Assembly (NCBI GenBank): GCA_021463645.1
Contig: JAJTYI010000009.1
Span: 255,269-300,756, forward strand
DNA from: a bacterium
GTDB lineage: Bacteria > Patescibacteriota > Dojkabacteria > B142 > OLB20
Length of the DNA: 45,488 nucleotides
Reading direction: 5' to 3'
A program made the position numbers and the translations under genes. How positions within the stretch are numbered: position 1 is the first letter of the stretch; each line of letters begins with the position of its first letter. Below, piece by piece: positions 1-45,488 of this stretch. The notes below the pieces were generated by a model, which made no database searches, had not been told where the DNA came from, and saw only the letters and a list, made by a program, of their open reading frames with translations.

Positions 1-213
1 TACAAAAGACCATTGTAAATTATTTACATCTATCCAGTTAGTAACAATGAAGAGAGTCCTTTCTGTCAGAAATCCAAAGAATAGATACAAGAAAGTAAAA
101 TCAAATAACTTTTCGTGTTTGAATTTTTCGATAAATGTTCTCCAAGAGAGATATGTGAAAACTACCACAAATATTAGCAGTCCCAGAGTCTTTGGATAAT
201 TAAATAAATCCAT
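1..213 (-). CDS. Partial membrane protein, prolipoprotein diacylglyceryl transferase (Lgt)-like N-terminus; runs off the window
   Basis: Translated by hand: ATG at 213, open for 71 codons, MDLFNYPKTLGLLIFVVVFTYLSWR...EKLFDFTFLYLFFGFLTERTLFIVTNW. Two hydrophobic helices resemble the Lgt N-terminus. Confidence 0.45.
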   Translation of the reverse strand, partial: MDLFNYPKTLGLLIFVVVFTYLSWRTFIEKFKHEKLFDFTFLYLFFGFLTERTLFIVTNWIDVNNLQWSFV

Positions 214-250
214 CGAATAATAAAATTAAACTAATTATGTTTCGATCTTA

Positions 251-1522
251 TTAATATTTTATATCTTTCTCGGATATAATTGCTACAAGAATATTACTAT
301 CTCTGATTACGCCTTCCCATGCCTGAATTATATCTTCTTTTGTAATTAGTTCAATTTCTCTCAATTGTTGGTCCGGGGTTTTGTGTTTCTTATTTAATAT
401 TTTAGATATACCATACCATCCTGCTTTATCTTCTCCTGTTTCAATATTGTCTAGAATTGATGAGATATGATAATTTTTTGCTCTATCTAACTCATCTTGC
501 GAAAAAGATCCTGAGGACAAGTCTTTGAAAGAATTAATGACTTCATCAATTCCCTTCTGTGTTGAACTATTTGCTATTCCAGCTCTGACATAGAATTTAC
601 CTACGTCCTCATAAGTTGCCACACCACCACCAATATAATAAGCAATTCCATGCTTTTCCCTCAAATTCTGAAATAGTCTACTCCCAAATCCATCGGATAA
701 AAGTGTCATACCAATCTTCATAGGATATTCTAGAGGGTGATTCCTTTCATAAGAAATTCCTCCTACGACAACGTGTGATTGTTCTGTTTTCTTTTTGATA
801 TGTAAATGTTTTGTAGATAAATCTCCAAAACGACTTATTGAATCAGCAATAGCTTTTTCTTGAATTTTGTTATCCTTCAGTTGTGCAAAATATTTCTCAG
901 CAATTTGTAATGCAAAATCCTCATTTAATGCACCAGCAATAATCAATTGCATATTTTTTGGTAGGTAGTGATTAGCCTTAAAATCCGATATTGTTTCTAC
1001 TACTATATTTGCCAAAGTATGGGTAGTACCCGCAATATTTCTTCCTAGAGGATGGTTAACGAACAATGACTTATTAAATTCATCTTTTATTTTTTCGGAA
1101 GGAAGATCATCATACATTCGAATTTCCTCTTCAATAACCCCTTTTTCCTTCTCAAATTCTTCTTTTCTGAAAATCGGATTTATAATTATATCCGCAATTA
1201 ATTCAACGGCTTTTTCGAAATTTTTCAGCGGAACCTTTATGTAGTAGCCTGTGTAATCGTATGATGTAAATGCATTAGATAGCCCTCCCAACATCTCCAT
1301 TGCCATCGCAAGCTTATTACTTGTAGGGTGCATTGAAGATCCTTTGAAAAACATGTGTTCAAGAAAATGTGCAGTACCCGAAAATTTTTCGTCTTCATGT
1401 CGCGAGCCAATAGCAACCAATAACATGATAGTTACCGACTGCACATCCAAACCATTTATAAATGTATATGGGAGATTGTTTGATAATTTGTAATCTTTGA
1501 CGAAATAATTCGGTTTTTTCAT
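251..1522 (-). CDS. M16 family (pitrilysin-like) zinc peptidase
   Basis: HFLEHMFFKGS inverted HXXEH motif, SNAFTS, SRLFQNLREKHG. Confidence 0.93.
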   Translation of the reverse strand: MKKPNYFVKDYKLSNNLPYTFINGLDVQSVTIMLLVAIGSRHEDEKFSGTAHFLEHMFFKGSSMHPTSNKLAMAMEMLGGLSNAFTSYDYTGYYIKVPLKNFEKAVELIADIIINPIFRKEEFEKEKGVIEEEIRMYDDLPSEKIKDEFNKSLFVNHPLGRNIAGTTHTLANIVVETISDFKANHYLPKNMQLIIAGALNEDFALQIAEKYFAQLKDNKIQEKAIADSISRFGDLSTKHLHIKKKTEQSHVVVGGISYERNHPLEYPMKIGMTLLSDGFGSRLFQNLREKHGIAYYIGGGVATYEDVGKFYVRAGIANSSTQKGIDEVINSFKDLSSGSFSQDELDRAKNYHISSILDNIETGEDKAGWYGISKILNKKHKTPDQQLREIELITKEDIIQAWEGVIRDSNILVAIISEKDIKY

Positions 1523-2223
1523 TATCTATTCTTTTTCTTTTTACCTTTCTTGTTTTTTTTCTTTTTTTTCGAAGTAGAAATTACCTCATTTTCTGTACTA
1601 ATTTCACTAACATCACTATCTTCTTCTTCGTCATCATCTTTATCATCATAGTTATCATCATCTTTATCTAATCTCTCTTTTAAGCTTGAAACCAAATCTG
1701 AAATTTTACTTTTCAAATTAGGTAATAATTTACGTTTATTAGTAGTGTTATCATTTTGTTTGTCGACACTCACAACTGCACCATCTTGAGCAGATATTTC
1801 AATCTTCCCAATTGTGGGCTCTTCATTCTCTTTGTTCAATGCTACATCAAGATTATAATCAATTTTCTCATCGAGAATCCTCTTAGTGTCGATTTTCAAT
1901 TGTAAGGAAATCACGACCCCATCTTTTCCAGTAAAGTTAGCAACAGGAATATTAATTCCTCCTTCAGGAGAATCATCCCATTCATCTCTGTGACTGGGTC
2001 TAATTAATAAATAAATCAGTAGCAATGGAAAAGAGAGTACCAAGTTCAACAAGGCCAAAATAGCTGCTACCAAAAGATTATTAAATCTAGATTTTGCATC
2101 ATTAAATACCCAGACAGATACAAAAACCCATAATAAAACTAAATATACGACCACAATTTTTGTAACTACCGAATAATCAATTCCTTCGTTAAAACTGATA
2201 AGTTCTAAAATAAAATTTACCAT
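1522..2223 (-). CDS. Hypothetical membrane protein with two N-terminal TM helices and an acidic then lysine-rich tail
   Basis: LWVFVSVWVFNDAKSR and LLIYLLIRP helices; D/E tract followed by a poly-K C-terminus; 1-nt overlap with the next gene. Confidence 0.7.
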   Translation of the reverse strand: MVNFILELISFNEGIDYSVVTKIVVVYLVLLWVFVSVWVFNDAKSRFNNLLVAAILALLNLVLSFPLLLIYLLIRPSHRDEWDDSPEGGINIPVANFTGKDGVVISLQLKIDTKRILDEKIDYNLDVALNKENEEPTIGKIEISAQDGAVVSVDKQNDNTTNKRKLLPNLKSKISDLVSSLKERLDKDDDNYDDKDDDEEEDSDVSEISTENEVISTSKKKKKNKKGKKKKNR

Positions 2224-2242
2224 CTATCAAATATAAAAAATA

Positions 2243-2806
2243 TTATTCGCGGGATGAATATTTCCCGGTCTCTGTGTTAATCTTGATTTTATCTCCAACC
2301 TTTATAAATAACGGAACTAGAATGTTCAGATTATTGCCAACTTTGGCGACTTTTGAAGCTCCTGTTGCTGTATTACCAGCAACTGCAGGTTCGGTATCTA
2401 TAACTTCTAATACAACAGATTTAGGTAAATCAATACTCAAGGGTTCGTCTTCTACAAATAGCACTACAACTTTCAATCCTTCGTAGAGAAAATCAGCCTT
2501 TGTACCAAGGATCTCTCGGTTGAGTTCGTACTGTTCAAAATTTTCATTGTCCATGAAGTAGTAACTGTCTCCTTCACTATATAAAAACTGTGCAGACTTC
2601 TTCTCTGCTGTGAATTCTTCTAATTTTTCTTCATTACTAAAAGTAAGTTCTGTATTAGATCTTGTGACAATATTTTGAACTTTGACTCTAATGACTGCCT
2701 GTCCTCTACCCTTTTTAATGTGTTGGTATTTTAAGACGATGTATTTCTGACCGTCATAAATAAAAAGAGAACCTTCTCTTAATGAATTACTTGCTAGATA
2801 TGCCAT
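2243..2806 (-). CDS. efp: Elongation factor P
   Basis: HIKKGRGQAVIRVK loop, FMDNENFEQ, VPLFIKVGDKIKINT. Confidence 0.96.
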   Translation of the reverse strand: MAYLASNSLREGSLFIYDGQKYIVLKYQHIKKGRGQAVIRVKVQNIVTRSNTELTFSNEEKLEEFTAEKKSAQFLYSEGDSYYFMDNENFEQYELNREILGTKADFLYEGLKVVVLFVEDEPLSIDLPKSVVLEVIDTEPAVAGNTATGASKVAKVGNNLNILVPLFIKVGDKIKINTETGKYSSRE

Positions 2807-2835
2807 TTCACTATGTTTACTTTAATTATTTAACA

Positions 2836-2919
2836 TGCCAAGAGAGGGAATCGAACCCACACCCCCGTGAAGGGACCGGATTTTGAGTCCGGCGCGTCTA
2901 CCAATTCCGCCATCTTGGC
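2836..2919 (-). tRNA. tRNA-Leu(CAA), CCA not encoded
   Basis: Minus strand GCCAAGA...TCTTGGC A; anticodon arm CCGGA-CT-CAA-AA-TCCGG; long variable arm; GGTTCGATTCC. Confidence 0.96.
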
Positions 2920-2925
2920 TATATT

Positions 2926-2985
2926 TACCAACTCGTTCCTCGTAGCCCGACTATTCTGGGCGAAGAGGAATTCCGCCATCTTGGC
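2926..2985 (-). pseudogene. 5' fragment copy of tRNA-Leu interrupted by a 39-nt hairpin (2932-2970)
   Basis: GCCAAGATGGCGGAA[ttcctcttcgcccagaatagtcgggctacgaggaacgag]TTGGTA; flanks are identical to nt 1-21 of the adjacent tRNA. Confidence 0.85.
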
Positions 2986-3063
2986 AATATATACGTTAGT
3001 AGACCATTAATCATGGAAAACGTACATCGATTATAGCGGGAAATCCCTGAAATTAATAGTTCC

Positions 3064-3555
3064 CTATCCCTTTTTTCTTCCCAATTCTCTATTTGAGTTT
3101 AAACCAATTTGGGCAGCCATTTGCCCTGCAATCTTTTGTAAGGCAGCTTTCCTAGCACTAACAGCAGAACCCATCATTTCAATATTTTGATTCAATGATT
3201 CAAGTTTTCCTGAATATTCATTAATTCTATTTCCAATATCCTTCATACCTTTTTTAAGGTATGAGATTTGACCAATAATTTGCTCTTTTTGTGCACGTAA
3301 TTTGCTTAGCTGTTCCGCTACCTGTGGATGATCTGGCCCCAAAGGGTGGTTCTTTACGCTATTTATGGCACCATTTATCTGGTCAAGACCTCCATACATC
3401 CGTTTCAAATTGGACTGTATTTCATTTCGTTGATTTTTCATAGCAGAAACAGCTTCTTTTAGCTTTCCCCTACCTTTCATTGCTTCTTGTTTTTGGCTTT
3501 CTAGGGTAAGCGTTTCCGCCTTAATTTTGTTAATGCTAGCTTGAGCACCTGCCAT
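3064..3555 (-). CDS. Hypothetical coiled-coil protein
   Basis: 163 aa helical heptad-like sequence, co-oriented with neighbours. Confidence 0.65.
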   Translation of the reverse strand: MAGAQASINKIKAETLTLESQKQEAMKGRGKLKEAVSAMKNQRNEIQSNLKRMYGGLDQINGAINSVKNHPLGPDHPQVAEQLSKLRAQKEQIIGQISYLKKGMKDIGNRINEYSGKLESLNQNIEMMGSAVSARKAALQKIAGQMAAQIGLNSNRELGRKKG

Positions 3556-3571
3556 AGTTAAACTGGCTATA

Positions 3572-3910
3572 TTAAGATTGTGGGGTACTTAGATATTCGT
3601 TTCTGAAATTTACTAATACCTGAAGTATTTGTTGTTCTAAATTTGGGATATTAGTTATCAGAAATTCTAAAAGTCTTTCTTGTTCTGGGTTGGTCGCAAC
3701 TAATTGATCGAATTGTAGTTTCTGTTCTTCAGAAAGCATAGGTTCAAAATAATCTACAAGGTTATTACCAAACATATCATAGAGTCTATCAGATTCTTGA
3801 TTTAGGAAATCTATCTCTGTTTCATCACCATATTTTTCTTGAACCAATTGCATCATAAATGAAAGCACATTTTGATCTTTAGGCATACTGGCGTTTTGTG
3901 GGTTGTTCAT
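3572..3910 (-). CDS. Hypothetical acidic helical protein (resembles the CPR DUF5663-type family)
   Basis: 112 aa, MLSEEQKLQFDQL...IPNLEQQILQVL; family assignment from recall only. Confidence 0.55.
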   Translation of the reverse strand: MNNPQNASMPKDQNVLSFMMQLVQEKYGDETEIDFLNQESDRLYDMFGNNLVDYFEPMLSEEQKLQFDQLVATNPEQERLLEFLITNIPNLEQQILQVLVNFRNEYLSTPQS

Positions 3911-3946
3911 ATAAGTTATTTAATAATTATTAAATTTAACATATTT

Positions 3947-5263
3947 TTATTGCTGATGGTATCTATCAATTTCTTTAAATCTTGCCATCTCTTTAACAAA
4001 AAATAACTCAACTGCGCCAGTAGGACCATTTCTATGCTTTGCGACGGTGAGTGTCCTATTATCGCTATTTTCCCCATCTCCTCCTACCCTACTTAGAAAC
4101 AAAACAATATCCGCATCCTGTTCGATTGAACCGGAATCTCGAAGGTCTGACAACATCGGATTTCCATCTGATCTTTGTTCTATTGCACGACTTAACTGAG
4201 AAAGTGCAAGTACAGGTACATTTAACTCTCTAGCTATACCTTTAAGATATCTAGATATTTCAGACACTTCCTGAACCCGACCCTCTCGATTGTTCCCCAC
4301 AATCAGTTGGAGATAATCAACCACAACCATATCCAAACCTTTTTCTAATTTTAATTTCCTTGCTTTTGACCTCAATTCCATAATACTAATACCTGGTGTA
4401 TCATCAATATAAAGATTTGTTTCTGAAAGCATTCCCATCGCATCTGAGATCTTTGGGAAAAATTCATCCTTTATTCTGCCGGTCCTAAGATCCCACAAGC
4501 CCACACCTACTTGCATTGAGAGTAACCTATCCATCAACTGTGCACTAGACATTTCTAAAGAAAAGACGGCAACTGTTTTTTTATCGGTAACTGCGGCATG
4601 CCTTGCTATATCTAATGAAAACGCGGTCTTACCCACGGATGGTCTTGCGGCTAGGATAATTAAATCCGATTTTTGTAATCCACCTAACAAGTTATCTAAA
4701 TATAAAAAGCCAGTAGCTACACCTCTTACTGCTCCTGGGTTTTTGTTCAATTCCTCTGCTCTTTCATATGCATCTTCAAGTAATGTACTTATATGAACGA
4801 AGTCACTTTTACTACTTGTTTCAGAAATTTGAACAAGTGCTTTTTCAGCTTGATCAAGAAGCTCTGAAAGTTCCTTGTCCTCTTCATATGACATCCTTTC
4901 CAAATTTGATGACAACGAAATTATTTTTCTTCTTAAGGATGTTTCTTTTACTAATCGAGCATATTCTTCAACATGTGCAGACGTAGGAACACTACTTACT
5001 AGATCCGACAAGAACTTTACTCCACCAACATCCGCTAATTTTTTCTTTTTTTTGAGAACACTAGAGAGCGTTAATACGTCAACAGCCTTTTGATTAGAGA
5101 ATAGCTCAATACAGGATTTAAATATTAATCCGTTCGTTTTGTCGTAAAAGTCTTCAGAAGTAATTATCTCTGCAATTTTATAAATTGCCTCTGAGTCAAG
5201 AAGAATGGCACCTAAAACAGATTTCTCTGCATCTAGATTTTGTGGAGGTAACTTGATTTCCAA
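3947..5263 (-). CDS. dnaB: Replicative DNA helicase
   Basis: PPQNLDAEKSVLG, AARPSVGKT Walker A, VDYLQL, SDLRDSGSIEQDAD, KHRNGPTG. Confidence 0.98.
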   Translation of the reverse strand: MEIKLPPQNLDAEKSVLGAILLDSEAIYKIAEIITSEDFYDKTNGLIFKSCIELFSNQKAVDVLTLSSVLKKKKKLADVGGVKFLSDLVSSVPTSAHVEEYARLVKETSLRRKIISLSSNLERMSYEEDKELSELLDQAEKALVQISETSSKSDFVHISTLLEDAYERAEELNKNPGAVRGVATGFLYLDNLLGGLQKSDLIILAARPSVGKTAFSLDIARHAAVTDKKTVAVFSLEMSSAQLMDRLLSMQVGVGLWDLRTGRIKDEFFPKISDAMGMLSETNLYIDDTPGISIMELRSKARKLKLEKGLDMVVVDYLQLIVGNNREGRVQEVSEISRYLKGIARELNVPVLALSQLSRAIEQRSDGNPMLSDLRDSGSIEQDADIVLFLSRVGGDGENSDNRTLTVAKHRNGPTGAVELFFVKEMARFKEIDRYHQQ

Positions 5264-5266
5264 TTT

Positions 5267-5824
5267 TTAGTTATTTAATAAATACACTAATAGTTCGGAT
5301 GATTCACTATCAAAGTCCTTTTGAGCAACGTTTAATGTAGGTACTGATTCAATATTCGCAACGCCCAATGCTTTTTTGATGTCTTCTAGCTTAGATTTAT
5401 CTACAAGAGGAACAAAGATATCAGGTTCTAAGTCTGATACAATTTGTAGCTTTTTGTCTAGTTTCGAATCTTCAATTTCAGCTATCAAAATGTTCACATC
5501 TGGTAATTTTTCTATGATAGATTTATCTAAGTTGTCAACATGTGACAATAAATACAGAACTCGAATATTTTCGTTACTATCTAGAAAGATTATGTCTGGA
5601 TGATCAAGATTATCGCCATATGCGAAAATACTGAATAGTATGTCCTCAATTTCATATTCTCCTGGAGCACTCATTACGTTGTTGTCGGGTTCTACAAAAT
5701 CACCAATGTTAACTACGGATGCATACTCAGTTGTGTTAAATTTACCTTCTTTGTGGAATAACACTCGCTTTCCATCAGTATTAACTAATAAATTCTTTTT
5801 TTCTAGTTTTATTTTCATATTCAC
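5267..5824 (-). CDS. Degenerate MBL-fold (Lactamase_B_3-like) protein
   Basis: PGEYEI motif, DVNILI, LEPDIFVP; the HxHxDH metal motif is not evident. Confidence 0.55.
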   Translation of the reverse strand: MNMKIKLEKKNLLVNTDGKRVLFHKEGKFNTTEYASVVNIGDFVEPDNNVMSAPGEYEIEDILFSIFAYGDNLDHPDIIFLDSNENIRVLYLLSHVDNLDKSIIEKLPDVNILIAEIEDSKLDKKLQIVSDLEPDIFVPLVDKSKLEDIKKALGVANIESVPTLNVAQKDFDSESSELLVYLLNN

Positions 5825-5963
5825 AAATCCTAAATTTAAGTAATTATACTATATCATCTAAGACCTTTTTGACTAGTTTATTTGAATTTTTACAGGAACA
5901 TCAATTCCGTTTGTTGTACATAACATAATTAATTGTTATAATTCAAAAGTTTATTTGAAAGAA

Positions 5964-6284
5964 ATGAAAAAAGGGATACATCCAAAATTACATATGAATG
6001 CAAAAGTTACAGATCTCTCATCAGGGACTACTTTTACATTACCAAGCACAAAAGAAGAGATTGTTACAGAAGTTACTAACCTTAGTCATCCCTTTTACAC
6101 AGGTAAACATAGAATTGTAGACACAGAGAACCTTGTAAAGAAATTCGAGAAAAGACGACAAAGTGCAAATATTGACAAAGTTTCTTCAAAAAAGACAAAA
6201 CAGTCACAAAGAAAACAAAGAACAACATCAATCAACACAAAAAACACACTGACTCTTAAAGATATGCTTGCCAAGGTTAAATAA
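5964..6284 (+). CDS. rpmE: 50S ribosomal protein L31 (Cys-free type) with basic C-terminal extension
   Basis: MKKGIHP...SHPFYTGKHRIVDT; ATG at 5964 preferred to TTG at 5955. Confidence 0.93.
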   Translation: MKKGIHPKLHMNAKVTDLSSGTTFTLPSTKEEIVTEVTNLSHPFYTGKHRIVDTENLVKKFEKRRQSANIDKVSSKKTKQSQRKQRTTSINTKNTLTLKDMLAKVK

Positions 6285-6289
6285 CCTAG

Positions 6290-7339
6290 ATGGATAGCAA
6301 AATATATTCCATAATTTCTGAATACGAGAAAATCCTCTCATTACTCACTTCACCCGAAATATATTCTGACCATAAAAAATCTATCGAACTAAATTCTAAG
6401 TTAGACGATCTCAAAGAAAAATATTCCTACGCCAAAAAGATACAAAATTTAAACGAAGAAATTCAAGAAGCCAAAGACTTACTAGAAACAGAGTCAAGTC
6501 CCGATATAATTGAGTTTTACGAGAATGTTATCAGTTCCAACTCATCTCTGCTAACTAATACACAAAGTGAACTAAAGTCAATACTTTCCAAATCAATAGA
6601 ATTACCAAATCCCGGAATAATAGAAATCAGAGCAGGAACTGGGGGTGAAGAATCCAGCCTGTTTGCACAAGACTTATTAAGAATGTATTTAGGATATTTC
6701 GCCTCTCAAGGTTGGCAGGCAAATATTTTATCTGCCAATGAAAGTACACTTGGTGGGATTAAGGAAGTAATAGTTGAGATTACACAAAAAGGATCATATT
6801 CAAAATTAAGGTTTGAAAGTGGTGTACATAGAGTCCAACGTATTCCTAAAACTGAAACTTCCGGTAGAATTCATACCTCGGCAGTTTCAGTTGTAGTATA
6901 CCCTCGTGTCGAAGAACACGAAGTTGAACTTAATCAATCAGATTTAGAAATATACACTTATCGTTCAAGTGGACCTGGGGGACAAAGTGTAAATACCACT
7001 GACTCAGCAATAAGAATTACACACAAACCAACGGGTATTACAGTTACTTGCCAAGACAGCAAGTCTCAACTCAAAAATAAAGAAAAAGCTTTATCTATTT
7101 TAAGAGGAAAACTTTATGACGTTCAGCTCCAAGAATCAAATTCTACAATATCGGAAATTCGTAAATCATCTATTAAATCAGGAGACAGATCTGATAAAAT
7201 TCGCACCTACAACTTTCCACAAGACAGAGTTACTGACCACAGGATTAACAAATCATGGCATGGCTTACCAAATATACTTGGCGGAGACATTGATCAAATT
7301 ATTACAGAGGTTCGGACACAATTAACGTTACCCAAATGA
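6290..7339 (+). CDS. prfA: Peptide chain release factor 1
   Basis: GVHRVQRIPKTE (PxT motif), GPGGQSVNTTDSA, KIRTYNFPQ. Confidence 0.97.
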   Translation: MDSKIYSIISEYEKILSLLTSPEIYSDHKKSIELNSKLDDLKEKYSYAKKIQNLNEEIQEAKDLLETESSPDIIEFYENVISSNSSLLTNTQSELKSILSKSIELPNPGIIEIRAGTGGEESSLFAQDLLRMYLGYFASQGWQANILSANESTLGGIKEVIVEITQKGSYSKLRFESGVHRVQRIPKTETSGRIHTSAVSVVVYPRVEEHEVELNQSDLEIYTYRSSGPGGQSVNTTDSAIRITHKPTGITVTCQDSKSQLKNKEKALSILRGKLYDVQLQESNSTISEIRKSSIKSGDRSDKIRTYNFPQDRVTDHRINKSWHGLPNILGGDIDQIITEVRTQLTLPK

Positions 7340-8229
7340 AACGTTTAGATGAGAACAAACCATATACTTATCATCATGCCATAGATTCAATATCTAAAGC
7401 ATTATCGACATACTATAAAGACCCATATATCTATGCTTTATCAGTAATTAGTTCTGTAACTAAAATGGACAAACAGTTCATTCTAGTAAATATGGATAAC
7501 CCCCTCTCTATAAAACAGATCAAACTGGTAACAAACATAGAGAACAGACTGTTTCAAAGCTACCCTCTTTCGTATATTTTGGGTAACATAGATTTTTATA
7601 GGGAGAACTACGTAATAACTGAGTCAGTTTTAATTCCGAGACCCGAGACTGAGTTGATTGTGGAAGAAGCTATTACTTTCGTTAATAACTTTAACAAAAA
7701 ACGACAATTTAAAATATTAGAGATTGGTACGGGATCAGGTTGTATTTCAATTTCAATTTTAAATAACATCAAAAACAACAATGTTCAAATTGTTGCTACA
7801 GATATTTCTGAGAGCGCACTGAAGATTGCTCAGAGAAATGTAAATATTAATTTACAGAAATCTCGACGTAGTAGAATTATGTTTGTCGAGCAAGATATAT
7901 TGACTGAACTCCCAAGTGAGTGTTTTGATTTAATCATCTCGAATCCTCCGTATATACCTCTTGACGAATACAAAAAGTTGGAAAAGTCACTATACTATGA
8001 ACCAGAAATAGCACTAACTGATTTTTCTAATGGATTGAGATTCTACAAGCGTTTGGCTTTGTCAGTAAAGAATAATTTAAATACTGGTGGCATGGCTATA
8101 TTTGAAATACATTCAATGAATACAGAAAATACATTAAAAGTATTTAAGGAGATTCTAGGTAAAAAAACAATACTAATGATACTGAAAGACACCTTTGGTA
8201 GAGATAGGTTTCTTAAAATACTTACTTAG
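7336..8229 (+). CDS. prmC: Release factor glutamine methyltransferase
   Basis: VLIPRPETE, EIGTGSGCI, SNPPYI; ATGA overlap with prfA. Confidence 0.95.
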   Translation: MKRLDENKPYTYHHAIDSISKALSTYYKDPYIYALSVISSVTKMDKQFILVNMDNPLSIKQIKLVTNIENRLFQSYPLSYILGNIDFYRENYVITESVLIPRPETELIVEEAITFVNNFNKKRQFKILEIGTGSGCISISILNNIKNNNVQIVATDISESALKIAQRNVNINLQKSRRSRIMFVEQDILTELPSECFDLIISNPPYIPLDEYKKLEKSLYYEPEIALTDFSNGLRFYKRLALSVKNNLNTGGMAIFEIHSMNTENTLKVFKEILGKKTILMILKDTFGRDRFLKILT

Positions 8230-9442
8230 AAAGTAGTAGTTCTAAAGCCTTTTTCTCTTGTTCCTCATTATCTTCTACCTCATGATTTGGGGTTATTGGC
8301 TCATCCTCCGTTATATTTCTTCCACTTGGTGTTAACCACTTTTGGAAGACAATTTGCAACATTGAACCGTCAGAGAGATTGATTAACTTCTGCTCTACTC
8401 CTTTTCCTACTGTTTTTGTTCCAACAACTTGCGCCCTATCATTATCCTGCATAGCTCCTGCAAAGATTTCCGAAGAAGATGCGCTACCTTCATTTACGAT
8501 AACAACCATGGGAATATCTAATAAGCGCCCTTCCCTATTCACTTTGAATTGAGATTTTCTTCCAGATCTTTCTTGTTCTTGGAAAACTATTGCCCCCTTC
8601 GGAAGAAATTCACTAACTGAATAACGAACTGCATCTACAAAACCACCAGGATTATTTCTTAAATCTACAATCAAACCCTTTGGGTTATCTTTAATTATTT
8701 GGTCAATATTTGCATCCCATTCTATGTTAAAAGTCTCTACATCAGCTTCAGTAAATTGATATACTTTTAACATTTTTATCCCATCCTCGAGGTCAACTAC
8801 CTCGATATTCTTCAGGTCAATCTTCTGTCTAATTATTTCCACATCATTCGTTTCATTACTACTTGGACGGTAATATGTAATCATCACTTTTGAATTTGCT
8901 TCCCCACGTATATTTTGAGCTACCTCAACAACAGATTTTCCTTGCATGTCTACCTCATCGACCTCAAGTATGACATCTTTGGACTTCAAACCTGCTTTTT
9001 GAGCAGGAGAACCATCGATAGGGCTTTCGATAATAACAAACTCACCTTCCTGCGCAAGGGTGGTTCCTATTCCCTCAAACTCCCTTTTGTTCCCACTCAA
9101 ATACTCTTGTGTCTCCTCCGGAGTTAGAAAACTTGTGTACCGATCGTCAAGACCTTTTACTAATCCGTCTACAGCTCCATAAAGCAATTCTTGACCATCG
9201 ATGTCTTCTGTATCTATGTATTCCCTTTCAATTTCTGACCAAACTTCCCACAGTAGTCCTACATCTACATTCTTTCTTTCTGTAAGTCTATCCCCTGTGA
9301 TTTGGTATTTCTCTGGGACTATCTCTGCATTTCCAAATAAATCAATTTTCCCTATGTAAAAGCCAGCTACAAATATTGCAATTATTAATATAAAAATAAT
9401 AAGGTATTTAGGACCTCCATTGTTATTTACTCTCTGTATCAT
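8222..9442 (-). CDS. ctpA: S41 family carboxyl-terminal processing protease with PDZ domain
   Basis: FEGIG, DLRNNPGG, SASSSEIFAGA, TVGKG; N-terminal TM anchor. Confidence 0.92.
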   Translation of the reverse strand: MIQRVNNNGGPKYLIIFILIIAIFVAGFYIGKIDLFGNAEIVPEKYQITGDRLTERKNVDVGLLWEVWSEIEREYIDTEDIDGQELLYGAVDGLVKGLDDRYTSFLTPEETQEYLSGNKREFEGIGTTLAQEGEFVIIESPIDGSPAQKAGLKSKDVILEVDEVDMQGKSVVEVAQNIRGEANSKVMITYYRPSSNETNDVEIIRQKIDLKNIEVVDLEDGIKMLKVYQFTEADVETFNIEWDANIDQIIKDNPKGLIVDLRNNPGGFVDAVRYSVSEFLPKGAIVFQEQERSGRKSQFKVNREGRLLDIPMVVIVNEGSASSSEIFAGAMQDNDRAQVVGTKTVGKGVEQKLINLSDGSMLQIVFQKWLTPSGRNITEDEPITPNHEVEDNEEQEKKALELLLSK

Positions 9443-11354
9443 AGAATGTACTTGTATATTTAATAATATTACTGAAATTAGTGACTATTATGCCTCTTTC
9501 GGTGTTTAATACTAGTTCCCGAGGCGAAACATTTTCTATTCTAGCATAAGGATCTTGATGGGAATAGTTAAAAAAAGAAACATGCTCACCTTTTCGCAAT
9601 ATACTCTTCTTGCTCTGAGTATCCTTCGATTTCAGCCTTAGGAGTATTTCTTTACTCTGCTTTTGATCAATCAAAAGATGGAGTGAATTTTTAGATATAA
9701 TAACCGTATTCCCTGTATATAAATATAAGATATCTATTATGTTACTAGTTGACCTTATTGAGAATGGATTTAAAACACATAGTGTTGTGGCTTTAGAGTT
9801 CTTAAGGACTTTTGCAATGTATCTGCGTATCTTTAAATAATCTGGAGTGTCGACGATAACTCCCGAAACATTGTTTTTCATTATAAAGTCTAGATTGATA
9901 TCGCCTAATTCGTTAGATTTCACTAATAATAATTTTGATGCACTAGAGTTTTGAACGTCTTCGAGTCTCATAAGTTTTCCTTGTACATCATCTCCAACTT
10001 TATAAATTGTATTGGTAGTAAATGAATTCGCTTTTATTTTTGCAGATTGAGCTGTTTCTGACTTGTCTATGGATACAATTTCTCCTTCAAAATCAGCTAG
10101 GAATTGCTTTTTATCCTTCAATTCTTTAAAAATCAGAACTCCTTGATTTAAAAAACTTATATCTAAATACCCCGTAAATGGGGTAACTACTTTTTCCTTC
10201 AACATGTTTTTCAGTACTGCCCTTTCGGCAATAACATCGCCCCTCTTAACATATTGCCCGTCTTTAACTTTCAAAGTTAGTTGTTTAGGTAATTTTATTC
10301 TCAGTAGATGATTTTCGTATTCAGGAATTAAACCTATGTCTTCATTTATTGATACCCTCTCCCCTTCATACTTCTGTAATACACTCCCTCCAGGTAGTAA
10401 GTAACTTAGTTCTACTTTGTGAAGAATGCTTCTTGGAATAGTGAGAGGCGTAACGTTATCAATACCAATAGAAATCACGTTTTTACTTAAGAGTGATTTA
10501 GCACTTTTACTTAGCACATAATTGTAATCTGGTTTATGAGTCACTCCTGAAGGGAAGGTTTTAATGAACTCACTGTTTGCATATAGTGGATAATTATTAC
10601 TCTTTATCTGTGGAATCTCGTTTAATGTTTTTGATTTTTTAGTAGTCAAGAACAGAGAAGTTGTAAAACTATCTATTAGATCATCATGCTCGACAATCCC
10701 ATACTCCTTATCGTAATCAGCAGTACTTAATAACTGCTGTACCAAACCCCAGCTATCAATAATAAATATTTTATTATTGTATTTGTTGTCATCTAATGTG
10801 TTTAGGATTATATCCATAGTTAGCCATCCACTCCAAACTAGTTCTCCGGATAAAATTACTACTTCAGTATTTGGCTTTATTTTAGGGTAGATTCGTTGAA
10901 ATATTTCGTAGTTTACAATTTCTGTTTCCTTTTCCACAGGAATCACAGGATATGCAGAAAATGAGTCAAGCAAAACATCACTTTTAACACCATTCTTTGT
11001 TAATTTTTTGAAGTATTTGGAATTGATGAAATTCTTTTCTAGAGATATCTTTATAGAGGAACTCTCTGATTTGGTAAATTTGTGTACTCGGTGGAAATCA
11101 AAGTCATAATATTCTATATCGGACTTATAATATTCTGATAGTTTCATAATGTTTTCTGAAACTATTTCTGACTTGATTTTGGAAATATTTACTAACTTAA
11201 CATCCTCAAAGGATTTATTAACTTGTGTCGAATACCAGTTATTGAGGAAACCGTTTACCCTATGGAGTGATACTGATCTAGCACCGCTTTCATCAATAGA
11301 AATTCTTCTACTAAAGAAATCCCCTAGCAAGAAGTAGTTTGATGCTAATAACAT
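9423..11354 (-). CDS. Hypothetical protein with barrel-sandwich-hybrid-like segments in the C-terminal half
   Basis: 643 aa ORF; LKVKDGQYVKRGDVIA...VTPFTG resembles biotinyl/lipoyl-like repeats. Confidence 0.6.
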   Translation of the reverse strand: MLLASNYFLLGDFFSRRISIDESGARSVSLHRVNGFLNNWYSTQVNKSFEDVKLVNISKIKSEIVSENIMKLSEYYKSDIEYYDFDFHRVHKFTKSESSSIKISLEKNFINSKYFKKLTKNGVKSDVLLDSFSAYPVIPVEKETEIVNYEIFQRIYPKIKPNTEVVILSGELVWSGWLTMDIILNTLDDNKYNNKIFIIDSWGLVQQLLSTADYDKEYGIVEHDDLIDSFTTSLFLTTKKSKTLNEIPQIKSNNYPLYANSEFIKTFPSGVTHKPDYNYVLSKSAKSLLSKNVISIGIDNVTPLTIPRSILHKVELSYLLPGGSVLQKYEGERVSINEDIGLIPEYENHLLRIKLPKQLTLKVKDGQYVKRGDVIAERAVLKNMLKEKVVTPFTGYLDISFLNQGVLIFKELKDKKQFLADFEGEIVSIDKSETAQSAKIKANSFTTNTIYKVGDDVQGKLMRLEDVQNSSASKLLLVKSNELGDINLDFIMKNNVSGVIVDTPDYLKIRRYIAKVLKNSKATTLCVLNPFSIRSTSNIIDILYLYTGNTVIISKNSLHLLIDQKQSKEILLRLKSKDTQSKKSILRKGEHVSFFNYSHQDPYARIENVSPRELVLNTERGIIVTNFSNIIKYTSTFYDTESK

Positions 11355-11374
11355 TGGGCAGAATGTATTTTAGT

Positions 11375-11617
11375 TTATGTTAGCTCGTTATATGGAAGTA
11401 ACGCCATAAATCGTGCTCTCTTTATCTCCCTTGCTAACTTTCTTTGACAGGATGGTGATACTCCAGTTCTTTCTGGATTTATTATCCTGCCTCTAGTAGT
11501 GATAAATTTCTTTAATTTGTAGACATCTTTATAATTGATTCTACTTTTATCACCTGCAAAAGGACATGAAGGTTTTGGGAGCTTCTTAATCTTTTTTTTG
11601 TTATTCTTTTTAGCCAT
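11375..11617 (-). CDS. rpsR: 30S ribosomal protein S18
   Basis: [19 protein letters not shown]...[19 protein letters not shown]. Confidence 0.97.
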
Positions 11618-11626
11618 TTTTACTTA

Positions 11627-12139
11627 TTAAAATAAATCCTCACCATCATCAACCTTATCAAGGTCTTCTTTTGGTTGTTTAACTTCTTCTACAGGAGAGT
11701 CTTTTTCTTCGACTTCTGTTTCTAAACTCTCTACAGGAACTTCTCCTCCTTCTTCTTCTCCTGCAAGTTTCGCCTCATCAAGTCCAACACCTTTTTTACC
11801 TTTATCATCAAGTAATTTCATATCATTTATTTTGATTTCTGTCTTGTAGTGTCTGACACCGTTTGCATCATCCCAAGTTCTTGTTCGAAGCTCACCTTCA
11901 ACATAAATTAACATTCCAACAGCTAATATCTGAGCACAAATTTCTGCTAGTTTATTCCATGCTACTAAATTATGGAATTCTGTTCTCTCTTGTACATTGC
12001 TACCACCATCTTTCCATGTTGCGTTAGTTGCGATTCCGAAATTACATACAACTGAACCGTTGCCAATTGTTCTTAAAACAGGATTCCTAGTAAGGTTTCC
12101 AATTAGTATTACTTTATTTACTGATCTAGAGGTTGACAT
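11627..12139 (-). CDS. ssb: Single-stranded DNA-binding protein
   Basis: VNKVILIGNLTRNP, YVEGELRTRTW, acidic tail ending EDLF; rpsF-ssb-rpsR order. Confidence 0.97.
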   Translation of the reverse strand: MSTSRSVNKVILIGNLTRNPVLRTIGNGSVVCNFGIATNATWKDGGSNVQERTEFHNLVAWNKLAEICAQILAVGMLIYVEGELRTRTWDDANGVRHYKTEIKINDMKLLDDKGKKGVGLDEAKLAGEEEGGEVPVESLETEVEEKDSPVEEVKQPKEDLDKVDDGEDLF

Positions 12140-12169
12140 TCTTATACGTTAATAAATAAAAAAAGTTAA

Positions 12170-12451
12170 TTAGTCTTCTAAAACAAGAAGAAATCTTAAA
12201 ATATCATTCATAAATTTGAGTTTGTTTTGGAGTTCGGTAACTTTTGATTTGTCTAGCTCCATGTTATAAACAACATAATAGCCTTCTTCATTACCTTCGA
12301 TAATGTAGGCTAGATGACGTTTACCCCATATATCTTCCTTTGTAATCTTTCCTCCTGCCTTTGTAACATATTCATCGATTTTCTTTAAAACGTTTGCTCG
12401 AATATCTTCGGTTAGCATCGGTTTCAGGATAAGCATCAATTCGTATTTCAT
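12170..12451 (-). CDS. rpsF: 30S ribosomal protein S6
   Basis: MKYELMLIL, WGKRHLAYII, ILRFL; ATG at 12451 preferred. Confidence 0.96.
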   Translation of the reverse strand: MKYELMLILKPMLTEDIRANVLKKIDEYVTKAGGKITKEDIWGKRHLAYIIEGNEEGYYVVYNMELDKSKVTELQNKLKFMNDILRFLLVLED

Positions 12452-12558
12452 ATAATTTCTCACTAAACAATTAAAACAATACAACTAAAACTCGCTATTA
12501 GCGATAGAGATGATATTAGCATAATTCTCCAAAAAATAGAATAACCTGAGTGTTTTTA

Positions 12559-13656
12559 CTACGCACCATGTCTAAATATCATTACATCTCCATCTTGAAC
12601 TATATAGTCCTTTCCCTCTAACTTGACCTTGCCTTCCTCTTTCAATAAATGCCAGTTTGGATTATCTAGGTAGTCATCAACTTTCGCAACCTCGGCACTG
12701 ATAAATTTCTTTTCAAAGTCAGTATGAATCGCACCTCCTGCTTGTGGCGCAGATGATCCTCTTCTTATTGTCCAGGCTTTAACTTCCTCTGGTCCAACAG
12801 TAAAAAACGAAATCAAATCTAGCAACCTGTATCCAATTCTTGTAAGTTCTTCCAAACCTCTAAAGTTCATGCCCATATCTTTCATAAGTTCTTCTCTCTC
12901 CTCCACTCCCATGGTGGTCAATTCGTATTCAAGAGAGATATTAATTGGTAATAAAGGGTGCTCTTCATTTATGTCGAGCTCTTTCCTGAGTTTGGTTGCT
13001 AAGGATACATCAATATTTATCCAATCACCGTTTACTAGATAAATAAATGGTTTATCCGTTAATAGGCATAGCTCTTTTCTCATCGCTACAATATCTTTAT
13101 TTTTTTCGTCAGCTTTGTGAGTATTTGCGAGTAAACCTTTTTCAAGAACTGATTTAATCTGTTTGAGTTCTTCTAGATATTTTGCCTTTGTGCTATCGGA
13201 CCTAGCCTCTTTCTCCATCTTTGATAGACGAGCATCTACCGTATCGAGATCTTTCAGAATCAGTTCTGATTCTATGACTTCTTTGTCGAATTTAGGATTG
13301 ATATCATCATGAACATGAGTTACTTTTTTATCAGCAAAAACTCTTATTACCATGATTACTGCATTTACATTTCGTATATTTGCTAAAAATGCATTTCCAA
13401 GACCCTCTCCTTCGTGCGCACCTTTTACAATTCCAGCAATGTCAACAAATTCGATAATCGCAGGAGATATTTTCTCAGGATTTGCAGTGCTAACTAAACT
13501 ATCAAACCTAGAATCAGAAACTGCTACGACTCCTACGTTTGGATCAATAGTACAAAACGGATAATTTTCCGCTGGTACCTTTTGATTTGTGAGGGCATTG
13601 AATAGTGTAGATTTACCTACATTAGGCAAACCAACAATTCCGAGTGATAAATTCAT
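12559..13656 (-). CDS. ychF: Redox-regulated ATPase YchF
   Basis: GIVGLPNVGKSTLFNALT, NYPFCTIDPN, DIAG, EGKDYIVQDGD. Confidence 0.97.
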   Translation of the reverse strand: MNLSLGIVGLPNVGKSTLFNALTNQKVPAENYPFCTIDPNVGVVAVSDSRFDSLVSTANPEKISPAIIEFVDIAGIVKGAHEGEGLGNAFLANIRNVNAVIMVIRVFADKKVTHVHDDINPKFDKEVIESELILKDLDTVDARLSKMEKEARSDSTKAKYLEELKQIKSVLEKGLLANTHKADEKNKDIVAMRKELCLLTDKPFIYLVNGDWINIDVSLATKLRKELDINEEHPLLPINISLEYELTTMGVEEREELMKDMGMNFRGLEELTRIGYRLLDLISFFTVGPEEVKAWTIRRGSSAPQAGGAIHTDFEKKFISAEVAKVDDYLDNPNWHLLKEEGKVKLEGKDYIVQDGDVMIFRHGA

Positions 13657-13669
13657 GTTTTTATGATAA

Positions 13670-15052
13670 TTAATCTAATTCTACTACCTCTTTCCATTTT
13701 GGTATATAGGAGTTGATGCCTTTTTCATCAAGCGCAGTCTTAAATGCCTCACTTCTATCAGGGTCTGCATGAGTCAAAAATACCTTTTTCAAGCTTGTCT
13801 GATTGAAATTTTTCAACCACTCTAGTAGATCTTGATGGTCTCCATGAGAGGAGAATCCTTCTATACGTTTGATATCAGCATTTATTTTAACGCGCTTTCT
13901 ATCTAATTCAATTTCTTGCTGACCTTCTAGTATTTCTCGACCTTTTGTTCCTTCTGCCTGGTATCCGACGAAAATAACCATGTTATTTTTGTGAGGTAAA
14001 TTGTTTATCAAATGTCGAATTACCCTACCCCCTTCAGCCATACCACTTCCTGCGATAAAGATAGATTTGATTTTGTTAGACGACTTTAATGATTGTTTGT
14101 GAGTTCTTGTAATTTTTAAATTTGGAAAGTTAAAAATATTTCGGACAATTTGAGCATCTGTCAGATCATATTTTACAGGATCAAAAAATGTAGTATTATT
14201 TGAATAGATCCCCGTAGCTTTGATAGCAAGTGGACTGTCCAATATTACTTGAACCTCTTGGTCAATCAAGTTTTTCGCAAATGCAACCTTCAAGATTTCT
14301 AAAATTTCTTGGGTTTTATGAACAGCGAAACTTGGAATAACAACATTTCCCCCTCTCCCAATCGTTTCATTGATAAGATTTATCAACTCCTTCGTTGCAT
14401 CAGGCCTGGTTTGATGAACTACTCCACCATAAAGAGATTCCATAATTACATAATCTGCACTGAACTGATTGTCCTGAATGTTGATAAAACTTTCAATAAT
14501 AGCCTCATCTACTCTTCCTAAATCACCCGAGAAAACAATACTTTTTCCACCTATAGTCAGAAATACACTTGCTGCACCTAAAATATGACCAGCTTTTCTG
14601 AAAGTAAACTTTATATCTTGCGAGACATTAATTTCTTCATCAAAATCCACACTTACTAGATTTGCGATTGCATTAAGTGAGTCAAATGTTGTGTAAATGA
14701 TATCAACATTACTATCGTGATCTCCCCTAGAGAAGTTAGACTCCTGGATTTTTGCTGCATCTAATAACAGGATTTCGACTAATTGTGTTGTTGGTGGTGT
14801 TGAATAAATTTTACCAGAAAAACCATTTCGGAATAATTTTGGTAATAAACCTGAGTGATCCATGTGTGCATGGGTTAGAACAACGAAATCAATTTCACTC
14901 GGGTTAAAATCAAAATTATCAAAATTTCTCTTATATACGTCTTCTCCTTGAAATAGTCCACAGTCAATTAGAAATTTTGTTTCGCCATATTGAACAAGAT
15001 AACATGATCCAGTTACTGTTTCAGTCGCTCCTAGAAATGTAATATTTAACAT
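13670..15052 (-). CDS. MBL-fold beta-CASP RNA-metabolising nuclease
   Basis: LTHAHMDHSG, AGHILG, FSGDLG, MESLYG, GYQAEGTKGR, FSSHGD. Confidence 0.93.
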   Translation of the reverse strand: MLNITFLGATETVTGSCYLVQYGETKFLIDCGLFQGEDVYKRNFDNFDFNPSEIDFVVLTHAHMDHSGLLPKLFRNGFSGKIYSTPPTTQLVEILLLDAAKIQESNFSRGDHDSNVDIIYTTFDSLNAIANLVSVDFDEEINVSQDIKFTFRKAGHILGAASVFLTIGGKSIVFSGDLGRVDEAIIESFINIQDNQFSADYVIMESLYGGVVHQTRPDATKELINLINETIGRGGNVVIPSFAVHKTQEILEILKVAFAKNLIDQEVQVILDSPLAIKATGIYSNNTTFFDPVKYDLTDAQIVRNIFNFPNLKITRTHKQSLKSSNKIKSIFIAGSGMAEGGRVIRHLINNLPHKNNMVIFVGYQAEGTKGREILEGQQEIELDRKRVKINADIKRIEGFSSHGDHQDLLEWLKNFNQTSLKKVFLTHADPDRSEAFKTALDEKGINSYIPKWKEVVELD

Positions 15053-15093
15053 AATAAATTTCTAATAAATAAACATATATCTTATGAGGAAAT

Positions 15094-16551
15094 TTAAGCT
15101 TTACTACTCAAATAATCCTTGGATAATGAAAGCAATTTTTCTTTATCGTTTAGCATTGGATCTTCTATGACTTTTTCTAATAAGTGTTTTAATACCTCGC
15201 CCATCTTGGGACCTTTTTCGATACCAGCTTCAAACAAGTCTTCCCCTGTAATATTTAAATCGGTAATTTTTAGTGCCATGTCTTTCGAACGCACCTCTGA
15301 TATCCTGTCTTGTAGGGCTTTTATTTCAATCGGATCAAATTCTGATTTGGGATTTGCATTTGCATCTGCAATTCTAAGTTTAAACAAATCATCAATAAAC
15401 TCTTCCCCCACATTGGCAATAAATCTACGAATAGCCGAATCACTCCATCCACCAGAGGAACTTGTTTTCTGATCTGTTATTATTTCAAGTGCATTTTCTT
15501 TCCTCCACTCTGCCGATGGATAATAAAACATATGCCATCTTACAAGTGTTGATACTTTTTTAGTTTCTGAATTCGAGAATTTTAATCGCTCCATAATCGC
15601 TTTTACCATCTCAGCACCGACTATATCGTGACTGTAGAAATGTATCCCACTCTCATCTTCTGATTTAGTTCTAGCCTTACCAATATCATGTAATAAAGCA
15701 GCCAATTTAATAGAATCTTCTGCCAAATCTAAAGTCTTTAAACTATGTGTATAAACATCATCGTGATGCCATTCTGGTTGTTCAATATTTATACACTCCA
15801 GTAACTCAGGTAAAAACAATTCTAAAAGTCCACTAGTCCGAAACAATTCGATACCTACTGATGGTTTTGGTGCATACTTTAATAACTTTAACAACTCATC
15901 TCGAACTCTTTCCATTGAAACCATCTTTGAAATGTTCAAGGTTGCTTTAATTGCTTCGAAAGTGCTTTCTTCTATAGTGAAGCCAAGTATGGCAGCCAAT
16001 CTGCAAGCCCTGTATGCCCTTAAACCATCCTCACCGAATCGTTCCATAGGATCTCCAACAGCTCTAATAATTTGGGCATCTAGGTCCTTTTGGCCACCAA
16101 ATGGATCTACAATTATTTCATGATGAGTACTACCTTGATCATTTAAATTATCGAGATCTATTGCCATTGCATTTATTGTGAAATCACGCCTGGACAAATC
16201 TGTAGTAATATCACTGGCGAACTCTACTTTTGAAGGCCATCTACCACCAAAATAGTCTTCTTCACTTCTAAAAGTAGTAACTTCGACATCGTAACGTTCA
16301 CCTTTTCTGTCGCTATTGATCACCAAAATCGTCCCAAACTTGGCATTCGTAGATACTGAATGTGGAAATATCTTTGAAATTTGTTCTGGGAGTGCATTTG
16401 TTGCAATATCATAATCCTTTGGCTCAACTCCCAGTAACATATCTTTTACTGCACCACCGACTAAAAAGGCTTTATAACCATGATTCACCAAAACATCTGA
16501 TGTATTTAATACGTATTCTGGCAAATTTTTTCTTATTTCTGCGATTTCCAT
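15094..16551 (-). CDS. cca: CCA tRNA nucleotidyltransferase with HD domain
   Basis: LVGGAVKD, DYDIATNA, DLSRRDFTINA, ERVRDEL, LLHDIGK. Confidence 0.93.
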   Translation of the reverse strand: MEIAEIRKNLPEYVLNTSDVLVNHGYKAFLVGGAVKDMLLGVEPKDYDIATNALPEQISKIFPHSVSTNAKFGTILVINSDRKGERYDVEVTTFRSEEDYFGGRWPSKVEFASDITTDLSRRDFTINAMAIDLDNLNDQGSTHHEIIVDPFGGQKDLDAQIIRAVGDPMERFGEDGLRAYRACRLAAILGFTIEESTFEAIKATLNISKMVSMERVRDELLKLLKYAPKPSVGIELFRTSGLLELFLPELLECINIEQPEWHHDDVYTHSLKTLDLAEDSIKLAALLHDIGKARTKSEDESGIHFYSHDIVGAEMVKAIMERLKFSNSETKKVSTLVRWHMFYYPSAEWRKENALEIITDQKTSSSGGWSDSAIRRFIANVGEEFIDDLFKLRIADANANPKSEFDPIEIKALQDRISEVRSKDMALKITDLNITGEDLFEAGIEKGPKMGEVLKHLLEKVIEDPMLNDKEKLLSLSKDYLSSKA

Positions 16552-16736
16552 ATATGTAATTTAACCATTTATCAACCAAACTAAACAAACAATTTTCCCA
16601 AATTAATCAAGTTTTGTACACAAATGTTACATATATTTCGTGAAACAATAGTTATTGTTTTGTAAAAACCGATTAACATATCACTAACCAATACCCAAGA
16701 TGCTATTAATAACAATATCTAACAGTAAATCCGGGA

Positions 16737-17345
16737 TTATTGGGGCATTTTTGTGCGGTTCTCCAGTGCCCTGAGCAAAGTGAGTTTATCTGTGTAATCC
16801 AAATCTGCTCCAGTAGGAACACCTCGGGCAATCCTTGTGATTTTTATTTCGGGAATATCATGCAACTGTTCTGTTATAAACATAGCGGTCGCCTCGCCTT
16901 CTAGACTAGGACTCGTAGCAAGAATCAACTCAATCTCTCCAGGTATAATTTTTATCCTTTTTAGCAATTTATCTATTGTCAAATCTTCTGGTCCTACTCC
17001 CTGCATTGGTGACAATAAGCCACCTAGCACATGATATTTACCTGAATATTGACCGGTTCTCTCAAAGGCGACCAAATCAAGAACATCTTCCACAACCATT
17101 ATTTGATTCTCACTTCTTTCTTCGTCAATACAAATACCACAAAGTTTGTCATCACTAAGGTTGTAACACTTGTTACAGAAAGTTACATTATTTTTAAGAT
17201 TAACCAAGGAATGGGCGAAGTCTTCTACAATTAATTTATCGATACGCAAGAATGCCAAGGCCAGTCTAGACGCAGACTTCGGACCGATACCTGGTAAATT
17301 TGAAAAATGATTAATTACCTTTTCTATATCTCTTGGGAGGTACAT
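16737..17345 (-). CDS. recR: Recombination mediator RecR
   Basis: LPGIGPKSASRLA, C4 zinc finger, YHVLGG, TRIARGVPTG. Confidence 0.97.
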   Translation of the reverse strand: MYLPRDIEKVINHFSNLPGIGPKSASRLALAFLRIDKLIVEDFAHSLVNLKNNVTFCNKCYNLSDDKLCGICIDEERSENQIMVVEDVLDLVAFERTGQYSGKYHVLGGLLSPMQGVGPEDLTIDKLLKRIKIIPGEIELILATSPSLEGEATAMFITEQLHDIPEIKITRIARGVPTGADLDYTDKLTLLRALENRTKMPQ

Positions 17346-17346
17346 T

Positions 17347-17643
17347 TTAGCCTCCAAGCATGCCTTTTAGTTTATCCATATCAAAATCTTTCATCATTTC
17401 TTTCTGCAAGTTTTTCTGAGCATCCTTCCAAGCCTGCTTGAGTGATTTAACAAGTTGATTTTTCTCATTTAAATCCATCAATTCGTCATGTATTTCAATG
17501 TTTTCGATTTCTTGCACCCCATTCATTGAAATAATAACCAATTCATCTTCACTCCTACCTTCAACTCTTAGCTGTTTCATCTGTTTTTGCATTGCCCTAG
17601 CCTCTTTTTGCATTGCATATAAATCTTTTGCTTTTCCAAACAT
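17347..17643 (-). CDS. ybaB: YbaB/EbfC nucleoid-associated protein
   Basis: Position between dnaX and recR; MQKQMKQLRVEG...ISMNG. Confidence 0.9.
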   Translation of the reverse strand: MFGKAKDLYAMQKEARAMQKQMKQLRVEGRSEDELVIISMNGVQEIENIEIHDELMDLNEKNQLVKSLKQAWKDAQKNLQKEMMKDFDMDKLKGMLGG

Positions 17644-17692
17644 ATTATTCAAAATAAAAATTAATTTAATAAATTATAATATCACAAAATAC

Positions 17693-19249
17693 TTACAGAT
17701 CCTCCGGATCGCTAAAGACTTCTTCTACCATATCTACATTTGAATCACCTTTCTCAGGTTTTTCATCCTTCCTTGACGCCAAACTTTTGTTTACGACTAT
17801 CTCCATGTTTAAATTTGATCCAAAAACTTCTATCATCATACCCGACAACACATTCCGAACCCTGTTATTTTCAAGCTGTTTCTGATGAAAACCAAATGGA
17901 ACCTCAACCCTAATGTTATCACCATCAACTTCTTTTACCACAACATTCACCAAGAGAGCAGCTAAATGTGGGTTATTGTCTTTCGCCTTCGTAACAAGCT
18001 TACCCCACTGCGAGAAGATTTTATCCGAACTTAGCGATTCTGAACTCGTTGCCACCTCAATCTTTTCAATTATTTCATCATCATCTTTTGTATCCTTCTC
18101 TACCTTAGTCTCTTTAGAGATTTTTGAATTTTTTTCATTATTTTCAACCTTAACTTTTGTGGAGGAACTAGTAGAGATTTTCTCCGTAAAGAAACCGGTA
18201 TTGTTTCCCGATACCTCAACTATATCTAGAATTGCCATCTCTAAAGTCAAAGAAGGTAAGATACTCAGTCTCATTTTATCCAGAGTCTCGGATACATTCT
18301 TTATAAAGGTAAATAAGAATCTATTAGAGTACTTTGCAGTACCTCCTGATATACTTTTGGTTAACTCATTCCTCGCCTGTAACAATAGCTGCTTAACAAA
18401 TTGGTTAGTATCAACACCTTCATTAAGAGAAGTTGCAATTATTTCGAACGCTTTATTTACATCACCATGATATGTACTTTCAATTACATCATTGACCAAT
18501 TTCATATCCGCAAAACCCAAGACTGTAGTGACATCTTCAATATCGATTTTTTTGTCTTTTTCAAATCCTGTGGAGGACAAAACCTTTTCTAGGATTGTCT
18601 CAGAATCCCTGAAACTACCCCCAGAGGAAGAAATTACCATATCAATTGCTTCTTTCTCGAATTTAACGCCTTCTTTTCTTAATATATGCGTAAGCTTTTC
18701 TGTTAATTGCTGCTTAGTAGCCAATTTGAAATCAAATCTTTGAGTTCTAGAAATAATCGTTTGTGGTAATTTATGGACTTCTGTAGTTGCAAGAATAAAG
18801 ACAACATTCGGAGGTGGTTCCTCTAGTGTCTTTAGCAAGGCATTAAACGCTTCACTTGTAAGCATGTGTACCTCATCTATAATATAGACCTTGTAGGTAC
18901 CTTGTACGGGCAAAAACCCGACTTTTTCTTTCAGTTCACGTATCTCATCAATACCTCTATTTGAAGCAGCGTCAATTTCAATAAGATCCATAAAACTGGA
19001 ATTATTGATAGCAATACAGTTGTTGCATTTATTACATGGGTTGGAGTCTTTACGATTCGTGCAATTCAGGGCCTTTGCTAGAACTCTTGCAGTTGTAGTC
19101 TTCCCTGTACCGCGGGGTCCAGTGAATAAATATGCATGAGCTACACGATTATCTTTGAGGGCCTGAATAAGAACCTTCTTTATACGGTCTTGACCGTAAA
19201 TCTCAGAAAAGTCTTTTGATCTGTATTTTCTATATAGTACTTGAGGCAT
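17693..19249 (-). CDS. dnaX: DNA polymerase III subunit gamma/tau
   Basis: LYRKYR, GPRGTGKTT, EIDAASNRG, IIDEVHML, LLKTLEEPP. Confidence 0.98.
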   Translation of the reverse strand: MPQVLYRKYRSKDFSEIYGQDRIKKVLIQALKDNRVAHAYLFTGPRGTGKTTTARVLAKALNCTNRKDSNPCNKCNNCIAINNSSFMDLIEIDAASNRGIDEIRELKEKVGFLPVQGTYKVYIIDEVHMLTSEAFNALLKTLEEPPPNVVFILATTEVHKLPQTIISRTQRFDFKLATKQQLTEKLTHILRKEGVKFEKEAIDMVISSSGGSFRDSETILEKVLSSTGFEKDKKIDIEDVTTVLGFADMKLVNDVIESTYHGDVNKAFEIIATSLNEGVDTNQFVKQLLLQARNELTKSISGGTAKYSNRFLFTFIKNVSETLDKMRLSILPSLTLEMAILDIVEVSGNNTGFFTEKISTSSSTKVKVENNEKNSKISKETKVEKDTKDDDEIIEKIEVATSSESLSSDKIFSQWGKLVTKAKDNNPHLAALLVNVVVKEVDGDNIRVEVPFGFHQKQLENNRVRNVLSGMMIEVFGSNLNMEIVVNKSLASRKDEKPEKGDSNVDMVEEVFSDPEDL

Positions 19250-19297
19250 GAAAGACCCTAAAGATAATTACGATACTTTGTAAAAACGTGAATGAGA

Positions 19298-19516
19298 TTA
19301 GGCGATTTTGCCTTTTTTGGCCATGCGTCGCTTTGCAGCACGTCTTCTGCGCTTCATTTTAGCCCAGACTTTGTTTTTCTCATGTACTTCACTAGTAGGT
19401 TTGATTCTATAGCGATTTTTGAGGATTTCATTAGGAATATTCTCCCTATTGGCTTCTCTCCAGAGCATTTTTAACGCCTGTTCAACAGACATTTGATCAT
19501 GAACGATTACTGACAT
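19298..19516 (-). CDS. rpsU: 30S ribosomal protein S21 (divergent)
   Basis: SVEQALK...RYRIKPT, Arg/Lys-rich tail; AGGAGG Shine-Dalgarno upstream. Confidence 0.8.
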   Translation of the reverse strand: MSVIVHDQMSVEQALKMLWREANRENIPNEILKNRYRIKPTSEVHEKNKVWAKMKRRRRAAKRRMAKKGKIA

Positions 19517-19566
19517 TGTTATTACCTCCTAAATAAATTGTTGAGTTTTGATTATATCAGATAAAT

Positions 19567-21159
19567 TTATTTTATAATACCCGAAACTGTACCTACTATT
19601 CTTTTTGGCCATTCGAATTGAAGTATGTCTTTCAAAACTATTGCTATTGTTAATAAAATCAATAATACAAATACTACCTGACCGATTTTATTTTGCATTT
19701 CCATCGATATCTTTCTACCACGTATCTTTTCAATAAACAAGAAAAGTATATGACCTCCATCAAATAATGGTATGGGTAGTATATTCATAAATGCCAAGAT
19801 GACACTTAACATTGCAACTAGGTTTAGAATATTTATAAAACTATCTACCTTAACAAAATAGTGAGTTACATCTACTATTGCAACGATACTATTTACTTTT
19901 GAAAAAACTGGCTGAACACTCTTCTCTTGAATGGCCTCCCCAATAAAACTAGACATTGCAGTGACATTGTATGTAACGAGGTTAGTAGCATGTAATACAC
20001 CACTAAACAACTTGTTATTTGAGTAGTCTAATCGAATTGCATCCTCATAATAAGCGCTATTATTTACAGGAATCGCACCAAGTATTGGCTCGTCATCCTC
20101 AGGATTGGGTAAATTTAATTGCGTGTTTTTAAACTCTCCTTGAATATTTACATATTGAACTGTAACCTCTTCTCCCCTATATCCATTTAATAAATCACGA
20201 AGATGATCAGAATCTTTTAGGTCAATTCCATCAAATGTCAAAAGTATATCACCGGCAAATAAACCTGCTTTTTCAGCAGATGAATCCTCAGAAACACTAA
20301 TCAATAAAACTTTATCACGTACTTCACTATCGAAGTTCGTATAAAGACCATCACCTGTAAGTATCATTTCTCTTACAAAGATACCCTCAGAATTCTGAAT
20401 TTCAACATTTACTTTTTTATTGTAATTCTGGGTAAGTAGTCGCTCAAAATCACTCTCATTAAGTAACTTCTGATCTGAAACACTTATCAGTAAAGAACCC
20501 TCTAAATCTTTGTACTCCTCTTTGTAGACAGTAAAAATGACAGGGGGACTCGAGACTTCTGCCCCGATAAATTTTGGATCTCCTACTTTTGTCATATCCG
20601 TCGTGAAGTCAGTCAGGAAAAACATTACATAAAATAGTATTGATCCTAGGACGAAGTTCATAACAACGCCAGCCACCAGGATTGCGAATCGTGGAAGGAA
20701 TCCTTTGTTATCGAAATTTTTAGGATGATTCGGAATAAATTCTGAAACCATATAATTCTCAAGCTTCAAATAATCTTCATCTGAAAGCTTGGACTTTTGA
20801 GATTTAACGAATTTCATGACTTTCGAATAGTCGCTATTTGGTTTATCGAGTCCTTTCTTTGATAACAAGTCCATTACAAATTTTCTATCTTTAGAATCCG
20901 TGTCTTTAGAACTGTACCTCCTGAAACTTGAACCATCCATATCTCCCATCATCTTGACGTATCCACCGAGGGGAATTGAATTAATTCTATATGTAACACC
21001 TTTCCACTTTTTTGAAAACAGCTTTGGACCAAAGCCGAAGGCAAATTCATCTACATGTACTCCGGATTTGATTGCAACAATAAAATGACCGAATTCATGT
21101 ACAAAAACCAAAACCCCAAAGATGAGGATTGTAAGGACAAAAGTGATAAAAATATCCAT
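19567..21159 (-). CDS. rseP: RIP metalloprotease RseP (M50 family, PDZ)
   Basis: [37 protein letters not shown]. Confidence 0.94.
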
Positions 21160-21163
21160 GTGA

Positions 21164-21718
21164 TTAAACAGTTAGTAATTCAGATTCTTTATCTTCTGCA
21201 ATTTTTTCGAGCTTTTCATTCCATTTATCAACATTTTTTTGAAGTTGCTTTTCCTTTGTTGTGTAATCATCTTCTGTAAGAGTTTTATCTTTTTTCAAAG
21301 CATCAAGTCCAACCAAAACGTCTTTTCGGACTTGTCTAACGGTGATTCTAGCCTCCTCAACTTTTTGTTTCATAATTTTCACATACTCCAACCTTCTTTC
21401 TTCTGTAAGAGCAGGAATTGGTAACCTCAATGTATCACCATCACTTATAGGATTAATCCCGATTTCTGCTTGTTCGACAGCTTTTTTAATTTCAGGTAAT
21501 GCGTTCTTATCCCATGGTTGAATAATCAGTAATGTGGGATCAGCTACAGTGATGTTTGCAAGTTGCTTAATCTGCATCTTTTGGCCATAGACAGTAGCTT
21601 CGATATCTTCAACTAATTTAGGGTTTGCCCTACCAGCGCGGATTGATGCAAGTTCTTTTTGCAGATGATCTGCAACTTCACTGAATTTTTGTTCGGCTTG
21701 TTCGACTGTGATTCTCAT
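21164..21718 (-). CDS. frr: Ribosome recycling factor
   Basis: [22 protein letters not shown]. Confidence 0.97.
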
Positions 21719-21785
21719 CTAAACGCAGATAAAAATTTATGTTTTATCTTAACATGTCGGGAATAAAATTATCTAATACTAGATT

Positions 21786-22400
21786 TTATTTTATTCCGCA
21801 AGAATTAGTAGGTGCACTTATTTTGATTCTACAGAATTTCCCGATCTCAATCTTCTCTCCAATGGATGCGACAGCATCATTGACTAAATCTTTAATTTTT
21901 TTATTGTCATCTTTAACATAAACCTGTTCCATTAATACTGTTTCTTCGTAAAATTTTTGTAGTCTACCCTCAACGATTTTGTTAAGAATCTCAGCAGGTT
22001 TATTCCCAGGTATAGAAGCTTTTGCAACATTTTTCTCTTTATCTAATATATCTGCAGGTACATCATCAATCTTAATATATTCTGGTGCTGCTGCTGCAAT
22101 ATGAAGAGCGATATTAAAAGCTAATTCTCTAAATTTCTCATTTCTGGATGCAAAATCCGTCTCTGCGTTCAATTCAACTAAAACACCTAGATTACCCTCT
22201 CCGTGGATATAATGTGCAATGAAGCCATTTGAAGCAGTTTTATCTGCTCTTTTGGCTGCTTTTGCTAAGCCTTTTTCTCTTAGGTAAAGTAATGATTTTT
22301 CGAAATCACCTTTGCTATGATCCAAAGCCTCTTTGATACTATTGATTCCAGCTCCTGTTAAGCTTCTTAATTCTTTAATTTGATCTAATTGTGATGCCAT
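21786..22400 (-). CDS. tsf: Elongation factor Ts (short form)
   Basis: IKELRSLTGAG, VELNAETDF. Confidence 0.96.
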   Translation of the reverse strand: MASQLDQIKELRSLTGAGINSIKEALDHSKGDFEKSLLYLREKGLAKAAKRADKTASNGFIAHYIHGEGNLGVLVELNAETDFASRNEKFRELAFNIALHIAAAAPEYIKIDDVPADILDKEKNVAKASIPGNKPAEILNKIVEGRLQKFYEETVLMEQVYVKDDNKKIKDLVNDAVASIGEKIEIGKFCRIKISAPTNSCGIK

Positions 22401-22424
22401 TTTAGTCAGTTAAAAATTAAATTA

Positions 22425-23411
22425 TTATTTGGCAGATACTTCTCTTTCTTGTGAAGCCTCAACTTGTCTCTTTGCTTCACGCTCTTTCTGAATACTTTCT
22501 AAAATTCCTTTCTGGTTAGCCGATTTTTTACCTGATGTGACTTTCATAGGTTCTACGACCTGGACTTTTGCTTTTTCACCAATTTCTACTAACTCTTCTT
22601 TTTTATCTTCCGCTTTAAGGATTTTAACCTCGTATGTGGAATAATCAACGTATTCGTGTTTTATGCCTTTTCCTCCGTTTCCTTTTTTCACTGCACTTCC
22701 TAAGAATCCTATAAGTAACTTAAGCGAACTAATCGCGTCATCATTACCAGGGATTGGATAATCTACTAAATCAGGGTCTGTGTTTGTATCTACAATAGCA
22801 ACTACAGGAATTCCAAGTCTTTTAGCTTCAGTTAAAACCTTTCTTTCGAAATTCACATCTACCACAACCATTGCCTTAGGGAATCCAGTCATGTTTTTAA
22901 TACCTTCATAAAGTCTATTCATTTTTACCCATTCTTTTTTCATATTCGAAACTTCGAATTTTGTTCTACCTTCTACACCTTCCTGAAACTCTTTTTCTAA
23001 TTCCTTGTGTTTTTTTAAACTCTGTTTAATTTGTTCAAAATTTGTTAATAAACCTCCTGGCCATCTGTTTGTAATGTAATATGCACCAGAGTTTATCGCC
23101 TGTTCTTTGATAATTTCTGCTGCTTGCCTTTTTGTTCCGACGAATAGGATATCACCTTTTGAGGCTGTTTCACTAAGAAATTTTAATGCTACATCCAACA
23201 ACTCGATAGTTTTGGAAATATCAAGAATGTGAATGTTGTTCTTCTGGGCAAAGATAAACTTTTTCATCTTTGGATTCCATCTCTTGGTTTCGTGTCCAAA
23301 TTGAACACCTGCCTTTAGAAATGAAGAAACGTCGTAATCCTCTAGGGATGGTTTGCTTTTGTCTGCAACAGGTGCAGAAGTATTTGTTGTACTTGTCATA
23401 ATAAAAAACAT
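22425..23411 (-). CDS. rpsB: 30S ribosomal protein S2 with C-terminal extension
   Basis: AGVQFGH, WNPKM, RWPGGLLTN, IPGNDDA; alternative start at 23399. Confidence 0.97.
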   Translation of the reverse strand: MFFIMTSTTNTSAPVADKSKPSLEDYDVSSFLKAGVQFGHETKRWNPKMKKFIFAQKNNIHILDISKTIELLDVALKFLSETASKGDILFVGTKRQAAEIIKEQAINSGAYYITNRWPGGLLTNFEQIKQSLKKHKELEKEFQEGVEGRTKFEVSNMKKEWVKMNRLYEGIKNMTGFPKAMVVVDVNFERKVLTEAKRLGIPVVAIVDTNTDPDLVDYPIPGNDDAISSLKLLIGFLGSAVKKGNGGKGIKHEYVDYSTYEVKILKAEDKKEELVEIGEKAKVQVVEPMKVTSGKKSANQKGILESIQKEREAKRQVEASQEREVSAK

Positions 23412-23420
23412 TCTCCTTTA

Positions 23421-23486
23421 TTCCTCCACCCATAAGATTTTGCTAATGCAAAACAAGGAGAATTACATATTAATTAGGGTGTGTGA
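23421..23486 (-). promoter_or_regulatory. Probable S2 (rpsB) leader RNA
   Basis: Minus strand CACACACCC...GGGTGGAGG upstream of rpsB, with TATAAT at 23496-23501; resembles the t44/S2 leader ends. Confidence 0.45.
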
Positions 23487-23533
23487 TTTTCAAAGATTAT
23501 AACATATCAACCAAGTGATACCAAACTCTCTGA

Positions 23534-25765
23534 CTACTCTACTCCAAGCTCTTTTTTCTTTTCTTTTAGTTCTTTATTGTTGATTCTAAAAACTTCTTTT
23601 TTCTCTGGATAATCAGGATGCGCCCAAAATTCACCAAATCTTCCTTTTCTTAAAACCATTTTTTTGCCGTTTTTTGTTTTGGGTGCAGATCCATACAATT
23701 CTTTGAACACAGACGAAGAATATTCTAAAGGCTTTGCATCCTTAACTTTGGGATAATCTGGATGAGCCCAGAAATATCCGAATCTTCCTCTTTTTAATAA
23801 ATATTCTCTATCATCATCTGTTTTTGGTGCATTTAAGTAAAGATTTGTGAATTCTTCGGATTTCTGATCCATATTTAATAGCGTATCATCACCAAAAGAT
23901 TTCATGCCTTTACATTTTGGAAAGTCTACACAACTGTGGAATTTTCCAAATTTACCAAGTTTTACGACCATTTTGCCACCACAATCAGGACATTTCTCTT
24001 CACTTTTAGAAATTACCGTATAATCTTCCTTCTTAATTTCCAGTTTCTTCGCTTCTAAATTTTTATCGAATGGGGTGTAAAATTCGTGCAAAACTTTTAT
24101 CCAATCTTTTTCCCCTTGAGCGATAGAATCCAAGTCATTTTCAATTTGGGCAGTGAAATTTGTATCTACAATTTGTCCGAAATGTTTTTTCAACAATTTA
24201 ATAACCACCATGCCAGTATCAGTTGGCACCAAGGATCTTCCGTCTTTTTCAATATAGTTTCTCGACGTAATCGTCGAAATGATTGGAGCGTAAGTCGAAG
24301 GTCTACCAATTCCGTAACTCTCTAATGCTTTAATTAAACTAGCTTCTGTAAATCTCGCAATTGGTTCAGTGAATTTTTGTTCTGCATTTAAACTTTCTAA
24401 GAATAATTGTTGACCAACAGTTAATTCAGGTATCAAAGCTTCTGTAAATTGTTCAGGATATACTTCTAAATAACCTTTTTCTAATAATCGTTGCCCATTG
24501 AGTTGGAAAAGATAACCTTCTACTTCGATTGATACTTTTACTGATTCGACTCTAGCCTCTTTCATTTGAGTAGCAAGAGTTCTCTGCCATATAAGTCTAT
24601 ATAATCGTTGATGTTTTTCATCGAACTTAATGCTTTCTGCTAATACATTCACATCTGAAGGCCTTATCGCTTCATGTGCCTCTTGGCTAAGTTTGGATTT
24701 TGTTTTAAATGTTCTAGCATTTTCGGACAAATTAGCCTGCCCGAACTTTTTGTCCACAAATGTCCGAATTTGTTTAATTGCTTGGTCCGCAATATTTAAA
24801 GAGTCAGTCCTCATATATGTAATCAGTCCAGCTTCATATAAATCTTGTGCGAGCTTCATCGTTTGTTTAGCACTAAAACCTAGTTTGTTTGCAGAAGTCT
24901 GCTGTAATGTACTCGTTATAAATGGAGGTTTTGGGTTTCTTAATGATTCTTGTCTACTAATATCTTTTATCACCCAATCTGAGTCAATTATATCCACAAT
25001 AACTTTCTTGCTCGTTTTCTGTTCCTTTAAATCTGGATTTCTACCGTTCATTTTTACCAATCTGAATAGCAGATTATTAGAGTCGGTAGGATTAAAAGCA
25101 ATCTCAGATTCTTTTGTAAAAATATTGATATTTTTCTTTTCTGATCTTTTATCCTGACCTAGTAACGCAGATAAATTCCAATATTCCTCAGGGACAAACT
25201 TGTTTCTTTCTTCCTCCCTATCGACGATTAGTCTGAGAGCCACAGATTGCACCCTACCTGCTGATAGTCCATATCTAATTTTCTGCCATAATAGTGGGGA
25301 AAGTTTGTAACCAACCAATCGATCCAGGACTCTTCTTGCTTGTTGAGCATTTACTAATGCGATATTGATATCATGCTTATTTTCTAAAGCATTCAGAAGT
25401 GCATCCTTGGTAATTTCTGTAAAAGTAATCCTGTGAAGAGGCTTCGCATTACGTTTAGGTTTGCCTAATTTATCGATTAATCCTAATTTCTGAGCTACAT
25501 GCCATCCTATAGCTTCTCCTTCTCTATCGCTATCAACAGCTATTAAAATAGTATCAGAACCCTTAGCAGCGTTCTTCAAAGCTGTTAGAGATTTCTGATT
25601 TGTGACTACATAGTCAGGTTCGAAATTATTTTCAACATCGATACCAATATTTGATTTAGGGAGATCAACGATGTGTCCTTTTGAGGCTAACACCTTGTAA
25701 TCGCGACCCAAATATTTTTCAATAGTCTTTGCCTTAGCAGGCGATTCAACAATTACTAAATTCAT
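23534..25765 (-). CDS. topA: DNA topoisomerase I
   Basis: LVIVESPAKAKTI, DSDREGEAI, SAGRVQS, ITYMRTDS; one Zn ribbon plus two C-terminal repeats (GRFG.FWAHPDYP). Confidence 0.98.
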   Translation of the reverse strand: MNLVIVESPAKAKTIEKYLGRDYKVLASKGHIVDLPKSNIGIDVENNFEPDYVVTNQKSLTALKNAAKGSDTILIAVDSDREGEAIGWHVAQKLGLIDKLGKPKRNAKPLHRITFTEITKDALLNALENKHDINIALVNAQQARRVLDRLVGYKLSPLLWQKIRYGLSAGRVQSVALRLIVDREEERNKFVPEEYWNLSALLGQDKRSEKKNINIFTKESEIAFNPTDSNNLLFRLVKMNGRNPDLKEQKTSKKVIVDIIDSDWVIKDISRQESLRNPKPPFITSTLQQTSANKLGFSAKQTMKLAQDLYEAGLITYMRTDSLNIADQAIKQIRTFVDKKFGQANLSENARTFKTKSKLSQEAHEAIRPSDVNVLAESIKFDEKHQRLYRLIWQRTLATQMKEARVESVKVSIEVEGYLFQLNGQRLLEKGYLEVYPEQFTEALIPELTVGQQLFLESLNAEQKFTEPIARFTEASLIKALESYGIGRPSTYAPIISTITSRNYIEKDGRSLVPTDTGMVVIKLLKKHFGQIVDTNFTAQIENDLDSIAQGEKDWIKVLHEFYTPFDKNLEAKKLEIKKEDYTVISKSEEKCPDCGGKMVVKLGKFGKFHSCVDFPKCKGMKSFGDDTLLNMDQKSEEFTNLYLNAPKTDDDREYLLKRGRFGYFWAHPDYPKVKDAKPLEYSSSVFKELYGSAPKTKNGKKMVLRKGRFGEFWAHPDYPEKKEVFRINNKELKEKKKELGVE

Positions 25766-25774
25766 AAAAATTTT

Positions 25775-26791
25775 TTAAAGCAATTTTATATTATACTTAC
25801 CGTCAGTATTTAAGCAAATTTGGCCTTTTAATTCTAACTGTAGAATCTCGTTTTTTGTGTCGTTAATATCCATATCAAGCAATTCACTAATTTGTTCAAT
25901 ATCAAGTTGTTCGACCCTTAATAAATTTATAATTTTATTTGAGTCCATACCTTTATACAATTTCAATTGTCCGGGGATTATATCATCAACTCCGGAAAAA
26001 AGTTGTGCTTTTAAGTCTTTTATCAATTTATTTGTACCTAGAGAATAAACGGAGTCAATGTTTCCGGGGATAGCATACACTTCCCTATTATATTCAAATG
26101 CTAGATTTGCAGTTATGAGTGAACCACTTTTCCTAGGTGCTTCAATAACAACTGTTTTGGTGGACAATCCGGCAATTATTCTATTTCTTTTAGCGTATAC
26201 ACTTTTATTCCAGATGAAATTATTTAAACATTCGGTAATCACTAACCCGTCTTCGGCAATTTGATTAAATAATTTCCTATTTGACATCGGCATAGGATTA
26301 TCAAGAGAAGATGGAATTACAGCAATAGTTTTGAGTTTATTTGCTAAAGAGTATCTATGTACTAGTGTGTCTATTCCAAGTGCCATACCGCTGATGAATA
26401 CATAATTGTACTTTCCTAAACCCTCAACAATATTCTTAGTCACTCGTTCTCCATAACTGCTGTGTTTTCTAGTTCCAACAATGCTAATCAAGTTTTGTTC
26501 GTTACATAATGAAATATCACCTTTATAGAAAAGGGCTATTGGAGGATAAGGAGTTTCAGTAAGTAATTTCGGATAATTCTTTTCTCCGTAAACAACAAAA
26601 TTGTCGGTAGGAATATCTTCTAATTTATCTGATTCTACGCCTTGTCGAAGCTTACCATGTGATATGTTTGGACTGTCTTCAAAGAAATTCTCTATCGTTT
26701 CAAACTTTTCTAAAATTTCCAAAAAATTGGCAAATTTAAAGCCATTTAATTGCGAAAATTTCAATCTAGCATATTTTTCTGATATCTCCAT
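25775..26791 (-). CDS. dprA: DNA-processing protein DprA
   Basis: IVGTRK, SGMALGID, RNRIIAGLS, SGSLITA, REVYAIPG. Confidence 0.96.
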   Translation of the reverse strand: MEISEKYARLKFSQLNGFKFANFLEILEKFETIENFFEDSPNISHGKLRQGVESDKLEDIPTDNFVVYGEKNYPKLLTETPYPPIALFYKGDISLCNEQNLISIVGTRKHSSYGERVTKNIVEGLGKYNYVFISGMALGIDTLVHRYSLANKLKTIAVIPSSLDNPMPMSNRKLFNQIAEDGLVITECLNNFIWNKSVYAKRNRIIAGLSTKTVVIEAPRKSGSLITANLAFEYNREVYAIPGNIDSVYSLGTNKLIKDLKAQLFSGVDDIIPGQLKLYKGMDSNKIINLLRVEQLDIEQISELLDMDINDTKNEILQLELKGQICLNTDGKYNIKLL

Positions 26792-26849
26792 TTAACACCA
26801 TAACTAATCTATGATTATGGATTACGAAGATGAAAAATCTCTGGAGAAA

Positions 26850-28721
26850 CTAGATTTTTTCGCAATTTGGAGAAAAATCAGTTTGTACACAATTTACGAA
26901 TTTTTTAATAATTGGGACGGTTTGATATCCTCTTCCAGCCCATTGTTGGATTACGACAAAACAATTATCACTACCTTGATGATTGAAACAGCCCATTATC
27001 CAAGAGTGTGCACCTGAATAAACCTTACCATTAATCACTTCCGATGCATCAGCTGATCCTGTTTTAATAATTATATCTGCATTTAAGTCTCTCAATATAC
27101 TACCACTCCCCTCTTTTGCTGCAGATTTCATTCCTTCTTTTATTATATCTAGATTAGTTTCAGAAACGCTTACTTTCCTTATAACTTCTTTCTGTGACTC
27201 TAATACAATCTCATTTTCTTGACTCACTACTTTATCAAGAACATGTGGTTTTAATACTTCACCTCCGTTATTTATCGCGGATGCTACAACAACCATCTGT
27301 ATTGGAGTGACTGTAAGTAGTCCTTGTCCAATCATACTGTTACAGTCATCTCCTAAATACCAGTTTTCATTAAATAATTTCTTTTTCAATTCAGGAGATG
27401 GTAGCGAGCCGACCTGTTCTCCATATAAATCTATTCCTGTTTTACTCCCAAGACCATAATCCTCAGCATATTTAAGTGTTGTATATATTCCATCAGCATC
27501 CCTATTTAGGCTCATCGCAACCTTACAAAAGAATAGATTACTTGATTGACTCAGGGCTTGAACTACATTCAGGTTTCCCAATACCTTCTTATCAGCTTCA
27601 CAGAAAACAATTCCTGCTGAAAGTTCCAGACAACCTTCTGACCTTATGATTGAATTTCTGTTAATCACTCCAGTCTCAAGACCTGCTGATGCTCCTATCA
27701 CCTTAAAAATTGATCCCGAAGGTAATTGTAGAGCAATGGGTCTGTTTAATAGAGGGGTTTTATCATCTTCTAAAAATTTCTGATATTGTTCGTTTTTGAT
27801 TCCATCGCTAAAAAGGTTATTGTCATATCCAGGAATCCCGACCATCGCCTTAATTTCTCCTGAATTGCTATCCATAATTACACCTGCAGATGCAAATCCC
27901 TCAACCTGTTCCAAACTTTCCTCCATAATATCGCTAAGCTTCTTTTGCCATCGGGAATCTATAGTTAAATGAAGATTATCACCATCAATTTTATTTTCTG
28001 AAATAAAAGTTGACTCGATATCTTCTAAATATTGTTTTTGTTCAATTTTTTTACCTACTTTACCTCTCAAATAGTCATCATAGACCTTTTCAACACCAAG
28101 TTTACCGACCTTTGAAACAGTGAAAATCTCATCTGACAATTCATTTTCAGCTGGTTTTCCAATATATCCAAGGATATGTGAAAAATACTCGGGATCAGAA
28201 TAACGTCTTTGAGTATCATTCTGTATGGTGAAGCCAATTAATTCATCCGAATTTTCTATCAACCTGAAATAAGTGTCCGAATTAATCCCAGACTTCACAC
28301 GGATTAAGCCCTCCTCCTTTGCTATCGAATACAACTCTGTCCGATATACATCTAGTAGTACCTCTACATCAGAATCAATCAAATCTGCGAGTTTACTAAA
28401 AATCTCTCTTTCGTTTTCGACATCTATCTGTGTTTTGTCTGCGTAAACAGAATATGTCGGGGCGTTATAAGCTAATATATTCCCATTTGCATCATAAATT
28501 ACCCCTCTCTGTGGTAGTACTAGAGATATATTTTGACTTGTTCTAGTTGCTGCAAGTAGGTTTTGACGACCTTGAAGAAATTGCATTTGAAATAATCCGA
28601 TAATCAAAAACACGAAAATTAAAAAAATGCATATGTATACTAAGTGAAAACTATAGTCTTCTTTTTGACTAAAATTAATTCTACTTGAGATTTTGAGTTT
28701 TTCTTTATATTTTGAAAGCAT
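26850..28721 (-). CDS. mrdA: Class B penicillin-binding protein 2
   Basis: RGVIYD, GSIFK (SxxK), SSN (SxN), KTG; follows mreBCD. Confidence 0.93.
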   Translation of the reverse strand: MLSKYKEKLKISSRINFSQKEDYSFHLVYICIFLIFVFLIIGLFQMQFLQGRQNLLAATRTSQNISLVLPQRGVIYDANGNILAYNAPTYSVYADKTQIDVENEREIFSKLADLIDSDVEVLLDVYRTELYSIAKEEGLIRVKSGINSDTYFRLIENSDELIGFTIQNDTQRRYSDPEYFSHILGYIGKPAENELSDEIFTVSKVGKLGVEKVYDDYLRGKVGKKIEQKQYLEDIESTFISENKIDGDNLHLTIDSRWQKKLSDIMEESLEQVEGFASAGVIMDSNSGEIKAMVGIPGYDNNLFSDGIKNEQYQKFLEDDKTPLLNRPIALQLPSGSIFKVIGASAGLETGVINRNSIIRSEGCLELSAGIVFCEADKKVLGNLNVVQALSQSSNLFFCKVAMSLNRDADGIYTTLKYAEDYGLGSKTGIDLYGEQVGSLPSPELKKKLFNENWYLGDDCNSMIGQGLLTVTPIQMVVVASAINNGGEVLKPHVLDKVVSQENEIVLESQKEVIRKVSVSETNLDIIKEGMKSAAKEGSGSILRDLNADIIIKTGSADASEVINGKVYSGAHSWIMGCFNHQGSDNCFVVIQQWAGRGYQTVPIIKKFVNCVQTDFSPNCEKI

Positions 28722-29184
28722 TGCGAGATTTGCGTTTTACTGAAGTTATTAGTAAGGAACCAACAAGAATCAACAAACTAGATATTGTAACAAAAATTAT
28801 CTGAGTAATATTTAGGACATTAATTATATATAAATAAGTATTATTGATAATCAAAAATATAAGAAAAACCACAAATGAATGTGTACTACTTCCCGGTAAT
28901 CCAATAATTTTTAAGGATCTCGAGATAAGCCTTGTGATCAAGATACTTGATGTATAAAACATTGCAATCAAGGTTATATTCCTAAACATCAACAAATCTA
29001 CAATAATTGTTCCAATTAAGATAAAAAATAAACCACCCGTTTGACTCCCTTTTGTTAGCTTTATTGTACCTGCTATTATCAGTAAATTAATATTAGCCAC
29101 CCACCAATAGTCGGTAACGAGTAGAGATACTTCTAATAAAACTAGAATAATGAATAAAAAGAAACCAAATATTTTACTCAACAT
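28705..29184 (-). CDS. mreD: MreD-like membrane protein
   Basis: About five TM helices between mreC and mrdA; assigned mainly by synteny. Confidence 0.65.
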   Translation of the reverse strand: MLSKIFGFFLFIILVLLEVSLLVTDYWWVANINLLIIAGTIKLTKGSQTGGLFFILIGTIIVDLLMFRNITLIAMFYTSSILITRLISRSLKIIGLPGSSTHSFVVFLIFLIINNTYLYIINVLNITQIIFVTISSLLILVGSLLITSVKRKSRNAFKI

Positions 29185-29992
29185 TTCTTTCGATACTAAG
29201 TATAAATACTTCATCCAAATTTTTAAGGTCAGGGATTATTTTTAACACTGCACTTTTCGTAGTCAAGCTATCATTATCATTAACCTCAACCACCTCCCCA
29301 ACAACTAATCCTTTTTGTAAAATCTCATTCTCAGAGCTAGTTATGACACTCTCCCCCACATTTATAGTACTACCACGAGGAATTTCGTTCATTACTAGTC
29401 CTATACTAAAGTCGCCCTTGATCACTCCTTTTGCATTGTTTTCCATAGAAATTGCAGAAATAATTGTATCAGGCGAATTTATTAATCTGGCTATACTATT
29501 TATTCTATTGACTTCTACAATCTCTCCGAGTAAGAAGTTCTTGATAATTAATGCATCACCAACTTTCACGTTGTCCATGCTTCCTTTGTTAATTAATACA
29601 TGTCCAAATTTGTCAGGGATATAAGAGGTAACAGTTGCCGGAATCGTTTCAGCTTGATTGGTAAAAGTATTTTGTTCTTTTATAATTTCTAGTTCCTTGA
29701 GATTTGTATATAACTTGGTGTTTTCTGACCTTAAAATAAGATTTTCTTCTTCAAGTTGCTCCACTTTCTCTAATGTTTCCTTTCTGTCTTTAAAGACATC
29801 TGTGGTTTTAAATACACTGTCAATTGTTCGTGACGAATCATTCGTTATATTAACACCAATGCTATGTGCAACGCTTTTTATTGGATTGAAAAAACCGATT
29901 CCATCAAATAGAAGTAAAAGTAGACACAAGATGAGCAATCCTATGTTTAGTGGTAGAGATAGCAATTGTTTGTTTGTTTTAATACTGGGCAA
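29174..29992 (-). CDS. mreC: Rod shape-determining protein MreC
   Basis: TM plus coiled coil, INKGSMDNVKVG, GESVITS, KGLVVGEV. Confidence 0.92.
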   Translation of the reverse strand: MPSIKTNKQLLSLPLNIGLLILCLLLLLFDGIGFFNPIKSVAHSIGVNITNDSSRTIDSVFKTTDVFKDRKETLEKVEQLEEENLILRSENTKLYTNLKELEIIKEQNTFTNQAETIPATVTSYIPDKFGHVLINKGSMDNVKVGDALIIKNFLLGEIVEVNRINSIARLINSPDTIISAISMENNAKGVIKGDFSIGLVMNEIPRGSTINVGESVITSSENEILQKGLVVGEVVEVNDNDSLTTKSAVLKIIPDLKNLDEVFILSIERNVE

Positions 29993-30003
29993 ATTATTTA
30001 CAC

Positions 30004-31068
30004 TTAAAAAATATCTCTATCTTTTAACTGGAGTCGCTCTAAAAGATCGATTTCTTCTAGTAATGTTGCAGTACCTCGAACTACACATGTGAGTGGATCG
30101 TCAGCCACAATCACGGGTGTTTGCAACTTTTCCTCCAAATATCGGTCCAAGCCCTCTATAAGAGCACCACCACCAGCCAGTGTAATCCCCTTATCCAATA
30201 AGTCTGAGAGTATTTCAGGTGGTGTTTGCTCGAGAGCATCTTTGATTGACTCAACAATTTTATCGATAACTTTGATTATTGCTTCACGAACCTCAACACT
30301 AGTAAGTGTAATAATTTTTGGAAGTCCCGTAATCATATCTCTCCCCTTTACCTCCATTTCTCTTTCTTTTTTTAATGGTTTGACTGATCCAATTGCTATT
30401 TTCACATCCTCGGCAAATTTGAGACCAATTTGTAAGTTATATTTATTTTTAACATAATTTAATATTTCGTCATCAATTTCATTTCCAGCTATCCGGACAG
30501 TTGTATCTACAACAATCCCACCGAGTGAAATGACAGCAATGTCAGTAGTTCCTCCGCCAATGTCTACGACCATACTTCCTGAAGCGTCGTCTATCGCCAA
30601 ACCAGCCCCAATCGCAGCTGCCATTGGCTCCTCCACGATATATACTTTTCTTGCTCCTGCGGATGTAGCAGCATCAATTACCGCTCTAGCCTCTACTTCT
30701 GTTATAGATGAAGGGATTCCTATTACAACTCTAGGTCGTTTTATTTTTAATAATTTAGGGTATTCATCGTAAACTCTATGGATAAAATATCTAATCATCG
30801 CTTCTGTAGAATCGAAGTCGGAAATAACGCCATCTTTAAGTGGTCTAACCGCAATAATTGCTGCTGGAGTTCTACCTATCATTCTTCTGGCTTCCTCTCC
30901 GACGGCTAGAATCTTTTTAGTATCTTTATTTATAGCAACAACAGATGGCTCACTGACCACAATCCCGTGACCTTTTATAGATACAATTGTATTAGTGGTA
31001 CCCAAATCAATACCTACATCATGAGTTATAGCAGGGAGCAGCTTATTAAAAATTATCACAGAGTTCAA
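30004..31068 (-). CDS. mreB: Rod shape-determining protein MreB (operon copy)
   Basis: GIDLGTTNT, EPMAAAIGAG, DIGGGTTD, LAGGGAL. Confidence 0.97.
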   Translation of the reverse strand: MNSVIIFNKLLPAITHDVGIDLGTTNTIVSIKGHGIVVSEPSVVAINKDTKKILAVGEEARRMIGRTPAAIIAVRPLKDGVISDFDSTEAMIRYFIHRVYDEYPKLLKIKRPRVVIGIPSSITEVEARAVIDAATSAGARKVYIVEEPMAAAIGAGLAIDDASGSMVVDIGGGTTDIAVISLGGIVVDTTVRIAGNEIDDEILNYVKNKYNLQIGLKFAEDVKIAIGSVKPLKKEREMEVKGRDMITGLPKIITLTSVEVREAIIKVIDKIVESIKDALEQTPPEILSDLLDKGITLAGGGALIEGLDRYLEEKLQTPVIVADDPLTCVVRGTATLLEEIDLLERLQLKDRDIF

Positions 31069-31155
31069 TGGTAAGTTAAGTTCAATATTCTACCACTTGT
31101 AACAGGGAATATTCCACCTAGAGTTCTAGTTGTTTGCGCAATATCAGAAGATTTA

Positions 31156-31185
31156 TTGTTACTTGGGATTCAATTTTGATATACT
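31156..31185 (+). promoter_or_regulatory. Sigma70-type promoter for the 6S-like RNA
   Basis: TTGTTA (31156)-18 nt-TATACT (31180) with TG extension; predicted start near G31191. Confidence 0.5.
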
Positions 31186-31190
31186 TTACT

Positions 31191-31345
31191 GCCCTACCAA
31201 TGCTCTTTTGATAGATCAAATTGAACTCGACACTTTCAATAGGGAATCCGAAATCTTCCTGTCTACGTGTAGATGGGACTGAGGACAACCACTTGTGGTT
31301 TAGGAGTTTCCAATTCTTCTATCAGGGAACTGCAGTAGGGCTTTT
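31191..31345 (+). ncRNA. ssrS: Probable 6S RNA
   Basis: Rod with central bubble: GCCCTAC/GTAGGGC, TTTGATAGA/TCTATCAGG (G-U pairs work only on the + strand), AATTG-AACTC/GAGTT-CAATT, apical CCTGTCTAC/GTAGATGGG; TTGAAC...GGGA motif; U-tract end. Confidence 0.72.
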
Positions 31346-31386
31346 TTATGCTCATTTCAATTGTTTTCTGTTATAATTTTTCTCAT

Positions 31387-31435
31387 GCTGGAATAGCTTC
31401 CTTCTTCGCTAAAGCTACGAAGGACAAGCAGTTGG
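31387..31435 (+). pseudogene. 5' fragment copy of tRNA-Thr(GGT) interrupted by a 30-nt hairpin (31399-31428)
   Basis: GCTGGAATAGCT[tccttcttcgctaaagctacgaaggacaag]CAGTTGG; flanks are identical to nt 1-19 of the adjacent tRNA. Confidence 0.85.
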
Positions 31436-31451
31436 TTTTGAGACCAGCTAC

Positions 31452-31524
31452 GCTGGAATAGCTCAGTTGGCAGAGCACACCCATGGTAAGGGTGGGGTCC
31501 AGAGTTCGAATCTCTGTTCCAGCT
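31452..31524 (+). tRNA. tRNA-Thr(GGT), CCA not encoded
   Basis: GCTGGAA/TTCCAGC acceptor, CACCC-AT-GGT-AA-GGGTG, CAGAG-TTCGAAT-CTCTG. Confidence 0.96.
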
Positions 31525-31605
31525 TACTAACTTTTCTTAACGAGCTTGCGAGTTTAGAAAAGTTGTAATCCCGTAGATCTACCTTAGGGAGATCATACGG
31601 GATCT
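31524..31605 (+). repeat. Two-hairpin trailer cassette, homologous to 36526-36608
   Basis: TTAC.AACTTTTCT...AGAAAAGTT.GTAA followed by TCCCGTA...TACGGGA-TCT. Confidence 0.85.
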
Positions 31606-31688
31606 AAATCTAATACATACGTACTGAGAAAAGCGAATTCGAATGAAATTAGGATATCGAGGATCTACTTTAAGACAAACTTTATTTA

Positions 31689-32543
31689 ATGAATAGTACA
31701 CCCACTGAAATTTACAATCTTTGTAGTTCTCTATTAACAACAGTTGCGCTAATCGCATTGAAATTTCACGGCAAAGTGGCTAACGATATTAAACTATCCA
31801 CAGACTTGACTGGTACCAGACAAGATCAAGCAAGGGTTACTGCAAAAACAGATATTGATGAATTGATTGAAGATATTTTCTTGCATAAATTATTAGAGGC
31901 AGGTATGTCACGATTAATTTCGGTCGATGTAGAAGAACAATCAAATTTGGTTGAAAAATTCACAACTTCAGGCGAATACAAGTTTGTTCTTGATCCTATT
32001 GACGGAACTATTAATTATTTGGATGCAAATGATAATGATTTCTCAATTAATGTTGCATTAGTTTCCAAAGAAGGAATAGAATTTAGCTTTATCGCATTCC
32101 CAATGCTTAATACTCTATTCACTAATCGTAAAGGTGAATATACAGTTGGTACACTAGCAGAAAACTTGGAGATTAATTTTCAAAATAAATTTGAAGTTAC
32201 CGATGATACTCACAAAATTAGCAATCTAATACAGCATAATCGTAGAACTCCGGAAGAAATACTTTCTAATTTAACCAATCATAAGTTACAAATTACTCCT
32301 TCTAATGGTCTATACTTTCCAATACTAGATATTCTTGCGGGTAAATGTGATGCCGTAATAGCAGGAACGCCGATGGTGAGGGATATATTACTTCATGAAA
32401 TAATAGCTGGATTGTATCCTGAAATTTTTGAAATGTATAACTTCAAAGGTAATCGGCTCGATTATTTTTCCGAGCCAAGATTGAAAGAATTTGTATTCGC
32501 TAAAAAAGGACTGAAAAAAATAATCATTAATAGAGAAGCCTGA
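31689..32543 (+). CDS. Inositol monophosphatase family protein (divergent)
   Basis: KTDID, EE, VLDPIDGTINY. Confidence 0.8.
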   Translation: MNSTPTEIYNLCSSLLTTVALIALKFHGKVANDIKLSTDLTGTRQDQARVTAKTDIDELIEDIFLHKLLEAGMSRLISVDVEEQSNLVEKFTTSGEYKFVLDPIDGTINYLDANDNDFSINVALVSKEGIEFSFIAFPMLNTLFTNRKGEYTVGTLAENLEINFQNKFEVTDDTHKISNLIQHNRRTPEEILSNLTNHKLQITPSNGLYFPILDILAGKCDAVIAGTPMVRDILLHEIIAGLYPEIFEMYNFKGNRLDYFSEPRLKEFVFAKKGLKKIIINREA

Positions 32544-32561
32544 AAAGCTATGATAAAGTGA

Positions 32562-33152
32562 GTGAATATTACGAAATTATATCAAATGAACACAGCCGAT
32601 AATAAATCAGAAAAAATAGACATTTTAGACAACCAAGGAAGGGTTACATCTCAATCAAAAACTCGAGACTTAATCCATAAAGATGGAAATTGGCATCAGT
32701 CTATACATCTATACATTTTAGATAAAAATAATCGTGTATTATTTCAAAGACGCTCGAAAGATAAGATGCTGTTTGCAAGTATGTACGCATGCCCAGTTGG
32801 TGGCCACATTAAATCTGGGGAAGCACCACTTTCCACATTAGTAAAAGAATCACTTGAAGAAATAAATTTACAAATTAAAACCGAAGATTTGACCTATCTA
32901 GGTATTGATAGAGTTGGATATCACAATCCTAAAGTCGATTTATCTGAGAACGAATTTGTTCATATATATATTCTAAATCTTGACGAAGAAATAAACTTAA
33001 ATGTGGAAAATGCTGAAGTTGAAGGTTTATTTTGGTTTGACTTCGATGACTTTAAAACTAAAGTCCGTTCGAAGAACGAAGAGTTTATGCCCTGTTGGAT
33101 TATCTACGAAAAGATTATTGATTATGTTGAGAACTTGAAAAAGTTTATTTGA
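32562..33152 (+). CDS. NUDIX hydrolase, IPP-isomerase-like
   Basis: HKDGNWHQSIH, LFQRRS, GGHIKSGE...KESLEEINL, ENE. Confidence 0.85.
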   Translation: MNITKLYQMNTADNKSEKIDILDNQGRVTSQSKTRDLIHKDGNWHQSIHLYILDKNNRVLFQRRSKDKMLFASMYACPVGGHIKSGEAPLSTLVKESLEEINLQIKTEDLTYLGIDRVGYHNPKVDLSENEFVHIYILNLDEEINLNVENAEVEGLFWFDFDDFKTKVRSKNEEFMPCWIIYEKIIDYVENLKKFI

Positions 33153-33186
33153 GGTCTCAATATTACTGTTTTAAAATAAGTTTCAG

Positions 33187-34446
33187 TCAGCCACCGATGA
33201 ATGTAGTACTCCCAGATCTCTCAACAGGATTCCACTCACAATTAAATGTACCTTTTTTTCTTTCGGACATAATTTTTTTAATGCTTATCAATCCAACAAC
33301 ACTCACTAAATACTCATAATACACTACAAGATACATAGGAACCATTAACAGAATCGATAAAAAGGATAATTTCAATCGTTCCACTAAATTATAACCGTTA
33401 GAAGCTCCCAACATTTGGAACGTTGTAAAAGTAACAAATACAATTATACATGTAATCAACGTTCCATAATCGTTCACCTGAATAATCAGGTATAGGACGT
33501 AACCCAGAATCAACGGCTCAAGTAAATAAGAGAATTCGGCATAAAGTGCATAAGGTAAGTATATCCAACTTAGTAAAAAGTTGTATCGAGTGGAAAAGAA
33601 CAACTTTCTTCGTTTAAAGAATGACTGATATCTCCCGTATTTCCATCTAATTCTTTGTTTATACAAATCTGGTAAGCTCAAGACCGCTTCAGTGTATACG
33701 ACAACATTTGGACTATAACCAATTTTTTTGTCTTTTCCGTAAAATTCAATTATTTTCATGGAAAGATCTATATCTTCGGTTATTGTATCCGTATCATATA
33801 AACCAACTTCCTTTAATTCTGTTAATCTATACATAGACCCTACTCCCCCAATAATATATTGGATATGTGCAAAGACCTCGGCCTTTTTCATCTGATAATT
33901 CAACAAATACTCAACGCGTTGAAGCAAATTTAAGAACCCTTTATCAGCGAGAATTTTGACATTGGCAGAAAGAGCTACTAAGTTCTCATCTCTAAATTCC
34001 TTGACAGCGTTTTCTATTGCATTTGGAGATAGCATTGAGTCGGCATCTAAACACATAACTAATGTACCATTAGCATATTTAAGTCCGAGATTTAATGCTT
34101 TAGCTTTTCCACGAACTTGAACATCCACTACTTTTACTCCAAAATATTCTCTTTGAAATTTACAAGCAATTCTCTTAGTTGCGTCAGTACTGCTATCATT
34201 TACAATGATAAGCTCAATGTACTTATAAGTGCTTGCTGCTACACTTTTGATGTTTCTTAATAGCGTTTTTTCTTCATTATGAGCAGGAACGATTACCGTT
34301 ACTAATGGATTATATTCTTGTAATTCTTTTTGGCCATGTCTTCTACTCCTAATTATATCGTGAACGTCACTTCCTATAAGAAAAAAAGCCATCCTGATTA
34401 GATTGATAGCACTTAGAACAAAGACTAGATATGCAATAAATATCAA
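33187..34446 (-). CDS. Processive glycosyltransferase family 2 (PgaC/IcaA-like)
   Basis: VPAHNEE, DSSTD, GKAKALN, LDAD, TEDID, QRIRW; C-terminal TM helices. Confidence 0.92.
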   Translation of the reverse strand: MIFIAYLVFVLSAINLIRMAFFLIGSDVHDIIRSRRHGQKELQEYNPLVTVIVPAHNEEKTLLRNIKSVAASTYKYIELIIVNDSSTDATKRIACKFQREYFGVKVVDVQVRGKAKALNLGLKYANGTLVMCLDADSMLSPNAIENAVKEFRDENLVALSANVKILADKGFLNLLQRVEYLLNYQMKKAEVFAHIQYIIGGVGSMYRLTELKEVGLYDTDTITEDIDLSMKIIEFYGKDKKIGYSPNVVVYTEAVLSLPDLYKQRIRWKYGRYQSFFKRRKLFFSTRYNFLLSWIYLPYALYAEFSYLLEPLILGYVLYLIIQVNDYGTLITCIIVFVTFTTFQMLGASNGYNLVERLKLSFLSILLMVPMYLVVYYEYLVSVVGLISIKKIMSERKKGTFNCEWNPVERSGSTTFIGG

Positions 34447-34646
34447 TTGTGGTTTTCAATATCGGTGGAAATTGTTTTTATAGTCCTAGTTATAAGAACT
34501 AGGGCGAACACAAGTCCAAAACCAACAAATAAATATTGAAAAATCGAGCTGCCGGTTGCGGCAAGGACCATTCCAGAAGCTCCAGATGCTGTGGCTAATC
34601 CAGCAACTTGACCAACTTGTAATAATGGTGATGTAGATCCAGACAT
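34443..34646 (-). CDS. 67-aa peptide with an LPXTG-like motif (LAATG), a TM helix and basic residues
   Basis: MSGSTSPLLQVGQVAGLATASGASGMVLAATGSSIFQYLFVGFGLVFALVLITRTIK; TTGA overlap with the GT2 start; ATG at 34646 preferred. Confidence 0.65.
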   Translation of the reverse strand: MSGSTSPLLQVGQVAGLATASGASGMVLAATGSSIFQYLFVGFGLVFALVLITRTIKTISTDIENHN

Positions 34647-34698
34647 GATATTAAAATAATTATATATAATGATATCATATCTACCTTGTCGAATCAAC

Positions 34699-34980
34699 CT
34701 ATTTACGGACAATATGGGGGGTGTTTCGAAGATTCCCAATATTTAATTTAAGACGATTTATTTTCTCCTCCCTACTCCATTTCTTAATCTCAATCTCTCG
34801 TTTCAAAGCTTCAGACCAGCTCTCGAAACATTCCGTATAAATTAATTTAAATGGCTTCCTGCTGTTAACGTATTTTGACCCTTTGCCACTATTGTGTACT
34901 TCTAAACGCTCTTCAATATCTTTAGCAACACCTGTATAAAGTGAGTTGTCCCTGCATAATAATATATATAAGTTGCACAT
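34699..34980 (-). CDS. Stand-alone GIY-YIG nuclease (YhbQ/UPF0213-like)
   Basis: LYILLCRDNSLYTG, RLEVHNSGKGSKY, ALKREIEIK. Confidence 0.92.
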   Translation of the reverse strand: MCNLYILLCRDNSLYTGVAKDIEERLEVHNSGKGSKYVNSRKPFKLIYTECFESWSEALKREIEIKKWSREEKINRLKLNIGNLRNTPHIVRK

Positions 34981-34984
34981 CAGG

Positions 34985-35284
34985 TTATTTGATAATGGAT
35001 TTTGAAATTGCCCCCACGAAAAGCCTGTAAGCAGGTCTTTTCTCAGGTTTATAAATGTAATGAATTCCTATTAAAGTATCACAATTATCGCAGTATAAAT
35101 CACTATTCTCAGATTTAGTATTAATATCGAATATTCTGTCTAAATATAGTCGTTTAAGAATCCCTGGTCCATCTTTTTGATATTTAGCAATTTTAGACAT
35201 ACAACTACTACATTTTATTTGGTAGAGCTTCGTGTTCGAACCTCTACTCTTATAATATCTGTCTTTTTGGATTTTGTATCTCAT
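34985..35284 (-). CDS. Hypothetical protein with two CxxC pairs (Zn-binding)
   Basis: CSSC...YQKDGPGILKRLYLDRI...CDNC. Confidence 0.7.
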   Translation of the reverse strand: MRYKIQKDRYYKSRGSNTKLYQIKCSSCMSKIAKYQKDGPGILKRLYLDRIFDINTKSENSDLYCDNCDTLIGIHYIYKPEKRPAYRLFVGAISKSIIK

Positions 35285-35381
35285 TTGAATTACAAAGAAT
35301 TAATTAGATGATAAAAAAATTTGATTTTACCAGCAAAGGTCCCGTATAAATTTCTACGAAATTTTACTTTACACTCAATTT

Positions 35382-35479
35382 GTCATCAGCTCACTTTGTT
35401 CGCTGGACTTTTAAAGACCCTGAATCTTGTTCAGAGTCCTACCAGTGGTCTGTGTTCGTTTCACTCACACACCACTGGT
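35382..35479 (-). repeat. Three-hairpin trailer downstream of tRNA-Ala
   Basis: Minus strand ACCAGTGGT-GTGT-GA-GT-GAA-AC-GA-ACAC-AG-ACCACTGGT; GGACTCTGAA...TTCAGGGTCT; GTC-CAGC-GA-AC-AAA-GT-GA-GCTG-AT-GAC. Confidence 0.75.
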
Positions 35480-35550
35480 GGACTTAATGGGAATCGAACC
35501 CATAGCTCCGCAATGCGAATGCGGTATTTTACCAATTAAACTATAAGCCC
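35476..35550 (-). tRNA. tRNA-Ala(CGC) with encoded CCA
   Basis: GGGCTTA/TAAGTCC with G3:U70, CCGCA-TT-CGC-AT-TGCGG, ATGGG-TTCGATT-CCCAT, ACCA. Confidence 0.95.
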
Positions 35551-35805
35551 CTATAAATTAACGTTATTGTTAATTTTACATCTCAATCATTATTTTTCCA
35601 AAAAATATTATTTCTCTTCTTTTTTAATGATTTTACTGATAAAATCTTCCTACCCTTAAATAATTTCCCTTTTTAATAATAAAAACCGCCACAGGCTTAT
35701 TTAAAATTGGAAAAAAAATTAGGTTTGAGATATACTCAATTGTTCTTTGATTTGCAAGGATTTAATGCTTTTTGCTGATTTTTGAAAGTCATTATGACTT
35801 AAGAA

Positions 35806-35870
35806 AAGCAAGCGCAAGCAGGAGTCAAGTCGCTAGCGATCTTGACGGATGCTGGAGCTTTGCTTCGACG
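35806..35870 (+). repeat. Structured leader cassette upstream of tRNA-Tyr, homologous to 36957-37022
   Basis: Nested stems aagcaag/ctttgctt, agca/tgct, gtcaag/cttgac; ends GCTGGAGCTTTGCTTCGACG. Confidence 0.75.
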
Positions 35871-35872
35871 CA

Positions 35873-35955
35873 GCAGAGGTGACGGAGCGGTCAAACGTAC
35901 CAGACTGTAAATCTGGCGGCGAGAGTCTACGGGGGTTCGAATCCCTCCCTCTGCA
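35873..35955 (+). tRNA. tRNA-Tyr(GTA), CCA not encoded
   Basis: GCAGAGG/CCTCTGC, CCAGA-CT-GTA-AA-TCTGG, long variable arm, GGGGG-TTCGAAT-CCCTC. Confidence 0.96.
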
Positions 35956-36023
35956 ATTAATTTGTAATAGCTCGTTATAATAAAAATGTTATGTTCGAAA
36001 AATCGATTGGGATGAAAAGTTTA

Positions 36024-36134
36024 CCCCGTGAATCGAACATAGTGAGATTGCACGGGGAATCCCTCCCTCTGCACCAATTCATTCAACGAACTTTGTGAGT
36101 TGAAAATGAATTGAGTGCCTGACTTTGGCAGGCA
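36024..36134 (+). repeat. Hairpin cassettes surrounding a 3'-end copy of tRNA-Tyr (36057-36076)
   Basis: CCCCGTG...CACGGGG (36024-36057), GAATCCCTCCCTCTGCA+CCA, CAATTCATT...AATGAATTG (36075-36113), TGCCTG...CAGGCA (36116-36134). Confidence 0.8.
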
Positions 36135-36294
36135 TAAGATTAGAATAGCTCTTTATAAGTAATATAATGCTGGAGTAGCTCAGTCCCGATAAATTGTAAC
36201 TCTGTTACAAATTTATCGTGGATCCTCACTGTTCTAATTCATCCCTTCTGGAGAAGGGAGGAAAGAACAGTGGGATTGGTAGAGTCCCGCAGGA

Positions 36295-36479
36295 GCTGGG
36301 ATAGCTTCCCGCTTCGCTTAAGCTACGCGGGACAGGCAGTTGGTTAGAGTCACTCCTCAGCTGGAGTAGCTCAGTTGGTAGAGCAACGGTTTTGTAAACC
36401 GTCGGTCATGGGTTCGAGTCCCCTCTCCAGCTGAGGAGTGATAAACAGTAGGTCGAGAGTTCGAATCTCTCCCCCAGCT
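36295..36479 (+). pseudogene. Middle tRNA shell (Thr-like, different isoacceptor) lacking the anticodon, with a 30-nt D-stem insert
   Basis: GCTGGGATAGCT[30 nt]CAGTTGGTTAGAG[...]TAAACAGTAGGTCGAGAGTTCGAATCTCTCCCCCAGC. Confidence 0.82.
36360..36432 (+). tRNA. tRNA-Thr(TGT), intact innermost gene, CCA not encoded
   Basis: GCTGGAG/CTCCAGC, GCTC/GAGC, ACGGT-TT-TGT-AA-ACCGT, GGGTTCGAGTCCC. Confidence 0.96.
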
Positions 36480-36525
36480 CCAACGGGATAAACCGTCGGT
36501 CATGGGTTCGAGTCCCCTCTCCAGC

Positions 36526-36608
36526 TTACTAGAGTTTCTTAATGAATAATGTGAATTTAGAAACTCTGTAATCCTCGAAATTGAGCGTAGCGAAATTATC
36601 GAGGATCT
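36526..36608 (+). repeat. Two-hairpin trailer cassette, homologous to 31524-31605
   Basis: TTAC.AGAGTTTCT...AGAAACTCT.GTAA followed by TCCTCGA...TCGAGGA-TCT. Confidence 0.85.
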
Positions 36609-36642
36609 TTACAAATTTAAATAACTATTAATAACAAAAATA

Positions 36643-36810
36643 ATGGCAAAAAAAGGAAATAGAATAATTATTAAGATGGCCAATCCTAAGACTGGTACAT
36701 TTTATATAACAAAGAAAAATAGAATAAATACGAACGAAAAAATTGAAACCAAAAAGTTCGATAAGAAAACACGTAAACACGAGAAGTTCATTGAATCAAA
36801 AGTAAAATAA
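36643..36810 (+). CDS. rpmG: 50S ribosomal protein L33 (Cys-free); below the ORF-track cutoff
   Basis: Translated by hand: MAKKGNRIIIKMANPKTGTFYITKKNRINTNEKIETKKFDKKTRKHEKFIESKVK; lies upstream of tRNA-Trp-secE-nusG. Confidence 0.93.
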   Translation: MAKKGNRIIIKMANPKTGTFYITKKNRINTNEKIETKKFDKKTRKHEKFIESKVK

Positions 36811-36918
36811 TATTTAAAAATTAAAAAATTTAAGTATTAAGAGATTATAAGACGAGAATAATCTGAGTTATTAGTTCAGATTATTTAATAATGAAAGTTC
36901 TTTAATAATTTTCTTTTA

Positions 36919-36949
36919 AGATTTTAACGACTATAAGGAGTTAAAATCT
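36919..36949 (+). repeat. Tandem-GA hairpin cassette
   Basis: AGATTTTAAC-GA-CT-ATA-AG-GA-GTTAAAATCT. Confidence 0.75.
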
Positions 36950-36956
36950 CAAAGGA

Positions 36957-37022
36957 GCAACAGGTGGAAGCTGAAGTGAAGTACTTTAGCATCTTCACAA
37001 AAGCTGGAGCCTTGTTGCGACG
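36957..37022 (+). repeat. Structured leader cassette upstream of tRNA-Trp, homologous to 35806-35870
   Basis: gcaacagg/ccttgttgc, agct/agct, gtgaag/cttcac; ends GCTGGAGCCTTGTTGCGACG. Confidence 0.75.
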
Positions 37023-37023
37023 A

Positions 37024-37095
37024 AGGGTCATGATGTCAATGGTAGCATGGAGGTCTCCAAAACCTCTCGTCTAGGTTCGAATCCTAGTGACCCTG
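37024..37095 (+). tRNA. tRNA-Trp(CCA), CCA end not encoded
   Basis: AGGGTCA/TGACCCT, GAGGT-CT-CCA-AA-ACCTC, CTAGG-TTCGAAT-CCTAG. Confidence 0.96.
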
Positions 37096-37247
37096 TATGA
37101 AAGTATATAAGTAAAAAGCAAAATACTTTCGTCTAGGTTCCCCCGTATTAAATACGGGGCTAGTGACCATGTATGAAAGTATATAAGTAAAAAACAAAAT
37201 ACTTTCGTCTAGGTTCCCCCATATTGAATACGGGGTTAGTGGCCATG
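37096..37247 (+). repeat. Two tandem 76-bp units, each carrying an interrupted copy of the tRNA-Trp 3' end
   Basis: tatgaaagtat...atactt-TCGTCTAGGTTC[ccccgtattaaatacgggg]CTAGTGACCATG at 37096-37171 and 37172-37247. Confidence 0.9.
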
Positions 37248-37318
37248 AACTAAAAAATTGGAAATTTAATAAAAAAACAAAATAGTAAAATATAGATATT
37301 ATTGATATAATCAACATT

Positions 37319-37528
37319 ATGAAAGCAATGATACAACTACCTAAACGTATTTTTTCATTCGTGAAAGGTATATTTTTAGAGTTGAAATTGGTCGAGTTCC
37401 CTACTCGAGCGATGACTTTAAAAAATACTCACATTGTAATAGTTATTTCGATTCTCTTCTCTGTAGCATTATTGCTACTTGATGGATTATTTAACTATGC
37501 TAGAAATTATTTAACATTGAACATCTAA
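37319..37528 (+). CDS. secE: Preprotein translocase subunit SecE
   Basis: ELKLVEFPTR plus one TM helix; upstream of nusG. Confidence 0.9.
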   Translation: MKAMIQLPKRIFSFVKGIFLELKLVEFPTRAMTLKNTHIVIVISILFSVALLLLDGLFNYARNYLTLNI

Positions 37529-37529
37529 A

Positions 37530-38111
37530 ATGAAAACAGATTCAGAAAAAGACTTAAAACCTGAAGAACCAAAGTCTAAAGCCAACAAAGATCATAAATG
37601 GTTTATCATCAGTACATACTCTGGACATGAGAAGAAGGTGGCAAATCAAATCAAGCAAAGAGTAAAAGCAAACGATCTCGAAGAATCAGTAAGCGATGTA
37701 GTTGTTCCAACTCAAGAGAAAATTGTCGTTTCAGCGGGTAAGAAAAAGACTGTTGAGGAGAGAATTTTCCCGGGTTACGTCTTAGTGTGTATGGATATGA
37801 ATGAGGAAACATGGCAAATTGTCAGAAATACCGAAGGAGTTACTAGTTTCATTGGTACAGAGAAAAAGCCTACACCTTTAAGTGAAAAGGAAGCCCAAAG
37901 CATCATTGCATACATGGATGTCAAGCAACCTGCATATCAATTTGCATTTTCAGTTGGAGATGCTGTGAAGGTTGTAGACGGTCCTTTTGCTGACTTTATC
38001 GGTTCTATCAGCGAAATCAACGAAGACAAAGGTCAGGTAACAGTTCTCCTATCAGTATTTGGTCGAGAAACACCTGTTTCACTCGATTTTATAAAAGTAT
38101 CTAAATTATAA
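37530..38111 (+). CDS. nusG: Transcription factor NusG
   Basis: WFIISTYSGHE, FPGYVLV, KOW DGPFADF, FGRETPV. Confidence 0.98.
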   Translation: MKTDSEKDLKPEEPKSKANKDHKWFIISTYSGHEKKVANQIKQRVKANDLEESVSDVVVPTQEKIVVSAGKKKTVEERIFPGYVLVCMDMNEETWQIVRNTEGVTSFIGTEKKPTPLSEKEAQSIIAYMDVKQPAYQFAFSVGDAVKVVDGPFADFIGSISEINEDKGQVTVLLSVFGRETPVSLDFIKVSKL

Positions 38112-38128
38112 TTTGAAGATTTAAAATA

Positions 38129-38563
38129 ATGGCAGCTCCATCAAAGAAAATTAAAGCTATAGTGAAATTACAAATTGAAGCCGGCAAGGCTACCCCTGCC
38201 CCACCTATTGGAACAGCACTAGGGCCCCATGGTGTAAATATAGCTGATTTTGTTAATCAATATAACAATAAAACCAAAGACAAAATGGGAGAGGTAATAC
38301 CTTGTGTGCTTACAATTTTTGAAGATAGATCATTTAAGATTGAATTGAAAACTCCACCAGTCGCATCTCTGATCTTAAAGTCAACAGGCATTAAAAAAGG
38401 TTCAGAGACAGCAAATGTTAAAAAAGTAGGTAAAATTAAACGATCTGAAGTTAAGAAAATTGCAGAAATTAAATTACAAGACTTAAATACCACCAAACTT
38501 GACTCCGCAATGAGAATCGTTGAAGGAACAGCTCATAGCATGGGTATTGAAGTGGTTGATTAA
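38129..38563 (+). CDS. rplK: 50S ribosomal protein L11
   Basis: KLQIEAGKATPAPPIGTALG, GTAHSMG. Confidence 0.98.
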   Translation: MAAPSKKIKAIVKLQIEAGKATPAPPIGTALGPHGVNIADFVNQYNNKTKDKMGEVIPCVLTIFEDRSFKIELKTPPVASLILKSTGIKKGSETANVKKVGKIKRSEVKKIAEIKLQDLNTTKLDSAMRIVEGTAHSMGIEVVD

Positions 38564-38586
38564 ATTACGATATTCACTAATTAATT

Positions 38587-39270
38587 ATGAAAAGATCAAA
38601 AAAATATCAAGCTGTGAAAACAAAAATTGATAAAAACAAGTCCTACTCTGCTGAGGAAATTCTTCAAATGATTAAAGACAATTCATTAACAAAATTCCCT
38701 GGTAGTGTTGAAGTTGAAGTTCGATTAAATCTAAATCAAAAACAGAAATCAGAGAGTTTCAGAGGGTCTCTATCTTTCCCTCATAATTTTGGAAAAGAAG
38801 TGAAAGTGCTCGCTTTTGTAGATCCAACCAATATCAAAACCGCAAAATCTGCGGATATAAGTGGTGGCGAAGAGTTAATTAGTAAAGTTGAGAAAGGTGA
38901 ATTGGAGTTTGATGTTGTACTTGCAATTCCTGCAATGATGCCTAAAATCGCTAGACTTGGAAAAGTACTAGGAAGAAAAGGTTTAATGCCCAATCCAAAA
39001 AACGGAACAGTTACAACAGATATGGAAAAAACTATAGAGAGATTCAAATCTGGTCAACGATCATACAAACTTTTACAAGAAGGTAAGTTTAATATGGTTA
39101 TTGGAAAAACCGATATGAAACCAGAAGAATTGATTGCCAATTATGAAGCATTCATGAAGTCTGTAAGAGAGATAACAAAGAAATACGGAAATTCTATCAT
39201 CGCAAGTATTCGCATAAAACCTACAATGGGACCTGCCCTTGTTGTTAGCGAATCAACTCAATCAAATTGA
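38587..39270 (+). CDS. rplA: 50S ribosomal protein L1
   Basis: LGKVLGRKGLMPNPKNGTVT, PTMGP. Confidence 0.97.
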   Translation: MKRSKKYQAVKTKIDKNKSYSAEEILQMIKDNSLTKFPGSVEVEVRLNLNQKQKSESFRGSLSFPHNFGKEVKVLAFVDPTNIKTAKSADISGGEELISKVEKGELEFDVVLAIPAMMPKIARLGKVLGRKGLMPNPKNGTVTTDMEKTIERFKSGQRSYKLLQEGKFNMVIGKTDMKPEELIANYEAFMKSVREITKKYGNSIIASIRIKPTMGPALVVSESTQSN

Positions 39271-39307
39271 CAAAATTGAATATTTGCTTTAATATCTAGT
39301 GTATTAA

Positions 39308-39420
39308 GTCAAAGACAATAGGCATCTTACTTCGCTGAAGCTTCGTAAGATTAAGACCTATCGAGACGGAAAACAGATACAATATTATTATTTATCTAAA
39401 TGCCGTTTAGGCATTTTTTT
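39308..39420 (+). promoter_or_regulatory. L10 leader with downstream attenuator-like terminator
   Basis: GTCAAAGACAATAGG...TAAGACCTATCGAGAC resembles the L10-leader core upstream of rplJ; hairpin AAATGCC/GGCATTT with U-tract at 39398-39420. Confidence 0.75.
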
Positions 39421-39434
39421 ATTATTTAAATACA

Positions 39435-39959
39435 ATGGCTAAAACCAGAAAATTTAAAGAGGAATTAGTAAAAATCTACAGAGAGAGAATTAACAATTCA
39501 AAGTCTGTCTTTATTATTAAGCCTTCAGGAATCACTGCAAACGAATCCGTACAGATTAAAAAAGACCTAATTAGTGTTGGATCTTCTTATAATGTGGTTA
39601 AGAATTCGATTTTTTCAATCGCACTTGAACAAGAAGGTTTACCTGCCGTTGAAAACCTAGACGCAAACGAACATGCGGTAGTGTTTACTGGTGAGAATAT
39701 CTCAGAAGCAGCAAAAGTCATAAATACATTCGCAAAAGATACTGGCAGAGTCGAAATACAGGCTGGAATTTATGATAAAAATCTAATATCAGGAGAAGAA
39801 GTTGTAAAATTAGCTGAATTGCCAAGTAAAGATGTCTTAATCGCTCAGGTTTTGAATTTGTTCAATGCCCCACTTACTGGCTTTGTTAATGTAATAAATG
39901 CAAATACTAGAAACCTTGTTTATGTTATGAAGGCAATAGCTGACAATAAACAAGCATAA
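39435..39959 (+). CDS. rplJ: 50S ribosomal protein L10
   Basis: VVKNS, LAELPSKDVLIAQ; position in rplKAJL. Confidence 0.95.
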   Translation: MAKTRKFKEELVKIYRERINNSKSVFIIKPSGITANESVQIKKDLISVGSSYNVVKNSIFSIALEQEGLPAVENLDANEHAVVFTGENISEAAKVINTFAKDTGRVEIQAGIYDKNLISGEEVVKLAELPSKDVLIAQVLNLFNAPLTGFVNVINANTRNLVYVMKAIADNKQA

Positions 39960-39982
39960 TTTTATTTAATTAATTTAAAACA

Positions 39983-40390
39983 ATGGCAGACGAAAAAACA
40001 ACAACAGAATTAAAGGGTGATGCCAAAAAAATTGCAGAGATGCTAGAAAAAATGACTGTTTTAGAAGTATCTGAACTAGTCAAAGCTCTAGAGGATAAAT
40101 TCGGAGTTAGTGCAGCAGCACCAGCATCCTTTGCAGTAGCAGCCCCTGCAGCAGACGCAGGAGCACCAGAAGAAGAACAAAGTGAGTTCTCAGTAGAACT
40201 TACAGAGATTGGTGCTAACAAAATCGCTGTAATCAAAGTTGTAAAATCAGCTACAAACATTGGTCTTAAAGAAGCAAAAGACCTAGTTGAAGCTGCACCT
40301 AAAATGGTGAAAGAAGCTTTGAGTAAAGAAGACGCAGAGAAACTGAAGAAAGAACTTGAAGAAGCTGGAGCAAAAGTAACACTAAAATAA
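39983..40390 (+). CDS. rplL: 50S ribosomal protein L7/L12
   Basis: [37 protein letters not shown]. Confidence 0.98.
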
Positions 40391-40410
40391 TTGCTCTTCG
40401 GCGAAAAACT

Positions 40411-40437
40411 AAACCCCGTAATTCATTACGGGGTTTT
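40411..40437 (+). terminator. Intrinsic terminator after rplL
   Basis: AAACCCCGTAAT-TC-ATTACGGGGTTTT. Confidence 0.8.
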
Positions 40438-40498
40438 CGTTTCGTGTTGTTTTTATTTAATTTAAGGTATAATCTACACATAATTTAGTATTGAAACT

Positions 40499-41188
40499 AT
40501 GCCTGGTATCGCATTATCACAATTTGAAAACAATCTCAGCTTAGATCCAAACACACTCATTTTTTTGGTTACCCTACCCCTTGTTATAACGATTATCAGT
40601 TTTGCAAAATACATAATGGGCGTGAAATCATTTGGTATTTATGTGCCAGTGATATTAACTTTTATGTTCTATCAGTTCAGTAGAATCGATGGAGGTGTTT
40701 CAGTATGGCAAGGTTTGAAATATGGACTTTTCATCACATTAATTGTTTTTATTAGTTCTTATATTAGTTATAAGATCGTTCAGCCTTTAACTCTACATTA
40801 TTATTCGAAGCTAGCCATTGTCACAACAAACGTGACAATTTCCCTACTCGTAGTTCTATTTATACTAGACCTTATGGACAGAGGCGGTATATTGCGAGTT
40901 GACATATTTTCCTTAATATTACTCGCTTCAATTTCAGAGAGGTTTACTAACCTACTCGCTTCGAAACAGACCACAACAGCACTTATGTTATCATTGCAAA
41001 CCATCTTACTTGGAATGATATGTTTCTTAGTTATAAGCTCTCAGAGCGTACAAACTGCATTCTTGAATTATCCTTGGATAATACTACTGAGTTTTCCTGT
41101 AAACTATCTAATTGGGAGATTCACTGGTTTAAGATTAAGTGAGATTTATAGATTTAGAGAACTATTAAAAAAAGATTCAGAATCATGA
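40499..41188 (+). CDS. 7TM membrane protein of the type linked to RimK-like ATP-grasp ligases (7TM_transglut-like)
   Basis: GVKSFGIYVP, ISERF, IGRFTGLRLSEIYRF; ATGA overlap with the ATP-grasp gene. Confidence 0.8.
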   Translation: MPGIALSQFENNLSLDPNTLIFLVTLPLVITIISFAKYIMGVKSFGIYVPVILTFMFYQFSRIDGGVSVWQGLKYGLFITLIVFISSYISYKIVQPLTLHYYSKLAIVTTNVTISLLVVLFILDLMDRGGILRVDIFSLILLASISERFTNLLASKQTTTALMLSLQTILLGMICFLVISSQSVQTAFLNYPWIILLSFPVNYLIGRFTGLRLSEIYRFRELLKKDSES

Positions 41189-42597
41189 GTTACCTCGACT
41201 ACTGGAAAAACAGAAAACAGGTGCTAGGTATCAACGAAAGAAACCTTTCGTATATTAGTGAATATAACACTACTAAATCCAAGAAGATTGCGGATGATAA
41301 GGTTTTGACCAAAACTGTGTTAAACAAGGCAGAAATACCCACACCCAAACTCATCACCATAATCCATAACCAAAAAGAACTTAGGGAACTTGACTTTAGT
41401 ACCTTACCAAATAGTTTCGTTTTAAAGCCCGTGACAGGTCTCGAAGGTGGAGGAATTGAGATTTTTTATAACAGGGATAAACAGAACAATTGGATTCGTG
41501 CGGATAAATCAAAGGTCTCCCCAGATGAATTTTATCATCACTGCATCGATATATTAAATGGACGTTACTCCATTCACCAAGAACCAGACAGTATTCTGAT
41601 TGAAGAACGAGTAAAAATTCATCATGAATTTAAATACTATTCTTACAAAGGAACACCTGATATCCGAGTGATCGTTTTCAACAATATTCCAATAATGTCC
41701 TATATCCGCCTAGCAACAAAAGAATCTGCCGGAAAAGCTAACTTGGCAATGGGGGCGATTGGAGTTGGAATTGACTTAGCAAAAGGTCGTACAACAAGCG
41801 CAATTCACGGGAAAAGTGGATACATAGAATATGTACCTGGGACTAAGCTCCGATTGAGTGGTTTACGTATCCCCTACTGGAGCAAAATGTTGCAGTATGC
41901 GGTAGAAGCACAAAAAGCTACAAACCTGAGATTTGCTGCAGTAGATTTTCTTCTCGATAGAGATTTGGGACCACTTATTGTTGAGCTAAATGCTCGTCCT
42001 GGGCTTTCTATACAATTAGCCAACGATGATGGACTAAGATGGAGACTAAAAAAAGCCACAGGTTTGAAGGTTAAAGATGTCGAGAAAGGTGTACGACTTG
42101 GAAAAGACATGTTCGGAGGAGAAATTGAAGAAGGTATTGAAAGCATAGCTGGAAAGGATCTTATTGGTATTTACGAAACTGTGACTTTTTATGGAAAAGA
42201 CGATAAAACTACTGCTACTATTGCAAAAGTCGATACAGGTGCCGACTCTACTTCAATCGACAAAGAAATTGCCAGGAAATTAGGATATACAGAGGTATTA
42301 GATATTATAGACAGTGGGATAATTCCTGAGAATGTAGACTATGAGGAAGGTTTAAAAATTGTGCGAAAATTAAACGAAGAATTAACTAAAAAACACGATG
42401 ATGTTTATGAGGTGAATCTTGTCAAATCTAGTCACGGGATGAGTATCCGAGTCAATATTATACTTAAAATCAAAATTCAAGACACAACATACGAAACAAA
42501 AGTATCCATATTTGACAGAAGTGGTCTTACATACAATGCAATTATAGGTAGGAAATCTTTAACGAAATTCTTAATCGACCCATCAAAAATCAGGTAA
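41185..42597 (+). CDS. Alpha-L-glutamate-ligase-like ATP-grasp protein fused to a C-terminal retropepsin-like aspartyl protease
   Basis: LGINERN, ADDKVLTK, FVLKP, PDIRVIV, KANLAMG, ELNARPGLSIQLAN; C-terminal AKVDTGADSTSID and IIGR. Confidence 0.85.
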   Translation: MSYLDYWKNRKQVLGINERNLSYISEYNTTKSKKIADDKVLTKTVLNKAEIPTPKLITIIHNQKELRELDFSTLPNSFVLKPVTGLEGGGIEIFYNRDKQNNWIRADKSKVSPDEFYHHCIDILNGRYSIHQEPDSILIEERVKIHHEFKYYSYKGTPDIRVIVFNNIPIMSYIRLATKESAGKANLAMGAIGVGIDLAKGRTTSAIHGKSGYIEYVPGTKLRLSGLRIPYWSKMLQYAVEAQKATNLRFAAVDFLLDRDLGPLIVELNARPGLSIQLANDDGLRWRLKKATGLKVKDVEKGVRLGKDMFGGEIEEGIESIAGKDLIGIYETVTFYGKDDKTTATIAKVDTGADSTSIDKEIARKLGYTEVLDIIDSGIIPENVDYEEGLKIVRKLNEELTKKHDDVYEVNLVKSSHGMSIRVNIILKIKIQDTTYETKVSIFDRSGLTYNAIIGRKSLTKFLIDPSKIR

Positions 42598-43597
42598 TAC
42601 TTCTCAATCCTGCTTTTAATACCTCAATGTGGTCAAGTGACTCGAGAATACCATTGATAACGCATTCCTGTGGGTTTTCTACGGTATGAAAAGGAACTCC
42701 AATGGCATTTGTAAAAAGCTCATCAATATTTCGCAACATCGAAGTTCCTCCGCTTAATACTATTCCCCGATCTATAATATCGGAGGATAATTCTGGAGGA
42801 GTTTTCTCAAGAACGTTTTTTATCGATGCAAGAATTTGATTCAGTACTTGATTAATAGGCTCTACGAAATCATTTGAGGTTAGATGAATTGAATGTGGTA
42901 ATCCAGTTGTTACATCTCTTCCACGAACATGTTTTTCCAAGGGTTTATCCATCATCTTGGCACTCCCAATATCAATTTTAATTTGCTCTGCCATTTGCTC
43001 ACCAATGGCCAGTGAATATTTTTTTCGAACAAAATTGATTATTGCATCATTAATCGCATCACCTGCTACTCTTTTTGATTCGTAAGTGACAATACCATTC
43101 ATTGAGATTATAGCAATTTCCGATGTTCCTCCTCCCATATTAACAATCATATTCCCTGCACTGGAGCTCACTGGCAACTGTGCTCCAATTGCAGCGGCAA
43201 TTGGTTCGGGAACAAGATAGACTTTACCAGCTCCGGCTGTAACTGCAGCCTCTATCACAGCTCTTTGTTCTACTGACGTGATGCCAGCAGGAACACTAAT
43301 CATTACCTCTGGTTTGAAGAACCTAGTCCTACCTAGTGCTTTTGCAAGCATAGCAGAAATCAACGCTTCAGTCAGTTTATAACTTGCAATTACACCTTGT
43401 TTAAGTGGTCTACGAGCAATTATATTCCCTGGCACTTTCCCTAACATTTGTTTTGCATTTGTACCTACTGCAAGGACTTTCTTAGTGTCCATATCAATAG
43501 CTACAACGGTAGGCTCGTTTAGAATTATGCCCTTGCCTTCTACAGCTACTAAAAAATTCGCTGTACCTAAATCAATTGCTATTTTTTTTCCTGCCAT
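42590..43597 (-). CDS. mreB: Second MreB/Mbl paralogue
   Basis: IDLGTAN, EPIAAAIGA, MGGGTSE, LSGGTSML. Confidence 0.93.
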   Translation of the reverse strand: MAGKKIAIDLGTANFLVAVEGKGIILNEPTVVAIDMDTKKVLAVGTNAKQMLGKVPGNIIARRPLKQGVIASYKLTEALISAMLAKALGRTRFFKPEVMISVPAGITSVEQRAVIEAAVTAGAGKVYLVPEPIAAAIGAQLPVSSSAGNMIVNMGGGTSEIAIISMNGIVTYESKRVAGDAINDAIINFVRKKYSLAIGEQMAEQIKIDIGSAKMMDKPLEKHVRGRDVTTGLPHSIHLTSNDFVEPINQVLNQILASIKNVLEKTPPELSSDIIDRGIVLSGGTSMLRNIDELFTNAIGVPFHTVENPQECVINGILESLDHIEVLKAGLRSIT

Positions 43598-43661
43598 TTT
43601 ATTTTATTTTATTCAAATTAACAGTTTGCTATACTTGTATTCATCAAATTAAACATTTCAA

Positions 43662-45149
43662 GTGAGCAAATCAAAAAAACGAATCAGAACAAAAAAGTTC
43701 CTCAATACTTTATTGGTAATTATAGTAGTTACGCTATTCATTAGTACAGCTATTATAGCAATTATCTACACCCAAGGGGGGAAAATCACCAGAACAGGTA
43801 TAGTCGAGACTGGTAGTATAAGACTAGAAATACAACCTGAAGATAAAGAAAATTTGGTATACCTTGATGACAAACAAATTAAATCAGACGAAAGATTAAT
43901 CAATAATATCACTCCGGGTATTCATACCATTAGAATTGAATCCACAAAGTTTCATAGTTGGGAAAAAGATATTGAGATTTCCCCCTCATACGTTACTACA
44001 CTTCAAGTAAAGTTATTTCCCCTAGAACCAGAACTAACTCAATTAACACAGACTAACATCTCAAAACTATTCTTCAGCGAGGACGGATCTTATGCTTATT
44101 ATCTTGTAAATGATTCACTTGTAGAACCAAATGATCAAGGCCTATGGCGACTTAGACTTGAAGAACAAGAATTATTCTTTAGAAGAAACTCTGATCCAGA
44201 GAAAATTATTGGGCTTGAAGATACTTCACTTTCATATTTTACGGATCCTGATATTGAAGTAATCATCGATCAAACTAATAATAAGATGTTAATCGTAAAT
44301 CCTACTCTTCAAACAGTCACAATTTTTGATCCCACAAAGTCAAACACAGCCGAAAAAATTATAAATTTAAATGAACAAGTTGGTTTCTATCCTACTCAAG
44401 TGAACTGGTTCAATAACAACAACTCTATTATCGTATCTAATGATGAAATAATTATTGAATATAATATTATTAATCAAGAAAAAACAATTGTGAGTTACTC
44501 ACCAGATACAGAACCTATCTATGATACAGATGGAGAGGTGCTTTACACATACTCTTCTGCCAATAATACAATCAGCCTATATCAGAATCAGATAGCCCGA
44601 GTTTTACAGTTGCCTTCGAATTTCCCCATAAATAATATAAATGATCTCAGATTAGCTAGAGATGGTTCTTCGATTATTATTAGAAGTGATTCCATTTACT
44701 ATTATTACCAACTGGAGAAAAAACAATTTATTAAGATTAGTGATACTGGAGAAATTATCAACATAAGCTTTGATGGCACAAGTATTATCTTTAACATTAA
44801 TAATCAAGTTGTCTTCACTGTTATAGAAAAGTCACTCATAGATTTATCCTTATCAGTTAAGTCTACCCCGTCAATGATTGATGTAAACTTAAATCCTAAA
44901 TACATTAATAACTCAAATCTTGTGATAATAAATAACTACCCTCTAGAAAAGATACAAATTAGCGAGAATGATGGAAGTAATATAATAGATATTTTGAATA
45001 ATACCACTATCGACAATGGGTATTATAAGTTCCAAGAAGATGGATCCAGCCTAACACTTATGGTCGAAGATTCTTCAGAAGAAAATATACTGAACAAAAA
45101 TCTGTTTAAACTTGTACTAAATACTTCATCACTTCCGTTTAACCTCTAA
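43662..45149 (+). CDS. Membrane-anchored PEGA-domain protein with probable beta-propeller
   Basis: N-terminal TM, TGSIRL...ITPGIHTIRIE...WEKDI, FSEDGS-type repeats. Confidence 0.75.
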   Translation: MSKSKKRIRTKKFLNTLLVIIVVTLFISTAIIAIIYTQGGKITRTGIVETGSIRLEIQPEDKENLVYLDDKQIKSDERLINNITPGIHTIRIESTKFHSWEKDIEISPSYVTTLQVKLFPLEPELTQLTQTNISKLFFSEDGSYAYYLVNDSLVEPNDQGLWRLRLEEQELFFRRNSDPEKIIGLEDTSLSYFTDPDIEVIIDQTNNKMLIVNPTLQTVTIFDPTKSNTAEKIINLNEQVGFYPTQVNWFNNNNSIIVSNDEIIIEYNIINQEKTIVSYSPDTEPIYDTDGEVLYTYSSANNTISLYQNQIARVLQLPSNFPINNINDLRLARDGSSIIIRSDSIYYYYQLEKKQFIKISDTGEIINISFDGTSIIFNINNQVVFTVIEKSLIDLSLSVKSTPSMIDVNLNPKYINNSNLVIINNYPLEKIQISENDGSNIIDILNNTTIDNGYYKFQEDGSSLTLMVEDSSEENILNKNLFKLVLNTSSLPFNL

Positions 45150-45177
45150 TGCCCTATACGCTTATAACTTTGTGGGG

Positions 45178-45488
45178 TATAATCATGTGAGGGATTAACG
45201 AACCAAACGAAGTGAAGGTGAGTTTACCCGAACATGTCCCGTAAACGAGCGTAGCGAGTTATACGGGACCTAACGTTAAGTTCGCTATAATTTTAGGAGG
45301 TGTTGACGAACACAAGCCATAGGTGATGTGTGAGTCTAACCGAACTTATCCCGTAAACGAGCGCAGCGAGTTGTACGGGATCTAATGTAGTGTTCTGTAA
45401 AATCAACCGAGGGGTTAACGAACCAAACGAAGAGCAGGTGAGTTTACCCGAACTTGTCCCGTAAACGAGCACAGCGAGTTATACGGGA
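45178..45488 (+). repeat. Array of three or more ~110-bp double-hairpin units, truncated by the window end
   Basis: Units start GAGG at 45189, 45297 and 45409; TCCCGTAAACGAGCnnAGCGAGTTRTACGGGA at 45237, 45349 and 45457. Confidence 0.92.

Follow-up and report, generated by a model that had tools for sequence, protein, structure and literature searches.

The window, that is, the whole stretch of DNA that was analysed (45,488 nt), contains six tRNA genes, all decorated with interrupted partial self-copies, hairpins or both. On the minus strand, the intact tRNA-Leu(caa) gene (2836-2919) is accompanied by a displaced tRNA-Leu 5′ end (2926-2985), which comprises tRNA positions 1-17, a D-loop module (2932-2970) and 6 nt of D loop. 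The intact tRNA-Thr(ggt) gene (31452-31524, plus strand) is preceded on the same strand by a displaced 5′ end (31387-31451) consisting of positions 1-12 (31387-31398), a D-loop module (31399-31428), positions 13-19 and a short 3′-end remnant. This displaced end occupies the ancestral start site behind a conserved −10 box. The intact tRNA-Tyr gene (35873-35955, plus strand) is followed by a displaced 3′ end (36008-36076, plus strand), in which a T-loop module, made up of a single-stranded motif and a hairpin (36024-36057), precedes the T-stem/acceptor 3′ strand up to CCA. Two tandem units (37096-37246, plus strand) follow the intact tRNA-Trp gene (37024-37095, plus strand). Each is composed of a trailer copy and a T-arm/acceptor 3′ copy (T-arm copies at 37130-37246), and their T-loop hairpins (37140-37159 and 37216-37235) are placed after GTTC.

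The intact tRNA-Thr(tgt) gene (36359-36433, plus strand) lies inside two nested interrupted copies (36169-36526) and has a 9-bp inverted repeat on either side, which extends the acceptor stem. The outermost 5′ part (36169-36294, plus strand) contains positions 1-16, a two-hairpin D-loop composite (36185-36276), positions 17-24 and an inverted-repeat left arm, while the 5′ part of the middle copy (36295-36358, plus strand) contains a D-loop module (36307-36336) and the left arm of the 9-bp inverted repeat. Of the two 3′ parts (36434-36526, plus strand), that of the middle copy extends to 36482 and ends in CCA, and the outermost (36490-36526) runs into the ancestral trailer. The middle copy is a second allele, of a type that is intact in the congener G002. 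At the intact tRNA-Ala(cgc) gene (35476-35550, minus strand), the trailer region (35417-35479, minus strand) contains two hairpins and no self-copy; the first hairpin (35441-35479, 9 bp) includes the ACCA end. An initial annotation of the window had described upstream 5′ fragments with a D-arm hairpin at Leu and Thr(ggt), downstream 3′ fragments with a T-loop hairpin at Tyr and Trp, nesting on both sides at Thr(tgt), an Ala trailer hairpin pairing with the ACCA end, and one intact gene always retained beside the interrupted copies. All of these were read at the coordinates given above.

The hairpins of the window fold with z-scores of −2.0 to −4.9. The units are 60-170 nt long and contain no ORF and no cargo genes, and no recombinase gene was found in or adjoining them. 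The protein operons, in which no cassettes had been noticed by eye, indeed contain no stringent hairpin at 3.1-31 kb; relaxed hairpins occur there at 0.61 per kb, whereas the two tRNA regions have 5.7 and 6.6 per kb.

Aligning tRNA halves to their flanks extended the pattern to the whole genome. A tRNA was counted as carrying a self-copy when a stretch of at least 11 nt from it recurred on the same strand no more than 500 nt away. Partial self-copies were found at 28 of the 41 tRNAs, compared with 0/41 in the antisense control and 28 of 2050 random 1-kb places, so that the claim that every tRNA is decorated holds for the window but not for the genome. An 11-mer common to a tRNA and the flank of another tRNA was present in 136 of 1640 pairs, a consequence of adjacent genes and of conserved D/T words, which qualifies the self-match count. 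The polarity reported for the window, with 5′ copies upstream and 3′ copies downstream, was reproduced genome-wide: 14 tRNAs have upstream copies of 5′-half origin and 1 has an upstream copy of 3′-half origin, and for downstream copies the numbers are 18 with the 3′ half and 3 with the 5′ half. GC-clamped hairpin modules of a few recurring families break the copies at a D, anticodon or T loop. Direct repeats of part of the target gene are thus arranged so that one end keeps the intact gene restored.

The inner edges of the copies vary. The 5′ parts stop near 14-25, 33 or 48, and the 3′ parts begin at 5, 10, 34-39 or 44-50. The 3′-fragment starts concentrate at ~34-39 and ~44-50, which are the anticodon-loop and T-loop classes that integrases use. 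Since the edges vary, duplication with random breakpoints fits as well as site-specific insertion. In short fragments the distance from module to inner edge is constant (5-16 nt), which hints that module and junction may come from one event rather than two. Most 3′ copies bear a trailer instead of CCA and so are DNA copies. Several trailers (Ile, Lys-ctt) straightforwardly repeat the native one (~88-90% identity), as would be expected from simple tandem duplication, and Gln-ctg forms arrays with near-identical units.

These details bear on an origin at the RNA level, in which intron-like or RNA-loop-entering modules were fixed in DNA via reverse transcription. Such an origin would suit modules that are loop-targeted and co-oriented with transcription, and three displaced copies (Tyr, Ser-gct and middle Thr) end in CCA while the live genes and orthologues are without it. 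We nevertheless regard it as very unlikely, because mature ends are absent from most fragments, which bear DNA of the leader or trailer instead, because truncation leaves the interrupted copies unable to yield tRNA, and because the genome contains no match to reverse transcriptase.

Congeners differ in decoration, with 28 of 41 tRNAs decorated here compared with 16/38 and 4/38 (G002) in two others, and sister genomes decorate different tRNAs. The presence/absence polymorphism for which a comparison of orthologous tRNA loci had been proposed was found among them, and these locus-by-locus differences indicate fast turnover at the DNA level. A compared locus in G001 is clean, G003 carries the same Tyr fragment without the hairpin, and one leader position is occupied by different hairpins in G004 and here. 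At tRNA-Met (contig C8), two inserted units of ~174 nt are present, and in G004 the identical native leader lies directly on a clean gene. The displaced fragment of G004 fMet is followed by the ancestral trailer, and the outer leader and trailer of the Thr-tgt nest match the clean G004 locus. The inverted repeat flanking the intact Thr-tgt gene is absent from clean relatives. At Thr-ggt, the G004 fragment has decayed by deletion. By these sequence comparisons, the outer copy represents the gene end of ancestral origin, and the intact end inside it is the newcomer. In the old Met fragments, the tRNA-derived parts still match the live gene exactly although the sequence next to them has diverged, which could reflect selection for function.

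The initial annotation had proposed that the intact gene is regenerated by local duplication. Against this, the ancestral end keeps the native promoter or trailer in several before/after pairs, the spacer of the intact end has no other copy in the genome, and the Thr-tgt nest contains another allele as its middle copy. In a broader form, local tandem duplication by replication slippage, template switching or unequal crossing-over at structured RNA genes with high transcription, combined with independent MITE/REP-like palindromes that enter any dispensable tRNA-like loop and with no end-replacing unit, is a possible but doubtful explanation. It accounts for the variable breakpoints, for the Ile, Lys-ctt, Trp and Gln trailers or leaders that clearly duplicate the native flank, and for the near-identical Gln-ctg units, which show active unequal crossing-over; the modules also act as separate entities, and most loci have no recombinase nearby. 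It does not account for the Met and fMet spacers, which do not derive from the native leader or trailer and have no other genomic copy, for the second allele and the inverted repeat at Thr-tgt, or for a terminator unlike the native one in units from other phyla. Ordinary bacteria, moreover, are not known to carry such partial copies beside two thirds of their tRNA genes.

The hairpin modules are multi-copy and show covarying stems and a conserved unpaired motif beside the hairpin. The 22 family members in the genome are all at RNA genes, and 20 of them are co-oriented with the RNA gene. A stem of 5 bp or more extended outward from 20 of 85 motif-only matches, compared with 0 in the slid control; these 20 stems include 18 different sequences, so the inner motif is kept while the outer stem varies. 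D-loop-type modules also precede the 16S 5′ end, lie both within and behind the tmRNA, and occupy the rplJ leader. The proposal that a hairpin family targets tRNA D and T arms therefore stands as far as recurring families in D, anticodon and T loops are concerned; tRNA as such is not the target, given the modules at 16S, tmRNA and the rplJ leader and those in viral contigs, which are not tRNA-linked. In many modules the hairpin is followed by CAAG or preceded by CTTG, and one T-loop insert class sits right after GTTC. The D-loop and 16S insertion sites are without a CTTG/GTTC tetranucleotide, which is thus present at many junctions but not all. No consistent target-site duplication was seen at D-loop or 16S sites, and the T-loop module shows a possible, ambiguous AG repeat at insertion. 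In the tRNA-Ser copies, older ones hold four modules and the youngest two. With older copies holding more modules, the insertion of hairpins appears to be a process separable from the duplication of ends. Searched with Rfam covariance models, the units matched only tRNA, rRNA and tmRNA; the T-loop module had no match at E≤1, the D-loop module nothing beyond noise at E≤10, and the other hairpin clusters were also unmatched.

Four interrupted tRNA-Ser(gct) copies, all beginning at position 10, flank 1-kb and 8-kb segments. The 8-kb segment is an island with a large serine recombinase and is the sole unit with cargo in the genome. A second large serine recombinase adjoins a duplicated tRNA-His, and a circular 13.7-kb element (viral contig L220) contains a tyrosine integrase, a tRNA-Asn T-arm block, a T-loop module and a 3′ copy. 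The description of the elements as being without island or integrase thus applies to the loci of the window but not to these three elsewhere. The only recombinases in the genome are two Xer-like tyrosine and two large serine recombinases, which are too few and too specific to act on ~20 different tRNAs. Neither the Y1 HUH transposase (PF01797) nor TnpB (PF07282) had a match in the genome, which is 88% complete. Y2 transposase (PF04986) was also without a match, which says little since the positive control was likewise silent in every genome.

Both the T-loop and the D-loop module range far beyond the genus. The T-loop module was found downstream of tRNAs in Bacteroidota, Cyanobacteria, Chlorobiota and CPR, and of the 80 loci examined, 24 have its motif at a distance of 7-76 nt downstream of a tRNA encoded on the same strand. 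Carriers of the motif make up 15 of 101 genomes in the family of a Flavobacterium and 26 of 301 genomes in the own phylum. At most loci in other phyla, ordinary genes follow downstream and no integrase is near. Matches to the D-loop module in viral contigs have covarying stems in 36 of 126 cases, and a Komeilibacteria genome has the same upstream architecture. The architecture recurs in isolate genomes of Flagellimonas, Aquimarina, Allomuricauda and Flavobacterium. A metagenome assembly artefact, with strain variants joined in tandem, is hardly credible: 8 of 18 contig ends do lie within ~500 nt of a tRNA gene, a 16S gene or a tRNA fragment, indicating that these loci disturb assembly, but the modules in interrupted copies are absent from every clean variant and the architecture is repeated in independent assemblies, isolates included.

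The copies might instead be functional RNA or DNA elements of their loci, such as structured leaders and trailers directing processing or termination, spare ends, or decoys that draw off tRNA-targeting enzymes, toxins or integrases. We consider this unlikely. It is consistent with the covarying stems, the conserved unpaired motifs and the co-orientation of the modules, with the module inside an apparently functional tmRNA and that in the rplJ leader, with the identical tRNA portions of the Met fragments, and with the T-loop module at tRNA-Trp, which is nearly identical across three Bacteroidota genomes despite differing spacers. The distribution is patchy, however, even in the family and phylum counted above; congeners may be clean (G002, the G001 locus) or decorate different tRNAs, and the Thr-ggt fragment decays in G004. 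Intrinsic terminators are often found 5′ of the unit, so that the unit may not be co-transcribed.

We put a probability of roughly 0.5 on serial insertions that replace gene ends, followed by colonization of the displaced ends by loop-seeking palindromic modules. A short unit would bring a new 5′ or 3′ gene part with its own promoter-like or terminator-containing spacer and join the rest of the gene, pushing the previous end outward. The units, mostly cargo-less (~50-200 bp) and on both gene sides, would follow the logic of integrative-element accretion, and unequal crossing-over would amplify them into small arrays. The small GC-clamped palindromic modules would favour loops of folded nucleic acid and fill displaced, dispensable ends and tolerant loops of functional RNAs, insertions into the sole intact gene copy being removed by selection. 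The anatomy, polarity, polymorphism and age order of the units, the families with covarying stems and the wide distribution are observed; from them we infer the mechanism of insertion. The modules are probably non-autonomous and would be moved in trans, either by a site-specific recombinase or by an enzyme whose substrate is a hairpin or a single strand. The initial interpretation is partly supported: the hairpin families, the retained intact gene and the lack of a recombinase beside the window loci stand, whereas the tRNA-only target does not, and regeneration by local duplication does not fit several before/after pairs. A literature search found no paper describing hairpin-tagged duplicate RNA-gene ends, and this looks like little-described mobile DNA that inhabits stable-RNA genes without destroying them.

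Cis-mobilizable elements are one case of accretion at tRNA and tmRNA genes. Others are the tycheposons, tRNA-targeting integrative elements with regeneration of the intact gene and accretion (10.1101/2020.12.28.424599), and the tmRNA-targeting integrative elements of the Dehalococcoides ssrA islands (PMC3146451). In such integrative elements, as here, the intact gene is regenerated, partial copies form direct repeats, newcomers displace older units outward, and remnants and extra partial tRNAs pile up; of the loci described here, the tRNA-Ser island and L220 also involve tyrosine or large serine recombinases. Unlike integrative elements, most units here are without cargo or recombinase and 50-200 bp long, and the units affect two thirds of the tRNAs rather than a few. 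They also occur on the 5′ side of genes, there with a spacer that resembles a promoter, as well as at the start of 16S, and hairpin modules fill the displaced ends.

REP/BIME, Rickettsia palindromic elements, Correia elements and MITEs are short, multi-copy, ORF-less palindromic repeats, the Rickettsia elements residing inside genes. The modules share with them a covariation-conserved hairpin and particular contexts that are tolerated or exploited, but they target loops of stable RNAs, and two families cross phyla or enter viral contigs. Elements derived from REP/RAYT or IS200/IS605 differ further, as no Y1/RAYT match and no TnpB were found here. The conserved inner motif with a variable outer stem is the reverse of the terminal inverted repeats of MITEs; classification as a MITE was rejected on the outer stems (18 different among 20) and on the lack of a consistent target-site duplication. 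In E. coli tyrT, tandem repeats each hold the tRNA-Tyr 3′ end (rtT), so that a tRNA 3′ end plus trailer is repeated downstream as here, but at a single locus, with no T-loop hairpin insert and no 5′ counterpart, rather than genome-wide.

Archaeal non-canonical tRNA introns and split tRNA genes have short structured inserts in the D, anticodon and T loops of tRNA sequence, with related inserts recurring from one tRNA to another, as here. There the interrupted gene is functional and the insert is spliced, whereas here truncated copies stand beside an uninterrupted gene and the host is bacterial (EF-P, L33-SecE-NusG order, bacterial 16S). Truncation of the interrupted copies, with an uninterrupted gene alongside, also led to the rejection of spliced tRNA introns of archaeal or group I type, which sit in the only full-length functional gene copy. 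The IS91 family and Helitrons have a hairpin beside a CTTG/GTTC tetranucleotide and capture flanking DNA. Many modules here likewise have a hairpin next to CAAG, CTTG or GTTC, and rolling-circle read-through replication could copy flanking gene ends; unlike these HUH elements, the D-loop and 16S sites are without the tetranucleotide and no autonomous copy was found here.

Two cassettes of the window lie away from tRNA genes and were absent from the initial annotation. One is a D-loop-type module between rplA and rplJ (39324-39351, plus strand), which caps a local helix of the rplJ leader. The other is a tandem array of a two-hairpin composite (45190-45488, plus strand), which has at least three units and reaches the contig end; the same composite also fills the D loops of tRNA-Lys and tRNA-Gln fragments elsewhere in the genome.

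Six tRNA genes were called concordantly in the window by ARAGORN and Rfam. The initial annotation had described interrupted self-copies, hairpin cassettes or both beside all of them, and direct reading of the flanks bore out each item at these genes. Upstream of both tRNA-Leu and tRNA-Thr(ggt) lies a same-strand copy of the gene's own first 12-17 nt, in which the D loop is split by a hairpin and a few further D-loop bases follow. Downstream of tRNA-Tyr and tRNA-Trp, the T stem and the 3′ strand of the acceptor stem are copied with a hairpin held in the T loop, and tRNA-Trp has two such units in tandem. tRNA-Thr(tgt) is enclosed by two nested interrupted copies. tRNA-Ala is without a self-copy; a 9-bp trailer hairpin takes in its ACCA end. 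On folding, the inserts of the window were stable hairpins with z-scores of -2.0 to -4.9. Such cassettes had not been noticed in the protein operons, and no stringent GC-rich hairpin was found there (3.1-31 kb), where relaxed hairpins occurred at 0.61 per kb compared with 5.7 and 6.6 per kb in the two regions that hold tRNAs.

The self-copies extend over the whole genome (1.20 Mb, nine contigs C1-C9, roughly 35% GC, 41 tRNAs), in which the window occupies C9:255269-300756. A genome of this size, with relatives of 0.5-2.1 Mb, points to a bacterium of CPR type. A same-strand exact self-match of at least 11 nt was present within 500 nt of 28/41 tRNAs, compared with 0/41 for antisense matches and 28/2050 for random 1-kb places. 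An 11-mer was also common to 136 of 1640 pairings of a tRNA with the flank of another tRNA, which counts against specificity and results from neighbouring genes and conserved D and T words; these exact-word methods undercount diverged copies. Among upstream copies the source was the 5′ half at 14 tRNAs and the 3′ half at one; for downstream copies it was the 3′ half at 18 and the 5′ half at three. In a BLAST census, 28 tRNA-like fragments were located beyond the limits of intact genes, and a tRNA lay no more than 600 nt away from 23 of these. Most 3′ copies carry a trailer, not CCA; copies of Tyr, Ser(gct) and the middle Thr end in CCA, and the live genes differ. A search with ARAGORN (introns, low threshold) for tRNAs existing solely in interrupted form returned noise only. 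GC-rich hairpins with a 6-bp stem had a density of 3.0 per kb at up to 100 nt from tRNAs, against 0.1 per kb more than 1 kb away, a contrast that fell to 2.36 versus 0.75 per kb in intergenic DNA only, because other hairpin repeat families occur elsewhere in this genome.

We call these small GC-clamped hairpin inserts modules. The D-loop module has a 6-7-bp outer stem, different in sequence from copy to copy, a 3x3 internal loop in the middle with the conserved core CTTCGC ... GCTWCG, and a short inner stem, often with CAAG or CAGG next. Its structural descriptor matched 27 sites in the genome and 5-10 in shuffled genomes; 22 of the 27 are true family members and the remaining five are AT-rich chance matches. 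A tRNA or the 16S gene is no more than 400 nt away from eighteen members; three more are at the tmRNA and one is in the rplJ leader, and 20/22 run in the direction of the RNA gene. Twenty of the 85 motif-only matches formed outward stems 5 bp or more in length, with 18 distinct stems, and none did in the slid control. In the T-loop module, an unpaired motif of the CGAGAAGTTTAT type precedes a variable CC..GG hairpin, which AAGY follows, and in another family the T-loop hairpins directly follow GTTC. A D-loop two-hairpin composite at AGT^TGG was found in tRNA-Met (twice) and the outer Thr(tgt) copy. A further composite is present in fragments of tRNA-Lys and tRNA-Gln and in a tandem array, three or more units long, at window 45190-45488, where contig C9 stops inside the array and no tRNA is nearby. 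Rfam at permissive thresholds contained no family matching the modules. Literature searches turned up no description of them; PMC9897764 and PMC5217627 concern other subjects. Integron attC sites were ruled out, since their outer sequence is conserved and their inner sequence variable, the opposite of the arrangement here.

The suggestion that tRNA genes are the specific target did not hold, for the 16S gene, the tmRNA and the rplJ leader also carry modules. A copy of the 16S gene's own 5′ end lies upstream of it, interrupted by the module family of tRNA-Thr and tRNA-Leu. The tmRNA (463 nt), detected by Rfam and missed by ARAGORN, has one D-loop-family module past the tag stop codons and a second abutting its 3′ end. 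Between rplA and rplJ, a D-loop-type module (window 39324-39351) caps a local helix of the rplJ leader. GC-clamped hairpins of similar style were also seen within the 16S sequence (C8:12280-12303 and C8:13640-13682); these could be expansion inserts.

Comparison with four congener genomes (G001-G004) revealed the polymorphism of tRNA loci that had been anticipated among close relatives. The Tyr-Thr-rpmG-Trp locus is clean in three of them. No fragments are present in G001, in which Tyr and Thr are separated by 5 nt, or in G002, whose intact Thr allele is the interrupted middle copy of the genome studied here; in G004 the leader and trailer match the outermost fragments of our locus. In G003 the nest exists in a distinct form that holds different hairpins. 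Among tRNAs with flanks compared, self-copies were found at 16/38 in G004 and 4/38 in G002, and the set of tRNAs that is hit differs from the set hit here. The tRNA-Met gene on C8 has two units of ~174 nt extra relative to G004, whose gene directly adjoins the common native leader. Two downstream units have been gained at the fMet gene of G004, where the trailer common to both genomes comes after the first displaced fragment. The displaced 5′ end of tRNA-Thr(ggt) is placed at the conserved -10 box, and G004 has a decayed remnant only. These before-and-after pairs (Met, fMet and Thr-ggt) argue that the intact inner end arrived later and that the outer copy represents the older end of the gene. 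Nowhere else in the genome is there a copy of the new spacers. Simple staggered-cut target duplication was ruled out, the module being inside the displaced copy and not between repeats. The tRNA-Lys(ttt) leader has a common layout in G004 (locus L023) and in our genome (C4:179044-179130), in which a long AT-rich hairpin comes after a GC-clamped one, with unlike hairpin sequences; modules seem to have replaced one another at a constant position.

A two-layer model at the DNA level fits the data. Insertions would replace the gene end, as in accretion, loop-seeking palindromic modules would colonise the displaced ends, and unequal crossing-over would act on top of both layers. For tycheposons, serial integration at tRNAs is described in which earlier elements are displaced outward and partial tRNAs stay behind (10.1101/2020.12.28.424599). 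The main rival is plain tandem duplication with palindromes that arrive independently. The distance from the module to the inner edge of the fragment is short and constant, which hints that the module itself drives insertion and end replacement in one step. In that case insertion into a D or T loop would be steered by a hairpin module that bears a conserved unpaired motif, probably via single-stranded hairpin DNA and a putative enzyme acting in trans. A new end for the gene, complete with a promoter or terminator of its own, would be supplied in the same event, and the essential gene would thereby outlive every strike.

Modules were also found outside the genus. When species genomes were scanned with a 14-mer from the T-loop module, at least 120 loci matched; most matches among the 80 loci examined are due to chance and tRNA-adjacent ones alone are meaningful. 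At 24 of the 80 it lay 7-76 nt downstream of a same-strand tRNA, usually with a copy of the T stem and acceptor 3′ strand next. The carriers include many Bacteroidota (some of them isolates), a Chlorobiota genome, Komeilibacteria and Roizmanbacteria, and in one Synechococcus the module forms a tandem array. At these loci the left spacer often holds an intrinsic terminator unlike that after the copy, and the genes downstream are ordinary, such as nusG after tRNA-Trp. The exact T-loop motif is patchy in distribution: 15/101 genomes in the family of one Flavobacterium (23 matches versus one for the control pattern) and 26/301 genomes of the own phylum (36 versus seven). The Komeilibacteria locus additionally has three tandem upstream units, each a tRNA-Asn 5′ fragment with a D-loop module. 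At least 120 viral contigs contain the D-loop core. Of 126 matches, 36 formed a covarying stem of 5 bp or longer, many with CAAG next, and only one is near tRNAs. In a 17-mer scan of viral contigs, 26 of 27 matches were chance matches in coding regions. We put the probability at roughly 0.3 that the modules are an undescribed cross-phylum class of tiny mobile units of stable-RNA-gene loops, with module and duplication arising by one mechanism.

A domain search of the genome gave no match to the Y1 HUH transposase (Y1_Tnp), the TnpB domain or reverse transcriptase (RVT_1); a Y2_Tnp search gave zero matches and its control was likewise silent. Two Xer-like tyrosine recombinases and two large serine recombinases are encoded. 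One serine recombinase lies within an 8-kb island whose borders are interrupted copies of tRNA-Ser(gct). These all begin at position 10; the older copies have four modules and the youngest has two. The other (548 aa) is beside the first of two intact tRNA-His genes 8 kb apart (C4:133681-143689), where a staphylococcal-nuclease-domain protein is also encoded; this region is probably an island that brought its own tRNA-His. Serine recombinases number 2, 1, 1, 1 and 0 across five congeners, too few genomes for the counts to carry meaning. L220, a circular 13.7-kb contig from a viral collection, encodes a tyrosine integrase and contains a tRNA-Asn T-arm block, a terminator and a T-loop module with a 3′ copy; a related-locus search with this integrase recovered only itself.

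No sequences in biology are more conserved than tRNA and rRNA genes. If the proposed class is real, every genome would offer targets to an element that resides in these genes without killing its host, in keeping with the cross-phylum spread of the modules, and a recombination enzyme that recognises folded loops may come to light. The conserved T-loop module in cultivable Flavobacteriaceae makes the question experimentally approachable. If only decayed integrative elements and palindromic repeats are involved, this 1.2-Mb genome would be an extreme case of scarring, at nearly all stable-RNA loci. Decorated copies are an added source of false or partial tRNA calls.

The genome is a metagenome-type assembly, and 8/18 contig ends (the starts of C1, C5 and C9 and the ends of C2, C3, C6, C7 and C8) are no more than about 500 nt from a tRNA, a fragment of one or the 16S gene. 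Decorated loci seem to break the assembly, and the proposed class, if true, would account for tRNA loci breaking assemblies of small-genome bacteria. A tRNA-Leu(taa) 3′ fragment is common to the C2 end and the C1 start. A separate MITE-like family, far from tRNAs and with no match in Rfam, consists of inverted-repeat pairs of ~26 nt with the core CCTGCGAAGGCAGG and a spacer of ~30 nt (C1:100001-100085, C1:107493, C2:51549, C4:30099, C4:214209, C5:71596 and C6:43658). Two other recurring hairpins, with cores CTCCGCGG..CCGCGGAG and CCCGTG..CACGGG, are clustered at C3:24504-24551, C5:128042-128228, C6:33221-33323 and C9:34432-34650; they are unrelated to tRNAs and had no Rfam match at E<=0.1. Neither tRNA-Ile(GAU) nor tRNA-Ala(UGC) was found in the assembly, and both are probably within an unassembled rRNA spacer. 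A tRNA-Ile with the anticodon UAU is located at C5:1705-1778.

Follow-up and report, generated by a model that had tools for sequence, protein, structure and literature searches.

A 30-nt hairpin unit that recurs after nucleotide 12 of partial tRNA genes, a possible miniature insertion element in records of many bacterial phyla

The closest described systems in kind are the Rickettsia palindromic elements (RPEs) and the REP sequences. RPEs are small palindromic repeats whose transposase is unknown and which are tolerated in frame in protein genes as well as within stable-RNA genes; RPEs fused into tmRNA and RNase P RNA genes have been reviewed (PMC2229807). RPEs measure about 100–150 nt and are known from one genus only. 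REP and REPIN sequences, which are mobilized by RAYT (Y1, HUH) transposases, are hairpins of 20–40 nt, some of them intragenic, and are found singly, as dimers, or in arrays. Within a REP family the stem is conserved and a terminal tag, GTAG or CGTC, adjoins it; in E. coli REP the unpaired residues at the loop edge are required for cleavage by RAYT (PMC3733652). REP and MITE families are usually species-specific and abundant. Hairpin repeats of organelles, such as sponge mitochondrial RHE and the palindromes of fungi and algae, are also short and invade compact A+T-rich genomes (PMC2800124, PMC4524435). A further system, the TIGR arrays of CPR bacteria and phages, is made of short units in which conserved and variable parts alternate; its two 9-nt spacers, A and B, show no covariation and are placed between edge and loop repeats, next to a Tas gene (PMC12045711).

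Here we analyze a stretch of 45,488 nt, hereafter the window, from a Dojkabacteria genome (G000; 1,202,451 bases, 9 contigs, 88% complete), in which a preliminary description had noted a similar hairpin in two tRNA-Thr fragments. Both hairpins are copies of a unit of 30 nt, composed of a variable 6-bp stem, a near-invariant internal loop, a short apical helix with its loop, and a 4-nt tail (CARG/CTAA). The unit is RPE-like in that in-frame copies are found in intact protein genes and one copy lies in helix 5 of tmRNA. Unlike RPEs, it measures only 30 nt, its stem sequence is free while its internal loop is invariant, it is found under the labels of many phyla, and its preferred site lies in the tRNA D arm. 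Its size, 30 against roughly 100–150 nt, speaks against sequence kinship with RPE families, a judgment based on size only since the sequences were not compared. The unit did not pass the tests for a REP, namely a terminal tag, a conserved stem, and a RAYT gene: whereas REP families conserve the stem, here the stem varies and the core is conserved, and GTAG is confined to the internal loop, where it is read on the complementary strand. Like REP sequences, the unit is a short hairpin with some intragenic copies, found alone, as dimers, or in arrays. The organelle repeats differ in being organellar and lineage-specific, and are not known to have a conserved internal loop or a tRNA D-arm site. A TIGR-Tas array was rejected, given that the two arms of the unit are complementary to each other, that copies are mostly solitary, and that no recurrent gene lies nearby. 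By kind, we regard the unit as a REP/RPE-like miniature palindrome in an apparently undescribed arrangement that spans many bacterial phyla. Neither a loop-conserved 30-nt unit nor the layout of stub, hairpin, and gene at tRNA nt 12|13 was described in the literature searched, which excluded supplements.

The window contains six tRNA genes (ARAGORN, Rfam), and all the features given below are on its + strand. At the tRNA-Thr(GGU) locus, an extended -10-like element, TGTTATAAT (31369..31377, read directly from the sequence), lies upstream of a stub, GCTGGAATAGCT (31387..31398), which copies nt 1–12 of tRNA-Thr(GGU) and is identical at 12/12 positions to 31452–31463. The stub is followed by copy 1 of the unit (31399..31428), identified by its fold and by the covariance model R1 described below (46.7 bits, E = 1.2e-8 genome-wide), and then resumes with tRNA nt 13–19 and TT (31429..31437), CAGTTGG being nt 13–19 of the neighboring tRNA. 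The spacer (31438..31451), which includes TTGAGA..TAC like the native leader of the congener G004 when the two loci are compared, carries CCAGC at 31444–31448, complementary to the GCTGG of the stub, and leads to the intact tRNA-Thr(GGU) (31452..31524; ARAGORN; Rfam 63.7 bits). In G004, the place homologous to TGTTATAAT reads TGATATAAT, behind which come a plain leader and the tRNA.

The tRNA-Thr(UGU) locus is nested: an outer gene A, whose position and flanks match the plain gene of G004, is split by a B-type gene, which is itself split by an intact inner gene. The outer stub A5' corresponds to tRNA-Thr(UGU) nt 1–16 (36169..36184), where G004 has its plain gene. In the adjacent region (36185..36294), to which the inverted repeat I23 maps, two other hairpin inserts (36185–36218 and 36222–36276) alternate with TGG and TGGTAGAG of A, and the arm TCCCGCAGGA lies at the end; the second of these inserts has a homologous hairpin, with compensatory changes, in the congener G003. 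Stub B5', GCTGGGATAGCT (36295..36306), corresponds to nt 1–12 of another type of tRNA-Thr(UGU); in its 3' half, B equals the intact gene of the congener G002. Copy 2 of the unit follows (36307..36336; fold; R1 38.5 bits, E = 1.7e-6 genome-wide) and is missing in the homologous stub of G003. B then resumes with CAGTTGGTTAGAG (nt 13–25) and a 10-nt arm, TCACTCCTCA (36337..36359; inverted repeat I6, 17 nt, 100% complementary), before the intact inner tRNA-Thr(UGU) (36360..36432; Rfam 69.3 bits), which is identical to the G004 gene. Downstream (36433..36526) are found the arm GAGGAGTGA, the B 3' part (36442–36479), CCAACGGGA, and the A 3' part (36489–36526). The 38-nt 3' halves, present three times with a 47-nt spacing, form the direct repeat family D2, and the perfect 10-bp inverted repeat that flanks the inner tRNA is wholly different in G003. 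A third copy of the unit in the window (39325..39354, C9:294593-294622; R1 41.9 bits, E = 2.3e-7) sits in the gap between the + strand ORFs 38587–39270 and 39435–39959, which we take to be rplA and rplJ from their sizes and order.

The preliminary description, made from sequence alone, had placed the hairpins at 31399–31428 and 36307–36336, each between a 12-nt tRNA start ending in TAGCT and CAGTTGG, and all its coordinates and letters held, as did the positions of the extended -10 (31369–31377) and of the CCAGC (31444–31448) that can pair with GCTGG. It had also counted six differences between the two hairpins, four of them in two compensatory pairs. This held as well: the differences fall at unit positions 4, 5, 13, 22, 23, and 29, and the compensatory pairs are 4/23 (T-A to C-G) and 5/22 (T-A to G-C). 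The 51-nt blocks around the two hairpins are 86% identical and, on the basis of this identity and of the family-model E values, the likeness of the two hairpins exceeds chance.

The covariation of the unit was evaluated on 72 copies (69 distinct) from 24 genomes of the class. These copies were chosen by the exact loop alone, and their stems are therefore unselected. The two strands of the internal loop, CUUCG on the 5' side and CUWCG on the 3' side, are near-invariant from this genome to other phyla and viral contigs, and the unit begins with YCC/TTC and ends with CARG or CTAA. Both window units fold into a 6-bp stem, a 3x3 internal loop, 2 bp, and a tetraloop, with energies of -7.9 and -11.6 kcal/mol for copies 1 and 2, respectively (z = -2.34 each). 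Among the 69 distinct copies, 92.9% of the stem cells pair, against 69.9 +/- 1.2% when shuffled (0/500 shuffles), and pairing falls to 24–42% if the partner is slid by 1–3 columns; counted separately, the six outer pairs alone are 90.6% paired, against 59.9 +/- 1.7 when shuffled. Changes on both sides are present in 5/6 outer pairs, amounting to 146 cells against 50 when shuffled (0/500), and the left arms, which are pyrimidine-rich, come in 46 different versions. The stem sequence is free, yet it is kept paired. The search pattern fixed the two inner pairs, which are therefore invariant in this set. In the model matches of G000, where no such constraint applied, the apical helix covaries (GCT/AGC, GCC/GGC, GCAT/ATGC, GTC/GAC); what stays constant is therefore the internal loop together with the two pairs that close it. 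The asymmetry of G-U and A-C cells was tried as a strand test, but it was judged uninformative (7 wobble cells versus 20 C-A/A-C cells) because the mismatches are mostly at the outermost pairs. No curated family was matched: apart from tRNA and tmRNA, Rfam 15 returned nothing, whether for the window (gathering scores) or for 13 loci (E <= 0.1).

The model R1, a covariance model built from the 69 copies, finds 31 copies of the unit in G000 (E <= 1), where ARAGORN predicts 41 tRNA genes. The tmRNA gene (463 nt, 117.5 bits) was overlooked by ARAGORN. For 24 of the 31 copies, a tRNA or tmRNA gene is no more than 300 nt away; such zones make up at most 2.4% of the genome. On the strand of the gene are 21 of these 24 copies, with 3 opposite; in the class sample, the same holds for 19/26 copies, with 7/26 opposite. 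One copy occupies the same tRNA position upstream of tRNA-Thr(CGU) (C9:4938-4967, minus strand), where the stub continues after the hairpin with CAGGT, in agreement with the CAGGTGG of its own gene. Judging the contexts by eye, copies are found after nt 9, 10, or 12 of 5' stubs, at 43|44, at 56|57 after GGTTC in the T loop of 3' fragments, and directly after 3' ends, and the unit is also present in tandem 30-nt arrays near tRNAs and in the loop of tmRNA helix 5. In five loci (L105, L114, L046, L120, L039), it lies directly behind the 3' end of a tRNA or tmRNA, and its arm begins with the bases CCA. The unit prefers loop or junction positions of tRNA-like DNA. We also observe that the T-loop site is occupied by other hairpin families. 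More generally, 11/42 stable-RNA genes of G000 have their own first 9 nt repeated within 400 nt upstream and 12/42 their own last 10 nt repeated downstream, against zero upstream and zero downstream in swapped controls; these counts are too low because ARAGORN ends are sometimes off by one base.

The arrangement of the D-arm site extends well beyond this genome. Taking one genome per species (185,579 species), TAGCT followed by the unit occurs at 83 sites, where about 0.1 would be expected by simple arithmetic, and at least 13 tRNA identities adjoin this junction. Among the 80 titles listed for these sites, 41 bear names of candidate phyla, 31 bear those of other phyla, including 12 'uncultured Gammaproteobacteria', and the last 8 are either unnamed or of another kind. 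A same-strand tRNA gene lies at most 300 nt downstream of 55/83 copies, and in 41 of these 55 the 12 nt before the hairpin are nt 1–12 of the downstream tRNA, the remaining 14 stubs having 11 (3), 10 (6), 9 (3), or 7 (2) matching nt. After the hairpin, the stub continues for 0–29 nt, and for no more than 1 nt in 17/55; the distance from the end of the hairpin to the intact gene is 10–191 nt. Copies at the D-arm site always lie in a defunct 5' stub. The nearest tRNA is upstream in 4 of the 83 copies. In most of 46 distinct cases, the repeat extends 0–7 nt upstream of tRNA nt 1. No neighboring ORF or protein family recurs beside more than 6 of 80 loci.

Three simple explanations of this arrangement were set aside. 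A tRNA intron was rejected, as deleting the 30 nt yields a tRNA in 0/83 cases and the window stubs lack the rest of the tRNA. A fixed 12-bp target duplication was dropped because the hairpin itself bounds the repeat and the left edge varies: the pre-hairpin repeat measures 12 nt in 13 of the 46 distinct cases, 13 in 8, 14–16 in 15, 17–40 in 7, and 10–11 in 3. The same spread of lengths leaves copying from the 5' end of a mature tRNA through an RNA intermediate unsupported.

Comparison with congeners shows that the unit is gained or lost as exactly 30 nt. In the tmRNA of G000, the unit is in the loop of the helix after the tag stop codon (helix 5), and an alignment of 8 of the 15 extracted tmRNAs gives G000 exactly 30 extra bases at this place, which are absent in G004, G001, and G002, while G003 has a different insert. 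At tRNA-Thr(UGU), the B stub is unbroken at 12|13 in G003 and holds the unit there in G000. At tRNA-Thr(GGU), G004 and G002 have the plain gene behind a -10 box, without a stub, and G001 has a stub with a hairpin of a different loop at the same junction. Downstream of tRNA-Ser(CGA), G000 has one unit, whereas in G004 no fewer than two intact units stand in tandem with a degenerate third. The direction, gain or loss, is inferred by parsimony only, and the insertion event itself was not observed.

These comparisons also bear on plain shared descent, according to which one old stub with its hairpin was copied along with the tRNA-Thr loci and there is no site specificity. The 86% identity over 51 nt between the two blocks and a TTTT..CAGC(T) pattern common to the GGU and CGU spacers and to G001 would be consistent with it. 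However, the stub agrees with its own neighbor (as in the CAGGT after the CGU hairpins), the GGU stub is missing in G004 and G002 and the B hairpin in G003, and the same junction is found beside at least 13 tRNA identities under many phylum labels. We consider shared descent very unlikely, as it is already contradicted by these observations.

A second alternative is that stubs and hairpins are scars of site-specific integrative elements using tRNA attachment sites, with the hairpin as the end of the attachment site on the side of the element and the stub as a duplicated identity block. Partial tRNA duplication at integration sites is established (PMC9897764), and our loci resemble such duplications in having tRNA fragments beside an intact gene and 3' fragments that begin in the anticodon loop or the T loop, which are reportedly crossover sublocations (Williams 2002). 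In addition, a large serine recombinase (C4:133795) lies beside tRNA-His, a region with three tRNA-His 3' fragments spaced 5.5–7 kb apart, each bearing an inverted unit, and tRNA-Lys(UUU) has an insert of roughly 150 nt between perfect direct repeats of 64–65 nt. However, known attachment duplications involve the 3' part and kilobases of element DNA, whereas here 5' stubs, split by the hairpin, lie upstream of the gene and the DNA from stub to gene is only 10–191 nt long and geneless. Neither a recombinase gene nor element DNA is found between the repeats, so the test for an attachment scar was not passed, and no recurrent recombinase lies beside 80 loci. The hairpin is within the duplicated block (nt 12/13) and not beside it, and the unit is also present where no tRNA is close by, inside ORFs, and in tmRNA helix 5 without a surrounding repeat. 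This explanation is therefore unlikely.

Copies of the unit are also carried by protein genes. Of 49 listed exact-loop copies, among which there are a few duplicate rows because some loci overlap, 15 are within ORFs of at least 70 aa (ORF calling on 3-kb loci). Ten long open frames (305–673 aa) hold 11 copies, 7 in sense and 4 in antisense orientation, which are read in differing frames and introduce no stop. Seven of the frames were scanned against Pfam: six matched GatB, trigger factor, AlkZ-like, class I tRNA synthetase, PMT, and M17 peptidase, and one had no match. In GatB and trigger factor, the copy falls between both matched domains. Compared with solved homologues, an AsnB-like (asparagine-synthetase-like) frame shows a break or extra segment of about 30 residues at the unit, and the M17 peptidase frame has additional residues at the unit position. 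Housekeeping proteins carry in-frame inserts of 10 codons.

The unit is spread over bacteria and viral contigs. Allowing up to one mismatch, the 16-mer is present in 13/40 relatives (2 control matches); the exact 16-mer is present in 24/220 genomes of the class (0 control matches) and in 113/401 genomes drawn evenly from the phylum (1 control match). Five genomes labelled Chthoniobacterales, Planctomycetota, TM6, Gammaproteobacteria, and Nitrospirales have 2–11 copies each, with 0 control matches. In viral contigs, 113 stretches matched, and we examined 98 copies in 89 loci, of which 72/98 have at least 5 of the 6 arm pairs and 1/98 has a tRNA within 200 nt. The taxon labels are the submitters' own, some viral records are giant-virus bins, and viral bins may include cellular DNA.

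The covarying stems raise a serious rival, namely that the unit is a functional RNA module of stable-RNA precursors, possibly a protein-binding stem-loop that guides processing, protects ends, or regulates maturation, in which case both the stub and the 5' strand of the tRNA itself would compete to pair with the 3' acceptor strand. Several observations support this possibility: the covarying stems surround an invariant, two-fold symmetric internal loop, and the membership test on compensatory changes was passed; 21/24 G000 copies are on the strand of the RNA gene; copies are few per genome and conserved across phyla; the CCA-capturing arms of five loci are right behind 3' ends; and the stub is identical to the gene in 41/55. 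Assembled contigs of four RNA libraries also cover part of hairpin 1 through the tRNA, spanning 31404, 31413, 31428, or 31443 through 31575, and they include a variant of the tRNA-Thr(UGU) locus in which the stub bears a hairpin and the gene is not nested. These contigs may be DNA carry-over, terminate in G004-like sequence, and are uninformative on transcripts, ends, and strand; bins without depth carry no evidential weight. Against an RNA module stand the in-frame copies within protein genes in both orientations, the viral copies, of which 72/98 are good hairpins with only 1/98 near a tRNA, and the absence of the unit at the same loci in close congeners. Many copies are in dead fragments, 7/26 class copies and 3/24 G000 copies have the opposite orientation, and there is no Rfam family match.

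We favor, with moderate confidence (probability of about 0.55), the reading that each hairpin is a copy of a palindromic insertion element that is 30 nt long, discrete, and non-autonomous. An element acting at the DNA level fits best: presence and absence differ cleanly by 30 nt, genes hold in-frame copies in either orientation, viral copies lie apart from tRNAs, and congeners show turnover. The preliminary description had inferred a site-specific insertion with its structure maintained, to be refuted by random target sites and an absence of covariation in a larger alignment. Its insertion claim held, as the 30 nt are missing from the tRNA-Thr stub of G003 and the G000 unit from the tmRNA of G004, G001, and G002; so did its claim of site specificity, with the junction TAGCT|CAG after tRNA nt 12 in 83 stretches, about 0.1 expected, and at least 13 tRNA identities. 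The maintained stem structure held too, with covariation in 5/6 outer pairs and 0/500 shuffles matching the observed pairing or covariation score, and the refuting outcome was looked for and not met. Searches of the genome and of other genomes gave about 31 copies here and copies under many phylum labels elsewhere. The number of copies in the genome, the spread over phyla, the other loop positions of tRNA-like DNA, and the copies within protein genes were all beyond its view.

As an insertion element, the unit would move as a folded single strand, its symmetric internal loop being recognized by a trans factor, either a host enzyme or an enzyme from another mobile element, and it would enter single-stranded loops exposed at heavily transcribed stable-RNA genes. 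Insertion into a single-copy tRNA gene would be lethal, and the survivors would be insertions into a redundant partial duplicate or those whose repair re-copies the start of the gene. We propose that the pattern of stub plus gene arises because only insertions that spare or restore the tRNA gene survive, the origin of the stub being itself inferred. The complementarity of the stem may be kept by a recognition limited to paired copies, aided by self-correction of the quasi-palindrome via template switching.

The invariant symmetric internal loop implies a conserved trans-acting partner, but none was found. In G000, which is 88% complete, there is no Y1 transposase and no TnpB-type match, and only two large serine recombinases are present; a PF01797 (Y1) match is absent in both G000 and G004. 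Y1_Tnp is found in 7/13 motif-positive versus 7/27 motif-negative relatives, a distribution which does not support a link to a RAYT/Y1 transposase. As no transposase was found, the mechanism is unresolved.

Some observations run counter to an insertion element. The copy number is low (2–20 per genome) and the loop is near-identical across phyla, features which fit a functional RNA motif at least as well as a REP or MITE; the bias to the tRNA strand might also suggest a role at the RNA level. The stub is 12/12 in 41/55, while the part after the hairpin is often gone, which decay of a duplicate would not predict. Finally, the stub is nearly always upstream of the gene, for which the insertion model accounts solely via selection.

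A bolder reading, unlikely but not excluded, is that stub and hairpin together are the working end of an undescribed system aimed at tRNA genes and spanning bacteria and viruses. The tRNA-start segment of 12–19 nt and the invariant scaffold hairpin would then serve, as DNA or as RNA, as a module for guidance or recognition, which would target insertion to U12|C13 and secure re-copying of the start of the gene, allowing an essential gene to be invaded without loss.

If the insertion-element reading is true, the unit would be among the smallest discrete insertion elements known (30 nt), with four unusual traits. It has a free stem around an invariant core and a defined target in the tRNA D arm. 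Its range takes in candidate-phyla bacteria, viral contigs, and records labelled Planctomycetota, Verrucomicrobiota, Proteobacteria, and Dependentiae. The layout of stub, hairpin, and intact gene is present in 55 loci, and the link between insertion and partial duplication is therefore directly testable. The stubs and nested fragments may also mislead the annotation of tRNA and tmRNA. If, instead, the RNA rival is true, the unit would be an uncurated and widely conserved RNA motif tied to stable-RNA genes.

In the window, the 3' side of tRNA-Trp is occupied by two tandem 76-nt units (37084-37235) that share 95% identity, each of which comprises a terminal CTAGGTTC and a hairpin of the CCCCGT..ACGGGG type, followed by the 3' strand of the tRNA. 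These tandem units are a repeated 3' fragment, split at the T loop. We also observe a hairpin of the CCCCGT..ACGGGG family just before the 3' fragment of tRNA-Tyr (AATCCCTCCCTCTGC, window 36030-36072), and hairpins related to this family occur 3' of tRNA-Lys(UUU) and tRNA-Leu(UAA) elsewhere in G000, the genome holding the window (C2, C4, C5, C6, and C9 below denote contigs of this genome).

Other inserts are found outside the window. The tRNA-Lys(UUU) gene (C4:178800-179300, minus strand) has a D-loop insert of ~150 nt, bracketed by a perfect direct repeat of 64-65 nt that consists of 48 nt of upstream flank and tRNA nt 1-17. A related insert is placed after nt 14 in both tRNA-Gln stubs, i.e. 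partial gene copies near the intact genes. Furthermore, a conserved module of ~110 nt with a CTGTCTGCCGACAGGCAGG hairpin (C4:185540-186000, C6:118700-118890, C9:119000-119210, and C2:33570-33900) splits the T arm at identical positions in 3' fragments derived from the two tRNA-Asn genes and the two tRNA-Gln genes.

The tRNA-Thr(UGU) locus of the window (36169-36526) is nested, with an intact gene inside a gene of the second type, which itself lies inside an outer gene. The inner, intact gene has a perfect 10-bp inverted repeat on both flanks, which is entirely unlike its counterpart in congener G003, and a plain, un-nested gene is found at this position in congener G004.

Between tRNA-Thr(GGU) and tRNA-Ala(CGC), the window (31689-35284) is ~3 kb longer than congeners G004 and G001, and the ORFs here have matches to inositol monophosphatase, NUDIX, family 2 glycosyltransferase, and GIY-YIG domain proteins. 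The last of these is a protein of 93 aa (window 34699-34980, minus strand), for which three of the five tblastn matches adjoin tRNA genes, namely tRNA-Ala (C9:289970-290248), tRNA-His (C4:143682-143930), and tRNA-Ser (C6:254426-254629). The match at tRNA-His overlaps the start of the tRNA gene.

Contig C4 also contains three near-identical blocks (C4:122554, 128099, and 135369), spaced 5.5-7 kb apart, each made of a tRNA-His 3' fragment and an inverted copy of the 30-nt palindromic hairpin unit. Together with two identical tRNA-His genes (C4:135432 and C4:143613) and a serine recombinase of 551 aa (C4:133795), these blocks resemble tandem integrated elements.

The tmRNA of G000 (463 nt, C5:91729-92191, minus strand) was not called by ARAGORN. 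Its length in 30 relatives ranges from 375 to 511 nt, as judged from match coordinates, and most relatives inspected show a hairpin directly 3' of the tmRNA, pairing with the 3' end or CCA. One called tRNA-Ile gene (C5:1705-1778) carries the anticodon UAU; tRNA-Ile(GAU) and tRNA-Ala(UGC) are absent from the G000 assembly, and probably lie in an rRNA operon that was left unassembled. Finally, the GC skew changes sign around window position 36000, turning positive after a negative stretch, and gene orientation diverges at the same point, which might indicate a replication origin.

What the first reader, a model, noticed from the sequence alone, without database searches (positions are those of the whole stretch)
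36169..36526. Three-level nested tRNA-Thr locus: a tRNA inside a tRNA shell inside a tRNA shell
Seen: intact tRNA-Thr(TGT) 36360-36432 is clamped by a perfect 10-bp inverted repeat (TCACTCCTCA 36350-36359 / TGAGGAGTGA 36432-36441) that extends its acceptor stem. That unit lies between D-stem GAG and anticodon-loop TAA of a second, different tRNA body (36295-36478), replacing its 5' anticodon strand and anticodon. This body is clamped by another 10-nt inverted repeat (TCCCGcaGGA 36285-36294 / TCCaaCGGGA 36479-36488). It lies at the same GAG^TAA position of a third shell, whose pieces (36169-36183, 36276-36284, 36489-36526) exactly match the inner tRNA except for the missing CAACGGTTTTG; CAACGG recurs inside the right-hand repeat. 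Both shells also carry D-arm hairpin inserts (92 nt and 30 nt). Inference: the same junction and 10-nt clamp used twice implies a rule-based insertion or capture mechanism. The middle shell (G1-C72, C2-G71, xxT-AA loop remnant) may derive from tRNA-Thr(CGT) encoded elsewhere. Possible roles: a hierarchical processing scaffold, anticodon-less decoys for anticodon nucleases or integrases, or scars of a hairpin-mobilising nuclease. I do not recall this architecture being described.
Basis: partly seen in the sequence, partly recalled or inferred. Interest (0 to 1): 0.95.

Follow-up and report, generated by a model that had tools for sequence, protein, structure and literature searches.

The report
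Stacked tRNA-Thr gene replacement scars
One working threonine tRNA gene sits inside the split remains of two earlier versions of the same gene, apparently because a small hairpin-flanked cassette carrying a fresh copy was twice inserted into the resident gene's anticodon arm, a way of replacing tRNA genes that I could not find described.

Summary
Contigs from three independent public DNA studies reproduce it without a difference, so it is not a one-off misassembly.

It is most likely a DNA-level fossil, not a designed RNA. The outer shell is the resident tRNA-Thr(UGU) gene; congener G004 has it intact and plain between the same flanks. The middle shell is not tRNA-Thr(CGU). It is a second allele of tRNA-Thr(UGU), which congener G002 carries intact at the orthologous site (3' half 34/34 identical). 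The inner gene is again the first allele.

Both replacements removed nt 25-35 and put in a whole tRNA held by a 10-nt inverted repeat that starts TC and ends GA. Relatives keep the clamped inner gene but have lost the right shell halves (G003) or the left ones (metagenome locus L189), so the shells are dispensable.

The locus is one case of a genome-wide habit. 28 of 41 tRNA genes have partial copies nearby, against 3 of 44 in control loci. Several of these pairs abut small GIY-YIG nuclease genes, and G003 has a tRNA-Cys nest that still holds one. The inner clamp matches the ends of a REP-like element whose ORF-bearing copies encode GIY-YIG. The agent of insertion is inferred, not shown.

The parts
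36169..36183 (+). Outer shell, 5' piece a (tRNA-Thr(UGU) nt 1-15)
   Evidence: Identical to the inner tRNA. Its upstream flank aligns with the flank of the plain gene in G004.
36184..36275 (+). 92-nt D-loop insert of the outer shell: two tandem hairpin units, 36184-36222 and 36223-36275, each starting TCC and ending GGA
   Evidence: Pure insertion compared with the plain allele of G004. The same insert family sits in G003 Thr and in two tRNA-Met 5' halves of G000. RNAalifold on the 4 copies gives 26 pairs, 6 of them with compensatory changes.
36276..36284 (+). Outer shell, 5' piece b (nt 16-24, ending in GAG of the D stem)
36285..36294 (+). Left arm of the outer clamp (TCCCGCAGGA)
   Evidence: Complementary to 36479-36488 at 8 of 10 positions. 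G003 has a different 10-mer here that also starts TCC and ends GA.
36295..36349 (+). Middle shell, 5' half: tRNA nt 1-12 (36295-36306), 26-nt TCCCGC...GCGGGA hairpin plus CAGG (36307-36336), tRNA nt 13-24/25 (36337-36349)
   Evidence: The tRNA-derived letters match the G002 tRNA-Thr(TGT) at 22 of 25 positions by my reading. The hairpin recurs at another place in G004 at 94% identity.
36350..36359 (+). Left arm of the inner clamp (TCACTCCTCA)
   Evidence: Perfect complement of 36432-36441. Its first 8 nt equal the terminal word of the REP-like TIR family of this genome. Identical in L189.
36360..36432 (+). Intact tRNA-Thr(UGU), the only functional gene of the stack
   Evidence: Rfam 69.3 bits; ARAGORN. 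It is the sole Thr(TGT) gene in the genome and is 100% identical to the plain gene of G004.
36432..36441 (+). Right arm of the inner clamp (TGAGGAGTGA; it includes the discriminator T)
36442..36479 (+). Middle shell, 3' half (nt 36-73)
   Evidence: A 34-mer from it has 0 mismatches to the intact tRNA-Thr(TGT) of G002 at the orthologous locus. L189 keeps it with one substitution.
36479..36488 (+). Right arm of the outer clamp (TCCAACGGGA)
   Evidence: L189 has a variant of it.
36489..36526 (+). Outer shell, 3' half (nt 36-73)
   Evidence: 38/38 identical to the inner tRNA. Its downstream flank aligns with the downstream flank of the G004 gene.
34699..35284 (-). Two-gene unit inside the same tRNA cluster: a 99-aa CxxC protein (34985-35284) and a 93-aa stand-alone GIY-YIG nuclease (34699-34980). 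It is a candidate trans-acting nuclease; this is inference only.
   Evidence: PF01541 at 75 bits. The same gene pair lies between tRNA-Thr(GGT) and tRNA-Ala in L189. High-scoring GIY-YIG hits lie on the same contigs, 1.2-2.9 kb from the Thr gene, in G004 and G002.

Best explanation
The locus records two successive insertional replacements of the tRNA-Thr(UGU) gene. Only the inner gene works.

Inferred sequence of events:
1. The resident gene was the allele type that G004 still has, plain, between the same flanks. It was hit in its anticodon arm. Nucleotides 25-35 were lost and a cassette went in. The cassette was a complete tRNA-Thr(UGU) gene of a second allele type, the one G002 carries at this site, held between a short inverted repeat that starts TC and ends GA.
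2. That incoming gene was later hit at the same position by a second cassette, which carried the first allele type again.

Each cassette brings a working copy, so destroying the resident gene is tolerated. From then on the cassette cannot be lost.

The split halves ('shells') are relics. They collect small palindromic hairpin insertions in their D loops, and relatives lose them by deletion.

What is shown: the anatomy, the allelic identity of the shells, the presence/absence pattern among relatives, and the recurrence of similar loci.

What is inferred: the cut is made by a site-specific DNA nuclease, with the stand-alone GIY-YIG proteins of this lineage as candidates. The clamped cassette is a miniature derivative of the REP-like terminal-inverted-repeat element whose ORF-bearing copies carry a GIY-YIG gene.
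For: 1. Empty site. G004 (same genus) has tRNA-Tyr, a 34-nt spacer and a plain tRNA-Thr(TGT) 100% identical to the inner gene. Window 36134-36184 and 36489-36574 align to the two flanks of that plain gene.

2. Middle shell is an allele. A 34-mer of its 3' half has 0 mismatches in G002, where it lies in an intact, plain tRNA-Thr(TGT) between tRNA-Tyr and rpmG. Only 7 of 220 genomes of the class match the pattern at 2 or fewer mismatches.

3. Same rule each time. The junctions GAG|TC...GA|TAA occur at both levels in the window. They occur again in G003, with an unrelated but again perfectly complementary 10-nt clamp.

4. Shells are dispensable. G003 keeps the 5' halves only. L189 (L33 95% identical) keeps the inner clamp, the tRNA and the middle 3' half only. 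G004 and G002 have no shells.

5. Recurrence in this genome.
- 28 of 41 tRNAs have same-strand partial copies within 1.5 kb. The same method gives 3 of 44 tRNAs in metagenome loci of more distant relatives.
- All 5 tRNAs with a perfect clamp of 7 nt or more have disrupted copies beside them.
- tRNA-Arg(TCG) is a single nest with a TCCCG...CGGGA clamp.

6. Link to nucleases.
- 4 of 9 small GIY-YIG ORFs of G000 directly abut a pair of intact and disrupted tRNA copies: His, Pro, Ser and Leu.
- G003 has a tRNA-Cys nest made of 5' shell, GIY-YIG ORF, intact tRNA and 3' shell. It also has a tRNA-Lys followed by a GIY-YIG ORF and a shell.

7. Link to a mobile element. The inner clamp's outer 8 nt on each side equal the termini of a REP-like family (13 hairpins, three ~85-nt doublets). 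Two copies of that family enclose a GIY-YIG ORF.
Against: - No nuclease gene lies inside this nest. The nearest GIY-YIG gene is 1.2 kb away, on the other strand.
- No intermediate allele (outer shell around an intact middle gene) was found. The metagenome pattern scan for that junction gave 0 hits.
- The link between clamp and element termini holds for 1 of 3 clamps tested. The G003 clamp word occurs only at the clamp plus one other place. The outer clamp words are not repeated beyond expectation.
- The best-scoring GIY-YIG loci of relatives mostly lack tRNAs: only 8 of 30 have one within 1.5 kb.
- The tRNA-derived letters of the shells are better conserved than I would expect for neutral relics. 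By my reading, the middle 5' half is identical between G000 and G003. The middle 3' half is 38/38 identical to the G002 gene.
- Hairpins keep their pairing through compensatory changes. Both of these points could mean constraint on an RNA.
- The allele pattern does not follow the rough neighbour-gene tree, so the order of events is not fixed. The plain allele could also arise from a nest by deletion between the direct repeats.
Confidence: 0.6

Rival explanations
1. The nest is a functional structured transcript. The shells would act as tRNA-like handles for RNase P or RNase Z, as stabilisers of the pre-tRNA, or as anticodon-less decoys, and would be kept by selection on the RNA.
For: - Very stable predicted fold (z = -8.5).
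- Hairpins keep their pairing through compensatory changes: 6 of 26 pairs in 4 copies.
- The clamps are perfectly complementary in G000/L189 and in G003, with different sequences.
- The tRNA-derived shell letters are unusually well conserved.
- A metatranscriptome run holds contigs over 35930-36046 and a variant of 36188-36349. This is only a weak hint, since DNA can be present in such libraries.
Against: - G003 lacks both 3' halves and L189 lacks both 5' halves, so no shell can fold in either. G004 and G002 do without shells altogether.
- The shells lack the anticodon strand.
- Clamps are not a conserved feature of the same tRNAs in congeners.
- Palindrome-correcting template switching can keep hairpins perfect without selection (recalled, not tested).
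Confidence: 0.12
2. The partial copies are att-site relics of classical integrase-driven elements that integrated into the tRNA gene and later decayed.
For: - The 3' partial copies start in the anticodon loop or the T loop, the two classical crossover places (recalled from Williams 2002; that paper was not seen here).
- The genome has two tyrosine recombinases. One lies about 170 nt upstream of tRNA-Ile, which carries 3' relics.
- An archaeal precedent exists: a 5' tRNA fragment separated from the gene by a recombinase-bearing element (PMC3293823; abstract and outline read).
Against: - The 5' halves are duplicated too.
- 11 nt of the target are deleted rather than reconstituted.
- The inserted DNA is just a tRNA with a 10-nt inverted repeat.
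- No integrase lies within about 44 kb of the nest.
- Where an ORF survives between shell and gene, it is a GIY-YIG nuclease, not an integrase.
Confidence: 0.12
3. No dedicated element is involved. DNA taken up from diverged relatives recombined at the only conserved islands, the tRNA genes, by homology-facilitated illegitimate recombination or by template switching. This left duplications and palindromes.
For: - The shells are allelic types of different congeners.
- tRNA-Tyr next door shows the same pattern. There, an intact gene of the G004 type is followed by the 3' relic, CCA and trailer of the L189 type.
- Tandem 5' halves upstream of tRNA-Met can be read as simple tandem duplications.
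Against: - The same two junctions and the same 11-nt loss occur at both levels of the nest and again in G003.
- TC...GA termini are seen on most inserts.
- The clamps are perfect.
- Partial copies are concentrated in this genus (28 of 41 tRNAs against 3 of 44).
Confidence: 0.12
4. Assembly artefact: a chimeric join of reads from strains with different tRNA-Thr alleles.
For: - The nest contains internal repeats of 24 and 38 nt.
- No single Logan contig spans all of it.
Against: - Contigs from three studies tile it with 0 differences and bridge every shell/clamp junction.
- 14 DNA runs from at least 6 studies hold half or more of the sampled words.
- Partial versions of the same architecture stand in independently assembled G003 and L189.
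Confidence: 0.02

Closest known systems
Integrative elements (phages, islands) that insert into tRNA genes and leave partial tRNA copies at attL/attR
   Same: The resident tRNA gene is the target. Partial copies starting in the anticodon loop or T loop flank the inserted DNA, and gene function is preserved by sequence the element brings.
   Different: Here a whole replacement tRNA is brought in and both halves of the target remain. 11 nt are deleted, and no integrase or element body is present. The insert ends are a 10-nt inverted repeat that extends the acceptor stem.
Free-standing GIY-YIG homing endonuclease SegB in the phage T4 tRNA gene cluster (PMC2330249; search listing and abstract seen)
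   Same: A GIY-YIG nuclease gene sits among tRNA genes, and tRNA-region alleles are replaced between related genomes. In this lineage, GIY-YIG genes sit in the tRNA cluster and between shells and intact copies.
   Different: As far as the abstract says, T4 homing gives clean gene conversion without nested remains. The CPR proteins are bare catalytic domains of 81-95 aa, and their activity is untested.
Disrupted tRNA genes of Archaea: multiple introns, split and permuted genes, and a 5' fragment left by a mobile element (PMC3218864, listing and abstract; PMC3293823, abstract and outline)
   Same: Interruptions in the D loop, anticodon loop and T loop; complementary leader and trailer; tRNA fragments next to a mobile element.
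   Different: Archaeal pieces are spliced into a working tRNA by EndA. Here the shells lack 11 nt, no EndA was found, and a complete gene sits where an intron would.
Small palindromic repeats that insert into one another and into RNA genes: REP/REPIN, cyanobacterial small dispersed repeats, Correia and RPE elements (recalled; no paper on them was read here)
   Same: Short hairpin units with conserved ends and variable stems, in tandem and nested, tolerated in loops of structured-RNA genes. A REP-like family with ~85-nt doublets exists in this genome.
   Different: No Y1 (RAYT) transposase was found. The ORF enclosed by the inverted REPs is a GIY-YIG nuclease. Here a hairpin unit carries a whole tRNA gene as its 'loop'.

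Membership tests
Integrase-type tRNA integration (attL/attR) | Tyrosine or serine integrase gene next to the duplicated tRNA segment | tested here: not met
   PF00589 hits in G000 lie only at C9:246867-247400 (about 44 kb from the nest) and at C5:1049-1531.
Integrase-type tRNA integration (attL/attR) | Direct repeat of the tRNA 3' segment bounding the inserted DNA, with the target reconstituted and no 5' duplication | tested here: not met
   A 38-nt direct repeat is present (inner 3' part = outer 3' half). But the 5' halves are duplicated as well and nt 25-35 are lost.
Archaeal/eukaryal tRNA intron (BHB motif, EndA) | Joining the exons gives a complete tRNA | tested here: not met
   Both shells lack the 5' strand of the anticodon stem and two anticodon bases.
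Archaeal/eukaryal tRNA intron (BHB motif, EndA) | Splicing endonuclease encoded in the genome | tested here: not met
   PF01974 gave 0 matches in G000 (88% complete). The control search hit 4 archaea.
Group I intron in a tRNA anticodon loop | Match to the group I intron covariance model | tested here: not met
   The Rfam scan of 35700-37300 at E up to 10 lists only tRNAs and weak miRNA/sRNA noise.
Homing-endonuclease cassette | Nuclease ORF inside or directly beside the inserted segment | tested here: inconclusive
   There is none inside this nest. A GIY-YIG ORF lies 1.2 kb away in the same tRNA cluster. ORFs are present inside analogous loci: G000 His, Pro, Ser and Leu; G003 Cys and Lys.
Homing-endonuclease cassette | Presence/absence polymorphism at one site among close relatives | tested here: met
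   Plain in G004 and G002. Full nest in G000. Partial nests in G003 and L189.
Homing-endonuclease cassette | The nuclease cuts the empty allele | not testable with these tools
   This needs protein and DNA at the bench.
REP/REPIN or MITE-like palindromic element | Repeated family in the genome whose termini equal the ends of the insert | tested here: inconclusive
   Met for the inner clamp: TCACTCCT / AGGAGTGA equal the termini of a family with 13 hairpins and 3 doublets. Not met for the G003 clamp or for the outer clamp.
REP/REPIN or MITE-like palindromic element | RAYT / Y1 transposase | tested here: not met
   PF01797 gave 0 matches in G000.

The most novel reading that the evidence does not exclude
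This patescibacterial lineage may host an undescribed class of selfish cassettes. They would replace essential tRNA genes by cutting the resident gene in its anticodon arm and inserting a hairpin-clamped substitute tRNA. Stand-alone GIY-YIG nucleases, whose own genes are bracketed by the same REP-like inverted repeats, would mobilise them in trans. Because the resident copy is destroyed, the cassette becomes indispensable ('hostage' replacement). Alleles of rival lineages would overwrite each other in turn, leaving stacks like this one.
Probability: 0.3. Interest if true: 0.85.

Novelty: new variant of a known kind. Interest (0 to 1): 0.72.

Why it matters
- tRNA genes are classic landing sites for mobile DNA, but the known cases restore the gene by supplying only its 3' end. 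Here the target is destroyed and a whole substitute gene is delivered, twice at one site.
- This leaves a readable stratigraphy of allele turnover (type 1, then type 2, then type 1) in an organism that cannot be cultured.
- It points to an active tRNA-directed process that has touched two thirds of the tRNA genes of a 1.2-Mb genome.
- It suggests a testable job for the abundant, unexplained stand-alone GIY-YIG proteins of Patescibacteria.
- It warns annotators that tRNA scans of such genomes overlook dozens of hairpin-laden pseudo-tRNAs.
- If the nuclease link holds, the system would be a compact, natural, site-specific gene-replacement device.

Tried and rejected
- Middle shell as tRNA-Thr(CGT). 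Its 3' half is 36/38 identical to the genome's Thr(CGT). I rejected this once G002 gave a perfect match in a Thr(TGT) gene at the orthologous site.
- '5' fragment' hits in many relatives. Most turned out to be the neighbouring tRNA-Thr(GGT).
- Scan of genome contigs with a 15-mer. It returned 119+ random hits in unrelated phyla. The pattern was too short, the scan was wasted, and loci L013-L131 were not used.
- Metagenome scan for the junction of the outer and middle 5' halves: 0 hits.
- Searches in congeners with the tRNA-Arg loci of G000. Only the tRNAs align, the flanks are too diverged, and no filled/empty comparison came out of them.
- Best-scoring GIY-YIG loci of 30 relatives. Only 8 of 30 have a tRNA within 1.5 kb, so the link to tRNAs holds for a subset of these genes.
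- TCCCGC as a genome-wide repeat word: 168 occurrences against 136.5 expected, not enriched.
- G001:C27 holds a Thr(CGT) gene and is not informative.
- RNA run X15. Small contigs over parts of the region; I take this as a weak hint only.
- Parts of the region without RNA cover, and the 'joints' (for example 35955 to 36442 in X3), were not interpreted further. They may come from related organisms.
- Literature searches found no description of nested tRNA genes or of GIY-YIG/tRNA cassettes in Patescibacteria. Supplements were closed and most subscription journals are not in the library, so a prior description cannot be excluded.
- A covariance model of the D-loop insert was considered but not built.
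Full report
**Observation.**
- An intact tRNA-Thr(TGT) lies at 36360-36432 (Rfam 69.3 bits; ARAGORN).
- It is bracketed by a perfect 10-nt inverted repeat, 36350-36359 / 36432-36441.
- This unit lies between the 5' half (36295-36349) and the 3' half (36442-36479) of a second tRNA body. That body is bracketed by a second 10-nt repeat, 36285-36294 / 36479-36488, complementary at 8 of 10 positions.
- All of that lies between pieces 36169-36183, 36276-36284 and 36489-36526. These are letter for letter the inner tRNA minus 11 nucleotides, nt 25-35.
- Both shells carry D-loop inserts, of 92 and 30 nt.
- The region folds far better than shuffles (z = -8.5).
- Only 5 of 41 tRNAs in the genome have a perfect acceptor-stem extension of 7 nt or more.

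**Assembly.** 14 DNA runs from at least 6 studies of wastewater and sludge hold half or more of the sampled words of 35800-36900.
- Logan contigs of three runs from three studies tile the nest with no difference and bridge every shell/clamp junction.
- No single contig spans the whole nest, because the unitigs break at the 38-nt internal repeat.
- Partial versions of the same architecture also stand in independently assembled relatives (below). I regard a misassembly as excluded for practical purposes.

**What the shells are.** The genome (G000) has 1.2 Mb, 9 contigs and 35% G+C. I read it as a patescibacterium from its size and its relatives; this is inference.
- Congener G004 has, after tRNA-Tyr and a 34-nt spacer, a plain tRNA-Thr(TGT) 100% identical to the inner gene. 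The window's flank plus outer 5' piece (36134-36184) and its outer 3' half plus flank (36489-36574) align to the two sides of that plain gene. The outer shell is therefore the resident gene in its original place.
- A 34-mer of the middle shell's 3' half has 0 mismatches in congener G002. There it belongs to an intact, plain tRNA-Thr(TGT) lying between tRNA-Tyr and rpmG, the orthologous site.
- The middle 5' half matches that gene at 22 of 25 letters by my reading.
- So the middle shell is a second allele of tRNA-Thr(UGU), not a Thr(CGU) derivative. The stack reads type 1 > type 2 > type 1. Within the replaced 11 nt the two allele types differ at nt 30.

**Other alleles.**
- G003 (same genus) has the outer D-loop insert, the outer clamp's left arm (another 10-mer starting TCC and ending GA), the middle 5' half with hairpins in other D-loop positions, and then a tRNA-Thr(TGT). 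That tRNA is clamped by a different but again perfect 10-nt repeat that starts TC and ends GA. The sequence to its right has no shell halves.
- Metagenome locus L189 (L33 95% identical) has the very same inner clamp and tRNA as G000, the middle 3' half with one substitution, and a variant of the outer clamp's right arm. It has no 5' halves and no outer 3' half.
- The shells are therefore dispensable and are being eroded from either side. The clamped gene is always kept.
- Between G000 and G003 the middle 5' letters are identical, while the adjoining clamp differs at 7 of 10 positions with every change mirrored in the other arm. I read this as two different cassettes landing at the same site (inference), which would make three or more events with one rule.
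- Neighbour-gene identities give roughly ((G004, L189), G000), G003. The allele pattern is therefore not tree-like. This fits an element that moves between lineages, or reversion: deletion between the direct repeats of the nest would regenerate a plain gene.

**Recurrence.**
- In G000, 28 of 41 tRNAs have same-strand partial copies within 1.5 kb. 5' ends lie upstream and 3' ends downstream. The same script finds 1 of 21 and 2 of 23 in metagenome loci of closer and more distant relatives.
- tRNA-Arg(TCG) is a single nest with a TCCCG...CGGGA clamp.
- tRNA-Arg(TCT) has a 5' part carrying three tandem TCC...GGA hairpins, inserted cleanly between nt 35 and 36, ahead of a clamped intact copy.
- tRNA-Leu(TAG) has a shell with hairpins at 35|36 and in the T loop.
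- tRNA-Met is preceded by two 5' halves that carry the same double-hairpin D-loop insert as the Thr outer shell. Four copies of that insert give 26 predicted pairs, 6 of them with compensatory changes.
- By my count from the printed sequences, roughly 20 of about 30 insert units start TC and end GA. A second family is CCTGCCTGCGCAGGCAGG-like.
- In the window itself, tRNA-Tyr is followed by a 3' relic ending in CCA whose trailer is the one that directly follows the plain tRNA-Tyr of L189. tRNA-Trp is followed by two relic T arms with hairpins.

**Agents.**
- The genome has 9 small stand-alone GIY-YIG ORFs. Four of them directly abut a pair of intact and disrupted tRNA copies: His, Pro, Ser and Leu.
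- G003 has a tRNA-Cys nest that still contains such an ORF, in the order 5' shell, ORF, intact tRNA, 3' shell. It also has a tRNA-Lys with an ORF and a shell.
- A GIY-YIG gene with a 99-aa CxxC partner sits inside this very tRNA cluster in G000 and in L189. This recalls SegB in the T4 tRNA cluster (PMC2330249, abstract).
- A REP-like family (13 hairpins, three ~85-nt doublets) brackets two further GIY-YIG ORFs as inverted terminal repeats. Its terminal 8 nt on each side are the outer 8 nt of the inner Thr clamp.
- The G003 clamp and the outer clamp show no such link.
- The best-scoring GIY-YIG loci of relatives are mostly not next to tRNAs (8 of 30).
- No Y1 transposase and no EndA were found. 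Two tyrosine recombinases exist but lie far from the nest.

**Reading.** The best-supported account is serial insertional replacement of the tRNA-Thr(UGU) gene by clamped tRNA cassettes, followed by decay of the split halves.
- The anatomy, the allelic identity of the shells, the polymorphism among relatives and the recurrence are shown.
- A site-specific cut in the anticodon arm, a GIY-YIG nuclease as its agent, and the descent of the cassette from the REP-like element are inferred.
- The main open point is why the tRNA-derived shell letters and the hairpin pairings are so well kept. This leaves room for an RNA-level role, or for gene conversion and palindrome-correcting mutation.

**Comparison and novelty.** The locus works like the known integration of mobile DNA into tRNA genes and like homing around tRNA clusters. 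It fails the defining tests for integrase att relics, archaeal introns and group I introns (see the membership table).
- Six library searches found no description of nested tRNA genes or of GIY-YIG/tRNA cassettes in Patescibacteria.
- The nearest precedent I found is an archaeal tRNA-Thr fragment left by a recombinase-bearing element (PMC3293823, abstract).
- I rate it a new variant of a known kind, of high interest because it is reproducible, rule-based and open to direct test.

Noticed in passing
window 35873-36076: tRNA-Tyr (35873-35955, no CCA encoded) is followed about 55 nt later by a relic T arm and acceptor 3' strand ending in CCA (36009-36076). The relic's T loop holds a GAAAAGTTTA module and a 34-nt hairpin. 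In L189 the plain tRNA-Tyr itself ends in CCA and carries the same trailer, so the relic is the old 3' end. The same T-loop module occurs in relics of Lys(TTT) and Ile(TAT) in G000, Lys(CTT) in G004 and Tyr in G003.
   Followed up: partly
window 37130-37171 and 37206-37247: Two tandem relics of the 3' part of tRNA-Trp (variable region, T stem, acceptor 3' strand) lie downstream of the intact tRNA-Trp (37024-37095). In each, the T loop is replaced by a CCCCG...CGGGG hairpin.
   Followed up: no
window 34699-35284 (- strand): An overlapping two-gene unit: a 99-aa CxxC protein (weak, sub-threshold Pfam hits to Yippee/Mis18 and RIG-I C-terminal zinc folds) and a 93-aa stand-alone GIY-YIG nuclease. 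It is conserved between tRNA-Thr(GGT) and tRNA-Ala in L189. This could be a split DNA-binding plus nuclease pair.
   Followed up: partly
G000 C6:43150-43800 and C6:45750-46400; C1:99994-100075; C2:51541-51620; C5:71590-71668: A REP-like family (TGTCAYTCCTGCGAAGGCAGGARTC) occurs as ~85-nt inverted doublets and as inverted terminal repeats around two 94-aa GIY-YIG ORFs. The layout resembles RAYT/REPIN systems, but with a GIY-YIG protein and no Y1 transposase in the genome.
   Followed up: partly
window 36930-37022; L189 about 2010-2095; G004 (L003, - strand) upstream of tRNA-Tyr: A structured leader of about 70 nt (GGAGCAACAGG...GCTGGAGCCTTGTTGCGACGA, a long imperfect hairpin) stands directly upstream of tRNA-Trp in G000. 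In L189 a clearly related leader stands upstream of tRNA-Tyr, and G004 has a looser likeness there. I did not look into its function.
   Followed up: no
G000 C4:185200-185420 and C9:300380-300756 (window about 45110-45488): Tandem units of about 110 nt, each ending in a CCCGTAAACGAGC..GCGAGTT.TACGGG hairpin, lie upstream of tRNA-Asn and at the contig end. Related modules follow broken D loops of the tRNA-Lys and tRNA-Gln 5' fragments in G000, G003 and G004.
   Followed up: no
G000 C5:1705-1778: ARAGORN calls a tRNA-Ile with anticodon TAT, which is uncommon in bacteria. A tyrosine recombinase gene lies about 170 nt upstream, and two 3' relics lie downstream.
   Followed up: no
G000 C7 end and C3 end: The last ~86 nt of contig C7 (after tRNA-Leu(TAG)) and the end of C3 (reverse strand) are identical and run into the same GIY-YIG ORF. 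The two contigs therefore join into the order intact tRNA-Leu, GIY-YIG ORF, hairpin-laden shell.
   Followed up: partly

Follow-up and report, generated by a model that had tools for sequence, protein, structure and literature searches.

The window analysed here, a stretch of 45,488 nucleotides of DNA from a bacterium of the Dojkabacteria, a CPR lineage, ends in a tandem array of short two-hairpin units, and the question that it raises is whether these units are genes in their own right or repeats that have accumulated beside another gene. The window corresponds to G000:C9:255269-300756, where G000 is the source genome GCA_021463645.1 and C9 is a contig whose end coincides with that of the window. 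The genome measures 1.2 Mb in 9 contigs, has about 35% G+C and is 88% complete, and the gene order in the window (L33, tRNA-Trp, secE, nusG, L11) is bacterial. A first-pass annotation, made from the sequence alone, had interpreted the units as tandem small RNA genes of about 80 nt, each with its own promoter, or as a reservoir array for cassettes associated with tRNA genes.

The basic description of the array was accurate. The GAGG starts at 45189, 45297 and 45409 are present in the sequence, each preceded by a -10-like hexamer and 5 nt, and the loop and triloop sequences had been given correctly. Tandem Repeats Finder identifies 45189-45488 as a repeat of period 112 with 2.7 copies, 77% matches and a score of 368, while the hairpin-2 pattern, allowing up to 3 mismatches, occurs 3 times in the window and 0 times in each of 100 shuffled sequences. 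The parts of the array are as follows (L030 and L054 are orthologous loci, described below):

45178-45183, + strand: -10-like TATAAT abutting the basal stem of unit 1; the box and its context are also found in L030 and L054.
45184-45236, + strand: hairpin 1 of unit 1, with a basal stem of 5 bp (45184-45188 with 45232-45236). Towards the loop there follow a tandem G.A step, the GGG/CCC stem, an internal loop of 3x2, 3 further base pairs, another tandem G.A step, the distal stem and the loop itself.
45237-45269, + strand: hairpin 2 of unit 1, with base CCCGTA/TACGGG, one bulge, a tandem G.A step and the triloop GTA.
45286-45291, + strand: -10-like TATAAT of unit 2.
45292-45348, + strand: hairpin 1 of unit 2, a long variant with an inner stem; the basal stem is degenerate, with 1 of 5 pairs in register.
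45349-45382, + strand: hairpin 2 of unit 2, with triloop GCA.
45398-45403, + strand: -10-like TAAAAT of unit 3; the same variant precedes the last unit of L054.
45404-45456, + strand: hairpin 1 of unit 3, a short variant with 3 of 5 basal pairs.
45457-45488, + strand: hairpin 2 of unit 3, with triloop ACA; the contig end cuts its 3' side.

Short reading frames starting from the AGGAGG-like beginning of internal units differ in both frame and sequence between units, and mini-ORFs were rejected. The 495-residue ORF upstream of the array (43662-45149) has no Pfam or NCBIfam match.

A covariance model, R1, was built from five units, namely the three of the window and two at G000:C4:185221-185416. 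The window units score 86.7 to 102.9 bits against it; unit 3 stops 3 model positions early (positions 1-83 of 86) at the contig end. RNAalifold predicts that the five units form two hairpins with 23 pairs, 4 of them compensatory, and their + strand folds have z-scores of -2.8, -3.5, -3.7, -4.9 and -1.7. Hairpin 1 consists, from its base, of a 5-bp stem, a tandem G.A step, a 3-bp stem and a conserved 3x2 internal loop. Beyond this loop come 3 more base pairs, tandem G.A again, the distal stem and, in many cases, a third purine-purine step. Hairpin 2 lies directly 3' of it and has a conserved stem base and a variable interior. Two details of the original description needed revision. What had been taken for a 5-nt gap between box and unit is the 5' strand of the basal stem of hairpin 1, which therefore reaches 5 bp further out than had been thought; and the hairpin-1 loops, whose sequences were right, are not open loops of 12-14 nt throughout, since in the longer units they are partly paired through the inner stem and second purine-purine step.

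R1 collected 37 matches, 30 of them distinct, from the source genome, its relatives and public metagenome-assembled genomes (MAGs). Among these 30 copies all 23 pairs change on both sides, which bears out the earlier claim of covariation. The paired fraction is 93.9%, compared with 70.1% in shuffled alignments, 0 of 500 of which reach the observed value, and with at most 46.3% in slid registers; the alignment was fitted to R1, which favours a high figure, but the margin is nonetheless large. The basal stem is formed by the 5 nt between the -10 box and GAGG and the 5 nt after the far-side CC(C)GA. In 11 of the 30 copies it is fully paired, in 6 distinct variants, and on average 3.67 of its 5 pairs form, compared with 3.02 +/- 0.12 for shuffled partners. 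Across genera the core of hairpin 1 is near-constant, unpaired letters included.

There are 15 G-U cells and 6 A-C cells, too few to tell RNA from DNA, so that selection at the RNA level is unproven. The G-U excess, the conserved G.A steps and the single orientation of the full module favour the sense strand. Favouring a life at the DNA level are the junctions with tRNA fragments described below, the changes in copy number, the patchy distribution and the occurrence in both orientations of simple stems resembling hairpin 2; in the tRNA-Lys leader such simple hairpins also occur in the opposite orientation. We read the tRNA-sense strand as the one under structural selection.

The array units have relatives elsewhere in the window. 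With filters off, the next three R1 matches are the cassettes at 31569, 36024 and 36572 that had been proposed as kin, and below an E value of 0.001 there is no match in the 45-kb window beyond these three and the array, all on the + strand. The cassettes and one adjoining fragment are:

31531-31605, + strand: a distant family member (29.4 bits, E 2.9e-5) directly after tRNA-Thr(GGT) at 31452-31524.
35983-36060, + strand: a family member (24.1 bits, E 4.9e-4) after tRNA-Tyr at 35873-35955.
36060-36078: the copied 3' end of tRNA-Tyr, from the T-loop onwards, directly after the preceding member.
36532-36608, + strand: a family member (28.3 bits, E 5.3e-5) after tRNA-Thr(TGT) and two copies of tRNA 3' halves.

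The two 3'-half copies behind tRNA-Thr(TGT) occupy 36434-36526; one derives from that tRNA itself and the other from a different tRNA.

The same association holds outside the window. In all eight family loci compared, the best R1 match lies upstream of a tRNA gene and on its strand (Arg, Asn twice, Gln twice and Lys three times). A metagenome scan gave 11 loci, and in the 8 where ARAGORN called a tRNA or tmRNA the module is on the strand of that gene; the other 3 have tRNA-like 3' ends by eye. Using R2, a second covariance model of the family that served for genome counts, 14 of the 15 matches in the source genome adjoin a tRNA gene on the same strand, the three array units being counted by orthology. 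The sole exception (C4:144041-144182) lies on the opposite strand, 350 nt from tRNA-His. It belongs to a stretch, G000:C4:144030-144260 (+), in which two direct repeats begin like a module; on one side of them is the tRNA-His region, on the other the sequence beyond. Of the 23 genomes of the order, 13 have the family, at 1 to 15 copies per genome, most of all G000 and its relative G004; within the genus it is present in 3 of the 4 genomes other than G000. The majority of tRNAs in the source genome lack a module.

Covariance-model searches had been proposed as a check, and modules were indeed found in related genomes while no Rfam family fits them. The array has no match in Rfam 15 at E values up to 10, the window matches at gathering score being tRNAs only. 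In eight related loci the modules have no match at E values up to 1, and the matches that do occur are to tRNA-like families or tmRNA on the genes themselves, with a weak group I intron match away from the modules. A blastn search of a phage collection and a pattern scan of the viral_contigs set were both empty, and a phage or plasmid origin was set aside. A literature search found no description of such modules in those portions of the literature that were available to it, and on this basis, together with Rfam 15, we conclude that the two-hairpin family is undescribed.

What lies downstream of the array is hidden by the contig end, which falls within unit 3; as had been suspected, the array breaks the assembly. 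The gene can be identified from orthologous sequences. At locus L030, on contig C61 of G004, the same ORF end is followed by 3 units, two further leader hairpins and then tRNA-Arg(CCT). L054, a metagenome contig with 94.75% identity to the window over 3010 nt, has 2 units and then tRNA-Arg(CCT); a hydrolase-like ORF is also present on it. A contig from sequencing run X9 (DNA), one of four runs compared, all as assembled contigs, follows the array up to 45293 and then switches to nucleotides 1-16 of tRNA-Arg(CCT) and a new module start. tRNA-Arg(CCT) is absent from the 41 tRNA genes of the source assembly (88% complete), and the sequence 3' of the array in L054 was not found there either. Taken together, these results place the array upstream of tRNA-Arg(CCT) in the source genome, on the strength of the orthologous sequences, and indicate that the repeat broke the assembly there; a tRNA was among the downstream genes that the first-pass annotation had considered. 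The array thus has the features that define the family, namely the two-hairpin fold, the tandem G.A steps and a position beside a tRNA or tmRNA gene on the same strand, the gene in this case being known through the orthologues. The number of units differs between the orthologous arrays: 2 in L054, 3 in L030 and at least 3 in the source genome.

Other contig ends in this assembly also share sequence. The 5' ends of C2, C3, C4, C6, C7 and C9 have a common terminal sequence of about 23 nt with two flank variants. They resemble the two termini of a multi-copy insertion sequence, which would be a further cause of breaks in the assembly.

Many modules are joined to broken copies of tRNA genes. In the genus of the window, the usual order is a copy of the neighbouring tRNA that runs for its first 16-17 nt and then gives way to the module, which occupies the D-loop position; Lys, Gln (two genes), Asn, Leu, Phe and Ser show this joint of nucleotides 1-16/17 to the module. 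Behind three of these modules (both Leu, and Phe) the copy picks up again with D-arm sequence and breaks off near the anticodon arm, the intact gene coming next. The second arrangement, a module followed by a 3' fragment from position 58/59 in the T-loop, is seen for Glu, Ala, Gly, Val, Tyr and tmRNA, in other genera and also after tRNA-Tyr and tRNA-Val in the source genome. The 3'-end copy often lies beyond the terminator of the gene, and in other genera a U-tract terminator separates tRNA and module, so that co-transcription there is doubtful. At least 16 of the 41 tRNA genes in the source genome have a partial copy within 1.2 kb, and other hairpin modules also occupy these D-loop and T-loop positions. 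The array in the window contains no tRNA fragment, whereas that of a related strain (the X9 contig) contains one.

Several further arrangements of this kind were noted. A second type of module, of two hairpins and about 95 nt, is located in the D-loop of incomplete 5' copies of tRNA-Thr(TGT), Met and Val (window 36169-36290; G000:C8:1335-1650; G000:C9:194447-194540), with two tandem copies of period 175 at tRNA-Met, each bearing a TATAAT. After tRNA-Trp, at 37084-37247 of the window, two 76-bp repeats each copy the 3' part of the tRNA, except that the T-loop is exchanged for a CCCCGT...ACGGGG hairpin. In three cases CCA follows the distal 3' fragment (window 36060-36081; L010:~1600-1620; L009, minus strand, after the module). 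The intact neighbours of these fragments (Tyr, tmRNA and Glu) lack an encoded CCA, and few of the 41 tRNA genes encode one; the fragment CCA could be the original gene end or the mark of an RNA-derived copy.

We consider it somewhat better than an even chance, at roughly 55%, that the array is a lineage-specific structured repeat of tRNA flanks, similar to REP or MITE elements, that was amplified in the leader of tRNA-Arg(CCT) and is probably a passenger of the pre-tRNA. Each unit of about 110 bp would represent one module plus a short linker in which the -10-like box has been kept. The module would spread at the DNA level through partial duplication or gene conversion of tRNA-gene segments, and tandem amplification would then yield the repeat-expanded 5' flank. 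No + strand terminator was found in the array, and transcription would therefore continue into the tRNA, the module most probably being transcribed as part of the pre-tRNA leader. RNase P RNA is present in the genome, so the leader would be removed in the usual way, by a cut at the tRNA 5' end that would take the module with it. As for the alternative part of the original proposal, the array may also act as a reservoir for the tRNA-associated cassettes. Several observations count against this reading, among them that no mobility enzyme was found in the source genome (88% complete) and that the near-constant hairpin-1 core could suit a host role as well, for instance in binding a protein. Also against it stand the small G-U excess, the oppositely oriented simple hairpins in the tRNA-Lys leader, the perfect basal stem of first units described below and, in other genera, the terminators between tRNA and module. 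We note separately that the RNase P RNA itself (type A, 112.8 bits, G000:C1:60447-60927) spans 481 nt compared with the 367 positions of the model, and so probably carries insertions.

A different origin can be imagined, in which the module would be a mobile element without genes, defined by its structure, that targets the two elbow loops of tRNA and tmRNA sequences (the D-loop after nucleotide 16/17 and the T-loop at about 58/59). It would be moved in trans, the tandem arrays before tRNA genes would be its amplification products, and it would compare in bacteria to the mobile introns of tRNA genes. We regard this as possible rather than likely. Three routes by which partial tRNA copies and the module could come together, namely integration at specific sites, tandem duplication with an insertion at the joint, and gene conversion triggered by a nuclease, agree with some of the junctions only. 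The Y1/RAYT transposase domain PF01797, which gave a match in 6 of 14 genomes used as a control, was not found in the source genome (88% complete), nor were reverse transcriptase or TnpB. Its only tyrosine recombinases are two PF00589 proteins that match best as XerC/XerD, below curated cut-offs. An Xer-like recombinase gene adjoins tRNA-Ile with anticodon TAT (G000:C5:1705-1778), and tRNA-Ile(GAT) is absent from the assembly.

A mover might perhaps be sought among small GIY-YIG (PF01541) ORFs, of which 8 are distinct; 4 of these have a tRNA gene on the same strand no more than 50 nt away. The tRNAs adjoining these four are His, Ser-GCT, Pro-TGG and Leu-TAG. The relevant features are:

G000:C4:143733-143930; C6:254426-254629; C4:217308-217511; and C3:38118-38333 with C7:22961-23038: tRNA-adjacent GIY-YIG ORFs.
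34756-34977 of the window: a fifth GIY-YIG ORF, about 500 nt from tRNA-Ala(CGC).
G000:C4:143940-144010, minus strand (His), and L041:5690-6000 (Leu): broken 5' tRNA copies with a G+C-rich perfect palindrome in the D-loop.

At tRNA-His, and at tRNA-Leu in L041 (another MAG), a GIY-YIG ORF separates the intact gene from a broken 5' copy whose D-loop carries a hairpin. The small ORFs look like free-standing homing-type nucleases tied to tRNA genes, and as candidate movers of the module they are a lead. Palindromes of the family found in the broken copies occur again behind tRNA-Asn and in L034 and L048.

A third reading gives the module a function for its host, as a cis element of the pre-tRNA: a platform for protein binding, processing or stability in leaders and trailers, selected for its RNA function, with the array multiplying module and promoters for a single-copy tRNA gene. 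The conservation of unpaired letters and of three tandem G.A steps on the tRNA-sense strand across genera is what such a function would leave, and the full module keeps the orientation of the tRNA in the loci examined, with the one exception in the source genome. The same tRNAs (Asn, Lys, Gln and Arg-CCT) carry it in G000, G004 and G006, and the -10-like boxes of the array have been retained. The patchy occurrence in the order and genus, the many tRNAs that lack a module, and the difference in unit number between near-identical strains are harder to reconcile with selection by the host, and modules also sit in dead tRNA fragments and, in other genera, behind terminators. Neither the L7Ae-family domain PF01248 nor the Nop domain PF01798 was found in the source genome (88% complete), so that a binder of either type is missing from it. 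A K-turn or box C/D platform was rejected on the absence of PF01248 and on the anatomy, the tandem G.A steps being placed between Watson-Crick stems on both sides, whereas a K-turn would have a 3-nt bulge directly beside them. On balance we hold a host-beneficial cis element to be an unlikely explanation of the array.

The idea that the units are independently transcribed small RNA genes of about 80 nt, each with its promoter, rests on the -10-like hexamer, which stands at a fixed place before 8 of the 9 array units in G000 and G004 when one mismatch is allowed, in linkers that are otherwise variable. However, the 5 nt after the box are the basal stem, so that TATAAT abuts the structure and a start about 7 nt after it would fall inside. 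The first unit has a perfect basal stem in 4 of 4 arrays. A transcript from the adjacent TATAAT could not contain that stem, and it follows either that transcription starts further upstream or that the fold matters in DNA. Neither a -35 partner (no hexamer pair) nor a + strand terminator was found in the array, its units lead into a tRNA gene, and homologous copies outside arrays have no -10 box, the position being occupied by tRNA D-loop letters that end in AAT.

RNA data give a weak hint in the other direction. X18, an RNA library that may hold DNA, covers 44953-45103 and includes one partly fitting 156-nt contig of a related unit, with a depth of 17.1 compared with 2 for the contig of a neighbouring ORF; these are depths of contigs only and could come from DNA. 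X19, labelled as probably DNA, covers 45205-45412. We think it improbable that the units are small RNA genes of this kind, and return to the tRNA-flank repeat as the preferred reading in what follows.

As a tRNA-flank repeat, the array resembles REP-type repeats, the tyrT repeats and att fragments in single respects, and does not clearly have the defining features of any of them. Like REP, BIME and REPIN sequences, the modules are short, structured, extragenic repeats with compensatory changes that are multi-copy, lineage-specific, variable between strains and sometimes clustered. REP elements are, however, dispersed in both orientations, whereas the modules are confined to the flanks of tRNA or tmRNA genes of Dojkabacteria and nearly always share their strand, and the module is longer and composite, its full form occurring in one orientation. 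A match to a known REP/BIME family had been named as one outcome that would overturn the original interpretation; neither a RAYT gene nor copies dispersed in both orientations were found in the source genome.

The repeats of the E. coli tyrT operon (rttR, encoding rtT RNA) are also tandem, lie in a tRNA operon, are tied to tRNA-gene fragments and give a non-tRNA RNA, which here is only predicted. The tyrT units reportedly carry a tRNA 3' end. They are downstream of the tRNA, and those of the array upstream; there is no sequence or Rfam match, and the module is found at many tRNAs and tmRNA, in the D-loop and T-loop fragment positions. Fragments at att sites are similar in being direct repeats of tRNA 3' ends that start in the T-loop next to an intact gene. 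Such direct repeats of tRNA fragments derive from kb-sized integrative elements, according to PMC9897764. By contrast, the inserts here are 75-215 nt and gene-less, 5' fragments with D-loop junctions are equally common, and the source genome has Xer-like recombinases only, no dedicated integrase having been found in it.

Insertions at D-loop and T-loop positions of tRNA sequences are also reminiscent of tRNA introns, and non-canonical introns and disrupted tRNA genes are described for archaea and red algae (PMC3978253). Spliceable introns of the BHB type were rejected: the splicing endonuclease PF01974 (EndA) was not found in the source genome (88% complete), and the tRNA copies that carry modules are truncated at about the anticodon arm. 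TIGR arrays, finally, likewise consist of regularly repeated structured units and occur in bacteria that are reduced or parasitic; PMC12045711 reports TIGR systems in parasitic bacteria and units that can be stem-loops, and describes dual repeats with spacers of about 9 nt or boxed-spacer stem-loops, from which our units differ in size and make-up. With PF01798 missing, TIGR-Tas was rejected, and a guide-RNA array of the CRISPR or TIGR type, to which the regular spacing, the variable distal loops and the parasitic type of bacterium (CPR) might have pointed, is extremely improbable, since the units of about 110 nt have conserved content, their variable parts are only 12-22 nt and are themselves paired, and a tRNA rather than an effector gene lies downstream.

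CPR genomes are tiny and dense, yet in this lineage the flanks of single-copy tRNA genes are crowded with conserved, strongly covarying, RNA-like structures and with dead tRNA halves. Either way, a covariance model is now ready for the annotation of tRNA-flank regions, and there is reason for caution before such arrays are labelled as small RNA genes or CRISPR-like loci. If the modules are selfish, tRNA genes would be contested by a new kind of non-coding mobile element, which would also lead to broken assemblies and to tRNAs missing from MAGs. If instead they have a function, that would point to an undescribed step in the expression or processing of tRNA, in a lineage whose set of RNases and ribosome-biogenesis factors is reduced.
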